In this document: in pieces, positions 1 through 64,000 of the stretch
How positions within the stretch are numbered: position 1 is the stretch's first letter
How the letters are laid out: each line of letters opens with the position of its first letter
From: Rebecca billardiae RCC1528
Taxonomy: Eukaryota > Protista > Haptophyta
Length of the DNA stretch: 64,000 nucleotides
Direction of reading: 5' to 3'
NCBI GenBank assembly: GCA_965240325.2
Contig: OZ251253.1
Location: forward strand, 496,001-560,000
The notes under the pieces: generated by a model
The model's database searches: none
The model's input: only the letters and a program-made list of their open reading frames with translations
What the model was told of the DNA's origin: nothing
Translations under genes and position numbers: made by a program

Positions 1-852
1 GTCTGAGTGCGTGCAGTAGGCGAAGCTGGGAGGGGGCAGGCAGGATGGCGGCCGGCGTGGGGGGCGGGGGGGAGCGGGGGGGGTCGGCTGGGCGGGCTGG
101 CGCGCGGCGCCGCCGGGCACGGCTCCCCGCAGCGCTGCCGCGGCGCCCACGCCACGCGCACACGCCCACAGCGCACGGCGCGGCGCGGCCGCCCTTGCGC
201 CGCGCGCACACCGCGCGCGCGCTCGCACGGCGCGCGCTCACGCGGCGTTCGACTCATCTTCGCTGAGCTCGCGCAGCGTGTTCTGCATGAGCGCGATGTA
301 GTCGTCCAGCATCATCTCCTGCCCCTCCAGCTGGCTGATCGCCGCCTTCATCTCGTCGAGCTCGCCCTTGAGCTCGCCCGAGGTGCTGAGCCCCAGCCCC
401 CGAGAGTTCCACTGAATATTGTTCTTCGACTTCTTCTCGATCAGGCCTGCGCGCGCGCGCGGGTGCGCGCAGCCCGATGGGGGGGGAGGGCAGGGGGAGG
501 GCGTGCGAGCACGCGCGGGGGGGGAGAGCGTGCGGGGTGCGTGAGCGGTCATGCGCTCATGCCGCCGGCACCGCGCTGCTGCTGCCGCCACCGCCGCCCA
601 GCCCAGCGGCCGTGCCACCGCGCTGCCATCGTCCCCACACGCGCACTCAGCACGCGCGCTCAGCACACGCACACAGCACACGCACGCAGCGCACGCACAC
701 AGCGCACAGCACACAGCACACAGCATACACGCGCGCGCACGCACACACACACGTGCACACGCGCGCGCCAGCGCACGCACACGCACACACGCACACACAC
801 GCGCGCACACGCACGCACACGCACACACACGCACACGCACACACACGCACAC

Positions 853-894
<42 letters not shown>

Positions 895-1606
895 GCGCGC
901 GCGCACACACACACGCGCACACACGCACACACACACACACACACACACGCGCACACACGCACACACACGCACACGCACACACACACGCGCACACACGCAC
1001 ACACACACACACACACACACGCGCGCACACGCACGCACACACACGCACACGCACACACACACACACACACACACGCGCACACACGCACACACACACACAC
1101 GCACACGCACACACACGCACACACACGCACACGCACACACACACACACACACACACGCGCACACACGCACACACACACACACGCACACGCACACACACGC
1201 ACACGCGCGCGCACACCGATGCCCTCGAGCACGTTGGTGATGTCGTAGATGCGGCGCTTCTGCACGTTGAGCGCGGTGGCCGCGAGGTTGAGGTCGAGCA
1301 CGCCCTCCTCCGCGTTCTGGATCAGCGACACAAACTTCTTCGTCAGCAGCCCCAGCGAGGAGTCGAACCGACACGACGTCATGCCGACCGCGCCGCGCCG
1401 CTTGTGTTCGTCCGTGATCAGCGCGGCCTGCCGAGCCATCGCGGCGATGGCGGCGGCGTTGGACGCGGCGACGGCGGCGGCGGACTGCGTGGCGGGCGCG
1501 GCCGGCGGGCGCACCGCGGCGGCCTTGCGCGAGCCGCCGCCGGGCCCGGCCGACCCCGCAAGAGCGTTCATCGAAGCTGGCGCAGCGGAGGCGCCAGAGC
1601 CGCCCG

Positions 1607-1638
<32 letters not shown>

Positions 1639-2057
1639 TGGGCGTAGTCGGCGCCGGCGTCGTGGGCCGGGGGCGGCCCGTCGGCGCCGGGCTGCTGCCC
1701 CGCCTGCCGCGGGTGCATCGCCGCGAGCGCGCTCCCCTTGTCCGGCGCGATGTTGTTGCGGTTGGCAAAGCCCGCCACGGTCGCGGCGACGCTGCCCGCC
1801 GCGGGCTTCACTCCGGCGAGTCCGGGCGCGGGGCCGGGGTGGTGCGGGGCGTGGTCGGGGGGCGAAGCGTGCGCCGCGAGCGCCGCCCCGCCGTCGGGCG
1901 CGCCGCCGCCGTTGCCCACCTCGTCCGCGCGCGCGCGCTTGTGCGCAGGCTCAGAGCTCTCTGCGCCCCGGTGCATTGTGCCGCGGCCGCTCGGCGCGGC
2001 GCGGGCGCGAGCGGTGGGTTCGTGCGGCTCGGCGTGGCCGGACGCGGGCTCGGGCAT
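1..2057 (-). CDS. E2F: E2F-family transcription factor, 3'-truncated by the window edge; exons 2057-1217, 446-242, 25-<1
   Basis: The spliced translation gives the E2F/DP winged-helix DBD ([51 protein letters not shown]|[13 protein letters not shown]), then a coiled coil and the start of the marked box (AFAYCTHSD). Both GT-AG introns (1216-447, 241-26) keep frame. The start ATG at 2057 is a best guess. Confidence 0.93.
660..1215. repeat. Imperfect (CA/CG)n alternating purine-pyrimidine microsatellite inside E2F intron 1
   Basis: About 550 bp of acac/acgc runs, seen directly. It produces the spurious HT/VC-repeat ORFs in the track. Confidence 0.9.
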
Positions 2058-2459
2058 GCACCGACGGCCCAGCCCGCCGTGTGCAGCGCGCCGCCTCCGC
2101 GGCTCTCTCGGCCGCCGCGCGCGCGCTGTTGCGAGCCTACGCACTGCCCACCGCCCTGCCCTGCCTGGCGCGGGCGCGGGAAAGAGTTGCGCGAGCGCGC
2201 GGCTCGACGCTTTGTTGGGCGCGAACGCGCGTGGCGCCAAGCGGGAGGTACCCCGCCCGGACTGTCCGGGACGCGCGCCGCCGTACGAGCGGGCGTCAGT
2301 TGGCGCCGGCTCAGCCGCTGGGCCGTGTGCGTGCAAGGAGCCTCGTCGCGGGCCCAGCGCGTTCGCGCGCGCATACATACGCGACGGGCGAGGGGCGCGG
2401 GAAGCCGAGTGGCCGCGGCGCGCATTGCACTCGCACGCGAGAGCGCGCACGCAGCCGAG
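2058..2459. promoter_or_regulatory. Divergent (bidirectional) E2F/MCM3 promoter with E2F-type binding motifs
   Basis: GCGGGAAA (= TTTCCCGC, canonical TTTSSCGC) at 2176-2183. Near-consensus GGCGCGGGAAG at ~2394-2404, TGGCGCCAA at 2232-2240 and TTGGCGCC at 2300-2307. All lie between two head-to-head start codons. Confidence 0.65.
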
Positions 2460-6473
<4,014 letters not shown>

Positions 6474-6934
6474 TGACGGCGGCTGCGGCGCGGCGAGGGA
6501 GCGGCTGCTTGCTGGCGGGAGCATGTGTACACTCGGCGTGCGCGGTGGCCGACCGGCGGCCTCAAGCTTGGTAGGGACACCCCGCCGCGCGATGCCGCGC
6601 GGCAGCCATCGCCCCGGCCGCCGCCGCGCATCAGACGACAGCGATTCAGCGCGCAAAGCTATTGAAATCGCGGCTCGCGCTGAAGCTTCCGCGCTTGATC
6701 TCTCGGGTAGTTGATGAATATTCGGGGGATCGCCCGACGCGCATTTCGGCCCATTTCCCCGAAAAGTTCCACATCGGGCGGTGTGCGGTGTAGTAGGCCC
6801 GGAACCGCACGGCGCTTCGTCCGACTGCTTGGCCGCCGAGCCGCGCTCCCCGCGGGCACCAAACACGATCCCACGCAGCCGAGCGACCTAGGAGCGACCT
6901 AACGAACGCTTCCGCAGCGGAACCGAAGCGAACG

Positions 6935-7819
6935 ATGACTCCGACCATCTCCTCCCCCGCGGCGCACGCGTGGCACCTGCCGCACGTGCACCTGCCGCAC
7001 GTGCCGCACCTGCCGCACGTGCGGCCCCACCGCCGGGCGCCGCCGAGCGCCCCTTACGACCGCTACGCCGCGCACCGCCAGGGCCTCGACGTGCGCGACA
7101 GCCTGCTGCCGGGCGCGGAGCTCGGCCTGTTTGCGATGCGCGCGTTCGAGCGCGGCCGGACGATTACAACGTACCACGGGCGCGTGCTGCACCTGAAGGA
7201 GGTGCTGCGCCTCAGCGCGGCGGAGCGCGAGGCCGTGATGTCCGGCTTCGGCATGGACACCTACGTCGACGCCGGCCGCGACATGAACGTCCTCGCGCGG
7301 TACGTGAACGACCCGTTCGAGCCGCACGCCGTGAACGCCGAGTTCGTGCGCGTGCTGCCGGAGCACCGCGCGCTGCTCGTCGCGACGCGGGACATCGAGC
7401 CCGGCGAGGAGATCTACGCGAGCTCGTCCACCGCCCACCGCCTCTTCCGCCTGCCGCCGTCGGCGCCCACGCCGCCGTCGACGCCAGTGCACCACGTGTG
7501 CGGCGTCGCGGACGGCGTGGGGGACGACAGCAGCCACGGGCGCGTGCACCTGCGCCCGCCCGCCTCGCCGAGCGGGCTGACGAGCCCCGCCTCGCTGCAG
7601 GCGTGGATGCTCGCCGACGACGCCGACACGCCCCTCGCGCAGCAGCGCCGGCGCAGCTCGCACGATGCCAGCGCCCATGGCTCAGACGGGAGCGAGGCCG
7701 ACAGCATGAGCCTCGACAGCGAGCGGGGCTGTGGCACCGACGCGCACTGGCGCGGCGTCCACGAGCCGGGGCTGGCGACGGCGGCGCTGCCGGGCACGCC
7801 GAGCAACCTGGCGCAGTAG
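6935..7819 (+). CDS. SET-domain protein (small algal/viral-like SET)
   Basis: DSLLPGAELGLFAMRAFERGRTITTYHG...LARYVND...NAEF...LVATRDIEPGEEIYAS matches SET motifs I-IV. Single exon. Confidence 0.8.
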   Translation: MTPTISSPAAHAWHLPHVHLPHVPHLPHVRPHRRAPPSAPYDRYAAHRQGLDVRDSLLPGAELGLFAMRAFERGRTITTYHGRVLHLKEVLRLSAAEREAVMSGFGMDTYVDAGRDMNVLARYVNDPFEPHAVNAEFVRVLPEHRALLVATRDIEPGEEIYASSSTAHRLFRLPPSAPTPPSTPVHHVCGVADGVGDDSSHGRVHLRPPASPSGLTSPASLQAWMLADDADTPLAQQRRRSSHDASAHGSDGSEADSMSLDSERGCGTDAHWRGVHEPGLATAALPGTPSNLAQ

Positions 7820-7970
7820 CAGCGCGCGGCCCGTGCCCCAAGGTGCGGCGAAAAAATGAACCTCCGACGACGCGAAAATCGCGCGCCTAGAAATTCCTCA
7901 TCACCAGCTGAGAAATGAGAAATCAGAAATCCGCCTCGTCATCGTCCGCGGGCACTCGCGCGCCGCCGCG

Positions 7971-10575
7971 ATGAGGGCCAGCATGATGGCCGCTGCCGAT
8001 GGCGCCGCGGGGCTCTCGCCGCGGCAGCGCCGCGAGCACGCGCTCTTCGCCGGGACGCTCGCGTACACGACGATGCTGCTTGTGCTCGACCCCCACCCCG
8101 CGCCCGTCGACGCGCCCGCGTGGCTGGCAGCCGGTGCGCTCACCCTGCGCGCGCTGCATGCGACGCCCGCCGCCGGCACGTTCGTGGACGCGGACACGCC
8201 GGACGGCGCGGCGCACGCGCGCGCGCGCGTGCTCGCGAGCCATCTCGTCGCCGTCGCGGCCGCCACCACCGTGCTCAGCGCGCTGCTTCTCGGCCTGCTC
8301 GCCGCGCGCGAGAGCGGCGCGCGCGAGGGCGCATCAGCATGGCTGCCCCACCGCCGCTCGCTGGCGCTGCTGCTGCTCGCAGCCACGGTCGAGTGCCGCG
8401 CGGGCGCGGCGGTCGCGTCGGCGTCGGCGGCAGAGGCGCTGCACGCCTCGCCGGCTGCACGCGCCGCGCAGCTCGCCGCGCTCCTCCTCGCCCTCCTCGC
8501 GCGCGGCGCGGCCGCCGCCGTCGCGCCGCGTGCGCCGGTCTGGCCCGCCGGCGCGGCGCTCGCGGCGCTGTGGTGGGTGAGCGGGGTGGGCTGCGCGCTG
8601 CTCGGCGGGCTGCTGGCGCTTCGCGCGCTCGAGCTGTGGGCGCACCGCGCCGTGCCACGCCGGCGCACGCCCGGCGGGGGCCGAGCCGCCGCCGCGCCGC
8701 TCGCCGCCGCCACGGACGGCGCCGCCGCCGCCACCTCTGCCAAGGGCGACGGCGCGGGCGGGGGCGGGGCGGCGGCGGGCGGCGCATCGGCAGCGCCGCC
8801 GCCAGCGTCGAGCGCCGCGAGGCGCGAGCGCGACGAGGCCTCGTGCGCGGAGGGCACCGAGCCCGACCGCGCCGCACCGGACTTTGCACCGGACTTTGCG
8901 CCGGGCGCGAGGGCTGAGGGCAGGACTGCGCAGCAGGACTCTCCCGGCCCGCACGACCGCCTCCACCGGACTCCCCAGTCCGGCGGCGGCGACGGCGGCG
9001 GTGGGGCGTCCGGTGTGGCGGGCGTGGGCGCGGCCGGCGGCGCGACGCCGCCGCGGGCGGGCGAGCAGCGCGAGGGCGGCGCTGGGCAGCAGGGCGCGGG
9101 CGCGGGCGCGCGCGAACGCGCGCCGCGCGACGCGCCGCCATCGCCCGCGCCCGCGGCGCGCGCCGCGCTCGCCACGCCCTCGCCCTTCTCGAGCCTGGCC
9201 GCGGCGCGGCGGCCGCGCGCGCGGGGCGGCGGGCGGGGCGGCCGCGCGGGCGCGGACGAGGACGAGCGCCATTCGCTCCTCAGTCCGGGGCCCGGACCGG
9301 ACGCAGGAGCGCCGGACTGGCGGCCGGAGTTGGCGGCGCCACTTGCCGGCGCGCCGGGCGCGGCGACGCCCGCCGCGTGGGCGGAGGGCGGCGCGGCGCG
9401 CCCGCTCGGCGGGGCCGGCGCACGCACCGCCGCCACCGTCGCGGCCGTGGCGGACGTGGGCTCGGCGGTCGACGCCGCAGCGGGCGCCTCCGCCGCCCTA
9501 AGCCCGAGTCCTCGCACCTCGGCCGCGCTCGCGACGCGCGCGGCCGCGCGGCGCTCGGCGGAGCAGCGCGCGCTCTCGCGGCCGCTGCTGCGCGGCAGGA
9601 GCCACGCCGAGCTGGCGCACAGCCTCGTGGGACTAGCGACCCTCGCCGCCCTCGGCGCGTGCTCCCTGAGCCTCCTCCACGCCGCCAGATTCAATCTCGG
9701 CGCGGCGGCGCGCGCGCACGCCGCGCCGGCGTGCCTGCTCGGCGCGGCCGCGCTCGCGCTGAGCGCGCGGCGCGTGCTTCGGGCGGAGGCGCTGCAGCGC
9801 GGGCCGGCGCCGCCGATCGGCCGCGCGATGCAGGACGCCGCGGTCGCGCTCGCGGCCGCCGCGGTCCTCGCCCTGCTGGCGCTCGGCTTTGCGGCCGACA
9901 GCGCGCGTGCGCTCGCAGCGCCGTCGCCACTGCCGGCGGTGGCCGCCGCCGCCGCCGCCGCCTCGAGCAGTGTGGCCGGCGCCGCGCGCCGCGCGCCCGT
10001 GCCGTGCGAGCGGTGCGCCGCGCTGGCGAGCCTGCTCGTCGCCGCGCCGCTCGCGCTCGCGCTCGCCGCCGGCTCGCTCCTCGTCGCCGGCTGCTCGCTC
10101 CTCGTCGCCGCGTCCGTGCGCGCGCCGCGCAACGCGAGCGCCGCGGCCGCCGCCGCCGCCGCCGCCGCCGGCAGCTTCGGCGAACCGTCCGCGCTGGCGC
10201 GCGTGGTCGTCGCTGGGACGCTCGCCGACGGTCGGAGCGCGGCGGATGGCGGCGTGGCCGGGGGCCAGCGCGACGAGTCGGCCGTCGCCGCGCCCGCCAA
10301 CCCCGCCGCCGCGGCCGCGGCCGCGGGCGACGCGGCGGTGACGGCGCGCGCCGCGCTGCACCAGGGTTGGGGCGCGCTGGTGGCGGTTTCTCTGCCCGCG
10401 CTGTGCGCGACGGCCGCGCTGCGCGGCGCGAGCGCGAGCGCGGGCGGCGCGGAGGGCCTCGTCGCGGCGGCGGCGCCGACGGGCGGGCGGCACGTGCCGG
10501 CGGGGCATGCCGCCGCCGCCGCCGCCACCGCGGCGGCGCGTGCGCGTGCGCAGGCCGCGGCGGCGGCGGCGCCGA

Positions 10576-10607
<32 letters not shown>

Positions 10608-11093
10608 AGCGGTGCGCTCGTCGTCTGCGCCGTCGCCCTTAGCCTCTTCCTCTGCGTGGGGGTGCTGTCGCTGGCCGGACTGCCGCACCCGGACGGCACG
10701 CCCGCGCCGCTCCGCCCGGGCCCGGCGCGGCTGATGCGCGCGCGGCGCGCGGCGCTGCGCGTGCTACTCAGCTGCGCTGCCGCGGCGCAGCTGGGCGGCG
10801 CGTGCTGGCTCGGCGCTGAGGCGGCGGCGCAGCTCGCGGCCGGCGCCGCGCCCCAGCCGGCGGCGCCGGCGCCGAGCATGGCGGCGGGAGGCGGTGGTGG
10901 CGGCGGTGTGAGCCACGCGCTCGTCGCCCTGCCGCTCGAGCTGGCGTGCGCCGCCCTCGGCCTGCTGCTGCTGCACGCGGCGGGGCGCGCGCACGCGGAG
11001 GAGCAGGCGCAGCGCCGCGCATCTGAGTCGTCGGCTGCCGCCTTCTTCGCGGCCGGCGCGGCGGAGGCGGGGGCGGCGGTGAGCTCGCCCTAG
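7971..11093 (+). CDS. Hypothetical Ala-rich polytopic membrane protein (~1040 aa)
   Basis: Long single ORF with about a dozen Leu/Ala/Val hydrophobic segments in two clusters, separated by a low-complexity loop. It sits between AT-richer intergenic flanks. No family recognised. Confidence 0.55.
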
Positions 11094-11330
11094 CCAGCAG
11101 CAGCGCTGCCGGCGTGGCCGTGCACGGGCGGGCGCGCGCCTCAGCAGTGTCTGCGGATGGGCCGCGATGGCGGCCGTGGGTCTCATCCCTGATAGTGATG
11201 AGCATCACGCGGCGCATCAGAAGTCGTCCGACTGATCGCGACGATGGCGATGACCCTATAGTCCGTCGTACGTGATATGAGACGACCCGCGCGTGCGGCC
11301 GTGCCGGTGCGCGAGTCCTAGCCGCCGCGA

Positions 11331-11469
<139 letters not shown>

Positions 11470-13762
11470 GCCTGCTATACTATGCTCCGAGACGCGCGCG
11501 CGGGCGCGGCTCCCGCTCCGGCTGGCAATACCGTCACTAAGCACTGCTAGTGGCTGACGGCGCCGGGCGGCGTCGCGGCGGAGTCGGGCGGCCCAAGCCC
11601 ATCCTGCTCGCTGAGGCGGGTGCGCCTGCTGTCCGCGGCACCTTTATCGCCCTGCAGTGCCGCACTACCGCCCGCCTTGCGAGTCGCCCGTGCTTCAGCT
11701 TGTGATGAGACTGCTTCGTCCTGCACAGGCTCGTTCGCCAGCATCACGGTAGCACACGTGCTGCCGCCGCCCGTCCGACCTGCACCGCGGCTGCTGTTCA
11801 TATATTGGTTTGCCCACCCTCCCACCCCGTATGTCTGTCTGGGATGACGGTGCCGTGTCAGCCGTGTGGAACCCATCATGCTATCTGGTCAGCCGTCGGC
11901 CGTCGACCTCCGTGACTGACAGCAGACCTCGTCACGGACGCCCTGTGGCTCGACCACGGGCAGCTTCGGAGCTGCGCCTCCGCACTGCCCGCGCCCGCCG
12001 TCGTTCGTTATTGGTACGTAAATGAGCTAGCCCCGATCGCTATACAATAATACATGCGCATGACTATATATATATAGTACGTATCCTGGTCGTATCCCAA
12101 TCAGAATATCATGATCATCCGCATCGTGGACTGTCCCAAGACGCAGTTCACGCCACGAGGCACGACCGGATCCAGCTCTCGGTCGTGCTCGACGCTCTGC
12201 GACGGCTGCCCTTCGGTCGCGGAGCGAGATGCCAGGGTGCCAGCCGCCCAACGGTGTCCCACTCCGAGGCGGCCGAGCGTGGTTCGACAGCCTTTGTACG
12301 TACTTAATAAGTGATGCATAGGTCTGACATCATCAGCTGGTCCGTGTCGGACTGGCCGCTGCCTTGCTGTGATCAGCGCGAGCTGGATGACGCCCCCGAC
12401 TCCCGAGCTATATATATAGCAGTCACGCGCCCGATTTCCGCGAAAGGTACCCGCGTCGTGGCTCGGTCGTCGTAGCTCATTACTATGCTTATTAGTCAGG
12501 CCGTCGGTATACTGCACCGCCAGTTACTGCGCGTGGGCCGCTGCACGCCAGAAGGCTGCGCGCGGCCCGCTGGCCTCGGATCGATGAGGCGGACGCCGGC
12601 GCCTTATTGTCGCAGTGAGAGTATAGTGGCCCTCAAGTTTAAGCGATAAAATCAAGCGGCGGCTCTATCGTCGGCGCTGAAGGTGAAGGCCGTGGTGCTG
12701 ATGGCTGCGTACTTGGGGCTGATGCCCGCCCACAGTCACGTGTTCAACCTTGCCGTGTCGTGCGCGAGGCGGCGGTAGCGTGCGCTGAAAGTAGGTGCAG
12801 CCGATCGGCGAGCTCGACGGTAGCCGCGCGGCGGCCTCCCGACCAAGCCGTGTGAGGCAGCCGCCGGCCTGCGCCTGCGAGTCCTCCGTGCGTGGAGCTA
12901 GGCTCCCACGCGTGGCCCGAGGCGTACGCGGGGTGCCGTCCGAGCGCGCCAGTACACACCGAGCGCAGCAAGCTGGGCACCCTGCGCGGCAGGAGCATGC
13001 AATCGAGCGAGCGCTGCCCACGAGCTGAGCCTGTCGAGCCGCTGGCACGGCCCGGCGCGGCAGCTGCGCGAAAGTCTGTGGTGCGCCTGCACGTGGTCAA
13101 AGCACGAGCTCACACGCTGTGTGTGGACCAGGGACGCAGAGTGTACGTGCATGCGCACCACGCTCGAATTTATTGCGTGCGCGGAGCGGCGCTGTGCGTG
13201 CACGACCATGCTGGTGCATGTGAGACCAGTCAGGTCTGTGCGCGATGGCCGGCCGCGCGAGCGCGCGCGTGCGCGACACAGCACACTTGCGGGCGAGCCG
13301 TGTGTCTGCGCAGACGCGGGTGCTCCCCGACCGTGCGCCACGAGCGAGAGAGCCGCCATGGTGCGCTCGTCACGGCGTGAGCGGGCGTGCAATCACGTAG
13401 CCAGCGAAGCGAACTTAGCTTAAATAACCTGAGGGGTACTATAGTATTATCGCGCGGATATCAGTATCCGCGGGCCCGTGACGACGATGACGGCACGGAG
13501 ACCGCGGCGCGCGACTCGTCTACTACTATTAATAATAGTCACGCATATCACTACTACTACTGTGTCGGCTACGCCGTACTTATAATAATAACCGACAATA
13601 TTCACCCGTACGCGGACTGTCGGCCGCGGATTGTCGTCGGATCAGCGGATCAAAGCGGTCTGATGCGTGCGTGTTAAGTGCATGTGCGTCACCTGCTCCG
13701 GTCAGGCTGTGGTTGGCGAGTGTCCTCCTGCTCCGACCTGCGTTCGGGCGGCCGTTCAACGG

Positions 13763-14392
13763 TCACAGTTCACACGCAGGCTGCGGGTGGCCAGTGGCAG
13801 CCGCCCATGCCTCCGCTCTGGTGTGGAGTCCGACTGGCGCCGAGAAGTAGAGCAGCGTGTCAAAGGCAGGATGCTCAGCAAGTAGCTCGCCTGAGAAGAC
13901 CGTGCGGCAGTGCTGCCCGGCCCGTTCCATGTGCGCAGCGATGTGCACTGACGCCGCCACGCCCGTTGCGTCCGAATCCTTGCCGACGCTCCCGCGGTCA
14001 GTGCCTGCTGCCTCTGTGCCACGCTCGTCGTGATTGTACCGATTGGCAAGTGCCACCACGCTGCCATCGGCACGGCAGGAGAGAATCACGGACGGGTTGG
14101 AGTAAGCATCTCCTCCCTGCACCTCTGGCGCACGTGCAGCTTCACGCGTGAACGCGGGAGGAGTGCCCGGGCCGAGGTCCTCATCCACTGCTTCAAGTGC
14201 CACGGTGACGGTGGGCCCGCGACGTGTGTGCAGGACCGTCACAGAGGCGCCGTCAGCTGCGACCTGCGTCGTACTCGTGCCCGAGCAGCCCGCGCCAGGC
14301 TCAGCGATATCCCTGTTGGGGGCCGGGGTGGTGAGTGTCGCTGCATCGCGGCCGCTCGTGCTGGGCAGACCTTGCGCTGCCATCGCGACCAT
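13763..14392 (-). CDS. Possible hypothetical protein divergent from the Sar1-like gene
   Basis: Open frame (MVAMAAQG...ACEL) with protein-like composition but no recognisable domain. The start is uncertain. Confidence 0.25.
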   Translation of the reverse strand: MVAMAAQGLPSTSGRDAATLTTPAPNRDIAEPGAGCSGTSTTQVAADGASVTVLHTRRGPTVTVALEAVDEDLGPGTPPAFTREAARAPEVQGGDAYSNPSVILSCRADGSVVALANRYNHDERGTEAAGTDRGSVGKDSDATGVAASVHIAAHMERAGQHCRTVFSGELLAEHPAFDTLLYFSAPVGLHTRAEAWAAATGHPQPACEL

Positions 14393-14594
14393 GGCCTGGC
14401 CCGAGCGAGCAAACGTCATCGACGAAGCGGTTTTGAGCCCGATTGGTGACCCTGACCCGCCCGATCCAAATCGGCCTCCGTGGGGGGCCGCCCGGACAGC
14501 CCATCCCGAAGTTGGCACGATCACGATGGCGGCGTGTTGCTGCTAGCGCACAGCTTTTTTGCGCGCGCGAGCGTAGGCGCTTTTCGGCTGCGGC

Positions 14595-15458
14595 ATGCTG
14601 CAGGCGCTCGTCGACGCCCTGCGCGGGTTGCTGGCGCTTTTCGGCCTCGTGCAGGAGAAGCGCACGCTCATCATCGTCGGTGCGTGCCGCATGCTGAGGC
14701 GCCTGCCGCAAGCGTGACCGCACGCTGACAAGCCGCTCGCGTCCCGCGCGCGCACGCGGGCGCGCGCGCGCGCGCGGCACACAGGCCTCGACAACGCGGG
14801 CAAGACGACGCTGCTGCACAAGCTGCGGTACGGCCAGCTCAGGTCGTTCGTACCGACCCAGCGCCCCTCGTGCGAGGAGCTCGCCATCGGCAACGTCACT
14901 CTGCAGGCGTGGGACCTGGGAGGTCACCAGGCGGTTCGGGAGCTATGGAAATCCTACGAGCTCGCGGCGGATGCGATCGCGTTCGTGGTGGACTCGGCGG
15001 ACGCGGAGCGCCTCGGCGAGGCCGCGGACGAGCTGGCGCAGACGGCGAGGCTCACCGCGGCCAGTGCCGTGCCCATCGCCGTCCTCGCCAACAAGCGCGA
15101 CCGCAGGGGCGTGCGGCCGCTGCCCGAGATTGAATCTCGGCTCCGCCTGGCGCAGCTCAATGGCGAGCCCGAGGAGGAGGTGGCGGCGGCGGCGGCTGGG
15201 CCGGGGCAGCCAGGCGGGGCAGCATCGGGCGCGGCAGGGCACCCCGCGCCGACCGGCGAGGACAGCGACTCGGCTGGAGACGGCTCGCCCGGCGGCGGCG
15301 GCGCTGCCTTTGATGGCACCGCTGCTGACGAGGACACGCAGCCCGGCCGCACGATGGAGCAGCAGCAGCATAGGCGCGTGCGGCTCTTCCCGTGCTCGCT
15401 TGTCAGTGGCACCGGGTACATCGAGGCGCTCGAGTGGCTCGTCACGGCCGAACATTAG
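14595..15458 (+). CDS. Sar1-like Arf-family small GTPase; exons 14595-14679 and 14785-15458 (~252 aa)
   Basis: Amphipathic N-terminus without a Gly2 myristoylation site. Motifs: G1 G|LDNAGKTT, PTQRPSCEEL, G3 WDLGGH (His, as in Sar1), G4 NKRD, and C-terminal CSLVSGTGYIEALEWL. One GT-AG intron at 14680-14784. Confidence 0.88.
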
Positions 15459-16313
15459 CAGCAGGGGTCATCCGATCCCCACGCTCGTCTGCTGAAGCTA
15501 CGACCGCGGACTCCGCGCTGCCGAACTGCTCGTCCGCACTGGCTTACGGCCGCAGGCTGCGGCCTGCGGTGACCTGCTACTGGATATTATATATATGCCC
15601 ACGTACTACGGCGCGACGACAATGGCATGCCGCACTTCGGGTGCCCGCGGAAGCGACGACATGCGCGGTGCTGCCAGTCCGACGCCGCGCGCGGCCGTGT
15701 CACTGCATCGTAACCGCGGGTCCCGGCCTGAAATCTGAATCGCATTGCAATAGGAGCTGCATGACGAAGCAGAATCGAATTACCGCCGACCGTGCTCGGT
15801 GCTGCTCGGCTGTAGTAGTGGCCGCGTGACTGCTCTCTACTTATATTGTTGCAGAGTCATCATCATCATCGAAGACGAACTTATATAGAAGCCGCCTAAT
15901 GCTGGCTGCTGCTTAGCTGGCCGAGTTTATACATCGGCAGGGCGGCTCCGAGGCGCGGCCGCCAGGCGCCACGGGGCGGGCCGCTGGCGTGCGCGGGCTG
16001 ACGCGGGCCGGGGCGCGGCCCGCGCCCGCCGGGGCTGCCCGGGCCTCAGCACGGCCGCGCTTCGGTCCGCCGCGGGCGGCCGGTGGGCGCCACCCGCACC
16101 AGAATGACCGATCGGATCGGTTTCTGGGAACGTGACGCGTGAGCCGGCCTATACGGCGAAGCGGTGTGCTGATTGCGGCTGCTGCGCTGATGCATGCTGA
16201 CTGCGCCGCGCGGATCGGGCTCAGGCCGATCGAAACATGCCGGGCCGGCGACGTCGTCGCAGTCGTCGGCGAAGTACACTCCGGGACTGACTCCACGGTG
16301 CAGCACGCTGCGC

Positions 16314-17884
16314 CTACTGCACGGCCTGCGATGCGCAGGAGGTGGCGCCGCCGCCCCCGCCGCCTTTGTTGCCGCCCTCGACACCGCCGCTGGGCTGCAC
16401 CCTGCCTCCACCGCCGGCGACCTCTCGCAGCTGGGGGCGCTTCTCGGCGCTGTGGCAGCACTGCGGGCGCGGCAGGGCGCGGTGACGACAGCACGGTGGC
16501 GGGGCGGGGCGGCGCGTGGCTGCGATGTCTGGCCGGTTGGGCGCGGCTGCGCACGCGGCGCGACCCCCGAGCTGCCACCACCAGCACCGCCCGGCGCGCG
16601 GCCACGCGCGCGCACGATGCCCGCGTGGCACACGCAGCACGCGTGCATGATCAGCGCAAATGCCGCGCCGATGCACAGGAGGCCGCCGATGAGGAAGCCC
16701 GTCGGGATGTGCAGGCAGATGGCGTCGACCGTGTCGTCGCACCCGCACGCGCACTGGTCCTCGCCCGGAGGGCTGAAGCAGTAGATGTCGCCCGCCTCGA
16801 GCCCGTCGCAGAAGAGCTGCGCCCGGCCGGCACCGGAGGGCGCAGGCGGGGAGCGTACCGCGTCGCGCGAGGGACACGCGGTGCGCGGGCAGGCGGGGTG
16901 CGAGGGACACACGGTGCGAGGGCAGGCGGGGTGCGAGGGACACACGGTGCGCGGGCAGGCGGGGTGCAGCGGCAGAGGAGGGAGGGGACGCCCGCACAGC
17001 GACCGCGCACGAGTGCATCCGCGGGGCAAGGCCGACGCAGGCGGTGCGCGCAAGGCACTCGGGGCGGCGCAGCACAGGACCGCCGCGGAGGCCGCCGCAG
17101 CACAGGGCGCAGGGGCACAGGGCGCGGGGGGCAGAGAGGCGCACCGGGAGAAACGCGTTGGCAAGCGCCGTGCACTGCGAGTGTCCGGTCGAGTCTGCAG
17201 ACTCCCACTGGAAGACGGAGCTGCAGAAGTCGGAGAGCAGCGCGTGCGCAGCCACGCCGACGCCGAACACCGCCAAGGTGATCAAGCCGCCCGCGCTCGA
17301 GCAGCACATCGTCGCCTGGGCCACAGCGCGCGCGCGCGGGCGCAGGCGCGGTCACACCTGCCGGCCGGGCACCTCGCGCAGCGGTGATGCGCGCGCAGCG
17401 GCCGCTGGGAGCATCGCGCGCGGCCGCCGGCGCGCGCACAGTCAGCCCACTGACGGAGCTCTTTGCGCTCGCGCACATGCCCGACACGCCGACGAGGCCG
17501 AGCCAGATGCCCAGGATCGTCATGCCGATGCCAGCCACTGTCAACGCCCTGATCACCAAGTTGCGCATTTCATAGTAGCTCGCTGCGGCCGCGGGGTGGC
17601 GGGCGAGGGCGGGCGGGCGCGTGCGCTGCTCGGAGGCGGATGAACGCGTGGTGCGCCAAGAAGCGCTGGCGCGTCCGGCGCACACCTGACTGCGCGTCCT
17701 CGCCGTAGCACGAGATCATCGCGTCCTCGCACGACGACTGCGCGTACTTCTCGACCTCGCCGACGAAGATCACGCCGAAGAGGAAGACGCCGAAGCCGAG
17801 GAGGACGGTCAGGGCACCCGAGCGCCAGGCCCAGATGATGTTGGAGACGGGGTTCTCACCGGCGGCCTTGGAGCCGAGCGGCAT
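16314..17884 (-). CDS. Four-transmembrane, Cys-rich protein (tetraspanin-like topology); exons 17884-17686, 17582-17440, 17315-17145, 16816-16616, 16460-16314 (~286 aa)
   Basis: Four GT-AG introns give a continuous frame. It has four hydrophobic helices, a Cys-rich loop between TM3 and TM4 (FCSS...QCTA...LFCDG...YCF...QCACGCDDTVDAIC) and a juxtamembrane Cys cluster (HACCVCHAGICCH). Confidence 0.7.
16866..16966. repeat. Three-copy ~33-bp minisatellite in intron 3 of the four-TM gene
   Basis: gcgagggacacacggtgcg(c/a)gggcaggcggggt repeated three times. Confidence 0.8.
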
Positions 17885-18153
17885 GGCGGGCGGCGCGCGA
17901 ATCGGAAGGGGTGAGCTGCTTGCGCAGGTACTACTGTAGTAGGACGGAATGGCCGGCGATCTGCCGGCCGAGCCGCACGGCGCACGGCCGCCTAACCAAG
18001 GGCCTTGGCCTAATAACTAACGGCCATCAAGCGCAATTGTTCATTGACCGAGCGGATCAGAGCGGCATCGATGCAAGCTCATCGCGACAAACCGCCACAT
18101 GTGTAACGAAATCCGAGCCGCCGGAACAAGAATCGTCGGTCCAGGCCCGGACG

Positions 18154-19359
18154 ATGCGCGGCCTGGCGCCCGCGCGCGCGGCGTCCGCCGCCGCCGGACG
18201 CTGGTGCCGGCATCGCGCTGGCACACGCCGCGCGGCGTCGACCCTGCCGCACGAGCCCATCGCCCCGCACTTTGGCGCGCGCGTCCCGCGCGCCGCGTTC
18301 GACCTCGCCACCTGCTCTGCCGCCGAGCTGCGGCGGCTGAGCGCGCTCGTCTACGCGCGCGGCCTTGTTGTGCTCGAGGGGCAGGAGCGGTGCGCGCCCG
18401 AGGACGAGCTGCGCCTCGCGCGCGCGTTCAACCACACGCAGGACGACGCGTCGACCAGCTACACCGGCGGCGCCGCGCCGCAGCACAAGCTCCCGCCGCC
18501 GCTGCAGGACGTGGCCGTGATCGGCAGATTCGATCTCGCCGGGTACCACGGGCTCAGCGCGCGCTCGGAGGGCGTGTACACGGGCTGGCGGGGCGAGCAG
18601 CGCGCGTGGCACTGCGACGGGCTCGCCGACACGTGGCCGCCCCCGGACATCACGCTGATGCGCTGCGTCGCCACGCCGGCGCGCGGCGGCGACACCCTGT
18701 TTGCGTGTGCGCGCGCCGCGGCCGCGCGCGTCGCCGACGCGCTGCTGCCGTCCGACCCGGACCCCGAGCTGGTGCGCATGCAGTACCGGCTGGCGAGCGA
18801 GTACGGGGTGCAGCCGCACGGGCTCTCGCTCAGCTGGGCGCGCGGCACCAAGGCCGAGCACACCTCCGACGTCAACGCCGCGCACGCCGGCACGGAGGTC
18901 CCACTGGTGATCCGTGAGGCTGAGAGCGGTGCGCGCGCGCTCGTGTCCACGTATCATGCCCACGGCGCGGTGGTGATGGCGGCGGACGGCTCGGGGCGCG
19001 TGGCGTCGACGCTGGGCTTCGACGAGGCCAACGCGTTCCTCGCGCGCGCGTGGGCCCCCGGCGTCGCCGACGGCCTCGTGCACGCGCACGCGTGGCGCGT
19101 GGGCGAGATTGCAATCTGGTCGAACCGGCTCGTGCTGCACTCGGCGACCGCGCTGCCGCCGGGGCCTGAGGCGCGTGTGCACCACCGCGTGCGGCTGCGC
19201 GCGGCGCCGACGCACGCGCCACGCGCGTGGCGCGCGGCGGCGCACGCGTCGCGCGAGGGCTGGCTGCAGCCGGCGGCTGCGCCTGGCGGCTCGGCGGCGC
19301 CCGTGACGCAACGGAGCGGCGCGGCGTCCGCAGCCTGGGCAAGGGTGTCTTGGGAGTGA
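18154..19359 (+). CDS. TauD/TfdA-family Fe(II)/2-oxoglutarate dioxygenase, probably with an organellar transit peptide
   Basis: PIAPHFGARV, GLVVLEGQ, WHCDG (HxD), GGDTLFA, HAWRVGEIAIWSNRLVLHSAT (distal His) and RVHHRV. The N-terminus from ATG 18154 is Arg/Ala-rich and lacks acidic residues. Confidence 0.88.
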   Translation: MRGLAPARAASAAAGRWCRHRAGTRRAASTLPHEPIAPHFGARVPRAAFDLATCSAAELRRLSALVYARGLVVLEGQERCAPEDELRLARAFNHTQDDASTSYTGGAAPQHKLPPPLQDVAVIGRFDLAGYHGLSARSEGVYTGWRGEQRAWHCDGLADTWPPPDITLMRCVATPARGGDTLFACARAAAARVADALLPSDPDPELVRMQYRLASEYGVQPHGLSLSWARGTKAEHTSDVNAAHAGTEVPLVIREAESGARALVSTYHAHGAVVMAADGSGRVASTLGFDEANAFLARAWAPGVADGLVHAHAWRVGEIAIWSNRLVLHSATALPPGPEARVHHRVRLRAAPTHAPRAWRAAAHASREGWLQPAAAPGGSAAPVTQRSGAASAAWARVSWE

Positions 19360-19686
19360 CGTACGATCCTGCGCCTGCGCGTGTGCGCCCCGCCCCGACG
19401 GCACCGGAGGTGCTCGATGGCGGCCAGTGTGTGCGCAGTGCACCAGCTGGCGCGTGTGTCGCCCGCCGGCGTGCCGAACGAACCCCGCGTGGACGTGGTG
19501 CAAGCCCGCGCGGCTCGCCACACGCCGGCCGCGGCCGCGGCCAGCACCTAGCTGTGCGGCAGCTGCCAGTGGCAGCGCCAGCTGGCAAGCTGAGCGGCAG
19601 CAGGACTCAGCCGGACTCACAAGTGTACCGTGCAACAGCGGGCCGATTCCCGCCCGTCGGCCCTCGCCCCGGCACCGCGCGAGCAA

Positions 19687-21759
19687 ATGGGCGACGCCGC
19701 GGCGGCCGACGGGCTCGCCGCGCTGATCGGCCGGGCGAGCGACGCGCTGAGCTCGGCCGTGCGCAACGCCGCCGCCGTGGGCATCGCCGCCGGCGCGCTC
19801 GGCGTCTGCGTCGTCGGGCTGCGCGCGTGGCATGAGCGCTCGCAGCGCGCGGCGCTGTCGGCGCTGCGTCCGCTCACGCTCCCTGACGCGTACCTCGAGG
19901 CGCGCAGCCCGTCGAGCGAGGCCGCGGTTCGCGCGGCGATCTGCGCCGCCGCCGGCTCCGCGCAGCTGCTCGTCGTCGTCGCGCCCGAGCCGCTCCACGC
20001 TCGCGGCGTCGTGTGCGCAGCCGCTGCGTCGATCGAGGCGGAGCGGCGGAGCGCGGCGCTGCGCGGCGGCGGCGGCGGAGGGCGCGCGCTCAGCGCGTGG
20101 CGGATCAGCCTGGCGGAGAGCAACATACTCGACCTGCGCTCCTTCGTCGAGCGCTTCGCGCCGCACGCCACCGGCACCGTCGCGCTCGCCGCCGCGCGCG
20201 TGCTGCGCAGCGCGCAGCGCACGCTCGCGGGCGCGGCCGGCGAGGAAGGCGGCGGCGGCGATGGCGGCAGCGTCGACGCGGAGGAGGCGGGACCGGCGCG
20301 CGCGTCGAGCCCGGCGCACGTGCGCGCGTACCTCGAGCAGGCCGGCGCGGACGAGAGCCGCGTGCTCTCGCTCGTCGGCGACGTGCTCACTATGAACCTC
20401 GCGCGCCTCTCGACGAGCGCGCGCGGCGGCGCGGCGGGCGGCGCGGCGGGCGGCGGCGGCGGCCGGTGGTGGCGGCGGCGGCGAGCGGCGGCGCAGCCGG
20501 CCGGCGCGGCGCGGCGCGTGCGCGAGCTCCTCTTCATCGACGGCCTCGAGCGGATGGGCATGCTCGCGTGCGCCGAGGCGTCCGGCTCCGAGCCCCTCGG
20601 CCGCCGAGTGCTCGGGCTGTACTTGGCTTACTTACTCGATCACGCGGCCGCGCCGGCGCGCGCGGTCGTCGTGTCCGCGTCGTCGCCGTTCGTGTACGAG
20701 CAGCTGTGCGGGCTGATGGCGGCGGGGCGCGCGCGCGCGGTGCACCTGGGCGAGGCCTCGCGCGACGACGCCGCGCGCGCCTTCGCCGTCATGGCCGCCG
20801 CCTCCGGCAACCCCGCCGCCGTCGACGCCGCCGGCGGGTTCGATGTCGCCTTTGCCACCGTCGGCGGTCGGCTTGCCGACTTGGCGGCGTTCGCGCGGCA
20901 CGCGGCGAGCGGCGCGCTGCCGGCGCTGCCGCCGTCGGCGCCGGCGCGGCTGGGCTCGGCCGCGGGCGCGCGGCCGCGCGCCGACTTCCCCGGCAGCTGC
21001 GCCGTCGAGCGCTGGCTGGAGGCCGCCATCGTGAGCCCGCCGCCGCCGGGCCCGGGCCGTGCGGTCGAGGCGGACGCTTGCGGCGCGATGCCCGTCGACG
21101 GCGCCGTCGCGCGCGGCGGCTGGAGCAGCGCGCAGGCGGCGGCGGTGCTGCGCGCGCTGGCCGAGTCGGCCGACGGCGCGCTGTCGCGCGCGCAGGCGCT
21201 CGGCGCGCTCGGCGCCGACGAGGACGCGCTCCGCGCGATGCTCCGCCACCGGTTGCTTCACTTCCGGCCGCAGTCGCCGCTGCAGGCGTGCTGGGATGCG
21301 CCGCGCAACGCGCGCGCCGATCTGGTGTGCCTGCCGCGCCCGCTGCAGCTGCAGGTGCTGCGCTCGGCGCGCGCGGGGCGCGGCGAGGGGCGGCTCGGCG
21401 CGCTGCTCGGCGTGGCGCTCGACTTCGCCTCGCCGCACCCGGGCGGCCGCGCGGGCTACTCGCCGCCGCTGCAGCTGAGCGCGCCCTCGCCCTCAGACTC
21501 CTCCTCCCTCGCCTCGGCGCGCGGCAGCCCCGGCGCGGGCGGCGCGGGCGGCAGCGGCGCCGCCCGAGGCGGCAGCCATCAGAAGTGGCAGGGCACGCCG
21601 CCGTCGGCCACGTCCAGCCGCTCGGCAGGCGGCGGCGGCGGCACCGCGGGCAGCGCGAGCAGCGGCGGGCGCAGCGGCACGCTCGCGCTCAGCAGTGCCG
21701 CCGGTGGCGCAGTGCGCACGTCGTCGCCGCTCGCGGCGGCGGTGGCCGCGACGAGCTGA
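19687..21759 (+). CDS. Single-TM P-loop/AAA-like protein with C-terminal winged helix (Yme2/RNA12-like), Walker A degenerate
   Basis: N-terminal TM, then Walker-B-like ELLFIDGLE, VHLGEASRDDA, FATVGGRLADL, and WSSAQAAAVLRAL...ALRAMLRHRLLHFRP. The family resemblance is from memory. Confidence 0.55.
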   Translation: MGDAAAADGLAALIGRASDALSSAVRNAAAVGIAAGALGVCVVGLRAWHERSQRAALSALRPLTLPDAYLEARSPSSEAAVRAAICAAAGSAQLLVVVAPEPLHARGVVCAAAASIEAERRSAALRGGGGGGRALSAWRISLAESNILDLRSFVERFAPHATGTVALAAARVLRSAQRTLAGAAGEEGGGGDGGSVDAEEAGPARASSPAHVRAYLEQAGADESRVLSLVGDVLTMNLARLSTSARGGAAGGAAGGGGGRWWRRRRAAAQPAGAARRVRELLFIDGLERMGMLACAEASGSEPLGRRVLGLYLAYLLDHAAAPARAVVVSASSPFVYEQLCGLMAAGRARAVHLGEASRDDAARAFAVMAAASGNPAAVDAAGGFDVAFATVGGRLADLAAFARHAASGALPALPPSAPARLGSAAGARPRADFPGSCAVERWLEAAIVSPPPPGPGRAVEADACGAMPVDGAVARGGWSSAQAAAVLRALAESADGALSRAQALGALGADEDALRAMLRHRLLHFRPQSPLQACWDAPRNARADLVCLPRPLQLQVLRSARAGRGEGRLGALLGVALDFASPHPGGRAGYSPPLQLSAPSPSDSSSLASARGSPGAGGAGGSGAARGGSHQKWQGTPPSATSSRSAGGGGGTAGSASSGGRSGTLALSSAAGGAVRTSSPLAAAVAATS

Positions 21760-21986
21760 TTCATCAGCCGTGCAGCTCGGCCGATGATGCAGAGGGCATG
21801 ACGACGGCGATACATATATATATATATATATGCATATGATGATGTAAATAATAAGACCGACGATGACTGCGCTGCTGATGATCCGCGCTGCCGGCGGCCG
21901 GGCCGGCATAGCCATCGTCAGCCGTGAATATAGTTGTTATAACCGTCAGGCGCTGCGGCTGATGGCATACTCACACACGCCCCGCC

Positions 21987-24827
21987 CTAATAGTCCTCGT
22001 CCTCGTCCTCGTCGTAGTCCGTGCCGGAGCGCGACGAGCCGTCCGAGTCGTCGGTCTCGCTCTCCTCCTCGTCGGGGCGGCGCGTGCGCACCTGCTCGTC
22101 CGCGTCCGTGTACAAGTTGTCGAGGTCGATGCGGTCTGAGTCGAGCTCGTGGATGCGGAGATCGCGATCTCGGCGGCCGCGGCCCGGCCGGCGCGTGTCC
22201 GCGGGGTGCTCGGCCGCGGCGGGGCGGCGGCGCCCCGGGCTGGGCGGCGCGGCGTCGTCCGCGCCCTCCGCGCCGCCCTCGCCCTCCGCGCCGTCGCCGT
22301 CGCCGTCCGCGCCGCCGCCATTGTTCTGCTCCCAGGTGGTGGCGATGGCGCGGACCATCGCGTCGCCGCGGCCGCCGTCCGCCGCCGCCCACTTGCGGAG
22401 GAGCGAGAGCGGCGGCTCGAGCCCGTGGTGCGCGCGGTGCGGGTCGGCGCCTGCGCGCGCCGCGGCGCAAGCGTGGCGGCGCGACGGGGCACCGCGTGAG
22501 CGAGCGCGCGCGCGCGCGCGCGCGCACCCGCCGCCGCCTCGCGGGCGGCCGCGCCTGCGGCCCTGGCGGCGCGCGGCGCGGCGGCGCGCGCTCGGCGCAG
22601 CGCGCACCGGCGGTGACGAGGGTGAGGGCCGCGTCCGCCCAGCCCTTGGAGCACGCCATGTGCAGCGGCGTGCGCATCGATGCAGAGAGCGCCTCGACGG
22701 CCGCGCCTGCGCGCGCGGCGCGCGGCGCGCAGCGCGCGCGCGTGAGGCGCGCGCGCGCGCACGGACGGCGCGCGCGCTCGGCGCGTGCGGCGCACCGGCG
22801 TCGATGAGCCTGGAGACGATGGCGGTGTGCCCCGCGGCGGCGGCGGCGTGGAGCGGCGTGCACTTGGTGCGCAGCCCGCGCCGGTCCGTCAGCTTGCGCT
22901 GCACGCCCGTCGGGTCGTCCTCGCCGCGCTCGAGCAGCAGCAGCCGCCCCGACGAGAGCAGCTGCGCCGCGCGCGGCTCCGACGCGCCGCCGCCGCCGCC
23001 GCCGCCACCGAACCGGCGCGCCGCGGCCGCGCCCGGCGTGGTGGGCCGGCTCGCGCCGCCCAGCGGCGCGGAGCCGCGCGTCTCGCCGCGCGTGAGCGCG
23101 CGGCCGAGCTTGCCGCCCGGCGTGGTCGGCCTGCTCGCGCCGCCCGCCGTGCCGCGCGTCTCGCCGCGCGTGAGCGCGCCCGCCGCGCCGGTCGCGCGCT
23201 CGCGCTCGCACAGCCGCGCCTCCTCCGCGGCTGCTGTGAGTAGCAGCTCGAGCGCTGGCTCGGAGCCGACGAAGGCGGCGGCGTGGAGGAGGGCCTCGCC
23301 GGGCGGCGCGCCGCCCATCTCCTCGGTGGAGAGCCGCTCGTGCCGCCAGTGGCACAGCTGCATCGGCAGGTGCCCGTCCGCCGAGCCGACGATGTCGGCG
23401 ACCGCGGCCGCGTCCCGCACTATCAGCGCCGCCCACAGCTCTGCGGCGGTGCGGTCGGCGGCGGCGCGCAGCTCGTCGAGCCGCTCCTTCATCTCGTCGA
23501 GGTCGTCGGCGGGGGCGTCGAGGTGGCGCTCGGCGAGCGGCGCGCGGAAGTGGCGCGGCGCCGCCGCCACCGCGTCCTCCAGCAGCATGCGCTTGAACAC
23601 CGCCGCCTCGCCCGCGATCGCCTCCTGCGAGAGGACTCGGTTGTGCATCGAGAGCGCGCGCACATAGCACGCGTCGTAGTCGACGTCGTCGTCGTCGCGC
23701 CGTTCCTTTGAGTAGAGGAGGGCCACGCGCCCCTTGAGCGCGAACTGGCCGTCCTTGGCGACCTTGGGGTTGGTCACCTCGAGCGCCTGCTCGCCGTCCA
23801 CGTACGCGCGCAGCATGTTCGCCGACGAGTCGACGGTCACGGTGAGCACGTGCCACGTGCGGTCGGAGAGCGCCGGCGCGTCCGCGTCGCCAAATTCCTT
23901 CAGCGTGCCGACGTGGCCGTCACCGTCAACGCGCAGCTGCGCCTCCTCGTCGTTCTCCTTGGCGGCCGCCCACTTGTCCCAGCCGGCGGTGGAGAGCAGG
24001 TTGCGCGAGCGCGCGTCGAGCAGCTTCACGTGCATCGCCAGCGTGAACTGGTTGAGGTGCGTGCCTGCGCGCGCACAGCGCCGCGCGCGCGCGCGCGCGC
24101 GGGCGGGCGGGGGCGCGGGGCGCGCCGGGCGGCGGAGCGCCGGGCGGCGGAGCGGGCGCAGAGGTCAGGGCGAAGGCCGGCCGCGCAGCCAGCCCGCCGG
24201 CGGGGCGGCGGGGGCGGGGGTGAGGGCAGCCGGTGGGCCGGGGGGGGGGGGGGGGGGCGAGCGCGGCGCCCACGAGAGCGCGCGCGAGCCCGCGCCCGCC
24301 CAGCCCTCGGCCACGCGCCCGCCCGCGCGCGAGCGCGCCGCCGCGCGCTCGGCCGTGCCTGCCGCGCGGCGCACGCCCGCGCGCGCTCGCGCGCGTGAGG
24401 CGCGCACCGTTGCCGTTCTTGCGGAAGGGGACGCGGAGGACGAGGAAGGTGGAGGGCCAGCACTTGAGGCAGCGCAGCCCGCCCGTGCGCGCGTACACCC
24501 ACTTGCCCCGCCCCTCCACCCACCCCGGCCCGCCGTCCTGCGTCCCCACCTGCCCGCGCGAGAAGTCGTAGAAACTCGAAGTGCGAGTCGTGCGCGGGTT
24601 GGCCGCTGCCGCGCGCCGCGTCTGGCGCATCCACGCAAAGTCCGAGTCGACCATCTGCGACTCGAGCCGGGCGGTGGCGTCGGCGACGAGCTGGCGCTCC
24701 GACTCCTCGAGCGCCGTCTCGGTGCGCCGCTCCGCCTCCATCGTCCTGGCGAGCAGCGCGGCCAGCTCCGCCTCGCCCTTGGGCGCGATCTTGGAGGCTT
24801 GGCGCGCGAGCGCGCCGCCCGGCCGCG

Positions 24828-24858
<31 letters not shown>

Positions 24859-27800
24859 GCCGTCGCCGCCGCCGCCCGACGCGCCGCTCTCGGCGTGGCC
24901 GAGGTGGATCGCCTCGGCCTCCTCGGGCGAGACCAGCGCGTCGATGAAGTCCGCGTACCTGCAGCGCGCGGAGGTGCGGCGGGCGGGGCGGAGCGCGCGC
25001 GCGCGCGGGCACGCGGCGGGTCGGCAGTTGGCGCGGCTGCTCTCGAGAGCGCGGTTGGTGCGTGTGCAGCGGCGCAGCGCGGCCGGCTGGGTGGCCGACT
25101 GGCGCGGACGGCGGCCACGGCGAGCACGGCTGCCAGCTCGCGCGCAGTCGCAACGCCCGCCCCCCCCGTGCGTGTGCGCCCTGTGCCCGCGCCACGCTGC
25201 CCGGCGGCACGCGCCACGCCGCCCGCGCCACGCCGCCCGCGCCGCGCCGCGCCGCCCGGCGCCGCCCGCCCGCGCGTGCGCCGCACGTGAGGTGTCCCGC
25301 CGCCGTGATCGATCGGACGAAGAAGAGAATGTCCGCGGGCGAGACGTCGGGCACGTCGAGCCAGTCGAGCGCGCCCCACACCTCCGCGGGCGAGAGGATC
25401 CCGTTCTGGTCCGCGTCGAACTTGGTGAACGCATCTGTTGCGGCGCGCGCGAGCACGCACGCGCGCGCGCCACGCGCGCACGCACACGCGCGCGCCACGC
25501 GCGCGCGAGCGCGGCGGCGGCGCGGCGGCGGCGGTGGGACGACGTGGTGAGCCGCGGCGCGACGGGGGCGGCGTGGCGTGCGACGGCGGCGGGCGGCGCG
25601 GAGCGAGGGCGCGCGCGGCCGCGTCGGCAGCGCCGGCCGTGCGGCGCGCCGCGCGCACCGTGCAGCATGAGTCCCTTTGCCTTGATCGCCTCTCGCACGC
25701 GCACCGCCTGCGCGCGCTGCTTGAGCAAGCTCCACTCGTCCTCGAGGGTGAAGAGCTTGGCGAGCGGCGTCTGCTCCCAGCGCTTGGACATGCGGCGGCG
25801 GCACGCGAGCGTCATCGAGAACCAGATGCGCCGGCGCGCGGGCTCGGCGGGGATCGAGCGCAGCAGCAGGTTCAGCTCTGCTGGCGTGAAGTGCATCGAG
25901 CAGTCGATGAAGCGGCAGCAGTTGTGCGCCGCCGCCGCCTGGTAGTCGAGAGGCGGCCGCCAGCCCGCGCTCGCGTCGAGCACGGTGTCCTGCGCGCTCA
26001 CGCAGCGGAGGGCGACGGCGCAGTCCGCGCCGGGGACGAGCGCCTCGCCGCGCGCCTGGCGCAGGTGCAGCGCGCAGCGCAGCGTCTCCGCCTCCGCGAG
26101 CGAGAGCACCACGCGCTGCCGCCCCGCCTCCTCGCGCCGAAACTCGCCAGAGGTGAGCACGCGCGTCAGCTGCTCGAGCGTGAGCGCGCGCCCGCCGCGC
26201 CGCCCGCCGGCGGTGCCGGCGCTGCCGGCCGCGCGCGCGCCCGTCGCGGGCGGCGAGGCGGCGGCGGCGCCGTTGGCGGCGCGCGCGCCGCCCGCGCGCG
26301 CGCCGCGCCCGAACGGCCACCAGCCGCCGCCGCTGCCCGTCGAGCCGCCAGAGTCTGAGCCCGCGCCGCCGCCGCCGCCGCCGCCGTCGTCTGGCCCGCC
26401 GCCGCCCGCGCCGCCGCCGCCGCCGCCGCCGCCACCGCCGCCGGCGGAGCGCAGCAGCTGCTGCAGCTCGGGCTCGGAGAGCGCGATGTCCTCGGCGGAG
26501 CGAAGCGCCTCCACCACCTCCGCCACCTCAAACTGCCCCGAGCCGTCCACGTCAAGCAGTCGCAGCGCGTTCCGCAGCTTGGCCGCCTGGCGCTCGCTCA
26601 GCTCGGAGCGGCGCGGCGGCGCGGGCCGGAGCTGGGCGAGGGAGGGCACCCAGTCGAGCGCGCACACGACGTTCTTGAGCCGGCGCTCGCCCACCCAGTG
26701 CAGGTCGAAGTAGTTGCGCGCGATGTGCAGGTGCGCGGGGAACGGCAGCGCCGATCGCGAGTACAGCCGGAACTGCGAGGCCGGGTAGAAGACACCCGAG
26801 GAGAACGGCTCGGACGCGGACGCGAGCGCCGACAGCGGCCAGCGGCGCGGCTCCTCGCCTGCCGCGTGCGAGCGCGCGGGGCGCGGGGCGGCGGCGCGCG
26901 AGGGCGCGCGCGCGCGCGCGCGGGGCAACGGGCGGGCGCGTGTGGGCACACGCACGCGCCGCCTGTGCGCGCGCGCGCAGAGAGAGCAGGCCGCCCCGCG
27001 CCCTGTGCGCGCGCGGCCGGCCCTCGCTGCCCCGTCCCGTCGCGTGCGCGTGCGCGTGCGCGTGCGCGTGCGCCGCACGCACGGCGCCGCCCCGCCGCCC
27101 GCGTGCCGCGTGCATGCGCGTGTACGCGCGCGCGCGTGCGCGTGCGCGTGCGCCGCGCGCACGCACCGTCGCGCTGATACGCGAGGTCGGCGTAGCGCTC
27201 CATCTCGATCTCCTGCTCCTGCTCCTGGTCGCGCTCCTTCTCCGCCTCCTGCTCGCGCATCTGCTCCGTCTCGATGGCGGAGACGCCCTCCGAGGAGGCG
27301 ACGGACTGCGGGGGCGCGGGGCGGAGGAGGGAGGCGCGCGGCGTCGGCCGAGGGCAGCGCGCGCGCGGCGGCCACGCGCACGGGCACGCGCACGGGCACG
27401 CGCGCGGCGCGAGCGAGCGCGCGCGCTCGCTCGCGCGCGCGCGGCGCCGCGCTGCTCGGTGCTCGGCGCTCGCACCTTGAGAACATTCTCAACGACGGCC
27501 TCGTCCGCCTTGGTGCGGATGAAGTCGACGAAGCCGTCGCGCCGCTCGGCGAGCACCTCGACGTACTGCCGCGGCATCGGAAGTGTCTCGGAAACTTCCG
27601 TGTCCACGTCCTCGATGAAGACGTCGAGCGCTCGGCCGAGCGTGTCGCGCGTCTCGACCGAAGAGCGGCGGCCGCGCGCGCCGCCCGCGGCGGCGCCGCC
27701 GGAGGGCTCGCGCGAGGCGGGCCTGCTCCCGCCCGCGCCCGCGTGCGCCACGCGCGCGTTCACGGAGAGAGACAGCTCGCCCGTGCGGCGCGAGGCGGCG

Positions 27801-30800
27801 CCCTCCGCGCGCAGCAGCTCGAGCAGCTCCTGCGCGCTGAAGAGCACCGCAGAGGTCGCCTTGTGCAGCCCCGAGCGCTCGGCGCGCGGCACGAGCGCCT
27901 CCAGCCCCGCGAGGTCGCGCAGCCCGATCGCCAGGCGGAGCTCGTCCTCGATCGCCGCGCGCGCCTTGAGGTGCGCCCAAGGGAACTCGGTGAAATGCGG
28001 GTAAGGGTCGATGCCGAGCGACGACGCCTTGGCGGAGAGGCGCGCGCGCTTGAGCGCGAGCTGGCGGTCGAGGTCGCGCGTGCGCGCGGCGAGCCGTCGG
28101 TCGAGCATCTGCACCTTCTGCCGCTGCGGCTCGGACGCCTGCGCCGCCGTCGCCGCGTCGGTCATCGCCACCACCCAGCCCAGGAGCGCGCGCTCCGCCG
28201 CCGTCAGGATCACCGGGACGCCGCCGCCGTCGTCGGCCAGCTTGAGCGCGCGCGCGGAGAAGAGCCAGCCGTAGGTCTCGTCAGAGCCGCCGCCGGCCGC
28301 GCCCTCGTCCTCCTCCTCCGCGCGCCGCTCCGGCCGGATGCGCGCGGGCGGCACGCGCGGCTCAAAGTCGCCGTCGTCAAACTGCACGTCGTATAGCGTG
28401 GGCACGCCGGCCACCGGGGAGTCCACCACGCTGGCGATCTCGCCGGGGTACCACGTGCCCCAGCCCTGCCAGTTCGCCTCGACGCGCTCGCCGAGCCCGA
28501 ACGCGCCGCCCGTGCCGTCGTCGTCGTCCTCCTCCTCCTCCTCCTCGCCCTCCACTTCGCTGTCCTCGGCGCCGCGCCGCTCCCGCCGCACGCGCGCGGG
28601 CGGCACGGCGGCCTCAAAGTCGCCGTCGTCGAACTTCACGTCGTACAGCGGCGGCCCGCCCTCCGCGTCGGGCTCGGTCACCTTGGCGATCTCGCCGGGG
28701 TACCACGTGCCGCCGCCCTGCCAGTTCGCCTCGACGCGCGCGCCGACGGCGAGCGCGCCGCCGCCGCCCTCGCCCTCCGCGTCCAAGTCTGCGGCCGCGG
28801 CGGCGGCGGCGGCGGGCGCGCCCGCAGCGGCGGCGGCAGCGACCGCGGCCGCGGCGCGCGCCTCGGCCGCCTCGCTCGCGGCGGCGCGCGCCGCCTTGGC
28901 CTTCTCCCGCCGCTCCTTGGCCGCGTCCTTGAGCTCGCGCCGCTTGCGCTCGCGCTCGATCAGCGCGCCGCGCAGCGCGTCGCCGACGCTCGCCGCGGCA
29001 GGCAGCAGCTCGGGCGAGCGCAGCTGCGCGGTCACCTTGCGAAGCTGTCGCGGCTGCAGCGCCGCAGGGTCGAGCGCCGCGAGCGCGGTGGGCTCGGCGA
29101 GCGTGTCGAGCGCGCGCCGCGCCGCGGCCAGGTGCGCAAGCAACTTGAGAGCCTCCTCCTCGTCGTTGAGGCAGCGCTGCAGCGCGACAAGCATCGCTGC
29201 GCGCGGCACGGCGGTCTGGCCCCGCGCGCGCAGCCCCTTGCGAAGCGCGCGCAGTGCGAGGGGGTCGACGTCGGCGGGGAGGCCGTGCGCCTCGGCGGCG
29301 ATGGCGGCCTGTAGGTCCTCGTCCAGCTCGCGCTGCGCGGACGCCGCCTCCGCCTTCACCGCCTCGAGCTGCTTCTGCTTGCGCACGAGCTCGCCTGCGC
29401 GCACGGCGCGCGCGGTGGCGTGTGCGCGCGCGCGGTCTTCGGAGTGAGCGCGCGCGGTACGCACGCGCGGGGGCGGCGCGCCAAGACAGCAGGGCCCATC
29501 CGCGCCCAATCCTGACCCCCGCGTGCACGCACGCGCACATGCGCACGCGCACACGCGCGCGCACGCGCACGCGTACGCGCACGCGCACGCGCACGCGCAC
29601 GCGCACGCGCACGCGCACGCGCACGCACACGCGCGCGCGCGCGCGCGCACGCACGGCCGCACGCGCACCGTATGCCTCGAGGTACTCGCCGAGCGCCTTG
29701 GCCCACTGCGCCAGGTAGCGCACGCACGTGTACTGCTGGTACGCCGAGTTGGGCGTGCGCTGCGCCGTCACCATCGCGTGCTCGATGCCGTTCCCCAGCT
29801 GCACGAGCCGCGCCCACTCCTCAGGCCGGAGCCGCCCCGCCTCCGCGTCGTCCGCGAGCTCAGTGACGCGGGCGCAGAACGCGCCGAAGCCCTGCGCCGG
29901 CAGCTTCTCGTTCTGGAAGCCGAGCGCGCGCTTGACGCGCACGGTGAGCGGCTCCTTGGCCGCGCGCTCCTCCTTCTCCTTGGCAGACTCCTTCCCCGCC
30001 GCCGGGTCGGCCGCGTCGAGCGCCTTGAGCGTGAACGTGAACGCGTCTCGACACAGCTCGTCGCCTTCGAGCAGCGCGGGCGTGCGACACAGCAGCTCGA
30101 ATGCGCCCTGCTCGTACGAGTTGATGTACCCCGCGGTGGAGCGCACCTGCTCGAGCAGCGGCGCGACGATGCCCTTGGACGCGCGGATGTCCTTCTCGAG
30201 GATGGCGCCAAACTGCTTCATCCGCAGCAGCCGCGACTGCACCGCCTCGACCGAGGCGCCGGCGTCCTTGGCGCGCGCCGCGCCGCCGCCCTCGTCCTCG
30301 TCCTCGCCGTCGGGCTCGGGATCGTTGCCGTCGTCGCCCGAGGCCGCGGCCGCGTTGGCCGTCGCGGCGATCGCGACGACGGCGGGCAGGTCGTCGACGC
30401 CGTCGAGCCCGAGGAAGTCGCACGCGCACGAGCACACCGCGGCGAGCGTGGCCGAGGCGGACGTCTTGGCGGACGCGGCGCGCGCCTCATCCGCCGCCTC
30501 CGCATACGCGTGCAGTGCGAGCACCCAGCCGTGCAGCGCGCCCGCGGCCTGCCCGCCCTCGCGCGCGAGCGCCGCCTCGGCGGCGGCGGCGGCGGAGGCG
30601 TACCGCTGGAGCGCGCGCGCGGCGGACGGCGGGATCGCATCTCGCTCGAAGCGCGCGACGCGCGGCCCGAGCGCGGCGGGCTGCAGCGCCTTGGTGGCGA
30701 ACGTGGCCCAGTCCGGCTTGAGCGAGAAGAGCGAGGCGCACGTCTCGCCGAGCGCGCGCAGCTTCTCGCTCGGCCCCTTGGCGGCGGCGAGCGCGTCGAG

Positions 30801-33800
30801 CGCCTCGGGGCGCAGCCCGCGCACCGCCTCGACCGCGCCGCCGTACGCGGCCGCCGCCGCGTCGAGCGCCGCCTGCGTCTCGGGCGGCAAGACGGGGAGC
30901 GCGCCGAACGCGCCGATCTCGCGCGCGCCCGCCTCGCCCAGCGCCTCGAGCCCGCTGTTCGCGTCGGCGACGAGGTGGAGCACGGGCTTGGCACGCGCCT
31001 CCTCGCGCGCGAGCGCGCGCGCCTCCTTCGCCCGGACCTCCGAGTCGTGCGCCGAGTCCTTGAGCCGCGTCTCGTGGTGCTTGTCGGCCGCCTCCCACGC
31101 GGCGGCGAGCTGGATGAGGCGCGCGCCGTCGCGCGTGATCGTGCGCCCGTCCACGTCCAGCAGCACCACCGCCGGCGCCTCGGGCCGCGGCGGCACGTTG
31201 AACGTCTCGCGCAGCAGCTTGCGCCGCGCCGAGTGCGAGTACGGAATCGCCAGCCACGGCATCTCGGAGATCTCGTCGACGAACTGGTCGGCGGTGGACG
31301 CGGCGGAGACAAAGACGATTGCCAGCGCGTCCTCAAAGTGCGCGTGGCACGAGCGCAGCGCGTGCGTCAGCCCGATGCCCACCTGCGTGGCGAACGCGCC
31401 GCCGCCGCCCTCGTCGACCGCGCCGAAGAAGAGCGCGACCGTCTTGTCCTCGAGCACGCCGCGCCCGGTCGTGCCGAGCTTGGGCGAGATGAAGGCGTGG
31501 CCGAGCGAGTCGAGCACGTACGCGGACGCGTCGTCGTCGCGCACCTTGAAGTGCGTGTAACCGCCCATCAGCGCGCCAAACGCGTTCTTGCGCCACACGT
31601 TGGCGAGGTTCTGCGCCATCAGCTGGTCGTACTGCGTCGCCTCAGTGCGCATCGAGTTCACCACCAGCCACGCCGCCACGTCGTCGAGGCGGAGCGGCGC
31701 CGGCTCGCCGCCGAGCGCGGCGGAGGCGAGCGGGCCCGCGGCGGCCTCGGCGGGCGTGAGCGGTCGGCGCTGCACGCCCGCCTTGCGCAGCTGCCGGCAC
31801 ATCAGCCCCTGCACCTCGGGGATGAGCAGCAGCGACACCGTCTGCCCGCGGCCGATGCCGCGCATGCGGAACGCGCCCTGCGCGTAGTCGCGCCACACCA
31901 TATCCTTGCCCAGCGTGACGACCGCGCGCGCGTCCGCGTGCTGCGGGATGTCCATGCCCGTCGTGTGCACCTGCGCGCGCGCGGGGGCGGGCGGGCGGGC
32001 GCGCGCGCGCGCGGAGGAGCGGGGCGGTGAGGCATCGGCCGAGCGCGCGGGGCGGGCGCTCCGCTCGGCGCGCGCCGCGCCCGCCACCCCACCCACCTGG
32101 TCGAAGAATGTGAAGCGCTTCTGCGGCGAGATGCCGGACTGCGAGAGCTTGAGCACTCGGCCGGTGGAGCGTACGAGGATCATCTTCTGGTCGGCCTCGT
32201 CGAGAAAGACAACGCCCTCGCACCAGCGCGCGAACGCGGGCACGCGCAGCAGGAAGTGCGCGACCTGCGCGTTGTTCAGGCCGGTGATGAGCGCGCCCGT
32301 GTCGATCAGCGCGTGCACGCGGTGCGCGGACGTCGCGACGGCGGTGAGCAGCGACTCGACGGTCCAGCCGTGCGCCATCGCGGACCACGAGACGACGGCC
32401 GGGTCTGTGAGCACGGCGAGCATCTTGCCGTCCGAGCCCTCCTCGTACCCGCACCGGCCGAGCGCGAGCGGCAGCAGGTCGGACGGCGTGCCGGAGAAGC
32501 CGATGCGCCGTCCGAAGAGCATCTCCCCGCCTACCTCCTGCCCCGACGCGGAGATCTTGGTCACCTGGTGCTGCATGAAGGCGGGGAAGACAACCTCCTC
32601 GAGGTACCAGTGCACCGCGAGCGGCTGCGTGCGCAGCAGCCGGAACAGCTTGGACATCTGCTCGTCGTTCGACTGCTTGAGCAGCCAGAGCGGCACGACG
32701 ACACGCGCGTCGTCCATCGCGCTGCCCTGCGGCGGCGGCGGCCGCCGCCCGTCCGCGCCGTCGGCGGCGGCGGCGGCGGCGGCGGGGCGCGTCGAGCCCT
32801 TGACCATCCCGCCCGCCTGCTCAACCCAGTCCTCGAACATGATCGCCGACTTGCGCGTGGGGAACGGCCCCACCTCCTTCTCAAAGTTGGTGCGCACCAG
32901 GTTGATCACGTCGTCCTCGAAGTCGACGCGCCGCAGCCCCTCGTACCGGTACGCGAGCACGGTCAGCCCGATGATCACGTCGGGGTGCGCGAACTCGGAG
33001 GCGCGCGCGGGCACGTCCTTGCCCACGAACGGGATGGCGAGCTTGAAGCGCGAGCGCGGCATCATCGGCTCGGTCTTCTTGAGCCGGGCGTACTCCTCCT
33101 CCGTGAGCAGGCCGAACGTGACGCGCGAGATCTTCTGCAGGCAGTGCGGCAGCAGCGTGCCGAGCCACTCGGCGACGAGGTTGAGCATCTTGAACGCCTT
33201 GGGCGCGAGCACGCGCGCCGCGAGCGCGTGCAGCCGCCGCGTCGCGAGCTCGAGCTCGGCCGCCGACGGCGCGACGGGGCGCACCTGCCCGCCGCCGCCG
33301 CCGCCGCCGCCGGTGGCGGCGGCGCGCGCGCCGCTCGTCGTGAGCGGCGGGTCCGGCACGGCCTCGAGCGTCGCCTCGTCCCAGCGCGCGGAGCCGACGA
33401 GCGCAGAGGCGTCGCGCAGCACGTACGCCGACATCTGCTCCGCGTCCAGCCCCGAGATGTGCTGCGCCTCGAGCCACAGCTGCGCCCAGCGCGCCATCAC
33501 CGGCCGCATGCGCGCCGCGTACCACTCGTCGTTGAGCAGCACGAGGTGCGGCGACGCCTGCAGCGAGTGCGCGGCGTACCCCTCGTCGATCACGTCGCGC
33601 AGCTCGGCGAGGATGGCGTGCGCGCGCGTGGACTGCTGGAAGGGCACGCTCATCCGCCCGCCCGACTGCACGGCAAACACCGCGTCGAGCAGGTGGATCG
33701 CGAGCGTCCACCGCTCGGGCGAGAAGTCGAGCGGCAGCTTCGCGCCGATCGGGAAGTTGAGCTCCGAGCGCAGCGGGTGGAGCAGCAGGTCGACCTCGTC

Positions 33801-36800
33801 CATCACGAGCACGCCGCGGTCGACGAAGAGCTCGAGCACGCGCGCGAGCGCGCGCACGTCGCGCTCCATCGACGGGTGGTGCTTGCGCCGCGCGTCGCGC
33901 AGCACGTCGAGCTTCTCGAGCAGGCGCAGCTGCACGCTCTTGACGGACGTCGACGTGCACAGCACGACGCCGCGGTGCGCCACCGCCGAGCGCAGCTTGT
34001 CCACCAGCTCCCACGACGCCTCGGCCGAGCGGTCGAAGGAGAGGGTGAAGACGCGCTTGCGGATGATCGACGAGAAGGCCGAGCGCAGCGTCGCGCGCGT
34101 CTGCTCGAGCAGCGCCTGCGGCATCATCTGCACGACGAGCGAGTGGCCGTCGCCGAGCATGAGCGACAGGATCGGCGAGATCACCGTCGTCTTGCCCCCG
34201 CCCATCAGCATCTGCTTGACGAGCGGCTCGCCGCGGCGCACGCGCGCGGCGAACTCGGCGATCAGCTCGACCTGCGCCTTGCGCAGCAGCAGGTTGTGAA
34301 TGAACTCGAAGAGCAGCAGCCGCGGGTCGAAGACGAGCCCGCCCGCGGCGGCGGCGGCGGCGGCGGCGGCGCTCGGCGCGCCGTTCGCGCCGTGCGCGGG
34401 CGCGGCCGCCGCGGCCGCGGAGGAGGAGGGCGGCAGCGGCGGCGCGCGCTCGACGTAGTGCCGCCCGGTGCGCAACAGGTCCGCCAGCGCCTCGGCGCGC
34501 AGAGAGATGCTCGACGCGAGCTCGGCGGGCACCGCCGCCGCGGCCGCGGACGAGTCGGCGCGCGGCGGCGCGCGCGCCGCGGCGCGCGCGCCCTCGGCCG
34601 CCGCGCCAAGCGTGCGCGCGAGCCCGTCTGCCTCGGCGATGCAGCGGTTGGTCTGGCCGATGCGCGTGGCGTGGCACACCGTCGCCACGACGAGGTCGAA
34701 GAGCGCCGACGCACGCTCCGCGCTCACGAACGGGTTGAGCCGCATCAGGTCGTCCTCGCCGCGCGTGGAGATGAGCAGGCAGAAGAGGAAGTCGAGCGAG
34801 GCGTGCGCCTCCGCGCCCGCGCTCTGCCGCAGCGCAAACGCGATGCGCCGTCCGAGCTCGGCCATCTGCGCGGCCTCGGCGCCGCCGTCCGCGCCGCCGC
34901 CGCCGCCGCCGGCGCCGCCCGCCGGCGCCGCGCCCGCCGCCGCGGCCGCGCTCAGGTCGATCTTGTTCGCCACCTCCTCGATGCGAGGCAGCGCGCGCGA
35001 GACGTACGCGGCGTCCTTGGCGCGCCGCTCGCGCAGCTGCGCGAGCAGCGCGGACACGGCTGAGCCGGACTCCTCGAGCGCGGCGGCGGCGTGCGCGGGC
35101 TCGGACGGCCACGCGCGCGGCACGAGGGTGAGGCGGTGCGGCGCCGCGTCGTTCTGCTGCCGCGCGTACTGAGCCATGTCCGCCGACATGCGCTCGTGCA
35201 TGTCGCGCGCCACCTGCGGCACAGCGGCGCGGCGCGGCGCGCGAGCGGCGGGCGCGGCGCGGCGGCGGAAGCGCTCGGCCGGCGGGCGCGCGCGCGCGCG
35301 CGCGGGAAGGAGGGGGCGGCGGCGGCGCGGCGGCGCGGCGGCGCGGCGCGCGCGCTCGGCCGGCGCGCGGCGGTCGGCCCACCTTGGAGCCTGCGTGCGG
35401 GTGGCGCATCACGTCGAACGAGAGCTCGGCCGAGACGGCGCCGAGGCCGAGCTGCGCGCGCGGCACGCGCCGCACGTACGCGTCGAGGCCGAGCACGGCG
35501 AGCGGCTCGGAGGCGAAGGCGGCGCACTCGTCGGCGCTGGTGGAGAGGGCGACGTCCCCGAGCAACGCTCCGTCGACCGGCCGCAGTGGCCGCCGCGTGC
35601 AGCCGTAGTCCGTGACGAACGGGATGATCCACCGCCGGTTCGCCTGGCCGCTCAGGTCGAAGGGGCGCGCGGCGGGCACGTGCGCGTGCGCGATGCCGCC
35701 GCCCACGCCGTGCACGCCCTCGGCCGAGGGCGGCGCGAGGCCGGCCCACCAGTCCTGCACGGCGGCGAGCTCCTCAGCGCACTGCTTGTCCACCGCCGCG
35801 GTCAGCTCCTCCACGCCGCCGCCGCCCGCGCCGCCGCCGAAGCCGTCAAAGCCCGTGCGCGAGGAGAAGCCGCCGCCGCCGCCAAACCCGCCCCACGCGC
35901 CGCCGCGGCTCCCAAACATGCGCTCGCGCGTGAGCGCGTCCGAGCGGCGCTGCAGCATGCGCCGGCGCACCGCGGTGCGCAGCCCGGAGCCTTTGGGCTG
36001 CGAGAGCGCGCTCAGCTCGTGCAGCACGCCGCGCAGCAGCCCGCCGAGCGGCGCCTCCGCCCAGTCGCCGCCGGGCGCCACGCCGACGAAGATCTCGCGC
36101 CGGTTGTGCTTGCGTGTGTCTTCGAACGGCGGCAGGAACGGCCCGAGCAGCGGCTTGCGCGCGAGCGTGTGCAGCACCGAGTTGAGCAGCGACGGCTCAG
36201 ACGCGTCCGGGAAGAGCGGCAGCAGCATCGTGCCGAGCGACGCGGAGCAGTTGTCGTCGACCAGCCGCGCCTCGGTGCCGCCGCTCAGCAGCGAGTAGAG
36301 CAGCAGGAAGCCGCCGCCCTCGACCGTGTACGCCGGCGTGGGGCGCACCGTGTTGAGCGCGCCCACCAGGTTGACGAGCTGCTCCATCATGAGCGAGCGC
36401 TGGTGCGTGTACCTCATCTGCAGCTCCTCGAGGTACTTGAGCAGCTTGGTCGCGTCGAACTGGCGGAGCGTGTCGTCCCAGTGGCTGATCCACCGGTTGG
36501 GCGGCGGGCGCGCGGGCACGTCCACCGCGCACGCGCCGAGCCCGGCCGCCTCCGCGCGCAGCTGCGCGCGCCGGTTCTTGCACAGCAGCACGAGGTGCAC
36601 GGGCAGACGCTGCTCCTCGCGCCGAGGGTCTGCCGCGTCGACCACGCACCGGTTGAGCAGCGCGAGCTCCTCCTCCGCCGAGAGCCGGCAGTCCGCGGAG
36701 ACGAGCCCCAGCTTGTCCACGTAGTGCGCCATCTCGAGCGTGAGCAGCCACGGCATCCGCACGGGCGCGTCCAGCATCACAAACGAGATCTTGAGCCGGC

Positions 36801-37622
36801 ACGCGTGCGCGTCGGGGTGGTGGTCGATGTCGTGCCGGTTCGAGTGCATGTGCTCGAGGATGGAGCGCTCCTCGCGCGAGAGCGCCGTGTCGGTCGAGAC
36901 GGTGTCGACGAGCGCGACCACCGACTTGTAGTCGCGCGCGAGGAAGCGCAGCAGCAGCAAATACAGCGCGGACGCGAGCGTGGACGCGGAGAGGAAAGAG
37001 AGAGAGACGTGCACCTTGTACACGTAGTAGGGGTTGTCGATCTCCTCGAGCCACTGCGCCGAGCGGTCGAGCACGAGCTCGGTGGAGAAGGGGTACGTGG
37101 CGAGCAGCGGGCGCACGGGGAGGAACGCGGGCACGAGCACCTGCAGCTCGCCGTTCGACGCGTGCTCGAGCAGCAGCGAGTGCGGGATGCCCTCGAGCAG
37201 CCGAAGCGTCGCGGGCGCGCGCCCGCCGTTCGACACGAAGATGTCGGCGTGGTCGAGCGAGAAGAGGCGCACGAGCCCGTCGGGCCCGCGCCGCGCCTCG
37301 AAGCTGAGCTTGAGCCGCGGCAGCTGCACGAGCGCGAGCGACGAGCCGTCCGCGCCCACGCCCGCCGCGACCGCCTCGTCGTCGTCGGACGCGGGCGCGC
37401 GCGCCCACGCGAGCACGTATGCGAGCTGCTCCACGCGCGCAAACACCGACGCGAGCGACGCGAGGTACGAGCCGAGGGGCGCGTTGAGCAAGTCGAGCAG
37501 GATCAGCTCCGCGTCGGCGTAGTCGGCCGAGCCGGACGGCTGCGGCGGCGCGGAGGCGCCCGCCGCGGCGGGCGCGCCCGCCGCCGAGCCGGGCGGCGGC
37601 GCGGCGGCGCGCGCCGCGACCG

Positions 37623-37654
<32 letters not shown>

Positions 37655-40600
37655 GCGGCCGCGTGCGCGGCCTCGATCGAGCCGATCTGCGCGAGCGCGT
37701 GCAGCGCGTCGAAGGCCTTGTCGAGCAGCAGCGGCAGCAGCACGGCGGCGACGCGCTGCCGCGGCGCGGCCGAGCCGCCGGCGCGCGCGCCGCCGCGCGC
37801 GGCGAGCGCCGAAGGCTCGACCGCGTCCACCGCGCGCGCCGCGAGCCGCGCGTCGCCGCCCGCCGCGCTCACGAGCTCGCCCACGCGGCGCGCGGTCTCA
37901 AAGTCGCACTCGAACGCGCCCTTGAGCAGCCGCTCGCGCGCGAGGAAGGACTCGATCCGGCCGACGACGTACGAGATTGTATCTCGGCGGCGGCGCAGCG
38001 CGCCGATCGGCCGGCGGCGCACCACCGCCACCGCGGGCGCCACGCCGGCGAGCCCCTCCGCCGCCGCCGCCGCGCTCGCCGACTGCGCCTTGTTGGACGC
38101 GACGACGCCGCGCGCGCCCGCGTGCGCGACGTGCGCGCCCAGCCGCAGCGAGATGGTGAGCACGTCGTTGCGCCGGTCGGCCTGCTGGCGCCGCCGCCGC
38201 TCGGCCGCGCGCTCCGCCGCCGCCTGCGCCTCCTCCGCGTCCTCGCCGCCCGCGCCCGCCGCGCTCGCGCGCCCGCCGCCCGCGCGCCCGCGCCCCGAGC
38301 TCTTGCCCGGCACGGTGCGCTCGGCGCGCGCGTACCCGCGGATCAGGTCCGCCTCGTCCTGCCAGAACCGGTGCGTGCCCAGCAGCGCCTCGGGGACGAC
38401 GCCGCGGAGCAGCCGTGCGGGCACGTGCGTCTCGACGCCGAGCGAGAGGTTCTCGTCGCACGTCCACTCGCGCGAGACCACGTTCGAGCGCTCCTCCTTG
38501 TGCGACGTCTGCGCGCGCGGGCGCGCAGCGGCGGCGGCGGCGCGGCGGCGCGCGGGCCGCGGGGCGCGGGTGTGAGGCGGGCGAAGGCGGAGGCGCGCGC
38601 GGACGGTGCGCCGGGTGGCGCGCCGGGCTGCCCGCGCCCGCTGGGGGGCGGCGCTGCGAGCCGCCAGCGCCAGCGCCCGCGGTGCGGCGTGGCGTCACGC
38701 GCGGATCGGCGCGCCCCGCTGTGCGCGCGGCGGCGGCGCGCGCGCACGGCGTAAGGGTGGCCTGCGCCGTGCCGCTCCCAGGGCGGCCACTTGTGATCGC
38801 GGTGCTCCATCGCGGGCTGCATCGCCGCGAGGCAGAAGCGCGCGTCCGTGCAGTACTCGAGCGAGCGGTAGTACCGCCGGCCGTACGACTCGATCCGGTA
38901 GATCTGCACCATGCGCCGCTCTCGGTACACGAAGATCTCGCGCCACACGCCCGCCACCCTGGGGCGGGCGAGGGGCGCGCGCGCGCGGCGGGAGGGGGCG
39001 GCGGCGGCACGCGGCAGCAGGGAGCAGGCGGCGGCAGGCGGCGGCGGCGGGCCGCAGCGATGCGCGGTGCACGGGCGAGTGCGGCGCGGCGGTCAGTCGG
39101 CCGTCGGGCTGGCCTCACGGCTCACGCGCGCGGCGCCCCGCGCGCCGCCATCGCGCGCCGCGGCCACGGCACGCGCAGACGCGCAGCGTGCGGCCGTGCC
39201 CGGTCGAGGCCCACGCGCGCGCGCGCGCGGGCGCGAGGCCACGGCGCACCGTGGCCGCTTGCCGACGATGTACGCGAGGCGCGCGTCCTCCGGCAGCGCC
39301 GCGTCGGGCAGGAAGAGCTCGAGCGGCTCGGGGAAGGTGAGGTACATGCGGCGCACGGGCTCGAGGATGGAGGGGAGCCACACCTGCGGGTAGGGTTAGG
39401 GCGAGGGTTAGGGCGTCGGCTGCGCTCCGCGCGGCCGCTCCACTTCGCCGGCCCGCCGCCGCGCAGACCTTCTCGGAAGGGAAGAGCTCGTTGGGGTAGT
39501 ACGGCCGCCAGTTGTCCGTGTCCGGCCACTTGGGGTCCGGGTCCCAGTGCGCCACGTCGTGCGAGCGGCCCACCTGCGCGGTGGCGGCAGCGCGACGGCA
39601 GGCGCGCGCGCGCGCACGGGGCGCGCACGCGTCGGCGCGTGCGCAGCGGCGCGGCGGCGCGGCAGCGCGCGCGCGCACGCCACGCGCCGCGCACACGCGC
39701 GCGCAGACGAGCGAGCGGGAGTGCCCGCGGGAGCAGACGAGGGCCCGCCGAGCGCGCGCGCAGCGCAGCCCGCCACCCCCGCCGCGGCGCCGCGCCCCGC
39801 CCCCGCGCCTCACCAGCCGGTACACCCGCCGATGTTCCGTCTGGGACAGCACACACGCTTGCATCGACACGTTGCCGAAGATGTCGAGCATGTCCACCGA
39901 CTTGGCGACCTCGGCGGGGAGCGCCTGCGGGTGCGAGGCGCGCAGCGTGAGCTGCATCACCTGCGCGTCCAGCTCCACCGCGAGGTCGTCGTCCAGCACC
40001 GTCGGAATGTCCGCCGCCGAGCCGGCGCGCGCCGCGCCGCGCTGCGAGCCGCCGCCGCCGCCATCACGCTCGGCGCGCGCGGCAGCGGTCGCGCGCGCGG
40101 CCGCGGCGCGCAGGCTCTCGAGGTCGGTGGGCTGGCGGTGCGCGGCGAGCGCGCCCGGCCCGCGCAGCTTGCGCTCCGCGCCGCCCGCCGGCTGCGCCGC
40201 GCCGTGCTGCTTCGACTTGCCGCCGCCGGGCGGCGCGCGCGCGCCGCGCTTGCCGGGCGAGGCCGAGGCGGCGGCGCGGCCGCCGTGCAACGAGTCTGCC
40301 GCCGCCGCGCCGTCCGCGCCGCCGGCTGTAGGCGCGGCGAGCGCGCCCACCGCGCCGCTCACCAGCGTGCGCGCGCCGCCGCCGCCGCCGCCGAGCACCG
40401 CGCCGCACACGGCGAACAGCCCGCCGCGCCGCCGGCTGCCGCCGGCGGCGCGCGGGTCCTCAGGCGCGCGCAGCGGCCCGGGCTGCACGGCGGGCGGCGG
40501 CGACGCGGGCGCGGCGGCGGGCGCGGGCGGCGCGGCGCCGCCGTCGGGCCCGCCCGCGCCGGGCCTCGCGCGCGGCGGCGAGCGCGACGCCGGCGGCTGC

Positions 40601-42674
40601 CGCGCGCCCGCGCCGCTACCCCCGCCGCCGCCGCCACCGCCGTCGTCGTCCGTGTTTCGGTACTGCGAGTGCAGCGCAAAACGGCCGACGGAACGGGCGC
40701 CGCCGACGTAGGCCCAGCGGTTGACGGCGCGGCCGTCCTCGCCGACGCCGTGGTCGTCCGGGCCCACGCCGCCCTCGACGACGGCGGTGGTCCCCGTCGT
40801 CGCCGCCACCGCCACCGCCGTCTCCATGATCACGTCCAGCTGCCGCTGCGTCGCGCGCGTGCGCAGCCACACGACCAGCGAGCGGCGCGCGTGCGTGAGC
40901 AGCTCAAACAGCTCGTGCTCGGGCACCGCAAACTCGTCGGGGTACAGGTCCATGTTCCACTCGTGGCTGCGGGCGGGGGTGTGTGTGTGTGTGTGTGCGT
41001 GTGTGTGTGGGAGAGAGGAGGCATGCGCACGCCGTGAGCCGTGCCGCGCGCGCGCGCGGCCAGCCGCCCAGTGGCACGCGCCCCGGCGCAAGCAGCCGGC
41101 GGGGCAGCGGCCACCGCTGGGCCATGTGCGGGGGGGGGGGGGGTGTCGTGTGCAGGGGGGGGGGGCAGGGGCTCGTGTGCGCACCGCGTGGAGAGGAAGG
41201 CGAAGGCGGAGACGAAGGTGTGCGCGAGCGCCGCGTCGAAGCCCTCCTCCGACTTGCACCAGTACGCCAGCAGCACGTGCGCCTGGATGTTCGCCATCAG
41301 CTTGGTGTTCTCGTCCAGCGTCGAGTCGTCGATGCGCCCCTCGCACTCGGCGACCAGCTTGCGGTGCCACCCGCTCAGGATGGCCTGCCGGGGAGGGTTG
41401 GGGGGAGGGGGGGGGGGGGGAGGGGGGCGCGCGTGGGCGTGGGGGCGCGTCGTACCGGTCGGCGCGGGGGCCTACGGCTACGCAGAGGGCGCGAATACGC
41501 GCGGCCGCCCCGGAGCGCGCGCGAGAGAGAGCGCACGCGAGCGCGCGCGCGCGCACGCACCTGCAGCGGCCCGTGCAGCACGGCGCGCAGCTCGGTGCGG
41601 AAGGCGGCGAGCAGCCCGCGCACGCTGCGCAGCTGCTGCGCCGGCAGCCCGCGGCACTGCGAGAGCGCCAGCGTCTCGTGCGAGCCGTCGGCCAGCTTGA
41701 GCAGCAGCGAGAGGTGCGCGTCCACGCGCGCGCACAGCCGCAGCACGTACAGAATCACGGTGGAGGTGCTCGCCTTCACGTGGCCCGTGTCCAGGTCCAC
41801 CGCCTGCGGGGGGGGCGGCGGCGGCGGCGACGGGGGCGGCGCGTCGGCCGGGCGGGTGAGCGTGAGCGCGCGCCGGGGACAGCCGGCGCCGCGGGCGGCG
41901 GGGGAAGGGTCGGGGCCGCCGAGAGGGCGCGCGGCGCGGGCGCAGGCGGCGCAGCGCACGCCCCCCCCCCCCTCTCGCCCCCCCCCCTTCTCTCGCGCGC
42001 GCGCCTGCTTGGCCAGCCGCACGAGGCTGGTGCGCAGCACGGCGGGCGAGTGCACGAGCTCGTTGAGCAGCAGCCCGTGCGCCGTGGCGAGCAGCGCGGG
42101 CTCGGAGGTGGGGACGTCCGCCACCTCCGAGCCCGCGTGCGCGAGGGGCAGGTGGTGGGACGGCTCGAAGAAGGCGCCGTCCAGCACGTCCTGAGAGCGC
42201 ACACACGCGCGCACACGCACGCGCACACACACGGCCCAGCACACACACACACACGCACGCACACATGCACGCACACGCACACACACACGGCGCAGGGACG
42301 GGCGTTATGCGGGTGAGCGGCGGCAGCGGTGGGCGTGCGGCGCCGCGGTGTGCGCGCGGCGGCGCCTGCCTCGGCCCCAGGGCACCGCACCCACACACAC
42401 ACACACACACACCGCGCTCCGCACCTGCAGCTTTGAGCTCTGCAGCGCGTGGATGCGGTCGCTCTGCGAGAAGAAGGCCGCCAGCAGCGGGATGCGCAGG
42501 TAGGGCGCGGTGAGGTACGACAGGAGGAGCTCCGAGTCGTGCTGCCCCAGCGCCTTGGCGTTGCCCACGTCGAGCGAGCCAAAGTCCGGGAGGTCCCACA
42601 TGTGCAGCACGTCGTCCTCCTGCGAGCGGCAGCCGGCCGGCCGGTGTGCGCGGCGGGGCGGCGCGCGGCGGCAT

Positions 42675-42706
<32 letters not shown>

Positions 42707-45015
42707 GCGCGTGCCGCGCGCGGCGCGCGCGCACGGGGGAAGGGGCGGAGGCGGCGACGCGTGAGCGCGGGCGGCGCGGACGCGCTCTACGGGCGCGCGG
42801 CCCCGCCCGCGTGCCGCGCGCGTGCCCCGCGACCACGCGCGCGCGCGCGCGCGCGCGTCCGCGCGCGAGGCGCGCGTGGCGGGCAGGCCGGGCGCGAGAT
42901 TGCAATCTCGCGCGCGGCGTGCGCGAGATTGCAATCTCGCGCGCGCTGCGTGCGCGCCCCACGCACCGTCTCGGCGTAGTAGGGCTTGGTGTACTCGGAC
43001 GGGAGCGCGAGCGGCGGGAAGCGGTACGCGGGGGGCATCTCGCCGCGCCGCAGCTTCGGCCGCGTGAGCAGCTGCATGCCGTCGTACCTGCGCGCGCGCG
43101 GGCGGGGGCGGAGCGCACCTCAGCGCGCGCTCGGCGCGCGGCGGCGGCGCGGCGGCAGCGGGCGCGGCTCGGCGCGCGGCCGCGCGGCGCCGCACCCCTT
43201 GACGATGAAGCGCTTGAGGTCGGGCTTCCACTCCCAGAGCAGCTCGGCGTGGCGCTGCGTGTACGCCGGCTCCTGCGTCTGCGGCAAGTAGTCCGTCTGC
43301 GGGTTGAGGAACAGCTTGAGGTAGTAACCGACGTCGCGGTACACGGACCATTCCGGAAAGTTCTTGCCCACGAGCGCGCGGTCGTCCGACACGTAGAGCG
43401 GGGTGATCGCCTTGCCGAGCGGGAAGGCGAGGCAGCGGCAGAGGCCCTCGAGGAAGCGCGAGACGCCCGACTCGAGCTTGTCGCTCTTGTCCCAGTTGAA
43501 GATCGCCGTCGTCTCACCCGCGATCCCCTCGAAGTAGTCGAGCGCTCGCGAGCGCGCAATGTTGAGCTCTGGCGAGTGGCACACGACGGTGGCGGCCTGC
43601 TTGGCGAGGTTGCCCGGCGTGTACGCGTAGCCGCGGCCGGGGTTGGCGAGCTCGGGCGGGCCCGCGCCGCCGCCCATCAGGTGCAGCGACACCGCGCTCG
43701 GCGCGTCCACCGCCGCCTTGCGGATCACCGCGTCCGCCACCGCCGCGATGCAGAGCGCCACCACCATCCGCACGCCATCGATCGGGCGCGTGTGGTCCTG
43801 CGAAAAGACGGACGCGGCGAAGTGCTCGAGCACGCGGCGGAGCAGCGTGAGGCACTCGAGCTGCGTCTCGTAGTCCACGTCTGCGCCGCGCGGGGGAGGC
43901 GGGGGCGCACGCGCGTGAGTGCCGGGCGCGGAGGCGGCGGGGCTTTGCAGTGCGCAGCAGCCGAGCCGAGCGACGCGCGCGTCCACGCGGCCGCGCGCAC
44001 CCTCCTGCCACACGCACGCCTTGCGCACGGCGGGCGGCGCGTTGGGCGGCTCGGGCATCGGCAGCAGCGAGGTGAAGGTGTGCTGCGCCAGCGCCACCAC
44101 CAGGTACGCCGTGTTCTTCACCGCGTGGCTCTGCACCGCGATGAGCGTGCACAGCTTGTCCGCGTGCCGGATGGCAGCGACCGCCTCGACGATGGAGCGC
44201 ACGCGCGCCGGCTGCTGCAGCAGGTCGATGGGCACGTAGGTGGGGAGCAGCGTGTGCGCGCCCGCGTCGACCGGGCCGCGGCGGAGCAGCCGGTCCGCCA
44301 GCGCGTGCAGCTGCGGCGTCGGCGGCGGCGGCGGCGTCGACCACGGGAAGCGCATCGGGTGGCGCATCAGCACGCGCACGCCGTCCGCCGAGATCAGCCT
44401 CCGAGATCGCCCCTCCAATAGCACGATCGTCGGGATCGACTCGACGCGGAAGAGCTCGCCGAGCTCGGCGCGCGCGCGCGCGTTGGAGAAGGGGACGGAG
44501 AGCCACGGCATCGTGCCGAAGTACGCCGCGTGCTCCGCCTCGTCGTGGTCGCTCGAGACGAGCACCACCTCGAACGCGTGGCCCGCGCGCCGAAGTTTCG
44601 CGTAAACTTCCTTGAGCGCGGGCGAGAGAGAGCGGCAGGGGCCGCACCACGACGCGCCAAAGTAGAGCGCGACGACGCCGTGCGCGGCGAGGGTACGCTC
44701 GGCGAAAACGTACTGCAGCGCGCTCCCCGCGCCGCCGCGCAGCGCGCCGCCCTCGCCGCCCGCCGCCTCGTCCGCCACGCCGCCGCCGCCGGCCGCCGCC
44801 TCGGCCGCCGCGGCCGCGGCCGCGACGGCGGCGACGCTCGCCGCGCCGCCGCCGTCCAGCGCCTTGGCGTCGACGGGCGGCGCGCGGCGCACGCGCGGCA
44901 GGCACTTCTCGTCGTCGCAGAGCACGTCGAGCTGGCCCACGCGCAGCGGGCCCGCCGCCTCGCCGCCCTCCGCCGCGCCCGCGCCCGCCGCGCCGCCGGC
45001 CGCGCCGCCGGCCGC

Positions 45016-45046
<31 letters not shown>

Positions 45047-48000
45047 TCGGCCGCGGCCTCGGCATTGCGCTCGAGCACGTCGCCTGGGCGCGCCGAGGGC
45101 GGGCGGGCGCAGCGCGGGGCGCGGGTGGGGCGCGTGAGGCGCGCGCGCGCGCGCATCGCGCCGCCCGCGCGCCGCGCCGACCGAGCGCGCGCGGCACGCC
45201 GGGGCCCGCGGGCTCGCGGCGCGACGCGCTCGCGGCGTGGCGCGGCGCTGCGCGGCGCGGCGCGGCGCGACGCGGCGCGGCGCGGCGCGGCGCCGCACCG
45301 AGCATGCGCGTCCACGAGAGGAGCTCGAGCTCGCGCTCGGCCTCGTTGAGCACGAGCGGCGGCGGAGCCGCGCTCGAGTCCCCCTCGCCCGTCGGCAGGC
45401 CCGCCATCTGCCCGCGCACCTGCAGCAACGAAACGTGCAAAGCCACCAGCTGCGGCAGAGTCAGAAGCTCGGCCTCGGAAGGCGCGCCGCCCGCGCCGCC
45501 GCCGTCGATGGCGGTGTCGGCGTCGGTGGCGGCGAGCGCGGAGGAGGAGGCGGCGACGGGGGGCTCGCCGCGCGCGCGCGCGAGCGCGGCCGCCTTCGCC
45601 TCCTCGCGCGCCACCTGGCCCAGCGCCGCGGGAGGCGCGCAGGGGGCCGCGCGCGCGTCAGCCGCGCGCGGCGGCGGGGCTGGCCGCGCGCACGCGGCGG
45701 CGAGGGCCGCCACCAGGCGCGGCGCGCACACACGCGGCACGCACGCACGCACCTGCACTTTCTGGATGTACGTGACCGACGGCGGGCGCAGCGCGGGCGC
45801 GCCCGCCCCCTGCAGCACCACCCCCGGCTGGAAGCCGCCGCCCCTCTGCCCGCTCGACCCGGGCTCGGGCGTAACCGCCATCGTCTCACGTAACGTCCGC
45901 AGCCCAGCCTCAGAGCCGCGCGACGGCGCGGGCGCGAGCTTGGCGGCGTGGTGGGCGACCTGGCGGAGCGCGATCTCGAGCACGCGCCGCTCCGCGCCCG
46001 ACGCGGCCGTGACGAAGTGCAGGTCGTGCGCCGCCATCGTGAGCATCTCGAGCCGCAGCTGAGGGGCGGGGGGGAGAGCACGAGGGCGCGCGCGAGCGGC
46101 GCGCGGCGCCGCGGCGCGCGCGCGGCGCGAGCGGCGCGGAGGGCGGCGGCGGTGAGCGCAACCGGCCGCGGCGGCGGTTGAAGCATGGCGGTGCCGCCGC
46201 GCGGGCGGCGGCGGCGGGCGTGCACGCGGCGCGTGTGCGTAGCAGGGCGGCGGCTGCCTCCGCCCTCGACGCGCGCGCGCGCCCGTGCGCGCGCGCTGCG
46301 CGCGCGCGCCCGCGTCCGTGGCGCGCGCGCGCGCACCATCAGCATCACTCGCTTGCGCGCCGCGCGCTCGACGCCGCGCGCGCCGAGCAGGTAGCGGAAG
46401 GCGTGCGTGATCGTGCGGTAGTGCGCCGTGCTCGACTTCTGCGCGGACATCGCCGGCGGCACCGCCCCCTCGTCCGGCGCGCCCCCCTTCTCCGCCGCGG
46501 CCGCGCGCTGCTCGCGCAGCGCGTCCGCGGTCGGCCGCCCCACGAGGAAGGAAAGTAGAATCTCATACAGCAGCCGCGTGGGCGGGTAGTGGAACTGGCT
46601 CGGCTTGCCCGCGGTCACGGCGCAGTACCACGCGAGGCCCCAGAACGCCTCGTCGCACGCCTGGGGGCGCAGGCGGGCGCGCGCGGGCGGCGCGCGCGCG
46701 CGGGCGTCACGGCAGGCGCGCGCGGCGCGTGCGGCGCGGCGCGCGCGGTACGCGGCGTCGGCGCGTGTGCGTGCGCCGCGCGCGCCGCGCGCGCCTTTGC
46801 CCAGGGCACCCGCTCCAGCACGCAGCACGTCTGCCAGCGCAGCTTGGGCGGGCTCGCGCGCGGCGCGTGGAAGCCGAGCAGCGCGGGGTCGGTCGAGACC
46901 ACCACGAACCGACACAGGGTCGGGTCCTCGCGGTCGCGCTCGACGACGTAGAGCACTGGCAGCCCGCTGATGGCTGCCGGGAGCAGTCGGGACTCGCCCG
47001 GCTTGCACCGGCGCAGCTGGGTGAGCAGCACCTGCAGGTACATCCGCGGCTGGTTGTTGCTCACCGCCTGCACGTACCGGTGCCCTGCGCGCGGCGCACG
47101 CGCGCGCGCGCACACCGAGGGGGGGGGGGGGGGGCAGGCGCGCGTTGGCCTGGGTGGCGCGCGCCGAGCGCAGCCGAGCGCAGCGCTCGCGCGGGGGCGG
47201 GCAGAGGCGGGCGGCGCAGGCCGGGGCGAGGCGGCCGGCGGCGGCGCGCGCGAGGCGCGTGGCGCAGCGCAGCCCGCCCGCGCGGAGGGCCCGCCGCGCG
47301 GATCGCAGCCCCCGCCCCAAACCCCAGCAGCCGCGCGCGCCCGCGGCCGCACGCACCGAGCTTCTTGGCGTCGTCGAGAGACAGCAGCAGCGCGTTGCAC
47401 GCCTGCCACACGCCGTGCGAGAGGCCCGCGCCGAAGAGCGAGCCGAGCGCGCGGTTGGTGAGCATGCGCTGCAGCGCGAGCGCGAAGAACTCGAGCGAGG
47501 TGTGCGCCGAGCCCGAGCCCTCGAGGCCGGTCCCCTGCACGCAATGGTCCGCGAACGCTGCCACGAACGTCGGGTGAAGCCATGCGGGCGGAGGCTTGCC
47601 GTACAGCGGCTGGAGCGACATCTGCGCGCGCTGCGCCGCGCGCGCCTCCTCCGCCTCGTCGGCGAACTCGTCGGTGTTGCGGATCTTGAGCAGCTCGCGC
47701 CGCACGCGCCCCTCGTCCTCCCACCGCACCGTGCGCAGCGCCACGTACTTGACGCACACGCCGCACGCCTCGCGCTCGCCCGACTCGCCGGGGAGCAGCG
47801 CGCACAGCTTCGGGTCGATGGCGAACGCGGCGTTGATGGCCTGCCGCTCCTTCTCGCGCTTCGACTTGGCCTCCGCGTCCGCGTCGTCCGAGCGCTCGTT
47901 GCCGCCGTCGCCCTCCTTCTTCTTGCCCTGTGCGCGGCGCGGCGCGAGCACGCGCACGCGCGCAGGCGCGCGCGCGCGGCCGCGCGGTCGGCGCGTGTGC

Positions 48001-48053
48001 GCGCGCCGGGCGCGCGCCGGGCGCGCTCCGTGTCTCTCGCCCTCTCCCCGCCT

Positions 48054-48097
<44 letters not shown>

Positions 48098-49862
48098 ACG
48101 CGAGGCCAGGGCGGCGGCCGGGCGCGCACCTTCGCGTCGCGCTCCTTCTTCGGCTCGAGCTTCACCACCGCGCACGTGCGCCCGTTCACATACGTGACCA
48201 ACTCGCCGGGCTTGCGCGTCACCACGAGCCACGCCCAGCGGCCGGGCTTCATGGCGGTCTCGGCGGTGCCGACTTGGCCGAGCGCGCCGACGCCGCCGTT
48301 CTTGAAGACGCCCACGGCCTCCTGCGCGCCCTTGCCCTCCGCCGCGGCCGCGGGGCCGCCCGTGAAGAGCGGCAGCGAGGTGGTCGGCAAGTTGTCCACG
48401 CTGCCACGCGCGGCGGCAGCGGTGCACACGCGCAGTGGCGGCGGCGCACACGCGCGGCGCGGCGCGGCGCGGCGCGGCGCGGCGCAGCGCGCGTGGCGGG
48501 AGGGATGACCGGCGTTGAGGCGTGGCACGCGCGCACGGCGCCGCCACACGCGCGGCCGCGGCCGCGGGCGGGCAGCGAGCTGCGGGGGCCAGCACCACGC
48601 GCACGCCACCGCGGCCACGCGCAGCGTGCACGCTGCCCGCCGCCGCGCAACGCGCCGCGCAACGCGCCGCGCAACGCGCCGCGAGCCGCGCCGCGAGCCG
48701 CGCCGCGCCGCGCGACTCACCGGATGGCGACCACGAGAGAGTACGTGTGCAGCTTGCCGTCTTCCTCCACCGACCACGACGTGATGCCGTGCTCGTAGCT
48801 GGCGCGCGCGGCGCGTGGCGCGGCGGCATCGCGCGCGCGTCGGCGGGTGGGGCCGCGCGCGCGCGCAGCGGGAGGCCGTGCGCGCGCGGGACGCGGCCGG
48901 CGCGCAGCGCGGTCGGCGCGGCCGGGCGGCGACAGCGACAGCACAGCGCGCACCCGAGGTTCATCGTGAGGTGCGCGCTGTCGTCCGTGGGCATCTGCAG
49001 CGAGGTCGAGCCGTCCTCGTCCGAGACGAGCGCCGCCTCGGCGCCGGAGGTAAACTGCAGGCCTGCGCGCGCCGACGGGGGCGCGAGCGCGCGCGCCGCC
49101 GACGGGGCGCGGGCCGCTGCGGTGTGAGCACGGCGGCGAGGCGCAGGGGATCGGGGCGGCGGCGCGGGGGCCGCACGCCGCGCGCGCGCGCACCCTCAGG
49201 CGGGCCCTGCCCAGCTCGGAAGTCCGCCACCAGCCCCACCCGCTCCGCCCAGCCCGCGCCGTAGCTGTACGAAGTGCCGCCGCTGTCGCGGCGCGGGCGG
49301 CGCGGGCCGACCGCCGGGCCTCCGAGCGACGAGTCGGAGTCCGAGTCGGCGCCGACGCCGACGCCGACGCCGTCGCCGTCCGCGTCCGCGCCGCCGCGCC
49401 GCGTCGACGCGCCCGCGCCGCCCACCACGCCCTTGGCCAGGTCGATGGTGCCGGCGCCCTCGTCGCCCTCGCCCCACGGAGCGATGCCGCCCGCTGCGGC
49501 CGACTGCAGCGCGGGCAAGGTGCGCGGGGCGGCGTGGGTTGAGCGGCGCGCTTGGCGCGGGCGGGGGCGCCGGGCACGCGCGGCGCGGGCGCGCGCGCAC
49601 GCTGAGGGCCCCGAGAGCGCCGCGCGGCGCGCGCGCGCACCTTGGCGTCGTCGTCCTCGCGCCCGTACCCGCCCTCGTCGTAGTCGTCGTACAGCCACAT
49701 CGGCCCGTAGCCACCGCCGTACCCGCCGCCGCGGCCGCGCTGCGACTGCTTGGCCAGCTTGGTGTCGGAAGCATTGTCGAATTCGGACTGCTCATTCTTG
49801 TTGTCCGTGCTGAACTGGCCCTCGTCACCGTCGTTGGCGCCGAACGGGGCGCCGCGGGGCAT
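21987..49862 (-). CDS. Giant (~7,148 aa, 32 exons) multidomain DUF3638/DUF3645 SF2-like ATPase with LamG, thioredoxin, dynein-MTBD-like, Tudor, EF-hand and ankyrin domains
   Basis: Manually spliced exons: 49862-49641, 49503-49194, 49062-48954, 48798-48721, 48400-48130, 47927-47357, 47084-46795, 46660-46337, 46058-45753, 45614-45299, 45083-44001, 43880-43196, 43087-42967, 42619-42425, 42190-42005, 41803-41561, 41384-41185, 40966-39814, 39573-39469, 39383-39250, 38958-38748, 38508-35383, 35213-32097, 31970-29669, 29394-27476, 27305-27167, 26858-25659, 25434-25287, 24958-24408, 24064-22796, 22706-22608, 22450-21987. Every junction conserves phase; the total is 21,447 nt. Motifs: LLFEFIHNLLLRKAQ...QMLMGGGKTTV (DUF3638) and LAIPFVGKDVPARASEFAHPDVIIGLTVLAYRYEGL (DUF3645). 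Confidence 0.85.
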
Positions 49863-51183
49863 TGCGAGCAGCGAGCAGGAGCCGCCTGTGGCGGCGGCGG
49901 CGGCGAGGGTGGGCGCGCGCGCGGACGGGTGCAGACGCGGCGCACGCAGCGGCACACGCGGCGGCGGCGTGAGCCGAGGGGCGCGTCGAGGCCGACGCGC
50001 GGCGGCCGAGGCGCGTATCGCAGCAAGACGCGTGGCCAAGCGCACAGCGGAGCCGCGCGTGCGCCTCCGTGCGCGCGCAATCACCGCGCGCGCGCGCGGC
50101 GACGCGGCGCGCCGGGCGCGGCGGCGCGCGCCATGCGCGGCGCGCGGCCGCGGCCGCACGTGGGGACGCGGCAACGGGCGCGCAGTGGGGCACGCGCACC
50201 TCACGTGGGTGTCGCGGCGGGATGCAAGCGTCACGTGCGCGCGCGCAAGCGAAGGAGATGGCGCTGCTCTGCTGCTGGCGCCGGCAAGCGCCGCAAAGAA
50301 ATCTCGCGCCCGCCGGCCCCGGCGCTGCCCATCCCCGGACACCGGGCGAACGGCGGGACGGGGCCGCCGCCGCTGGGCGAGGGCGCACGGGCCGGCGAAA
50401 AGAAAAGGACAGGGCCAGGTCGCTCAGGGCGCGACTGGCCGCACGCTGCAGGCCTGGTCCTCGCCGCAGCAGCCAGCAGGCGCCCCGTCCAGAGTACACG
50501 CCTTAACCAAGTGTGCACGGTAAAACATAGTAAAATGTAGATCTCGGATCTAGAAAGACGAACTGCTTGCTGCTAAGTCGTACAGGCAATCGCGGGCTGA
50601 ATTAGAATAAGGAGCTGCCACGTTAAGAAACTGGGGCTTGCTAGTCTGGCGGCCTAGAAACTGAGACTAGCGATTGGCTGCTGGTTCGCTATACGCATAT
50701 AGTCACACTAAGAAACCGGGACCGTACGTCGTCGCGGCTGACGAGTGGTCCGCCGAGCGAGGCGCAGTCGGCCTGCGTGGGTCAGAGTCGTGGGACGCTG
50801 TGTGCGGCCCTACTACGAGTACAGGCCAAGTCCCTGCGACTTATTAAGTCTTAACTCCTGATGACGGACTCCTGGCCTGAGTGGCCAGTGCACAGCAACA
50901 TCCGCCATGCAACATCATACTACTCACCGCAATCGCGCCGGCACCCGCACCCGATACAGCGGGCAAGCCACCATTTTGCCGCGCGTTTTGGCGGATGTCG
51001 CCGTTGGGCTCTCGTCGTAGAATTAAAACAGGCCGTATAAGTATAAGCGAATGGCAGCAAGCACGTCGTCATCTAAGCATTGTCCTGTCGGGCCGGGTTG
51101 CTGCTACTGCCGCCAGCGGGGGTGGGTGGTATATGCTCAGCCAGTGCTGCTGTGTGGCTGATAGGTGAGTGATGGTGCAGCCA

Positions 51184-54100
51184 TCATCCGATCCGCATGC
51201 CCATGCTGGTGGGCTGAACGAAGTGCTGGTAGTAGCCGTCCTGCGCTGGAACTGGCTGCCCGCCGTACTGCTGCGTGTACGGCTGCTGCAGCGGCGGCGG
51301 CTGCTGCTGCTGGTGGTGGTGTGGCGGCTGCTGGGCTAGCTGTGCCTGTGCCTGTGGCTGCTGTAGTGCAGCCTGATGTTGCTGGGGCAGCAGCTGCTGC
51401 ATAGGCAGCATCTGCAGCGGCGGCTGCAACAGTGGCTGCGGCACACACTGCATCGGCGGCCACGCCTGCTGCAGCAGCGGCGGCTGCTGCTGCTGCTGCG
51501 TGTGCAAGTAGTCGTCCGAGTCGCCGCCCCTGGCCACGCCACCCACTCGCTGCACGTGTGTGCGTGCTTCCTCTCGCGCGCCAAGCTCGTCAGTGAGCTG
51601 GTGGCACTTCTGCTGCTCCGCCTCGAGCTGGTCGCGCAGCTCGCGCAGCGTGCGCTCGTGCACCTCGCTCGCTTGTGCAGCCTCCGCTCGCGCCTGCATG
51701 TGCTCGGCGATCGCAACATCTCGCGACGCACGCTCGCTTGCCAGCTCGTCGGCTGTGCGCGCCTCTGCGTCCTCAGCCAGCCGGAGCCTGTGCTCGAGCT
51801 CGGCGCAGCGCCGCTCCAGCCCATCGGCCCGCGACTCAGCAGCCACAGCCCTGCGCTCCTGCTCCTGCCGAGCAGCGCGCTCCCGTCGCAGCTCCGACTC
51901 AGCCTCATCCAGCGCGCGCTCGAGGTCGGCTGTGCCCTCAAGTGTGTTGACCAGCGCGCCACTGTGCGCCGCTGGAGTGCCCTCCATGCCAGCGGGGGCG
52001 TCGGGCGTCGCAACTGGGGCTGCAGTGGGCTCGACAGCAGTGCAGAGCTCCACTGAGGGCACCCCTGCGCCTGCGACCGGCAGCTGAGGCTCGCTCGGCT
52101 GCGCGGTGCCCAGCGGGGGCTGGCCTGCAGTCGGTGGCGATCGCGCACCGCTAGAGGGCAGCGAGAGCGCCCCCTGGTCCGCAGCAGACGGCGCTGCCCC
52201 GGCCAGGGGCGCTCCCACCGAGAGCGGCGCGGCCGCTGGGCGCTGCTGGGCTGCCACACACCCCTGCCCAGCGGGCCCGGTGGGCGGCAGCACGCAGAAC
52301 CGCGGCGCGCTCTCTGCCGCAGACGGTGCTGGCGGCGCCTCCGCACTGGGGCCGGGGCCATCTGCACGCGCGATGCCAGCGGCCCCCGTCGCCGCCTGCA
52401 GCGTGGCATGCGCCGAGCCCCCACCGTCATCCGCGGCCTCCATTGCGTCCCCATCGTACGAGCACTCCGGGGACGAGACAGCGCGGCGCACGCGCCCTCG
52501 AGAGCGGCGGGCGGCCGCGCCGCCTGCAGCAGCGCCGCTTGCGGCCGTGCGCCACCCCTCTGTCCCGCTGCCGTCGCTGCTACTGGCTTCGTCGAGCACG
52601 ACGTTGTAGCGCCTGATGTGCCGCAAGCTGCCGCCGCCAGAGCCGTATGGCGCGGCCGCCGCCGGTGCGCCCAGGGCTCGGGGGCGCCCGAGAGGTGTGG
52701 CCTCAGCCGCCGTGGCGGGCGCGAGCGCATCCGCTGGAGCACCCTGCGCTCCAACCGCGACGGCGGCGGCGGCAGCCGATGCCTGCTGCACGCCCGCGTC
52801 CGGCTGCACCCCAGTGCCCACGGACTGCGCCGCCGCCTCTCCCCCGTCTGCCATGCAGGCTGTGCCAAGCGCATGCGCCACCCCGTCCGACACGGCGCCA
52901 GCCGTCCCCTCAGCAGCGCCAGCGCCACCCTCGCGCGCTGCGACATGCTGCTGCCCCCCTGGCAGAGGCATCTCCGAGAGGAGTGGGATGCCCAGCACCG
53001 CGGCGCTCAGGCAGTGCAGCTGCTCAGGAAGCTGTGATACCTCTCGCTGCGGGTGCGGGTGCGGGTGCGGGTGCGGGTGCGGCTGTGGCTGCTGATGCTG
53101 CTGCTGCTGCAGCTGCTGCTGCTGCTGCTGCGGCTGCTGCTGCGGTGGCGACTGCGACGGCAGGGAGGCGCCTGGTGCACCAGCACCGCCGTGCGCAGCG
53201 CCCGGCTCGCAAGCCTCGTCGTCGTCGCCACCAGCGCTGCTCCATGAGACCGAGCGCAAGTCCGAGGGTGCCACGTCGTCCGCGTCATCCGTCGGCGGCA
53301 GCGCCACCTCAGCAGCAGCTGGAAACTGCACTGCAGGGGGCGCTGCTCGAGCGCTCTTCTCTGCACCAGCAGGCGCGCCGTCGGCAGCGCAGGCAGGGCG
53401 CACGCGAAGCGCGGAGACGTCAAGCGTGTGCTCGACGCGGTCGCGCGCGCACATCACCACGACCTCGCGCGGTGCAGCAGCCACGCCGCTGGCGCCTTGG
53501 TGCCGTGTTGTGCCGCGCCGCCAGCCACTGCCGCCGCCGCCGCAGCACCCGGGGCCTGGCCCTGCCGTGGCTGGTAACACCTTGACCAGTTTGCCGGTGC
53601 GGGTGATCTGCCCGCCCGGAATGAGCGCAAAGGCCACCTCCATCCCCACCTGCAGCGGCGTGTCCACGCGCACCGCCTCACTGAACTCAGCCACTGCTTT
53701 CTTGCGCAGCCGCTTCGTCTCCTGGCCTTGTGCATAGTTGTCGGTGCGGCCGGGTGGCGCAGACTCTGGCGCGTCAGCGCTGTCGTGCGCAGCGCCCAGC
53801 TCGCAAGCCTCGTCGTCGTTGTCACTGGCGAGAGTCCACGCGACCGACGACGAGTCCACCGACAGTTCTGCAGAGGGCGCCACAGCGCCCGCGTTCGCCG
53901 GCGGCAGCGCCCCATCCGAAGCAACGGGCAACTGCGCTGCGGAGGGAGAGGCTTGATGAGCATTCTCTGCCCCAGCAGGCGCGCCCTCGGCGGCTCCGGC
54001 GCGGCGCATGCGCAGCGCGGAGACGTCGAGCGTGTGCTCGACGCGGTCGCGCGCGCACATCACCACGACTTCGCGTGTCGCAGCAGCCGCGCCGCGGCCA

Positions 54101-54711
54101 CCCTGCTGCTGTGGCGTGCCACGCAGCCCGCCACCGCCGCCGCCGCTGCTGCCGCCGCCTCGTCCGGGGCGGGGCCCTGCGATGGCGGGTGACACCTTGA
54201 CCAGTGTGCCGGTGCGAGTGATCTGCCCGCCAGGGTTGAGCGCGAAGGCCACCTCCATCCCCGCCTGCAGCGCCGTGTCCGCGCACACCGCCTCGCTGAA
54301 CTCAGCCACTGCCTCCCGCCGCAGCCGCTTTGTCTCCTTGCCTTGCGAGTACATGTCAGGCGCGCGGCCGTCGTGCTCAGGCCCGTGGACCGAGGCGTCG
54401 AGGGCGGCGGGCGCGCTCTTGAAGAAGTCCACGCGGCTGCCACGCGCGAGCACAAACGCTCGGCGCGGGGTCGAGCCGTCCTCCGCGACGAGCGCAAAAA
54501 CGCACGTGCCGGCCGCTGCACCCGACACGGGTTCGAGCCCATCGCGGTAGCGGTAATGCCGCAGATGGCTGGCGAGCACGGGCAGGCGGGCGATGACGTC
54601 GTGCACGGCATCGACACCAATCCGCCCGTCCTTCGCCGTGAAGTGCCCGCTGATCACGAGCGGGCCACGCGCCGGCAGCTTTGCCGCCATATCCGCAGCG
54701 TTCGGCGCCAT
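51184..54711 (-). CDS. Hypothetical intronless protein with a duplicated ~200-aa module, C-terminal coiled coil and Gln-rich tail (ORF open up to 55233)
   Basis: 1349-aa ORF in the track; MAPNAADMAAK at 54711 is a plausible start. Heptad-like region LERALDEAESELRRER...LTDELGAREE and polyQ/P tail. Confidence 0.6.
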   Translation of the reverse strand: MAPNAADMAAKLPARGPLVISGHFTAKDGRIGVDAVHDVIARLPVLASHLRHYRYRDGLEPVSGAAAGTCVFALVAEDGSTPRRAFVLARGSRVDFFKSAPAALDASVHGPEHDGRAPDMYSQGKETKRLRREAVAEFSEAVCADTALQAGMEVAFALNPGGQITRTGTLVKVSPAIAGPRPGRGGGSSGGGGGGLRGTPQQQGGRGAAAATREVVVMCARDRVEHTLDVSALRMRRAGAAEGAPAGAENAHQASPSAAQLPVASDGALPPANAGAVAPSAELSVDSSSVAWTLASDNDDEACELGAAHDSADAPESAPPGRTDNYAQGQETKRLRKKAVAEFSEAVRVDTPLQVGMEVAFALIPGGQITRTGKLVKVLPATAGPGPGCCGGGGSGWRRGTTRHQGASGVAAAPREVVVMCARDRVEHTLDVSALRVRPACAADGAPAGAEKSARAAPPAVQFPAAAEVALPPTDDADDVAPSDLRSVSWSSAGGDDDEACEPGAAHGGAGAPGASLPSQSPPQQQPQQQQQQLQQQQHQQPQPHPHPHPHPHPQREVSQLPEQLHCLSAAVLGIPLLSEMPLPGGQQHVAAREGGAGAAEGTAGAVSDGVAHALGTACMADGGEAAAQSVGTGVQPDAGVQQASAAAAAVAVGAQGAPADALAPATAAEATPLGRPRALGAPAAAAPYGSGGGSLRHIRRYNVVLDEASSSDGSGTEGWRTAASGAAAGGAAARRSRGRVRRAVSSPECSYDGDAMEAADDGGGSAHATLQAATGAAGIARADGPGPSAEAPPAPSAAESAPRFCVLPPTGPAGQGCVAAQQRPAAAPLSVGAPLAGAAPSAADQGALSLPSSGARSPPTAGQPPLGTAQPSEPQLPVAGAGVPSVELCTAVEPTAAPVATPDAPAGMEGTPAAHSGALVNTLEGTADLERALDEAESELRRERAARQEQERRAVAAESRADGLERRCAELEHRLRLAEDAEARTADELASERASRDVAIAEHMQARAEAAQASEVHERTLRELRDQLEAEQQKCHQLTDELGAREEARTHVQRVGGVARGGDSDDYLHTQQQQQPPLLQQAWPPMQCVPQPLLQPPLQMLPMQQLLPQQHQAALQQPQAQAQLAQQPPHHHQQQQPPPLQQPYTQQYGGQPVPAQDGYYQHFVQPTSMGMRIG

Positions 54712-55799
54712 AGCTGCCGCGTCCGAATCAGGCGGCGCAGGCCTGCTGTCGGCGACGCCCACCGCCCTTGCGGCCACGGGGAACGACGCAGCGCGACGGG
54801 TAGGGACGGCCTCGGGCTGCTGCACGAGGATGCAACCGAGCGACCTGCCGGGCAGACCGACACGCGGATCTGGCGGGCGGCGTCGCGGCTCCCGAGGCCT
54901 CAGCCTGTTCCGCCTCGTGAGTTGCCGAAGCATCAAGCTGAAATCAGCGATCGAAGCACTTTTCGTCGGCGACGTCCGAGTACGACGGCCCTTTGGTGCG
55001 TCCCCATGCGAACCCGCGACGAAGTTGCAGCACATGGTACGTGCTGTCCGGTTGACGGTTGTCCGGAGGGCATGCAGCAGCATACGCACTTCGATCAGCT
55101 CGCTCATCCGGTCGGGCTCGCGCGCTAGGCGCTTTGACTCGTCTGCTTTGACCGTTGATCGAGTGAGAATTCGGACGAGAGTCGTCGACGACGACGAGGT
55201 GCGATCAGGCGGCAGTGGGGCGCACGACACCATCTCCGAGCACTACGGAGTACGGAGCACTCGATCGACTACTCTCAGACGACTAGCACACTCTCAGACA
55301 ATGGCATGGTGAGCATGGCAGCAACATGCTAAATCCATCGATCGTCCGCAATCTGCACCATGCACTCTGGCCAGTGATACGGAGTGCTATGCGGAAATAA
55401 AGTATATCTTTATGATACATTTATTCACAAACAAGGTTGCTGTAGCTAATTATGTCGCCATCGAATGAAGCAATTTAATATGGCGGGCCGTAGGTCCGCC
55501 CCTTGTAGTGCCCGGGGTAAAGATGAGAAAAAGAAAAGGAAAAAAGAAAATCGCCTTGCAAAGAAAAGAAAATCGCTTCGCTCACTGTACCGGGCGCCCT
55601 CGCAGCTCCTGACACTGGCCCGTGACTGGGGTGACGCTCGGCCGAAAACATCTTCCCGATGGCGCGGAGCGCATGGGCGGCGCGTGCCAAATCCAACGCC
55701 GGCGCGGACATCGCGCGAGGACTCCCGAGGGGGGTTTTCGCCCGATTCGCGATTGCTGCCCTCGTCGTCTCGCGTGCAGGTCGAACGGGGGCTAAGTCG

Positions 55800-56700
55800 A
55801 CCCGTTTGGAGCGCAGTACGCTCGGCGCGTCGACACGATCGTGCGACCTGGGGCGGCCCTCGCCCGACTTGCACGTCGAGCGCTCGCACTGGCCATAACA
55901 TCAAGCGCTGCGCACGACAGCCACCTCGCGCGATCCACCGCCGCGCGTCGGGCTCGGTGCGGAAAGGCCCTCATCACGAGGTGTCTCGCGGGCGGGAAGC
56001 GCCATCGCACGCGACGCAAGATTTGGCGCGGCCTTCTGAACTCGATCGCCGGAGCGCACCGGACTCAGTCCTCGCTCGCGGTCCGGTCCCTCAGCCGAAG
56101 CCCACGTCCGGCCTGCATGGCGTCGACGGTGACCAATGCGACGGAAGCGCAGCGCTAACGGCGTACGACGCGCAGCGGACGCACCTCCCGGGTCTGTCGC
56201 CGTGGCAGCAACCGCGCCATCGCGAGTTGGCGACCCTCGCCGCAGCGCGACACAGACAAGCCCGTGATGCCATCCGCAGAGAGATGAATCGTCGAGCATG
56301 CAACATCGCCGCGTCATCCTCGTCCATGGCGCAGGCGCTGCGGGACGAGGCGGAAGTCGTCACGCCGGTGACGGATGCGCTGCGATTCGTGTGCCCGCGT
56401 GAGCAGCGCTTGCCTACTCTCGAGCGCGAGTGGCACACGCTGTCGCTGTGCGCGCGCGCGCACAACCAACAGCTCCTCGTGCCGCCGAGCACGCGAGCGC
56501 CAGACCTGTCGAAGATGCGAAGAGCGACGACCGCGTGAACGTCAACGCGCTCGTGCTCAGCGTGGCGGCCGTGTACGGCGTCAACGCGACCTGCGCCGAG
56601 CCCATCATGCCTGGAGCGGACATCGGCAAGCATCCTCGCGACGACCGCTCTCGGCTGGCGGCAGCGGGAGGACATGCACATGATCTACTCTGGCGGCTTT
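55800..56700 (+). pseudogene. Degraded coding fragment with a mutated CCHC zinc knuckle, possibly transposon-derived
   Basis: CTSSARTGHNIKRC at 55870-55911 fits C-x2-(C>S)-x4-H-x4-C. Downstream protein-like sequence shifts between frames. No transposase catalytic core recognised. Confidence 0.3.
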
Positions 56701-58149
56701 GTCGGCGGCGAGGCGCTCGATTACGCCATCGCGGTCGAGATGCGGCACATACAGCGCGTACCCGCGCTCGCGCGGAGCAACGGGCTACCCGCCCCGCCCC
56801 GCGTGCTGCACATTCCCTCGTGGGTGTGGGCCTCGCCGTTCAGATGCGCATAAGAGCACAGACTGAGACGTGTCGGTGTACACGCCGGGGAGCCAACTTT
56901 AGTGGGGTCAGAGCTCCGACCATTACACTCTCGGGTGCCACAATCTCCCGAAATCTCTTAGCATGAATTATCACACGGGTATTTACTTGGGCGAACTCGT
57001 TAGTAGGCGTTAAGCTAGGCTTAATTCCAGGGTGTAGAATCAGCCTGTGCTGCCAATTTCAGACGACTGCCAAAATGTGATCGTCGCTAGACGGTGCGAT
57101 TCTGGTGCAAATAGCGAGATCACCTGGGAGATCGTGTATATCTCCCCTACTAATGTTGCCGAGATCGCGTCGAGATTGAGGTCGTATATCTCGTCCAATA
57201 TGTGGCATTTTTCGCAAAACTTGTCAGCGTGACCCCAGCTCATTTCAGGCGAATATTGACATCCCGAAGTTTGAGAGCCTCATCTCAAGACGACAGGAAG
57301 TTGGATGGATTTTGGACCACGCACCCCCCAGTGGGTCTCTGACCCCTCTAAGCCAACTTCACGTGTCACTGGTCCTTGCACTCCACTGTCCGTCACCCAC
57401 GGCCACGAGCGAATGTGGAAAGACGCGAACCGCCGCAGAGGATACATCATTGCGACAGCACTACTGGCACGCGGCCCGCCGCCCCCCCCCTCCCGCCAGG
57501 GCACAGTTTATGGCCCGCGGTGCAGGGCGGAGCGCGCAGCGTGGAGCCCGCACCAGCGGGCCCGAACCACGTTTCAAAAAGATCTTTGATCAAGAAAAAA
57601 GGGACGGGGGGCGATTTTTAGGGCTCAGGCGGAGACCGAGTTTCGAGTTTTTGAGATCGCATTGAGATCGAGGTCTATCAGGCCAAAAAAAACCGCGCCC
57701 AGCTGATTCCCTTAAGTAAAGTGCGATCTGGACGTCAGCTGGACGTGACATTAGTGTAACGGTTCGTTACGAGCGCGATTTTAAGTATGAGATTGCCGCC
57801 AACCGCCAACCGACATAAAAACGGCAAGGCAAGGGATCGGGAAACTTGATCACTTCTAACTGTGAATAGTAAAAAAAAGCAGCGCGACGAACCCGGGCGC
57901 GCCGGCCCTTGATTCAGCCGCGGTCACGGCTTTCGCTCTGAGCGAGCTTTGTTTGCGGCGGGCAGCGCCCACCCCGACCGGGGGACGTCGCAGCAGTGAC
58001 GGCGCGTGGCGGTGGCGGGGGCCGGCCGGCCGCTGGTCTCGCCCTCGCGCTCTGCTCTCCCCGAGCGCGCCTGTCGCCTCGCAGGCCGCGCGTCTCGCCC
58101 TCTCGCTCCGCTCTCCCCGAGGCTGAGCTCGCGGCCCGCATACTGTCAC

Positions 58150-58840
58150 CTCGCAGGCGCGCGCCACGGACACATACGCGACGAGATCGCGGCGGGGGCG
58201 GCGAGATCGCGGCGGGGGCGACGGGCAACAACCTGCCCGCGGGCGCGTTCGTCACTCGAGGAGCAGCGCGCAAGGGCGAGCCGAGTCCGGAGCACGCGAG
58301 CTCGTCGCTCGCCGACCGGAGCAGAGCGCGCCGCCCGCCGCCGCCGAGCGAGCGCGGCGCGGCAGAGCTGATGAGCCGGATGCGCCCGGAGCTCGCGCGG
58401 CTGAAGGGCGAGCTCGAGCACGCGAGCTCGCGCCTCGACGCCGAGCGCGAGCTCCTCCTCAACTCGGTCGACGGCGGCGCGGAGGTCCGGCAGCAGCGTG
58501 AGGACTCACATGACAGTGTGAGTGAGCCGCGCGCAGCTCAGCCTGCCGCTGGCAGCCGCCGTCTTCGAGGCCGACGCGGCGGAGGAGGCGGCGGGCGAGC
58601 ACGGCGGCGCGGTGGAGCAGGCGCGCACGCGCGGCGGCAGGCGCGACGCGCCGCTCGCCTCGTTCCACCGCCCCGAGCTCCGCTCGGTCGGTCTCGGTGC
58701 GCGGCTGCGCAGCCGGCAGGCCGGCGGGCCAGCAGTCTGCAGTGGCGCGCGCTCTCGCTCTGCCGGCACGAGGCGTGCCGGCTGAGCGACCAGCGGCCCG
58801 TCGTCGAGCGCATGGCGCAGGGCGAGTACCTCAAGCAGGT
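58150..58840 (+). pseudogene. Coiled-coil gene fragment ending at a splice donor (GRIP-like start, EYLKQ|GT)
   Basis: Host-style codon usage: ELARLKGELEHASSRLDAERELL...ERMAQGEYLKQ followed by GTGCGC. I found no downstream exon before the repeats. Confidence 0.3.
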
Positions 58841-59116
58841 GCGCCCGCTCGCGCGCACGCGCCGGCTCGCGCCGCGCCAGCGCCTCTCGCCCTGCCTGCG
58901 CGCGCGCGCCGGGCGCTAGTCCCCGCGGCGGCCCGCGGCGACAGTCCTCGGCCCGCCGGCCCGGTGGGCGGCAGTGACTGAGTTGGCGGTGGCAGCTCAG
59001 GCGAACTGTTATACACATGTCAGACTGAGACAGCAGCCGACGGAGGGTGCACCGCGGGCCCCGAACTACGTTCGTTCTACGGAAAAAGACCGCGGAACGC
59101 GGTCATATATATATAT

Positions 59117-59875
59117 GTGTCCTCCTGCACAAAGATTGAAGCGGCGCCAATCGATGTGTATATATACTTGTGTGAGGTGGGGATTTGTCCCTGGATGACG
59201 GGAAGAGCGACTGAGCCGACGGTGCCAAAGCTGCGCGCAGACTGCGCCAGCGTGTGGCAGCAAGGTCCCTGGCTCAGGCGAGCATAGCACTCACAGGCCT
59301 GACAACAGCAAGCTCGTCAACCACAACGGAGGCTGCAGGGGCGGATGGCGGGTTGAGCGACGAGCGAGCGAGCACGAGCAAAGAAGCACGCGACGGCGAA
59401 GGAGATGGGGCCTCGTTTGCTGATGATGAGGCAAGGGGCCGACTGGCAGTAACTGATGAGCAGCTTGTGAGCTCGGCGCGAAAGGTCGTAAAGTGCCGAT
59501 TTGTGTGAGCTCGACTGGTTAGTTGCTTGATGAACTGGAAAGCTGCCACTCGGATGACTGCAGATGATCTTGGATATGATCTCGAGCGCCGTACCAGCAC
59601 GAAGCAACTACCTGCAGGATCAGGTAGACGATGGAGGCCCTTGGCCTTGGCTGTCACGACACTGCGACGCATCACCTTCCAGCCTCCCGACACATTCGGT
59701 TATAACTGCGTTATAACGCCACGTGTCCTCCTGCACAAAGATTGAAGCGGCGCCAATCGATGTGTATATATACTTGTGTGAGGTGGGGATTTGTCCCTGG
59801 ATGACGGGAAGAGCGACTGAGCCGACGGTGCCAAAGCTGCGCGCAGACTGCGCCAGCGTGTGGCAGCAAGGTCCC
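59117..59875. repeat. 153-bp identical direct repeats (59117-59269 and 59723-59875) flanking a 453-bp spacer
   Basis: gtgtcctcctgcacaaagattgaagcggcg...gtggcagcaaggtccc occurs twice, 606 bp apart. Confidence 0.92.
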
Positions 59876-60056
59876 GTTTGTGAGCAGGAGAGATCCCGTT
59901 GAGGACGAGGGCGCTGCAGCGAGATGCTGGAGGCGAGCGACACGGAGGAGGCCGAAGGTGGCGAGGTGGCACGTCCTCGTGTTTTTTTTGGTTTTTTTTT
60001 TTGGGTAGGTTGTGTGTGTCCTGTGCGCGCGCGCGCGCACGCGCGCGCCGGTGCGT

Positions 60057-62716
60057 TGGGCAGAAAAGCCAGAGGCAGCAGCCCCAGCCAGACGGGCAGA
60101 AAAGCCTGCAGCAGCTGGATGGGGCAGCTGCTTTCCGCCGAGCATTTGCATGCTCCACTGAACAGGAACAAAACAAAGTCACCTGGGCAGAAAAGCTCGG
60201 GCCAGTAGGGCAGAAAAGCCTGGGGCAGCTGCGAAGGGGCCGCCCCCCGCCGAGCATATGCATGCTGCGGAACTGGAACAAAACAAAGTCACCTGGGCAG
60301 AAAAGCCCGGGCCAGTCGGGCAGAAAAGCCCGGAGCAGCCGCGAAGGGGCCGCCCCCCGCCGAGCATACGCATGCTGCGGAACTGGAACAAAACAAAGTT
60401 ACCCGGGCAGAAAAGCCCGGGCCAGTCGGGCAGAAAAGCCCGGGGCAGCCGCGAAGGGGCCGCCCCCCGCCGAGCATATGCATGCTGCGGAACTGGAACA
60501 AAACAAAGTCACCCGGGCAGAAAAGCCCGGGCCAGTCGGGCAGAAAAGCCCGGGGCAGCCGCGAAGGGGCCGCCCCCCGCCGAGCATACGCATGCTGCGG
60601 AACTGGGACAAAACAAAGTTACCCGGGCAGAAAAGCCCGGGCCAGTCGGGCAGAAAAGCCCGGGGCAGCCGCGAAGGGGCCGCCCCCCGCCGAGCATATG
60701 CATGCTGCGGAACTGGAACAAAACAAAGTTACCCGGGCAGAAAAGCCCGGGCCAGTCGGGCAGAAAAGCCCGGGGCAGCCGCGAAGGGGCCGCCCCCCGC
60801 CGAGCATACGCATGCTGCGGAACTGGAACAAAACAAAGTTACCCGGGCAGAAAAGCCCGGGCCAGTCGGGCAGAAAAGCCCGGGGCAGCCGCGAAGGGGC
60901 CGCCCCCCGCCGAGCATACGCATGCTGCGGAACTGGAACAAAACAAAGTTACCCGGGCAGAAAAGCCCGGGCCAGTCGGGCAGAAAAGCCCGGGGCAGCC
61001 GCGAAGGGGCCGCCCCCCGCCGAGCATATGCATGCTGCGGAACTGGAACAAAACAAAGTTACCTGGGCAGAAAAGCCCGGGCCAGTCGGGCAGAAAAGCC
61101 CGGGGCAGCCGCGAAGGGGCCGCCCCCCGCCGAGCATACGCATGCTGCGGAACTGGAACAAAACAAAGTCACCCGGGCAGAAAAGCCCGGGCCAGTCGGG
61201 CAGAAAAGCCCGGGGCAGCCTCGAAGGGGCCGCCCCCCGCCGAGCATACGCATGCTGCGGAACTGGAACAAAACAAAGTTACCCGGGCAGAAAAGCCCGG
61301 GCCAGTCGGGCAGAAAAGCCCGGGGCAGCCGCGAAGGGGCCGCCCCCCGCCGAGCATATGCATGCTGCGGAACTGGAACAAAACAAAATTACCCGGGCAG
61401 AAAAGCCCGGGCCAGTCGGGCAGAAAAGCCCGGGGCCGCCGCGAAGGGGCCGCCCCCCGCCGAGCATATATGCATGCTACGGAACTGGAACAAAACAAAG
61501 TTACCCGGGCAGAAAAGCCCGGGCCAGTCGGGCAGAAAAGCCCGGGGCAGCCGCGAAGGGGCCGCCCCCCGCCGAGCATATGCATGCTGCGGAACTGGAA
61601 CAAAACAAAGTTACCCGGGCAGAAAAGCCCGGGCCAGTCGGGCAGAAAAGCCCGGGGCAGCCGCGAAGGGGCCGCCCCCCGCCGAGCATACGCATGCTGC
61701 GGAACTGGAACAAAACAAAGTCACCCGGGCAGAAAAGCCCGGGCCAGTCGGGCAGAAAAGCCCGGGGCAGCCGCGAAGGGGCCGCCCCCCGCCGAGCATA
61801 CGCATGCTGCGGAACTGGAACAAAACAAAGTTACCCGGGCAGAAAAGCCCGGGCCAGTCGGGCAGAAAAGCCCGGGGCAGCCGCGAAGGGGCCGCCCCCC
61901 GCCGAGCATACGCATGCTGCGGAACTGGAACAAAACAAAATTACCCGGGCAGAAAAGCCCGGGCCAGTCGGGCAGAAAAGCCCGGGGCAGCCGCGAAGGG
62001 GCCGCCCCCCGCCGAGCATATATGCATGCTGCGGAACTGGAACAAAACAAAGTCACCCGGGCAGAAAAGCCCGGGCCAGTCGGGCAGAAAAGCCCGGGGC
62101 AGCCGCGAAGGGGCCGCCCCCCGCCGAGCATACGCATGCTGCGGAACTGGAACAAAACAAAGTCACCCGGGCAGAAAAGCCCGGGCCAGTCGGGCAGAAA
62201 AGCCCGGGGCAGCCGCGAAGGGGCCGCCCCCCGCCGAGCATACGCATGCTGCGGAACTGGAACAAAACAAAATTACCCGGGCAGAAAAGCCCGGGCCAGT
62301 CGGGCAGAAAAGCCCGGGGCAGCCGCGAAGGGGCCGCCCCCCGCCGAGCATATATGCATGCTGCGGAACTGGAACAAAAAAAAGTCACCCGGGCAGAAAA
62401 GCCCGGGCCAGTCGGGCAGAAAAGCCCGGGGCAGCCGCGAAGGGGCCGCCCCCCGCCGAGCATACGCATGCTGCGGAACTGGAACAAAACAAAGTCACCC
62501 GGGCAGAAAAGCCCGGGCCAGTCGGGCAGAAAAGCCCGGGGCAGCCGCGAAGGGGCCGCCCCCCGCCGAGCATACGCATGCTGCGGAACTGGAACAAAAC
62601 AAAGTCACCCGGGCAGAAAAGCCCGGGCCAGTCGGGCAGAAAAGCCCGGGGCAGCCGCGAAGGGGCCGCCCCCCGCCGAGCATACGCATGCTGCGGAACT
62701 GGAACAAAACAAAGTC
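60057..62716. repeat. 110-bp satellite array, ~23 near-identical units plus a diverged first unit
   Basis: Unit gggcagaaaagcccgggccagtcgggcagaaaagcccggggcagccgcgaaggggccgccccccgccgagcata(c/t)gcatgctgcggaactggaacaaaacaaagt(t/c)accc. The period is 110 bp, with three 112-bp variants. Confidence 0.98.
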
Positions 62717-62759
62717 GCCAAAACCAAGTGCCAGTCAGGCAGAGAACGTCGCTGACTGA

Positions 62760-64000
62760 GCAGTGTCGAGGCAGGAGCGCTGCGGCAGCGAGCGCGCCGG
62801 CGGGGCGGCCGCAGGCCGTTGTTGAGCTGCGCGAGCGCGCGCTCGCCCTGCTGCGGGCGAGCGGCAGCGAGCGGCGGTGCGAATGGAGCGTGCGGCGAGC
62901 ACGGCCACGCCGAGTGCGAGCGGCACCGCCACCGCGCGCCGAGGAGGCAGCAGCGGGCGGCGAGCTGTCGAGGCCGGAGCGCGGCGGCGGCGAGCGCGGC
63001 GGCGGCGCTGCAGCAGGCTGTGTCGAGCTGCGCGAGCGTGCGCTCACCCTGCTGCGGGCGAGCGGCAGCAAAAGCGAGCGGCGGCGCGAATGGAGCGTGC
63101 GGCGAGCACGGCCACGCCGAGTGCACGCGGCACCACCACCGCGTGCTGTGGCGGCAGCAGGCAGGAGCGCGGCAGCAGCGAGCGCGGCGGCAGTGTGGCA
63201 GCAGGCTGTTGTTGGGCTGCGCGAGTGCGCGCTCGCCCTGCTGCGGGCGAGCGGCAGCGAGCGGCGGCGCGAATGGAGCGTGCGGCGAGCACGGCCACGC
63301 CGAGTGCAAGCGGCACCACCACCGCGTGCTGTGGCGGCAGCAGGCGCAGCGGGCAGCGAGCCGTCGAGGCAGGAGCGCGGCAGCAGCGAGCGCGGCGGCA
63401 GTGTGGCAGCAGGCTGTGTCGAGCTGCGCGAGCGTGCGCTCACCCTGCTGCGGCCGAGCGGCAGCAAAAGCGAGCGGCGGCGCGAATGGAGCGTGCGGCG
63501 AGCACGGCCACGCCGAGTGCAAGCGGCACCACCACCGCGTGCTGTGGCGGCAGCAGGCGCAGCGGGCAGCGAGCCGTCGAGGCAGGAGCGCTGCAGCAGC
63601 GAGCGCGGCGGCAGTGTGGCAGCAGGCTGTTGTTGGGCTGCGCGAGTGCGCGCTCGCCCTGCTGCTGGCGAGCGGCAGCGAGCGGCGGGGCGAATGGAGC
63701 GTGCGGCGAGCACGGCCACGCCGAGTGCAAGCGGCACCACCACCGCGTGCTGTGGCGGCAGCAGGCGCAGCGGGCAGCGAGCCGTCGAGGCAGGAGCGCG
63801 GCAGCAGCGAGCGCGGCGGCAGTGTGGCAGCCGGCTGTTGTTGGGCTGCGCGAGTGCGCGCTCACCCTGCTGCGGGCGAGCGGCAGCAAAGGCGAGCGGC
63901 GGCGCGAATGGAGCGTGCGGCGAGCACGGCCACGCCGAGTGCACGCGGCACCACCACCGCGTGCTGTGGCGGCAGCAGGCGCAGCGGGCAGCGAGCCGTC
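62760..64000. repeat. ~210-bp GC-rich tandem repeat with dimeric (~421 bp) higher-order period, continuing beyond the window
   Basis: The anchor gcgaatggagcgtgcggcgagcacggccacgccgagtgc recurs at ~62879, 63086, 63269, 63482, 63690 and 63904. Confidence 0.93.

Follow-up and report, generated by a model that had tools for sequence, protein, structure and literature searches.

The analysed window, a 64,000-nt stretch of contig OZ251253.1 from Rebecca billardiae RCC1528, has one protein-coding gene of 32 exons at 21987-49862 on its minus strand. All coordinates are positions within the window, and all features described within the gene lie on the minus strand. The gene runs from an ATG at 49862 to a stop at 21987-21989. 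A first model of 34 exons was built using a dynamic programme, written for this analysis, that combines codon scores with splice sites; its ATG (49862) and stop (21987) coincided with those of the initial annotation. This model was then corrected against P0151, a relative encoded by an uninterrupted ORF of 11,073 nt (a 3,690-aa fragment) that covers the C-terminal 60% of the window protein, to give model 2. A 60-nt segment called as intron in the first model (24575-24634) is coding, with the 20 residues that it encodes aligning to P0151. The 81 nt at 45844-45924, also called as intron, were taken as coding on the sole ground that splice-site scores are negative at both ends. One donor was shifted by 18 nt to aag/GTGCGA at 27476 (slashes mark junctions). 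Model 2 comprises 32 exons and 31 GT-AG introns of 85-347 nt, with a CDS of 21,339 nt encoding 7,112 aa. The initial annotation had likewise joined 32 exons in phase into one protein; the giant product it described stands, and its estimate of ~7,150 aa becomes 7,112 aa. No hydrophobic segment long enough for a membrane span occurs in the 7,112-aa protein, which is predicted to be soluble.

The frame contains only the terminal stop in 7,113 codons, against 11-141 stops in each of the five other frames. Since the sequence is 78% GC, the absence of stops alone is weak evidence for coding, and the single-gene claim is carried by GC3 periodicity, splice consensus and homologue colinearity. Periodicity at GC3 is at least 0.95 and unbroken from ~49.9k to 22.0k (GC1/2/3 of the CDS is 0.75/0.53/0.96), and the introns share the consensus G/GTGCG...GCAG/G. 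P0151 is colinear with aa 2912-6982 at 41-50% identity and crosses nine splice junctions without a gap, and HSPs to single homologous proteins span 26 of the 33 junctions of the first model. GC content falls to 0.48 upstream (~50500) and 0.51 downstream (~21750), and no AT-rich trough like these was found inside the gene, where no 200-nt window drops below 0.635. The downstream neighbour lies on the plus strand and is thus convergent with the giant gene. It is very improbable that the locus consists of two or more adjacent genes, or of a pseudogene, and that the single 7,112-aa product is nonexistent. Stop-free frames are cheap at this GC content and exons 1-2 (approximately the first 150 aa), predicted by the gene model only, have no homologue support, but lone proteins of other species are colinear with the product over nearly its entire length, GC3 is high throughout, the gene has neither an internal trough nor an intron longer than 347 nt, and the catalytic motifs are intact.

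The window protein is one of the giant DUF3638/DUF3645 proteins, a widespread eukaryotic family. Profile searches recovered both domains of the core proposed in the initial annotation, in the order DUF3638 (PF12340; 115.4 bits, E 3e-33, gathering cut-off 31) and DUF3645 (PF12359; 51.4 bits, E 7e-14, cut-off 25). These proteins had been called functionally uncharacterised, and DUF3638 is described in the same way in a 2025 paper (PMC12615304). Library proteins matching at E<1e-3 numbered 6,163, and among the best 150 of these matches, 52 were at least 3,000 aa in length. Seven blocks (A-G), together spanning aa 406-6334, align in order to P0002, P0004, P0007, P0018, P0020 and P0027; P0002 is a colinear Trinity transcript ORF of 4,668 aa from Entosiphon, and P0007 is a family member of 7,115 aa from Paulinella. 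Block D (aa 2669-2956; 36646..37509), defined by homologue alignment and an AF2 model (pLDDT 77), is family-specific, beta-rich and then helical, and 41-45% identical to the giants. Neither Foldseek nor VIA returned a PDB match for it (best Z 5.2), and in the Atlas its match was limited to one DUF3638-family cluster.

The core (aa 3672-4562; 31533..34331) was delimited using Pfam, motifs in 46 sequences, an AF2 model (pLDDT 83, pTM 0.83) and a structure match. RecA1, which corresponds to DUF3638, is followed by a helical insertion of ~390 aa containing DUF3645, by RecA2 and by a long C-terminal helix. Walker A/motif I, LMGGGKTT (34185..34208), has its G, G and K invariant in alignment A1, and Walker B/motif II, DEVD (33789..33800), precedes the invariant LLHPL.SELNFP.G. 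The SF2 motifs GGGKT, PxALLEQ, DEVD, SGT, HTTGxD and QGxFRMRGxGxGQ occur in order and are invariant or nearly so in the 46 sequences, and a Q-like motif is likewise intact. Intron 23 of model 2 (31971..32096; 126 nt, in frame and stop-free) lies within motif V (FDQ/VHTTGMDI). The invariant motif is complete once this intron is removed, all junction-crossing HSPs (111) are gap-free, and the residues encoded by read-through have a pLDDT of ~29 when folded. Judged by these motifs and its predicted fold, the DUF3638/DUF3645 core is a two-RecA-domain SF2 ATPase with all nucleotide-binding and hydrolysis motifs intact, and activity is predicted.

In its model, the core is nearest in structure to SecA and has SecA's domain order. 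The top 30 matches in a structure search of the Swiss-Prot AFDB were all SecA, from E 5e-7. With VIA, SecA scored Z 18.1 over 517 aligned residues, and eIF4A and RIG-I scored Z ~16 over ~330 residues; the preference for SecA is modest (TM ~0.33, Z 18 vs 16), and the core model reaches Z 15-18 to many SF2 structures. The SecA alignment covers model residues 60-622. In the model the helical insertion occupies ~205-595 and the long helix 887-932. The SecA Pfam families (SecA_DEAD, SecA_PP_bind and SecA_SW) gave no match at E<=0.01. A profile search of PDB sequences with the core returned no SecA and reached only PriA-type helicase motifs at E ~0.5. A PPXD fold is disfavoured by the model, in which the inserted domain consists entirely of helices, and motifs Ia/Ib (VVPxALLEQ, TPxxxKS) look closer to DEAD-box proteins than to SecA, so that the polymer acted upon could be of either type, polypeptide or RNA. 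Recognition of the DUF3638/DUF3645 core as an SF2 ATPase fold, with SecA the nearest among structures, is new.

Binding modules surround the core in the order proposed in the initial annotation (LamG, thioredoxin with WCGPC, DUF3638/DUF3645, thioredoxin, MTBD-like, two Tudors, EF-hands, LamG and ankyrins), each detected by a profile search or a comparison with homologues. An N-terminal LamG/ConA-like domain (aa ~160-300, exons 3-5; 48139..49036) matched Laminin_G_3 at E 3.3e-3 from exon 5 alone, under the Pfam cut-off, and residues 97-211 of the giant homologue P0003 at E 6e-8 using phmmer. Thioredoxin-like domain 1 (aa 1036-1124; 44413..44679) matched Thioredoxin_8 (E 9e-22, 77.6 bits) and retains WCGPC, its Cys pair lying at 44635-44649; a thioredoxin domain of this kind occurs in 11 of 150 family representatives. 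The C-terminal LamG/ConA-like domain (aa ~6446-6653; 23613..24579; Laminin_G_3 E 2.6e-5) is split by intron 29, the junction of which is seamless against P0151, and P0010, P0020 and P0007 have the domain at a matching relative position. EF-hand 1, with the canonical-looking loop DVDGSGQFEVAE (26467..26580), matched EF-hand_7 at E 4e-5 and 24.3 bits, under the cut-off of 30. EF-hand 2, with loop DADQNGILSPAE (25287..25434), was identified by its loop pattern and by homologue alignment; it is encoded in exon 28 in family block G, and at the aligned position P0002 and P0003 have an EF-hand pair that passes the Pfam cut-off. EF-hand 2 also aligns with P0151. Although the loop of EF-hand 1 looks canonical, only that of EF-hand 2 matched the strict canonical pattern. 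Introns interrupt the EF-hand and LamG domains, which keeps their Pfam scores under the curated cut-offs. The C-terminal region has two ankyrin repeats (aa ~6900-6975; 22401..22874; Ank E 1.2e-6, 28.9 bits). Exon 31 (22608-22706, 33 aa) corresponds precisely to one of them. Splicing yields TPLH...GA/GA repeats, and P0151, itself with Ank Pfam matches, continues across both junctions without a break.

Following the motor is a lineage-specific insertion of ~1,200 aa with a Cys-less thioredoxin fold, the MTBD-like module and the Tudor pair. Thioredoxin-like domain 2 (aa 4592-4692; 31143..31445; Thioredoxin_8 E 2.9e-8, 34.4 bits) contains no CxxC in its sequence. Thus, of the two thioredoxins claimed, both have the fold and only domain 1 has the active-site Cys pair. 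A thioredoxin also occupies this position in P0028, P0134 and P0151. The dynein stalk/MTBD-like module (aa ~4779-4917; 30468..30884) was detected in the PDB using a two-sequence profile of the window protein and P0151 (DNAH1, 8i3j_A, E 1.4e-5), with 10 of 12 matches being dynein heavy chains at the stalk/MTBD. As a single sequence it reached E 0.11-1.3, and the Pfam microtubule-binding stalk model did not match it at E<=10; the claimed likeness holds with the paired profile and fails with Pfam. The Tudor domains (aa 5398-5445 and 5485-5538; 28331..28753) form a near-identical tandem that matched Tudor_5 in two stretches (E 4.9e-13, 49.1 bits, cut-off 31); the BAHCC1-like Tudor and Agenet profiles matched more weakly, and among solved structures the tandem Tudor of UHRF1 came closest, at E 0.07. 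Both copies contain W, W-Y, Y and F-D-D, read from the sequence as candidate aromatic-cage residues. The Tudor pair was absent from P0151 and from all 150 family representatives.

The initial annotation had regarded the architecture as undescribed. This stands for the Tudor pair, found in no relative, and does not for LamG, thioredoxin, EF-hands and giant size, which recur in the family; P0151, at 42% identity, has the same order from core to ankyrins but without the Tudors. On domain content, a giant uncharacterised family with recurring LamG, thioredoxin and EF-hands was already known, and the Tudor pair appears to be new.

The locus is probably best explained as one gene encoding a giant family member, in which an SF2 motor of SecA-like order is surrounded by binding modules. 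Its function can be proposed only tentatively, with less than even confidence, as that of an ATP-driven polymer motor gated by Ca2+ and thiol redox and placed by its MTBD-like, Tudor, LamG and ankyrin modules. ATP would power the motor to clamp or travel along a linear polymer, which may be an unfolded polypeptide (SecA-like) or RNA (as for DEAD-box/RIG-I-like proteins). Ca2+ would gate the motor via the adjoining EF-hands, and thiol redox would do so via WCGPC. Attachment to microtubules, and to partner proteins whether methylated or not, would be provided by the MTBD-like, Tudor, LamG and ankyrin modules. The basis of the putative microtubule, methyl-mark, Ca2+ and redox roles is domain homology only. 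The initial annotation had suggested a signal-integrating, cytoskeleton-associated ATPase that may act in defence or in flagellar or haptonemal function, a role that is putative. The window protein matched no PADLOC defence model and no NCBIfam family.

TDRD9 and TDRD12 are animal Tudor-helicase fusion proteins, and the motor could resemble them as a helicase-type RNA/RNP remodeller, rather than a polypeptide motor, whose Tudors recruit methyl-arginine proteins. This reading is possible, if doubtful. Nucleic acids are the substrate of nearly all SF2 enzymes; MDA5, RIG-I, eIF4A, DbpA and DinG have structure scores close to SecA's; the PriA helicases are the sole sequence matches of the profile; motifs Ia/Ib are DEAD-box-like; and one homologue matched ResIII. 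SecA, however, was always ranked first with 70-190 more residues aligned, and an RNA-binding accessory domain was not found. The Tudor pair, absent from P0151 and the 150 representatives, is a late lineage-specific addition and so has little bearing on the ancestral substrate.

RNF213 is a giant ATPase machine, and by a logic like that of RNF213 or of NLR/STAND proteins the family might comprise fast-diversifying conflict or immunity sensors whose variable accessory domains recognise non-self. We consider this unlikely. Accessory domains do differ by member (WWE, UBA, RanBP zinc fingers, MIB_HERC2, ZZ, F5/8C and LamG), and the family includes large paralogous groups, such as a large microsporidian gene family carrying DUF3638 (PMC5423893). 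Against this, the search of PADLOC models was negative, death, TIR and nuclease effector domains were not found, and the core and scaffold blocks are well conserved between distant eukaryotes, so that a housekeeping machine fits at least equally well. Many AFDB cluster representatives of the fold are named 'ubiquitinyl hydrolase 1', and domains related to ubiquitin occur in some homologues (UBA, ubiquitin, RanBP zinc fingers, WWE, ZZ and MIB_HERC2). That the protein is a deubiquitinase is nevertheless hard to credit: the AlphaFold DB name is an automatic annotation, nothing protease-like was found in the fold of block D, the best conserved outside the motor, and neither the window protein nor 12 giant homologues matched an OTU, USP or other peptidase family of Pfam (E 0.01 for the ORFs and two giants, E 0.001 for ten giants).

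Compared with known systems, the motor combined with other modules recalls TDRD9/TDRD12 and RNF213, which likewise join an NTPase motor to reader or binding modules within a single long polypeptide; the window protein has no E3 or piRNA-pathway module, and the comparison is by analogy only. Thioredoxin domain 1 resembles the nucleoredoxin/tryparedoxin type (Thioredoxin_8) in its intact WCGPC, but it is embedded in a giant protein, and domain 2 has lost both cysteines. The MTBD-like module aligns over ~140 aa to the stalk/MTBD of DNAH1, DNAH6, DNAH9 and cytoplasmic dynein and contains the signatures PxxV...DW and A..L..WV.A...Y; unlike dynein, the protein has neither AAA+ modules nor a long antiparallel coiled-coil stalk. 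DEAD-box/RIG-I-like helicases (eIF4A, DbpA, RIG-I and MDA5) are alike in two-RecA fold, motif set, structure score (Z ~16) and motifs Ia/Ib, but align over fewer residues (~330) and lack the DUF3645 motif, and the window protein has no helicase Pfam match or RNA-binding accessory domain.

With SecA the motor shares DEAD-type two-RecA construction, a DEVD Walker B, a large insertion between motifs II and III and a long helix after RecA2. It differs in its low identity (~10-14%), in having no SecA Pfam match and in its insert, helical in the model where the preprotein-binding domain of SecA is alpha/beta; the protein is also eukaryotic, without a membrane-spanning segment and ten times the size of SecA. 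The closest likeness is to the giant DUF3638/DUF3645 proteins, which share the core, the ordered scaffold blocks A-G and an EF-hand pair C-terminal to the motor, several members also having the N- and C-terminal LamG and the N-terminal thioredoxin. In P0151 there are also a thioredoxin after the motor, an MTBD-like module and ankyrins, and the last two were found in no other of the relatives compared (P0151 and the 150 representatives). The Tudor pair, in the same comparison, and the long Ala/Gly-rich linkers, relative to the giants, are specific to the window protein.

The minus strand at 21987-49862 holds a single giant gene of the DUF3638/DUF3645 family (Pfam PF12340/PF12359), and the unusual architecture of its product is real. 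The window has a GC content of ~78% and long stop-free frames in all six frames; because of this composition, stop-free frames alone are little proof of coding. Third-position GC on the minus strand is at least 0.95 and extends near-continuously from ~49.9k to 22.0k, switching frame repeatedly. Gene models were built with a purpose-written dynamic programme, which scored codon usage and allowed GT/GC-AG introns. The first model was a single chain of 34 exons from an ATG at 49862 to a stop at 21987, with a very regular splice consensus (G/GTGCG ... GCAG/G); the initial annotation had arrived at the same start and stop. This model was then corrected by comparison with P0151, a family relative encoded by an uninterrupted single ORF. 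The intron at 24575-24634 was dropped as coding sequence, since the 20 residues it would encode have aligned counterparts in P0151; that at 45844-45924 was dropped on the sole ground of splice-site scores that were negative on both sides; and one weak donor was shifted by 18 nt to the canonical aag/GTGCGA. The corrected model has 32 exons and 31 introns (85-347 nt, GC 0.86), matching the count and the absence of stops originally proposed. Its CDS of 21,339 nt encodes 7,112 aa, and the coding frame contains only the terminal stop in 7,113 codons, as compared with 11-141 stops in the other frames.

The intron at 31971-32096 (126 nt) is in-frame and stop-free and lies within the invariant motif V (FDQ/VHTTGMDI). 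Its junction is crossed without gaps by 111 of 111 HSPs, and its read-through residues have a pLDDT of ~29 in AlphaFold2. It is an example of how stop-free in-frame introns can hide within "ORFs" in genomes of 78% GC. The intron that follows the 2,302-nt exon begins with a (CGCACG)n microsatellite of ~23 copies (29528-29668), and GC-rich microsatellites also occur in several other introns. No Rfam family was found within or near the gene. GC drops to 0.48 and 0.51 at the two flanks only and is always at least 0.635 inside the gene. The downstream neighbour, with a coding region at 18100-21550 on the plus strand, is convergent with the giant gene, and none of its long ORFs matched a Pfam family at E<=0.001.

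Relatives of the core exon number 6,163 in a representative library (E<1e-3); among the best 150 of these, 52 are at least 3,000 aa and the longest is 7,115 aa. Six giants are colinear with aa 406-6334 of the model. Among these six are a Trinity transcript ORF from Entosiphon sulcatum (P0002), a "complete" ORF in a transcriptome-assembly record (P0020) and a Paulinella gene model (P0007). Of the 33 junctions in the first model, 26 are spanned by HSPs to individual proteins. P0151 (3,690 aa) is encoded by one 11,073-nt ORF with ~250 nt of 3' flank on a JGI contig (L001, 1-11328; 11,328 nt, 64% GC) that looks like a transcript, and its sample number presumably places it within a series of transcriptomes from marine protists. 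Residues 2912-6982 align to it at 41-50% identity and without gaps over nine predicted junctions, among them the ones by which the family part is joined to the C-terminal LamG and to the ankyrins. Codon periodicity, colinear homologues, junction-bridging HSPs and GC troughs confined to the flanks confirm the earlier claim of one gene, of which exons 1-2 are predicted from the gene model. Particularly informative are the junctions of the intron within motif V and of the ankyrin exon at 22608-22706. A first search for RNA runs returned none, and a second returned only runs with at most 12% of the locus words. When four runs were compared with 21800-27700, most matches were short, GC-rich and due to chance, and two contigs were usable: an exact 226-nt contig spanning the stop codon and, in what is probably an RNA run, a contig of 211 nt from a relative that leaves out a net 170 nt, equal to intron 25 of the corrected model (27306-27475). 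As RNA evidence, these are a hint, suggestive only.

All modules listed in the initial annotation, each on the minus strand, were recovered in the order proposed. The N-terminal LamG scores weakly in Pfam because it is split across exons 3-5, and it matches the N-terminus of the relative P0003 at E 6e-8. Thioredoxin 1 (Thioredoxin_8, 9e-22) has an intact WCGPC, DUF3638 and DUF3645 were recovered at 3e-33 and 7e-14, and thioredoxin 2 (2.9e-8) has none of the cysteines. The two Tudor domains (28331-28753; Tudor_5, 4.9e-13), together with their acidic linkers, form almost identical copies ~84 aa apart, and the pair looks like a recent tandem duplication within an exon. Two EF-hand loops appear canonical, one of which matches the strict pattern; the second EF-hand lies within an EF-hand pair found family-wide. 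The C-terminal LamG and two ankyrin repeats were also recovered, the repeats being supported by splicing, with the 99-nt exon at 22608-22706 encoding exactly one of them. The linker between this LamG and the ankyrins contains a repeated LTRGETRG...ASRPTTPG, the product of a 78-nt coding tandem duplication at 23030-23179 (minus strand; 1.9 copies, 87% matches). At ~27170-27300 (minus strand), after the motor, a Glu/Gln-rich helix, ETEQMREQEAEKERDQEQEQEIEMERY, is conserved in distant family members (alignments A2 and A3) and might act in autoinhibition or mimic a polymer.

The initial annotation presented the architecture as undescribed, which holds for the Tudor pair; giant size, LamG, thioredoxin and EF-hands recur in the family, and the ankyrins and the region resembling a dynein microtubule-binding domain (MTBD) occur in P0151. 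Thioredoxin was found in 11 of the 150 representatives, EF-hands in 5 of 10 giants, and LamG at either end of various members. Other members carry RanBP zinc fingers, UBA, WWE, MIB_HERC2, ZZ, ubiquitin or F5/8C as add-ons. Relative to P0002 and the relative P0142, the giant protein has a ~1,200-aa insertion (aa 4563-5768) that separates its motor from block F of the colinear family scaffold. The first part of this insertion, thioredoxin 2, is common to the relatives P0028 and P0134, and thioredoxin 2 together with the MTBD-like region is common to P0151, which is also the only relative sharing the ankyrins. The Tudor pair was present in no relative (150 representatives and P0151), and the exon that carries it, when used to search for homologues, gave no match within the length range allowed. 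Structural searches found no known fold relative of block D (aa 2669-2956), the best-conserved non-motor block, an ESM Atlas feature search returned giant scaffold proteins of only weak resemblance, and a literature search returned nothing on DUF6606.

The MTBD-like assignment fared differently by method. The Pfam dynein MT model did not match the post-motor insertion at E<=10, whereas a profile of the window sequence and P0151 matched DNAH1 (8i3j_A) at E 1.4e-5, with dyneins making up 10 of its 12 matches. A phmmer search of PDB sequences returned dynein heavy chains only, all at the stalk/MTBD (E 0.11-1.3). On this sequence similarity we accept one putative MTBD-homologous unit at aa ~4779-4917; repeated units were not supported, as internal repeats scored no better than shuffled controls. 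A literature search gave nothing on "MTBD-like" in this sense, and an MTBD homologue in a non-dynein protein would by itself be of interest to cytoskeleton researchers. What the giant gene adds to the family is this dynein-type module, also present in one database relative, and the unique Tudor pair.

The SF2 motifs are invariant across an alignment of 46 family cores and intact in the giant protein. AlphaFold2 modelled the core (aa 3672-4562) from this alignment with pLDDT 83 and pTM 0.83, in the order RecA1 (DUF3638), a two-strand exit, a ~390-aa all-helical insertion carrying the DUF3645 motif, RecA2 and a 46-residue helix. Apart from the ATPase motifs, the DUF3645 motif (PF.GKD.PS..SEF.HPD..IGLT; 32961-33059, minus strand) is the one best conserved across the family. 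It may mark a functional site and falls in a loop of the helical insertion that was modelled with low confidence. The giant protein is a soluble scaffold around an intact SecA/DEAD-type ATPase motor, flanked, as judged from sequence, by predicted Ca2+-binding, redox and other binding modules.

Such a motor would clamp or translocate a linear polymer at the expense of ATP, gated by Ca2+ and thiol redox, and the machine would be positioned by its MTBD-like, Tudor, LamG and ankyrin modules. The polymer could be polypeptide, by analogy with SecA, or RNA, as for nearly all other SF2 enzymes, and we consider the odds of the two roughly equal. Relatives are widely auto-named "ubiquitinyl hydrolase 1" in AlphaFold DB clusters, a reading that is unsupported, as searches of this protein and 12 homologues recovered no peptidase domain and block D has no known fold relative; the name is probably a propagated misannotation. 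A role as defence sensor is possible but is without direct support, and PADLOC and NCBIfam gave no match to the core and large exons. A more far-reaching reading takes the DUF3638/DUF3645 giants to be a class of cytoplasmic machines in eukaryotes that has so far gone unrecognised and that would grip and thread polypeptides or RNPs with a SecA-type motor under Ca2+/redox control; in this algal lineage, one paralogue would have acquired methyl-mark readers and the microtubule-binding domain of a dynein. We think this improbable; if true, the protein would be an SF2 remodeller or motor that docks on microtubules and has no relation to kinesin, dynein or the AAA+ unfoldases.

In many protists, fungi and small animals, DUF3638/DUF3645 proteins rank among the largest proteins, with >6,000 relatives in the representative library. 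They are known as two Pfam DUFs only, and the searched literature held no functional study, in agreement with the initial annotation; a 2025 paper still calls DUF3638 undefined (PMC12615304). The family becomes testable through its intact SecA-like SF2 ATPase core and the modules that adjoin it, for calcium and redox and, in this lineage, for dynein-type microtubule binding. The main interest lies in the family-wide SecA-like motor and an MTBD homologue outside dynein, rather than in this single locus.

Among known systems, SecA is the top structural match to the core, but no SecA profile matched it, and PDB sequence searches with the core and its profile gave only weak matches to reverse-gyrase and PriA helicase motifs. 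The stretch after Walker B, DEVDLLLHPLRSELNFPIG, is reminiscent of what we take to be the SecA signature, DEVDSILIDEARTPLIISG. Foldseek with the core model retrieved SF2 enzymes generally from the PDB, and SecA as all of the top 30 Swiss-Prot AlphaFold models (from E 5e-7, covering residues 19-930). The modelled core thus appears SecA-like in architecture rather than a SecA family member, with a modest structural margin over other SF2 enzymes: VIA-align placed SecA first (Z 18.1, 517 residues), followed by the lower and shorter matches of eIF4A and RIG-I (Z ~16, ~330 residues).

Follow-up and report, generated by a model that had tools for sequence, protein, structure and literature searches.

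Tandem dynein stalk-tip-like modules, putative passive microtubule anchors, in a giant DUF3638/DUF3645 NTPase of Rebecca billardiae

Introduction

Whether the microtubule-binding domain (MTBD) of dynein can occur in a protein other than dynein is the question raised by a locus of Rebecca billardiae RCC1528, a very GC-rich alga. In the window, that is, the whole stretch of 64,000 nucleotides that was analysed (OZ251253.1:496001-560000), an initial annotation had noticed up to three MTBD-like units, flanked by coiled coil, inside a non-dynein protein. In dynein, the stalk, which is a long antiparallel CC1/CC2 coiled coil of about 100 residues per strand, joins the MTBD to the motor, and the MTBD contacts the alpha/beta-tubulin intradimer interface. 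To our knowledge, dynein heavy chains have been regarded as the only proteins to carry this MTBD. Our literature searches found neither a dynein MTBD outside dyneins nor a description of an MTBD-bearing DUF3638/DUF3645 protein, a member of a wholly uncharacterised family of giant NTPases.

Results

The region of 28.0-31.1 kb is a part of a giant, multi-exon gene, which is located on the minus strand and encodes a DUF3638/DUF3645 P-loop NTPase. Pfam searches with the exons of 27.4-38.5 kb detected DUF3638 (PF12340, 117.2 bits, cut-off 31), DUF3645 (PF12359, 52.5 bits, cut-off 25), Thioredoxin_8 and Tudor_5, whereas none of the motor domains of dynein was found. Additionally, the locus is not one of the about 20 dynein heavy-chain loci of this genome, and its MTBD units are not placed between AAA4 and AAA5 of a six-AAA+ ring. 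Thus, the protein was rightly described as a non-dynein one. Along its chain, the NTPase core is followed by a thioredoxin-like domain, unit 1, unit 2 and a unit 3 segment (Table 1). The thioredoxin-like domain is degenerate, and it also precedes unit 1 in orthologues P0002, P0003, P0006 and P0011. EF-hand, Tudor, LamG and ankyrin parts belong to the host ATPase as well.

Table 1. Features of the host gene, in positions of the window.
Feature	Position	Strand	Evidence
DUF3638 P-loop NTPase core	33675..34325	-	Pfam PF12340, E 8.8e-34, 117 bits vs cut-off 31
Walker A, LMGGGKTT	34185-34208	-	GGGKTT read directly in the sequence
DUF3645 motif	32961..33059	-	Pfam PF12359, E 3e-14
In-frame GT-AG intron, 126 nt, FFDQ / VHTTGMD	31971..32096	-	DNA read; C3 paralogue contiguous at the join
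Thioredoxin-like (nucleoredoxin-type) domain without CxxC, just upstream of unit 1	31143..31445	-	Pfam PF13905, E 4.8e-7
Unit 1, whole	30363-31100	-	
Unit 1, CC1-like helices before the MTBD	30819..31097	-	AlphaFold helices 2-53, 55-66, 73-94; hhalign to dynein CC1
Unit 1, predicted six-helix MTBD core (H1-H6)	30501..30818	-	profile, hhalign, VIA, Foldseek, Atlas
Unit 1, short post-H6 helix and conserved Cys-rich helix, at the position of dynein CC2	30363..30500	-	alignment, model
Unit 2, CC1-like helix and diverged MTBD core, H6 motif (29682-29723) at its end	29670..30260	-	
GT-AG intron, 274 nt, phase 1, between unit 2 H6 and CC2-like helix	29395..29668	-	DNA read
Unit 2, CC2-like helix	29291..29394	-	orthologues aligned to dynein CC2; one long helix 154-206 in orthologue model
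Unit 3 body: UBA/CUE-like stretch, conserved LRxP...VRKVRxxLR segment, Ala-rich linker	28754..29290	-	orthologue alignment
Tudor domain 1, inserted in unit 3	28610..28753	-	Pfam Tudor_5, E 1.6e-13 (whole exon), strongest over residues 219-266
Tudor domain 2, inserted in unit 3	28331..28501	-	second Tudor_5 stretch and Agenet, residues 306-359
Unit 3 tail, dynein H6/CC2-like helix, motif 28154-28195	28037..28207	-	hhalign local match

All three peptides quoted in the initial annotation were found at the positions given there, on the minus strand. The unit 1 peptide, with VRGLRPEALD beginning at 30824 and HGWVLALHAYAE at 30533-30498, and the H6 motif of unit 2, VRYLAQWAKALGEY, at 29723-29682, lie in the frame of the ORF 28614..35222, and the tail motif of unit 3, ERALLGWVVAMTDA, at 28195-28154, lies in the frame of the ORF 26552..29668. 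These two frames are linked by the GT-AG intron 29668-29395, which is rich in GT/GC repeats and at whose join the C3 paralogue is contiguous.

The dynein likeness of unit 1 was borne out by sequence profiles, by profile-profile comparison and by the predicted fold. A profile built from 16 orthologues, with dyneins excluded, had dyneins as all of its best 60 matches in the PDB (top E 4.5e-18), and it aligned by hhalign with eight dynein stalks of the same genome over 237 columns (98.3% probability, E 1.3e-13). The single window sequences of the units scored below every threshold of Pfam MT (PF12777), and phmmer with the single unit 1 sequence gave weak matches in the PDB, five of the ten listed being dyneins, over the stalk-tip/MTBD region. 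Among 1.84 billion representative proteins, the same sequence had 22 phmmer matches, among which were orthologues and true PF12777 proteins, such as P0007 (3e-31 to Pfam MT) and the dynein-like P0016 and P0018. The AlphaFold model of unit 1 (pLDDT 87.9) had dyneins as all of its best 42 Foldseek matches, and the two best clusters in Atlas were PF12777. In VIA it matched 11 dynein MTBD/stalk entries at Z 11.2-16.1, among them 6rza_X (Z 16.1, 146/163 residues), 6kjo (Z 13.9, 136/141) and 6rzb_C (Z 13.2, 146/149), with the next unrelated fold at Z 5.5; the alignment to the stalk structures 8i3j, 5ayh and 3wuq covered model residues 1-232. The profile and structural comparisons by which the initial annotation had proposed to check itself thus returned clear dynein MTBD matches, contrary to its refutation. 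Taken together, these sequence comparisons and models show that unit 1 is homologous to the dynein stalk tip and MTBD, and predict that it shares their fold. It is close to dynein, its best matches being of the single-headed inner-arm axonemal DNAH6/DHC9/DNAH1 type.

At a GC content of about 78%, long open frames arise by chance in all frames, and the failure of Pfam MT to detect a single sequence, together with a dN/dS of about 1, could suggest that an Ala-rich helical linker of such a very GC-rich sequence only mimics dynein, or that the gene is a decaying pseudogene. We regard either as scarcely credible. Profile E-values from 1e-13 to 1e-18 to dynein MTBDs only, and a confident model that separates dynein MTBDs (Z 11-16) from other folds (Z 5.5), speak against it. 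Moreover, the module is conserved in proteins of other organisms at 25-31% identity, with all fold-core residues intact in the window copy, and the introns are canonical GT-AG ones, in agreement with a paralogue that lacks them. Chance resemblance is effectively refuted for units 1 and 2 by the profile, fold and conservation evidence.

The coiled coil that was said to flank unit 1 is present on one side: a long CC1-like helical stretch of about 90 residues runs ahead of the core, but the return helix is short (about 30 residues) and enters a conserved Cys-rich helix with the family consensus CSxAMxAACECxCDLxGL (model helices 183-213 and 217-229), so that a long antiparallel stalk is not formed. 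Since the return helix is replaced by this family-specific helix, unit 1 may have another role. The residues of unit 1 conserved in the family (A89, L96, P110, E119, D130, P157, L164, L189 and W192) are fold-core positions common to dynein and not demonstrably tubulin-facing ones; the basic residue with which H1 begins, an R in most members, is shifted in the window copy. The net charge of the core (+2, with 12 basic residues) is inside the range of the dynein MTBDs of the same genome.

Unit 2 is well supported as an MTBD by its sequence profile and by modelling, although it is much more diverged than unit 1. The best match of its profile in the PDB was a dynein gamma heavy chain, over the whole MTBD (E 9.6e-4), the next three were also dyneins, and hhalign to dyneins gave 93.1% probability and E 4.6e-8 over 200 columns. 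The predicted fold of orthologue P0002 matched 3err_A (Z 14.0) and the mouse MTBD 6rzb_C (Z 11.9, 2.6 Å, 147/149), and the radial-spoke chain 7jtk_C fitted it as well as dynein MTBDs did (Z 12.9). The helices on both sides of the core are of about 40 and 50 residues, too short for a long stalk, and the CC2-like one may at the same time be the helix with which unit 3 opens.

The limited conservation of unit 1 and the divergence of unit 2 could mean that the MTBD fold was kept and repurposed, with tubulin binding lost, as a rigid helical spacer or a protein-protein surface, for example for docking to its own chain or to a partner recruited via the UBA/CUE-like, Tudor or Cys-rich elements. Family conservation limited to fold-core residues, the Cys-rich helix in place of CC2 in unit 1, profiles of units 1 and 2 that scarcely detect each other, and the equal fit of the radial-spoke chain would all agree with that, as would a generic adaptor function suggested by MT-type modules joined to several unrelated protein types in the same genome. 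Nevertheless, tubulin binding is the sole known function of the MTBD fold, a single unit 1 sequence reaches real dyneins in a search of more than a billion proteins, its core has a dynein-like charge, and two tandem copies suit avidity binding to the lattice. We therefore consider the loss of tubulin binding possible, though rather unlikely.

Of the up to three MTBD-like units initially suggested, the third is similar to dynein only in its last helix, which is H6/CC2-like. This tail aligned by hhalign with dynein H6 and CC2 over 46-48 columns (probability 16-33%, E 4e-4 to 1.6e-3). Its motif is followed by EPQRQKV..., comparable to dynein VEPKR.... The body had weak matches to UBA (Ddi1, E 0.32) and CUE (E 0.028, in P0006), and no dynein or MTBD match was found for it in profile searches, by hhalign or in Atlas; PF12777 clusters at 0.81 in the Atlas feature search with an orthologous unit 3 are a lead only. 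Unit 3 is not supported as a full MTBD, given that the H6/CC2-like helix alone is kept and the rest is a weak UBA/CUE-like stretch with two Tudor domains. Judging from the tail sequence, it is perhaps a remnant of a third MTBD copy.

A search of the same genome with the unit 1 profile retrieved the host locus and two paralogues, followed by 11 dynein heavy chains and a short MT-type frame on C12. The paralogues, at C3:3212642 (open frame of 6761 aa) and C25:967150 (5391 aa), are giant DUF3638/DUF3645 proteins with the NTPase core, thioredoxin-like domain, units 1-3, EF-hands, LamG and ankyrin in the same order, and they share 39-46% of amino acids with the window gene over units 1-2. Their cassette region is intron-less, in contrast to that of the window gene. 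Unit 3 carries two Tudor domains in the window gene but a single one in C25, and in C3 an acidic low-complexity insert takes the place of Tudor domains. Orthologue P0002, whose sequence begins in the DUF3645-proximal region, has the same order of parts. The cassette is conserved in two paralogues and in about 15 proteins of other uncultured or little-studied eukaryotes. The dN/dS among paralogues was about 0.9-1.0, with no sign of constraint, and is probably uninformative, because extreme GC3 leaves little freedom to synonymous sites, which are also saturated.

Discussion

We propose, with a probability of about 0.6, that the window encodes a DUF3638/DUF3645 NTPase with two tandem MTBD modules that would act as passive anchors on microtubules. 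The coiled coils of these modules are predicted to be short (about 40-90 residues for CC1 and at most about 40 for the return helix), and the modules are not connected to an AAA+ ring. Because of that, and because of the Cys-rich helix of unit 1, the helix registry that sets affinity is probably fixed, which argues against nucleotide-driven stepping. A fixed registry would make binding constitutive, with avidity enhanced by two heads per chain, and anchoring would put the ATPase, and with it the EF-hand, Tudor, LamG and ankyrin parts, on microtubules of the cytoplasm or the flagella.

Active coupling, in which the NTPase, EF-hand or redox elements would shift the coiled-coil registry and toggle MTBD affinity, would instead make the protein a new type of microtubule mechanoenzyme, one that is regulated or perhaps even processive. 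The same chain has an NTPase core whose Walker A is intact, the cassette lies within the conserved C-terminal ATPase region and not at a free end, the units have EF-hands and thioredoxin-like domains as neighbours, and with two MTBDs on a chain alternation is conceivable in principle. However, the NTPase core lies hundreds of residues away from the units, with a globular thioredoxin-like domain in between, and given the short stalks and the lack of a proper CC2 in unit 1 it is not evident how a registry shift would be transmitted, which makes such coupling improbable. A highly speculative extension is that DUF3638/DUF3645 giants form an unrecognised class of microtubule mechanoenzymes, in which a non-AAA+ NTPase acquired the stalk tip of dynein and, with two heads on each chain, attaches to, moves along or remodels microtubules under nucleotide, Ca2+ or redox control.

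The modules share with the dynein MTBD the predicted six-helix bundle, with CC1 leading in and H6 passing into the return helix, as well as signature positions: L..L before H1, P of the PP motif, VEA in H1, D-[WF] in H2, D..IP, and L..WV.A in H6. Dynein MTBD structures fitted at Z 13-16 and 2.4-3.7 Å, with nearly the whole MTBD covered. The best matches are Chlamydomonas DHC9 (2rr7), DNAH6, DNAH1 (8i3j) and DNAH7 (6rza), which are single-headed inner-arm axonemal dyneins, and the cytoplasmic dynein-1 MTBD (3err, 6rzb). Unlike in dynein, there are two, perhaps three, tandem copies, the stalk is only tens of residues long, and a Cys-rich helix takes the place of CC2 in unit 1.

Tandem MTBDs on cut-down stalks in an unrelated NTPase show that evolution has reused the stalk tip as a portable module, and they offer the first concrete functional handle on DUF3638/DUF3645 proteins, pointing to microtubules or flagella. 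If they do bind microtubules, haptophyte-type algae have a family of giant microtubule-associated proteins in which ATPase, Ca2+-binding and redox-like parts are joined by parts that resemble methyl-lysine or ubiquitin readers.

In seryl-tRNA-synthetase (SRS)-MTBD chimeras (3err, 6rzb; PMC6629372), an isolated MTBD mounted on a short coiled coil of foreign origin binds microtubules, and the registry sets its affinity. The units described here are predicted to resemble such chimeras (3err, 3j1t, 6rzb) in having an MTBD on a short non-dynein antiparallel coiled coil, and 3err_A was a top structural match of both units (Z 16.1 for unit 1 and 14.0 for the orthologue model of unit 2). The chimeras are artificial and their registry was chosen, whereas the arrangement here is natural; such natural constructs could reveal what determines registry and affinity where a motor ring is missing. 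Two MT-type units on a short chain, with no dynein motor in the recovered sequence, also occur in P0007 (Diphylleia rotans transcriptome) and P0017 (Logan assembly). Both are fragments, whose recovered sequence lacks the thioredoxin domain, the Cys-rich helix and DUF3638, and the units of P0007 are much nearer to canonical dynein.

Gene Model and Host Protein

The three segments proposed in the initial annotation to resemble the dynein microtubule-binding domain (MTBD; units 1, 2 and 3) belong to one giant gene, and all the peptides quoted for them were found in the DNA where they had been placed. The first two quoted peptides were assigned to ORF 28614..35222 and the third to ORF 26552..29668, the two frames being joined across a canonical intron. 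This join and that of a second intron were confirmed by a paralogue from the same genome, which reads across without a break. The sequence is eukaryotic, with a GC content of 72–80% around the units in the window; since very long spurious ORFs occur in all six frames at such GC, ORF length is no evidence for a gene here. The first intron and the region at 26.5–27.4 kb (minus strand) are mostly (GT)n/(GC)n-type microsatellite sequence, read as long VR/AC repeats in mechanical ORFs. The exons of the window gene were used piecewise, and contiguous orthologues or paralogues stood in for anything spanning an intron.

Pfam searches with the exon pieces detected DUF3638 (E 8.8e-34), DUF3645 (E 3e-14), Thioredoxin_8 (E 4.8e-7; this domain lacks CxxC) and a pair of Tudor_5 domains, and no dynein motor domain. 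On the basis of this content, the host is a giant non-dynein P-loop protein, as had been claimed. The ATPase core gave no match in the PDB by sequence. Downstream, the gene continues with exons for EF-hands, ankyrin repeats and a LamG-like domain, as in the orthologue P0001. The thioredoxin-like copy adjoining unit 1 is degenerate; another one, of thioredoxin/nucleoredoxin type, is encoded by an upstream exon and keeps its WCGPC.

Features of the giant gene and of related loci in the same genome (window positions unless a contig or locus is named)
Feature	Position	Strand	Basis or remark
Unit 1	30363-31100	minus	profile, profile-profile and fold comparison with dynein MTBD
Unit 1 core	30465-30863	minus	input to complex prediction
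Cys-rich helix of unit 1	30363-30500	minus
Unit 2	29670-30260, plus helix 29291-29394 across intron	minus	profile and orthologue fold comparison
Unit 3	~29290-28037	minus	orthologue alignment
UBA/CUE-like stretch of unit 3	~29130-29230	minus	also P0006:590-760, P0002:735-925
Tudor_5 pair of unit 3	28331-28753	minus
VRGLRPEALD	start 30824	minus	frame of ORF 28614..35222
HGWVLALHAYAE	30533-30498	minus	frame of ORF 28614..35222
VRYLAQWAKALGEY	29723-29682	minus	frame of ORF 28614..35222
ERALLGWVVAMTDA	28195-28154	minus	frame of ORF 26552..29668
First intron	29668-29395	minus	canonical GT-AG, 274 nt, phase 1, rich in GT/GC repeats; joins the two ORF frames
Second intron	32096-31971	minus	in-frame; DNA read
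GT donor closing unit-3 exon	after 27476	minus	DNA read
Thioredoxin-like, degenerate	31143-31445
Thioredoxin/nucleoredoxin-like, WCGPC	~44600-44900	minus	ORF 43120..45315
Closest paralogue (L027)	C3:3211500-3219500
Extra MT match (L009)	C12:1357355-1357909		open frame far too short for dynein
Extra MT match (L012)	C12:1635967-1636212		open frame far too short for dynein
Extra MT match (L011)	C32:44107-44625		Pfam MT
Extra MT match (L013)	C7:108536-108937		Pfam MT
Extra MT match (L014)	C32:94232-94735		Pfam MT
Alpha-tubulin	L019:829-2139	minus	input to complex prediction
Beta-tubulin	L015:850-2133	minus	input to complex prediction

Unit 1 Is Homologous to the Dynein MTBD

As single sequences, none of the three segments matched the Pfam MT domain (PF12777), even at E 10. 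Since profiles did match, this reflects the limited sensitivity of single-sequence searches rather than absence of the domain. A phmmer search of the PDB with unit 1 gave weak matches (E 0.036–0.56), and five of the ten matches listed came from dynein heavy chains, the alignments covering the stalk tip and MTBD. The exhaustive phmmer search with unit 1 recovered 22 proteins at E ≤ 1e-3 among 1.84 billion representatives; most were orthologues in which unit 1 likewise follows the thioredoxin-like domain, and the proteins also included true MT-domain proteins, namely P0007 (PF12777, 3e-31), as well as P0016 and P0018, which have canonical dynein MTBD sequence.

We built a profile (A2) from 16 unit 1 orthologues, excluding every dynein-like sequence. 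All of its top 60 PDB matches were dynein stalk/MTBD chains, the best being 8glv_Fm (4.5e-18), DNAH6 (6e-18) and the Chlamydomonas DHC9 MTBD 2rr7 (9e-18). Within the genome itself, A2 ranked the locus first (3e-68), followed by two paralogues (1e-45 and 5e-37), and then by 11 heavy chains of dynein together with a single short MT-type frame on contig C12. The hhalign comparison of unit 1 with eight dynein stalks of the same genome gave a probability of 98.3% (E 1.3e-13) over 237 columns, spanning the first stalk helix (CC1), the MTBD and the start of the second stalk helix (CC2).

The AlphaFold model of unit 1 obtained with A2 had a pLDDT of 87.9, and its top 42 Foldseek matches in the PDB were all dynein stalk/MTBD. 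In VIA-align, 11 dynein entries scored Z 11–16, among them the DNAH7 MTBD (Z 16.1; 3.3 Å, 146 residues), the yeast MTBD (Z 13.9; 2.9 Å, 136/141) and the mouse MTBD on microtubules (Z 13.2; 146/149), and the first unrelated fold scored 5.5. The two best ESM Atlas clusters were also PF12777. Taken together, these profile and model comparisons establish the homology of unit 1 to the dynein MTBD and its predicted fold, in line with the likeness first noted.

Unit 1 differs from dynein in that its single sequence is too diverged for the Pfam MT threshold, and in that its return helix is short and is followed by a family-specific Cys-rich helix, which stands after the last MTBD helix (H6) at the position of CC2. 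The A2 consensus of this helix is CSxAMxAACECxCDLxGL (window copy ...VCSCACDFLGLDG), a pattern that may represent a metal or redox site. The helix adjoins the thioredoxin-like domain that lost its CxxC.

Units 2 and 3

Unit 2 is conserved among orthologues. The best PDB match of its profile (A3) was a dynein gamma heavy chain (E 9.6e-4), aligned over the whole MTBD, and the next three were dyneins aligned on H6 and CC2. Against the dyneins of the same genome, hhalign gave 93.1% (E 4.6e-8, 200 columns), and 88% once paralogues were added. As unit 2 is split by an intron in the window, its fold was taken from the contiguous orthologue P0002 (residues 535–930, pLDDT 81). Residues 1–210 of this model matched 3err_A (Z 14.0), DNAH1 (12.8), DNAH7 (12.1) and the mouse MTBD 6rzb_C (Z 11.9; 2.6 Å, 147/149), with unrelated folds from Z 8.4 down. 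The exception was a chain of Chlamydomonas radial spoke 1 (7jtk_C, residues 434–610), which matched the model of P0002:535-744 as well as dynein MTBDs did (Z 12.9; 3.8 Å, 174 residues). This chain may have a further MTBD-like fold outside dynein, or the match may come from a helical hairpin alone. As judged from profile and model, unit 2 is a diverged but real MTBD-type module, its fold evidence being that of the orthologue and not of the window sequence.

Of the up to three MTBD-like units initially proposed, units 1 and 2 thus stand, whereas in unit 3 only the final helix resembles dynein. Its orthologues share, in the same order, a UBA/CUE-like stretch (...RWALKRTxGNExxAxALL...), a conserved segment followed by a variable acidic insert, and this final helix, the sequence of which is like dynein H6 running into CC2, with the conserved Pro included. 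The unit 3 profile found no dynein in the PDB, only weak UBA-type noise, and hhalign with dynein matched 46–48 columns of the last helix at 16–33% probability. The UBA/CUE assignment is weak (Ddi1 UBA, E 0.32); a CUE match in one orthologue (E 0.028) was the only Pfam match for unit 3 of the window and five orthologues. A language-model feature search of the Atlas with an orthologue unit 3 retrieved PF12777 clusters at 0.81, no more than a lead, and the front part of the window unit 3 gave no match. Judging by these alignments, unit 3 is best regarded as a possible remnant rather than an MTBD. The two Tudor_5 domains of the window gene sit inside unit 3, directly before the H6-like helix; the insert holds one Tudor domain in the C25 paralogue and one in P0015, and none in P0002 or the C3 paralogue, the latter having an acidic low-complexity insert instead. 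This variation marks the position as an insertion hot spot. Recent internal duplication of the units was ruled out, since hhalign of unit 2 or 3 with unit 1 matched only H6.

A Candidate Microtubule Anchor

Dyneins combine a long stalk with an AAA+ context; we looked for both in the window protein and found neither, so it is not a dynein. Nevertheless, as the profiles and models indicate, its modules descend from the dynein stalk tip, and they would work like it. When placed on a short coiled coil of foreign origin, an isolated MTBD binds microtubules, and helix registry sets its affinity, as described for the SRS-MTBD chimeras (3err, 6rzb; PMC6629372). We favor, with a probability of about 60%, a passive, avidity-based microtubule anchor: two MTBD heads per chain would bind microtubules with avidity, and short stalks unconnected to an AAA+ ring would fit such a role, as would the charge of the unit 1 core (+2, 12 basic residues), which lies inside the range of the dyneins of the same genome. 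Active coupling of the NTPase of this P-loop protein to the MTBDs is a long shot. Counting against a confident claim of binding, the family-conserved residues are fold-core positions and the Cys-rich helix is a new feature, as if the MTBD fold had been kept but repurposed; we consider this main rival unlikely, though clearly less so than active coupling. The predicted complex of the unit 1 core with the organism's own alpha- and beta-tubulin scored 0.00, which counts neither for nor against binding by the proposed anchor.

Searches of the literature on DUF3638/DUF3645, PF12777 and MTBD-like domains returned no MTBD outside dynein, no function for DUF3638/DUF3645 proteins and nothing on such an architecture. 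What is new is a known domain in a new context: conserved, tandem and motor-less.

Distribution and Paralogues

The cassette, a thioredoxin-like domain followed by units 1, 2 and 3, is present in two giant paralogues of the same genome (open frames of 6761 aa on contig C3 and 5391 aa on C25), and in proteins assembled from metagenomes and transcriptomes. P0002 starts in the conserved region right after DUF3645, which places the cassette in the same host family elsewhere. A word-index protein search for further unit 2 and 3 orthologues added one, P0023. Two short proteins or fragments, P0007 (a Diphylleia rotans transcript, 386 aa) and P0017 (357 aa), carry two tandem MT-type units each, and their recovered sequence is without a dynein motor.

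In the same genome, a Pfam MT search found about 20 dynein heavy chains, and then five weaker matches (E 2e-8 to 7e-4) in open frames of 245, 159, 1560, 2139 and 8149 aa, some of them short or unusual. These matches suggest that several types of protein encoded by the genome carry MT-type modules.

The dN/dS of the window gene relative to the two paralogues was 0.9–1.0, a value that is uninformative given an amino-acid identity of 39–46% and the saturation of synonymous sites at extreme GC3. The closest paralogue, on C3, is free of introns for at least 2,649 codons; the window gene has several in the same places. This points to intron gain in one copy or to retro-copying of the C3 gene.

Follow-up and report, generated by a model that had tools for sequence, protein, structure and literature searches.

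The gene analysed here lies on contig OZ251253.1 (assembly GCA_965240325.2) of the haptophyte Rebecca billardiae RCC1528, in a window of 64,000 nucleotides (positions 496,001 to 560,000), and carries the Pfam domains DUF3638 and DUF3645. Are these two independent domains, or parts of a single enzyme, and what kind of enzyme would that be? A preliminary description, made from the sequence, had proposed one active, SecA/DEAD-like SF2 translocase-like ATPase. The results presented below make it very probable that the two domains are parts of one SF2 (helicase/translocase-type) NTPase motor with two RecA-like lobes and a helical insert. The searchable literature on DUF3638, DUF3645, DUF6606, PF12340 and PTHR13367 yields gene lists and no mechanism, and a 2025 paper calls the mechanism of DUF3638 undefined.

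Gene structure and order of the motifs

The host gene is giant, has many exons and reaches, on the minus strand, from at least 44.3 kb down to 23.3 kb of the window. The genome of the source alga is GC-rich. The proposed motor is encoded by two predicted exons (35213-32097 and 31970-29669), organized as follows:

32097..35213, minus strand: predicted exon with RecA1, the insert and the first half of RecA2 (previously numbered exon 23), from splice signals in the sequence
31971..32096, minus strand: in-frame intron of 126 nt, GT..AG, parting the motif V strand FFDQ from HTTGMDI, from the sequence and the homologue consensus
29669..31970, minus strand: next predicted exon, with motifs V and VI, the remaining RecA2, the post-RecA2 helix, the thioredoxin-like domain and onward, from sequence, Pfam and tblastn
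about 31143-31445, minus strand: thioredoxin-like domain, within the exon 29669-31970

In the sequence, the first of these exons is preceded by an intron (35214-35382, minus strand) with the acceptor cag/GTG at 35214/35213, where the tblastn segments of homologues are also interrupted, and its donor is at 32096. The stretch 31971-32096 was assigned as an in-frame intron because it starts with GT, ends with AG and is missing from the homologue consensus ...FYDQIHTTGMDI... The second exon ends at the donor G/gt at 29669/29668, with a (GTGCGC)n intron downstream of it, at 29395-29668. Further modules flank the motor, namely thioredoxin-like, coiled-coil, Tudor, EF-hand and LamG modules.

Motif positions were obtained by a script that read the minus strand in the frame beginning at 35222. 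All the motifs listed in the preliminary description were found again on that strand, in order and in the same places:

34272..34286, minus strand: Q-motif-like LRKAQ, from the script
34185..34205, minus strand: Walker A (motif I), MGGGKTT, in the loop that joins strand E135-138 to helix H145-157
33789..33806, minus strand: Walker B (motif II), VMDEVD, where strand E271-275 ends
32451..32510, minus strand: RecA1 re-entry, a strand (E706-711) and then SGTP of motif III, with FSGT at 32487-32498
32286-32312, minus strand: ALIDTGALI, in RecA2
32190-32213, minus strand: VVFLD, in RecA2, additional to the preliminary list
32097-32108, minus strand: FFDQ, motif V strand
31947-31970, minus strand: VHTTGMDI, motif V
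31857-31880, minus strand: QGAFRMRG, motif VI, with two arginines

A motif Ia-like VPxALL is also present on RecA1. Among 60 aligned homologues with about 40-58% identity, M141, G142, G144 and K145 of Walker A and D276, E277 and D279 of motif II are invariant (numbering of the structural model). Conservation is at least 90% for L114, R115 and Q118 of LRKAQ, F710-P714 (FSGTP) of motif III, HTTGMDI 887-893 and QGAxRMRG 916-923. Because their columns are invariant or nearly so, the listed motifs are not chance occurrences and the SF2 reading is supported.

Predicted lobes and the helical insert

An AF2 model of 1001 aa was built from the contiguous in-frame read-through, in which 42 intron-encoded residues form a disordered loop (pLDDT <50 over the intron-derived stretch, residues 844-890). 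Tandem RecA-like lobes, on which the claim of a single ATPase turned, are present in this model, and the motifs lie on the expected strand-loop-helix elements. The parts of the fold are:

33780..34343, minus strand: RecA1 lobe, first part (model residues 95-282), with alternating strands and helices (E135-138, H145-157, E163-167 ... E271-275) and SF2 RecA1 alignments
33675-34325, minus strand: Pfam DUF3638, mostly within the first part of RecA1
32511..33779, minus strand: all-alpha, family-specific insert (423 aa) separating motif II from motif III
33744..33779, minus strand: HPLRSELNFPIG segment, directly following motif II where the insert leaves RecA1, invariant
32961..33059, minus strand: Pfam DUF3645, 33 aa, within the insert, from Pfam
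32979-33032, minus strand: conserved core of DUF3645, PFVGKDVPARASEFAHPD
31776..32450, minus strand: RecA2 lobe (model residues 726-950, intron included), from the model and the motifs
31626..31688, minus strand: long conserved helix after RecA2 (model H980-1000)

Both lobes could be aligned to SecA, RIG-I, DinG and Snf2 structures, and an alignment to closed-state RIG-I covers the two of them with an rmsd of 3.4-3.8 A. Judging from such fold alignments, the motifs would converge on one nucleotide site. In the Pfam scan, the RecA2 lobe is covered by no model, helicase C-terminal models included. In the helix that follows it, residues L980, W986, L987, N990, E995 and Q998 are conserved. SecA has helical scaffold and helical wing domains after NBD2; the SecA alignments extend into the helix, up to residue 1001, where the folded stretch ends, and Pfam SecA_SW was not matched in the scanned gene pieces.

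In the predicted structure, the chain exits RecA1 straight after DEVD, forms an all-alpha domain (about 420 aa) and comes back for the motif III strand. The HPLRSELNFPIG segment at the exit has P284, S287, E288, L289, N290 and P292 invariant, with pLDDT <50 at 285-293. DUF3645 was said to fall within a long insert between motifs II and III, where SecA also has one. Both statements proved correct, as DUF3645 is flanked by DEVD and FSGT, and DEVD (209) of E. coli SecA is far from its GMTGT (389). In the model, DUF3645 is a 33-aa conserved strip in the separate all-alpha insert, outside the RecA fold. Its residues P532, K536, D537, P539, S543, F545, P548 and D549 are invariant, and its loop has low pLDDT both in the full model and when the insert is folded alone. 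A structure search with the insert folded alone gave no match to PPXD, Arch, Hel2i or any known fold.

Conservation of the core in the family

The gene is a clear member of the DUF3638/DUF3645 proteins, with no family-level difference. Both Pfam models match above their gathering scores, DUF3638 (PF12340; E 2e-33, 115.9 bits against a cut-off of 31) preceding DUF3645 (PF12359; E 5e-14, 51.7 bits against 25), and both are found in all 37 homologues scanned. More than 100 homologues with about 40-59% identity were recovered from haptophytes, dinoflagellates, diatoms and trypanosomes. In these the 861-aa core is conserved whole, at 97% coverage, and many homologues are only about 1,100 aa long, with little beyond the core. 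Since conservation extends over the whole core (about 850 aa) as a single unit, which also occurs in core-only homologues, the two DUFs belong to one module. Members of the family are found widely among eukaryotes (protists, algae and fungi) and are often thousands of residues long. A search of the ESM Atlas with the N-terminal region gave no usable match.

Walker A, DE[VIL]D, SGTP and D.GAL are each present in 110-119 of 120 homologues, motif V in 114 and motif VI, with a strict pattern, in 89; when strict patterns are used, 82 of the 120 show the five motifs as a full, ordered set. Motifs II and III are at least 362 aa apart in every case. The R. billardiae genome has five family paralogues, and every motif is retained in three of four. 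In one, on contig C16, motif III is degenerate (SAAAP) and the glutamine of motif VI is gone.

When 185,579 prokaryote genomes were scanned with two family peptides, there was one match, a giant open frame running off a 9.9-kb contig (64.5% GC) of 'MAG Anaerolineaceae'. This candidate bacterial homologue was set aside as probably a mis-binned eukaryotic contig.

Homologues bear the database names 'NXN protein' and 'ubiquitinyl hydrolase 1'. Both labels look over-propagated, and neither finds support in the present results; 'NXN' stems from the thioredoxin-like domain. The scanned gene pieces contain no peptidase/DUB Pfam domain, and none is named in the Pfam lists precomputed for 120 homologues. 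A suspected link to viral-tegument-like deubiquitinases was dropped; PMC9741609 mentions only Helitron helicases.

Kinship, substrate and significance of the probable motor

Within SF2, structure and sequence comparisons point in different directions. Among 48,161 PDB representatives, the top 50 structural neighbours of the model are all SF2 ATPases, with SecA first. In Foldseek, the E-values are only about 3e-3. The signals from sequence searches are weak. With phmmer and hmmsearch of the PDB, only low-complexity noise was returned, and hmmsearch against a set of Chloroflexota proteins (24 SecA, 12 SNF2, 19 DinG and 25 ResIII) found nothing significant. Weak ResIII matches occur in 26 of the 37 members, beginning at LRKAQ and covering profile positions 2-61 of 73, and the Pfam DEAD model matches weakly (E 0.09) in only two. 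PF07517 (SecA_DEAD) matches none of the 37 at E up to 10. The nearest feature clusters outside the family are DEAD/ResIII/Helicase_C_2. For RecA1, hhalign against the Chloroflexota families gave non-significant probabilities of 27% (DinG), 1.3% (SNF2) and 0.5% (SecA), and for RecA2 less than 1%, the low diversity of the family alignment (Neff about 2.4) limiting this test; a long DinG alignment was discarded as unreliable, with motif II misplaced. Single E. coli proteins (SecA, RapA, RhlE, DinG, HsdR, RecQ and RecG) also matched weakly in hhalign, RecQ being best at 18%. In Pfam and profile comparisons the family leans, weakly, to ResIII/DinG-type helicases.

This leaning is compatible with a conventional helicase or translocase for nucleic acids, akin to the ResIII/DinG-XPD/RIG-I enzymes, whose insert would be an Arch- or Hel2i-like nucleic-acid gripper, and such an enzyme has nearly an even chance of being the right explanation. 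However, all the sequence signals for it are below significance, no Helicase_C, Helicase_C_2 or DEAD_2 Pfam match was obtained in the 37 members, and no accessory nucleic-acid-binding domain is listed for the scanned pieces of the gene or for 120 homologues. Moreover, the insert matches neither Arch nor Hel2i. Motif II is DEVD here, whereas it is DEAH in DinG/XPD (Rad3) and D-E-A-D in the DEAD-box helicases, from which the protein also differs in lacking a Helicase_C match. The Hel2i of RIG-I-like receptors and Dicer is inserted in RecA2, whereas the insert described here is in RecA1, and no sequence signal links it to those proteins.

A less likely explanation is a polypeptide motor whose DEAD motor descends from, or converges on, that of SecA, with the insert replacing the PPXD clamp, and which would thread or unfold protein chains in the cytosol. 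In its favour, SecA and SecA2 chains lead the structural rankings: the unbiased search has them at ranks 1, 2 and 4, and in the VIA second look they occupy 11 of the first 14 places. Their alignments are also the longest (340-508 residues). The motif II DEVD is shared with SecA, the insert begins within about 10 residues of it in both, and the weak hhalign match to SecA pairs DEVD..PIG with DEVD..PLIISG. The accessory domains are also of protein-interaction types. However, the insert of about 420 aa is all-alpha, unlike the alpha/beta PPXD of SecA, and the arginines of motif VI are arranged R-x-R instead of R-x-x-R. SecA is a bacterial preprotein translocase motor (NBD1 + NBD2), whereas the present protein is a eukaryotic giant that apparently does not partner a membrane translocon. 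Of what the preliminary description proposed, the assignment to SF2 and to a single module therefore stands, on the lobes, the motifs and the conservation of the core, whereas neither a translocase-like character nor a kinship specific to SecA follows from a structural lead of only about 1-1.5 Z, profiles that lean elsewhere and an insert that is not PPXD-like.

It is very unlikely that the motifs are relics and that the core is a pseudo-ATPase, serving a giant adaptor protein as an inactive scaffold. The degenerate C16 paralogue indicates that loss of activity occurs within the family, but the catalytic residues of the window copy are all intact, and they are invariant across homologues that share only about 40% identity overall, a pattern that selection for catalysis leaves. 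Membership in another P-loop NTPase class (SF1 helicase, AAA+, ABC or GTPase) is hardly credible. In its favour, the Pfam DUF3638 model by itself shows only Walker A and Walker B, but the protein has motifs III, V and VI in SF2 pattern and order and its top 50 structural neighbours are SF2-type two-lobe enzymes.

Taken together, these features suggest a two-lobe SF2 motor that may well be active, as far as intact and conserved catalytic residues indicate. ATP would bind between the lobes, with the Walker A lysine and the acidic residues of DEVD acting on the RecA1 side and the arginines of motif VI on the RecA2 side. Hydrolysis would open and close the cleft and could in this way move or remodel a bound polymer, and the helical insert might act as a substrate clamp or regulator, as do inserts of other SF2 enzymes (PPXD of SecA, Arch of XPD, Hel2i of RIG-I). 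The flanking thioredoxin-like, coiled-coil, Tudor, EF-hand and LamG modules could target or gate the motor. On balance the polymer would be nucleic acid, as other SF2 enzymes set a precedent for it and the profiles point weakly to ResIII/DinG. A polypeptide is a possible, less probable substrate, considered because SecA is the top structural neighbour and the accessory domains are all of protein-binding types; a substrate of some other sort is improbable. It is also doubtful, though conceivable, that the family is a previously unclassified, eukaryote-wide SF2 clade with SecA as its nearest structural relative, the new-fold insert of 420 aa serving as a clamp at the PPXD position of a cytosolic, SecA-like polypeptide motor that is microtubule-tethered and Ca2+/redox-gated.

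As it stands, the result is a sound family-level annotation that would not surprise a helicase specialist. If the SecA lead reflects real kinship, polypeptide-motor biology would reach the eukaryotic cytosol, and a cytosolic polypeptide motor, if true, would give SF2 its first protein-threading machine beyond the Sec pathway. As one complete SF2 motor, the DUF3638/DUF3645 family becomes a testable enzyme, for which the residues to mutate are named and the core-only homologues of about 1,100 aa are small candidates for biochemistry.

Gene layout and ATPase motifs

The window lies on contig C37 of a 41-contig, 72-Mb assembly, has a G+C content of 73-80% over most of its length and carries GT..AG introns and GC-rich microsatellites. 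Homologue alignments trace its giant minus-strand gene from at least about 44.3 kb down to about position 23.3 kb. The gene clearly belongs to the catalogued, uncharacterised DUF3638/DUF3645 family, and its nearest protein matches are from haptophytes, dinoflagellates, diatoms and trypanosomes. The DNA is judged to be that of an alga or protist with very high G+C, not of a human. Pfam matched DUF3638 (E 2e-33), DUF3645 (E 5e-14) and, further along, a thioredoxin-like domain. The series of SF2 motifs claimed in the preliminary description was recovered in full, in order and at the same positions, as string matches in one open frame.

ATPase motifs, exons and introns of the core (window coordinates)
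28614-35222, minus strand: long open frame containing all the motif strings
35213-32097, minus strand: predicted exon, from sequence and break points in homologue alignments
34272-34286, minus strand: LRKAQ, Q-like motif
34185-34205, minus strand: MGGGKTT, Walker A
33789-33806, minus strand: VMDEVD, Walker B or motif II
32487-32498, minus strand: FSGT, motif III
32286-32312, minus strand: ALIDTGALI
32097-32108, minus strand: FFDQ
32096-31971, minus strand: intron of 126 nt, GT start and AG end
31970-29669, minus strand: predicted exon, on the same grounds as the first
31947-31970, minus strand: VHTTGMDI, motif V
31857-31880, minus strand: QGAFRMRG, motif VI
29395-29668, minus strand: putative intron of 274 nt after the core exon, largely (GTGCGC)n microsatellite

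The break between FFDQ and VHTTGMDI is a real in-frame intron, since the 126 nt of 31971-32096 have GT..AG ends, keep the frame and are absent from the homologue consensus FYDQIHTTGMDI. If translated in the open frame, the (GTGCGC)n intron would give long VRVRVR runs that can be mistaken for coding low-complexity sequence.

A word search with the core returned more than 270 relatives, aligned over 97% of its 861 aa at 36-59% identity; many are only about 1,060-1,200 aa long and thus consist of the core plus little more. In a 60-sequence alignment, residues M141, G142, G144, K145, D276, E277 and D279 (numbered on the 1001-aa read-through of 31623-34625, minus strand) were invariant, and FSGTP, D.GAL..G, HTTGMDI and QGA.RMRG were conserved at 90% or more. 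Simple patterns for Walker A, DE[VIL]D, SGTP, motif V and motif VI were found in 110, 117, 119, 114 and 89 of the 120 listed homologues, respectively, with all five in the correct order in 82, and motifs II and III were 362-898 aa apart throughout. At the sequence level, these columns, counts and spacings indicate that selection keeps the long insert, like the motif set, constant across the family.

Predicted fold and position of the two DUFs

The contiguous read-through, intron included, was modelled with the 60-sequence alignment (mean pLDDT 78.7, pTM 0.76); the 42 residues encoded by the intron came out as a loop, with their pLDDT under 50. The secondary structure of the model matches SF2 expectation: strand 135-138 leads through the P-loop into helix 145-157, strand 271-275 ends in DEVD, residues 283-705 make a helical excursion, and strand 706-711 is followed by SGT. 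In the second alpha/beta lobe (about 726-950), strand 837-842 precedes TTGMDI, and QGAFRMRG lies within helix 911-918, with strand 928-934 next. Against the PDB, the best Foldseek E-value was weak (3e-3), yet all matches were SF2 enzymes, and an independent structural search of 48,161 representatives gave a top 50 made up exclusively of SF2 enzymes. The tandem RecA folds, whose absence would have refuted the preliminary description, are therefore present in the model, and the SF2 assignment is solid. Both lobes align jointly on nucleotide-bound, closed SF2 structures such as RIG-I (rmsd 3.4-3.8 A over about 290-310 residues), which suggests that the motifs would meet at one nucleotide site.

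DUF3638, DUF3645 and conserved loops (window coordinates)
33675-34325, minus strand: DUF3638 (Pfam), spanning RecA1 from the Q-like motif to slightly beyond DEVD
33744-33779, minus strand: HPLxSELNxPIG segment at the RecA1 exit, directly after motif II
32961-33059, minus strand: DUF3645 (Pfam), a mid-insert strip of 33 aa, ...PFVGKDVPARASEFAHPD...
32979-33032, minus strand: GKDxP...F.HPD loop of DUF3645

The two DUFs had been proposed to form one active ATPase. They are indeed both pieces of a single conserved module, as DUF3638 lies on RecA1 and DUF3645 inside the insert of the same module, but DUF3645 falls outside the ATPase fold itself. The RecA2 lobe is covered by no Pfam model. The HPLxSELNxPIG and GKDxP...F.HPD segments are among the most invariant of the family and were modelled with pLDDT below 50; these conserved, apparently flexible loops may be contact sites for a substrate or partner.

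Relation to SecA and other SF2 groups

Evidence was weighed for and against a SPECIFICALLY SecA-like DUF3638/DUF3645 motor. SecA came first in both structural rankings, with the longest aligned lengths, but its lead is only 1-1.5 Z, where a difference below 1 Z counts as a tie. In the model, the helical insert branches off RecA1 where SecA has its clamp domain, the PPXD. The PPXD is anchored to NBD1 (PMC5603524). E. coli SecA likewise has DEVD (209), a long gap and GMTGT (389), then GRGTDI and QLRGRSGRQG, and hhalign paired DEVD..PIG of the family with DEVD..PLIISG of SecA. Against this kinship, Pfam (E <=10) detected SecA_DEAD in 0/37 family members, versus ResIII in 26/37, where the match spans LRxxQ, Walker A and motif Ia, and DEAD in 2/37. 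By language-model features, the clusters outside the family that came closest were DEAD/ResIII/Helicase_C_2 helicases (score 0.80, a lead only). In profile-profile comparison with SecA (24), SNF2 (12) and DinG (19) proteins drawn from 26 Chloroflexota genomes, RecA1 gave probabilities of 27% for DinG, whose long alignment is unreliable beyond Walker A, 1.3% for SNF2 and 0.5% for SecA, and RecA2 gave less than 1% with each set. SecA is thus nominally the closest structure and not a demonstrated relative.

Paralogues, flanking domains and proposed function

DUF3638 occurs at five loci of the genome, each in a giant open frame: the window copy and four further paralogues, whose frames reach 6,761 codons.

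Paralogous loci (L007-L010) in the same genome
C3:3209609-3210262: 68-69% identity, every motif kept
C25:970246-970893: 68-69% identity, every motif kept
C30:990810-991565: about 40-65% identity, every motif kept
C16:897633-898073: GEGKTS; SAAAP replaces SGTP and TRGAWRLRS replaces QGAFRMRG

Having lost SGTP and the motif VI glutamine, the C16 copy may be a degenerate, inactive paralogue. A pattern scan of 185,579 prokaryote genomes matched a single contig, PABI01000099.1 ('MAG: Anaerolineaceae bacterium', 9947 nt), with 55% identity across all 1001 residues at 3864-6689. This short contig, with 64.5% GC and a giant open frame running off its end, looks like a eukaryotic (haptophyte-like) sequence mis-binned into a bacterial MAG rather than a homologue from a bacterium.

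Domains flanking the core in the same gene (window coordinates)
44368-44676, minus strand: second thioredoxin-like segment, far upstream
31143-31445, minus strand: thioredoxin-like domain after the ATPase core (Pfam)
26555-29401, 26452-26859 and 23259-24065, minus strand: downstream exons with two Tudor-like, EF-hand and LamG/ConA-like domains (Pfam)

From the resemblance of the upstream segment to the 31143-31445 domain, the protein seems to carry two thioredoxin-like modules. The downstream matches (Tudor_5 4e-13; LamG/ConA-like 2e-7; EF-hand 1e-5, below cut-off) belong to a C-terminal region common to homologues. Relatives carry EF-hand, thioredoxin-like, ankyrin repeat, LamG, RING, WW, WWE, FYVE and RanBP-type zinc-finger domains. 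The domain lists of the 120 homologues include no peptidase or classical nucleic-acid-binding domain, so the public names 'ubiquitinyl hydrolase 1' (UniProt) and 'NXN protein' on homologues P0027, P0039, P0058, P0091 and P0118 look propagated, the hydrolase name overly so.

ATP would be bound in the RecA1/RecA2 cleft, with the Walker A lysine and DEVD from RecA1 and the motif VI arginines from RecA2. Its hydrolysis would make the lobes alternate between open and closed states and so move or remodel a bound polymer, while the helical insert probably encloses or selects the substrate and the flanking modules would localise and gate the motor. Nucleic acid is slightly favoured as this substrate; a polypeptide seems less likely, and anything else unlikely.

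The mechanism of DUF3638 was stated to be undefined in a 2025 paper, and the fold of DUF3638/DUF3645 proteins was described in none of the papers retrieved. To our knowledge, the recognition of the core as a complete predicted SF2 motor, with a RecA2 lobe lacking a Pfam model and an insert of no known fold, is new. The SF2 assignment would hardly surprise a helicase specialist once the motifs are seen, and the family would be of greater interest only if the link to SecA were true.
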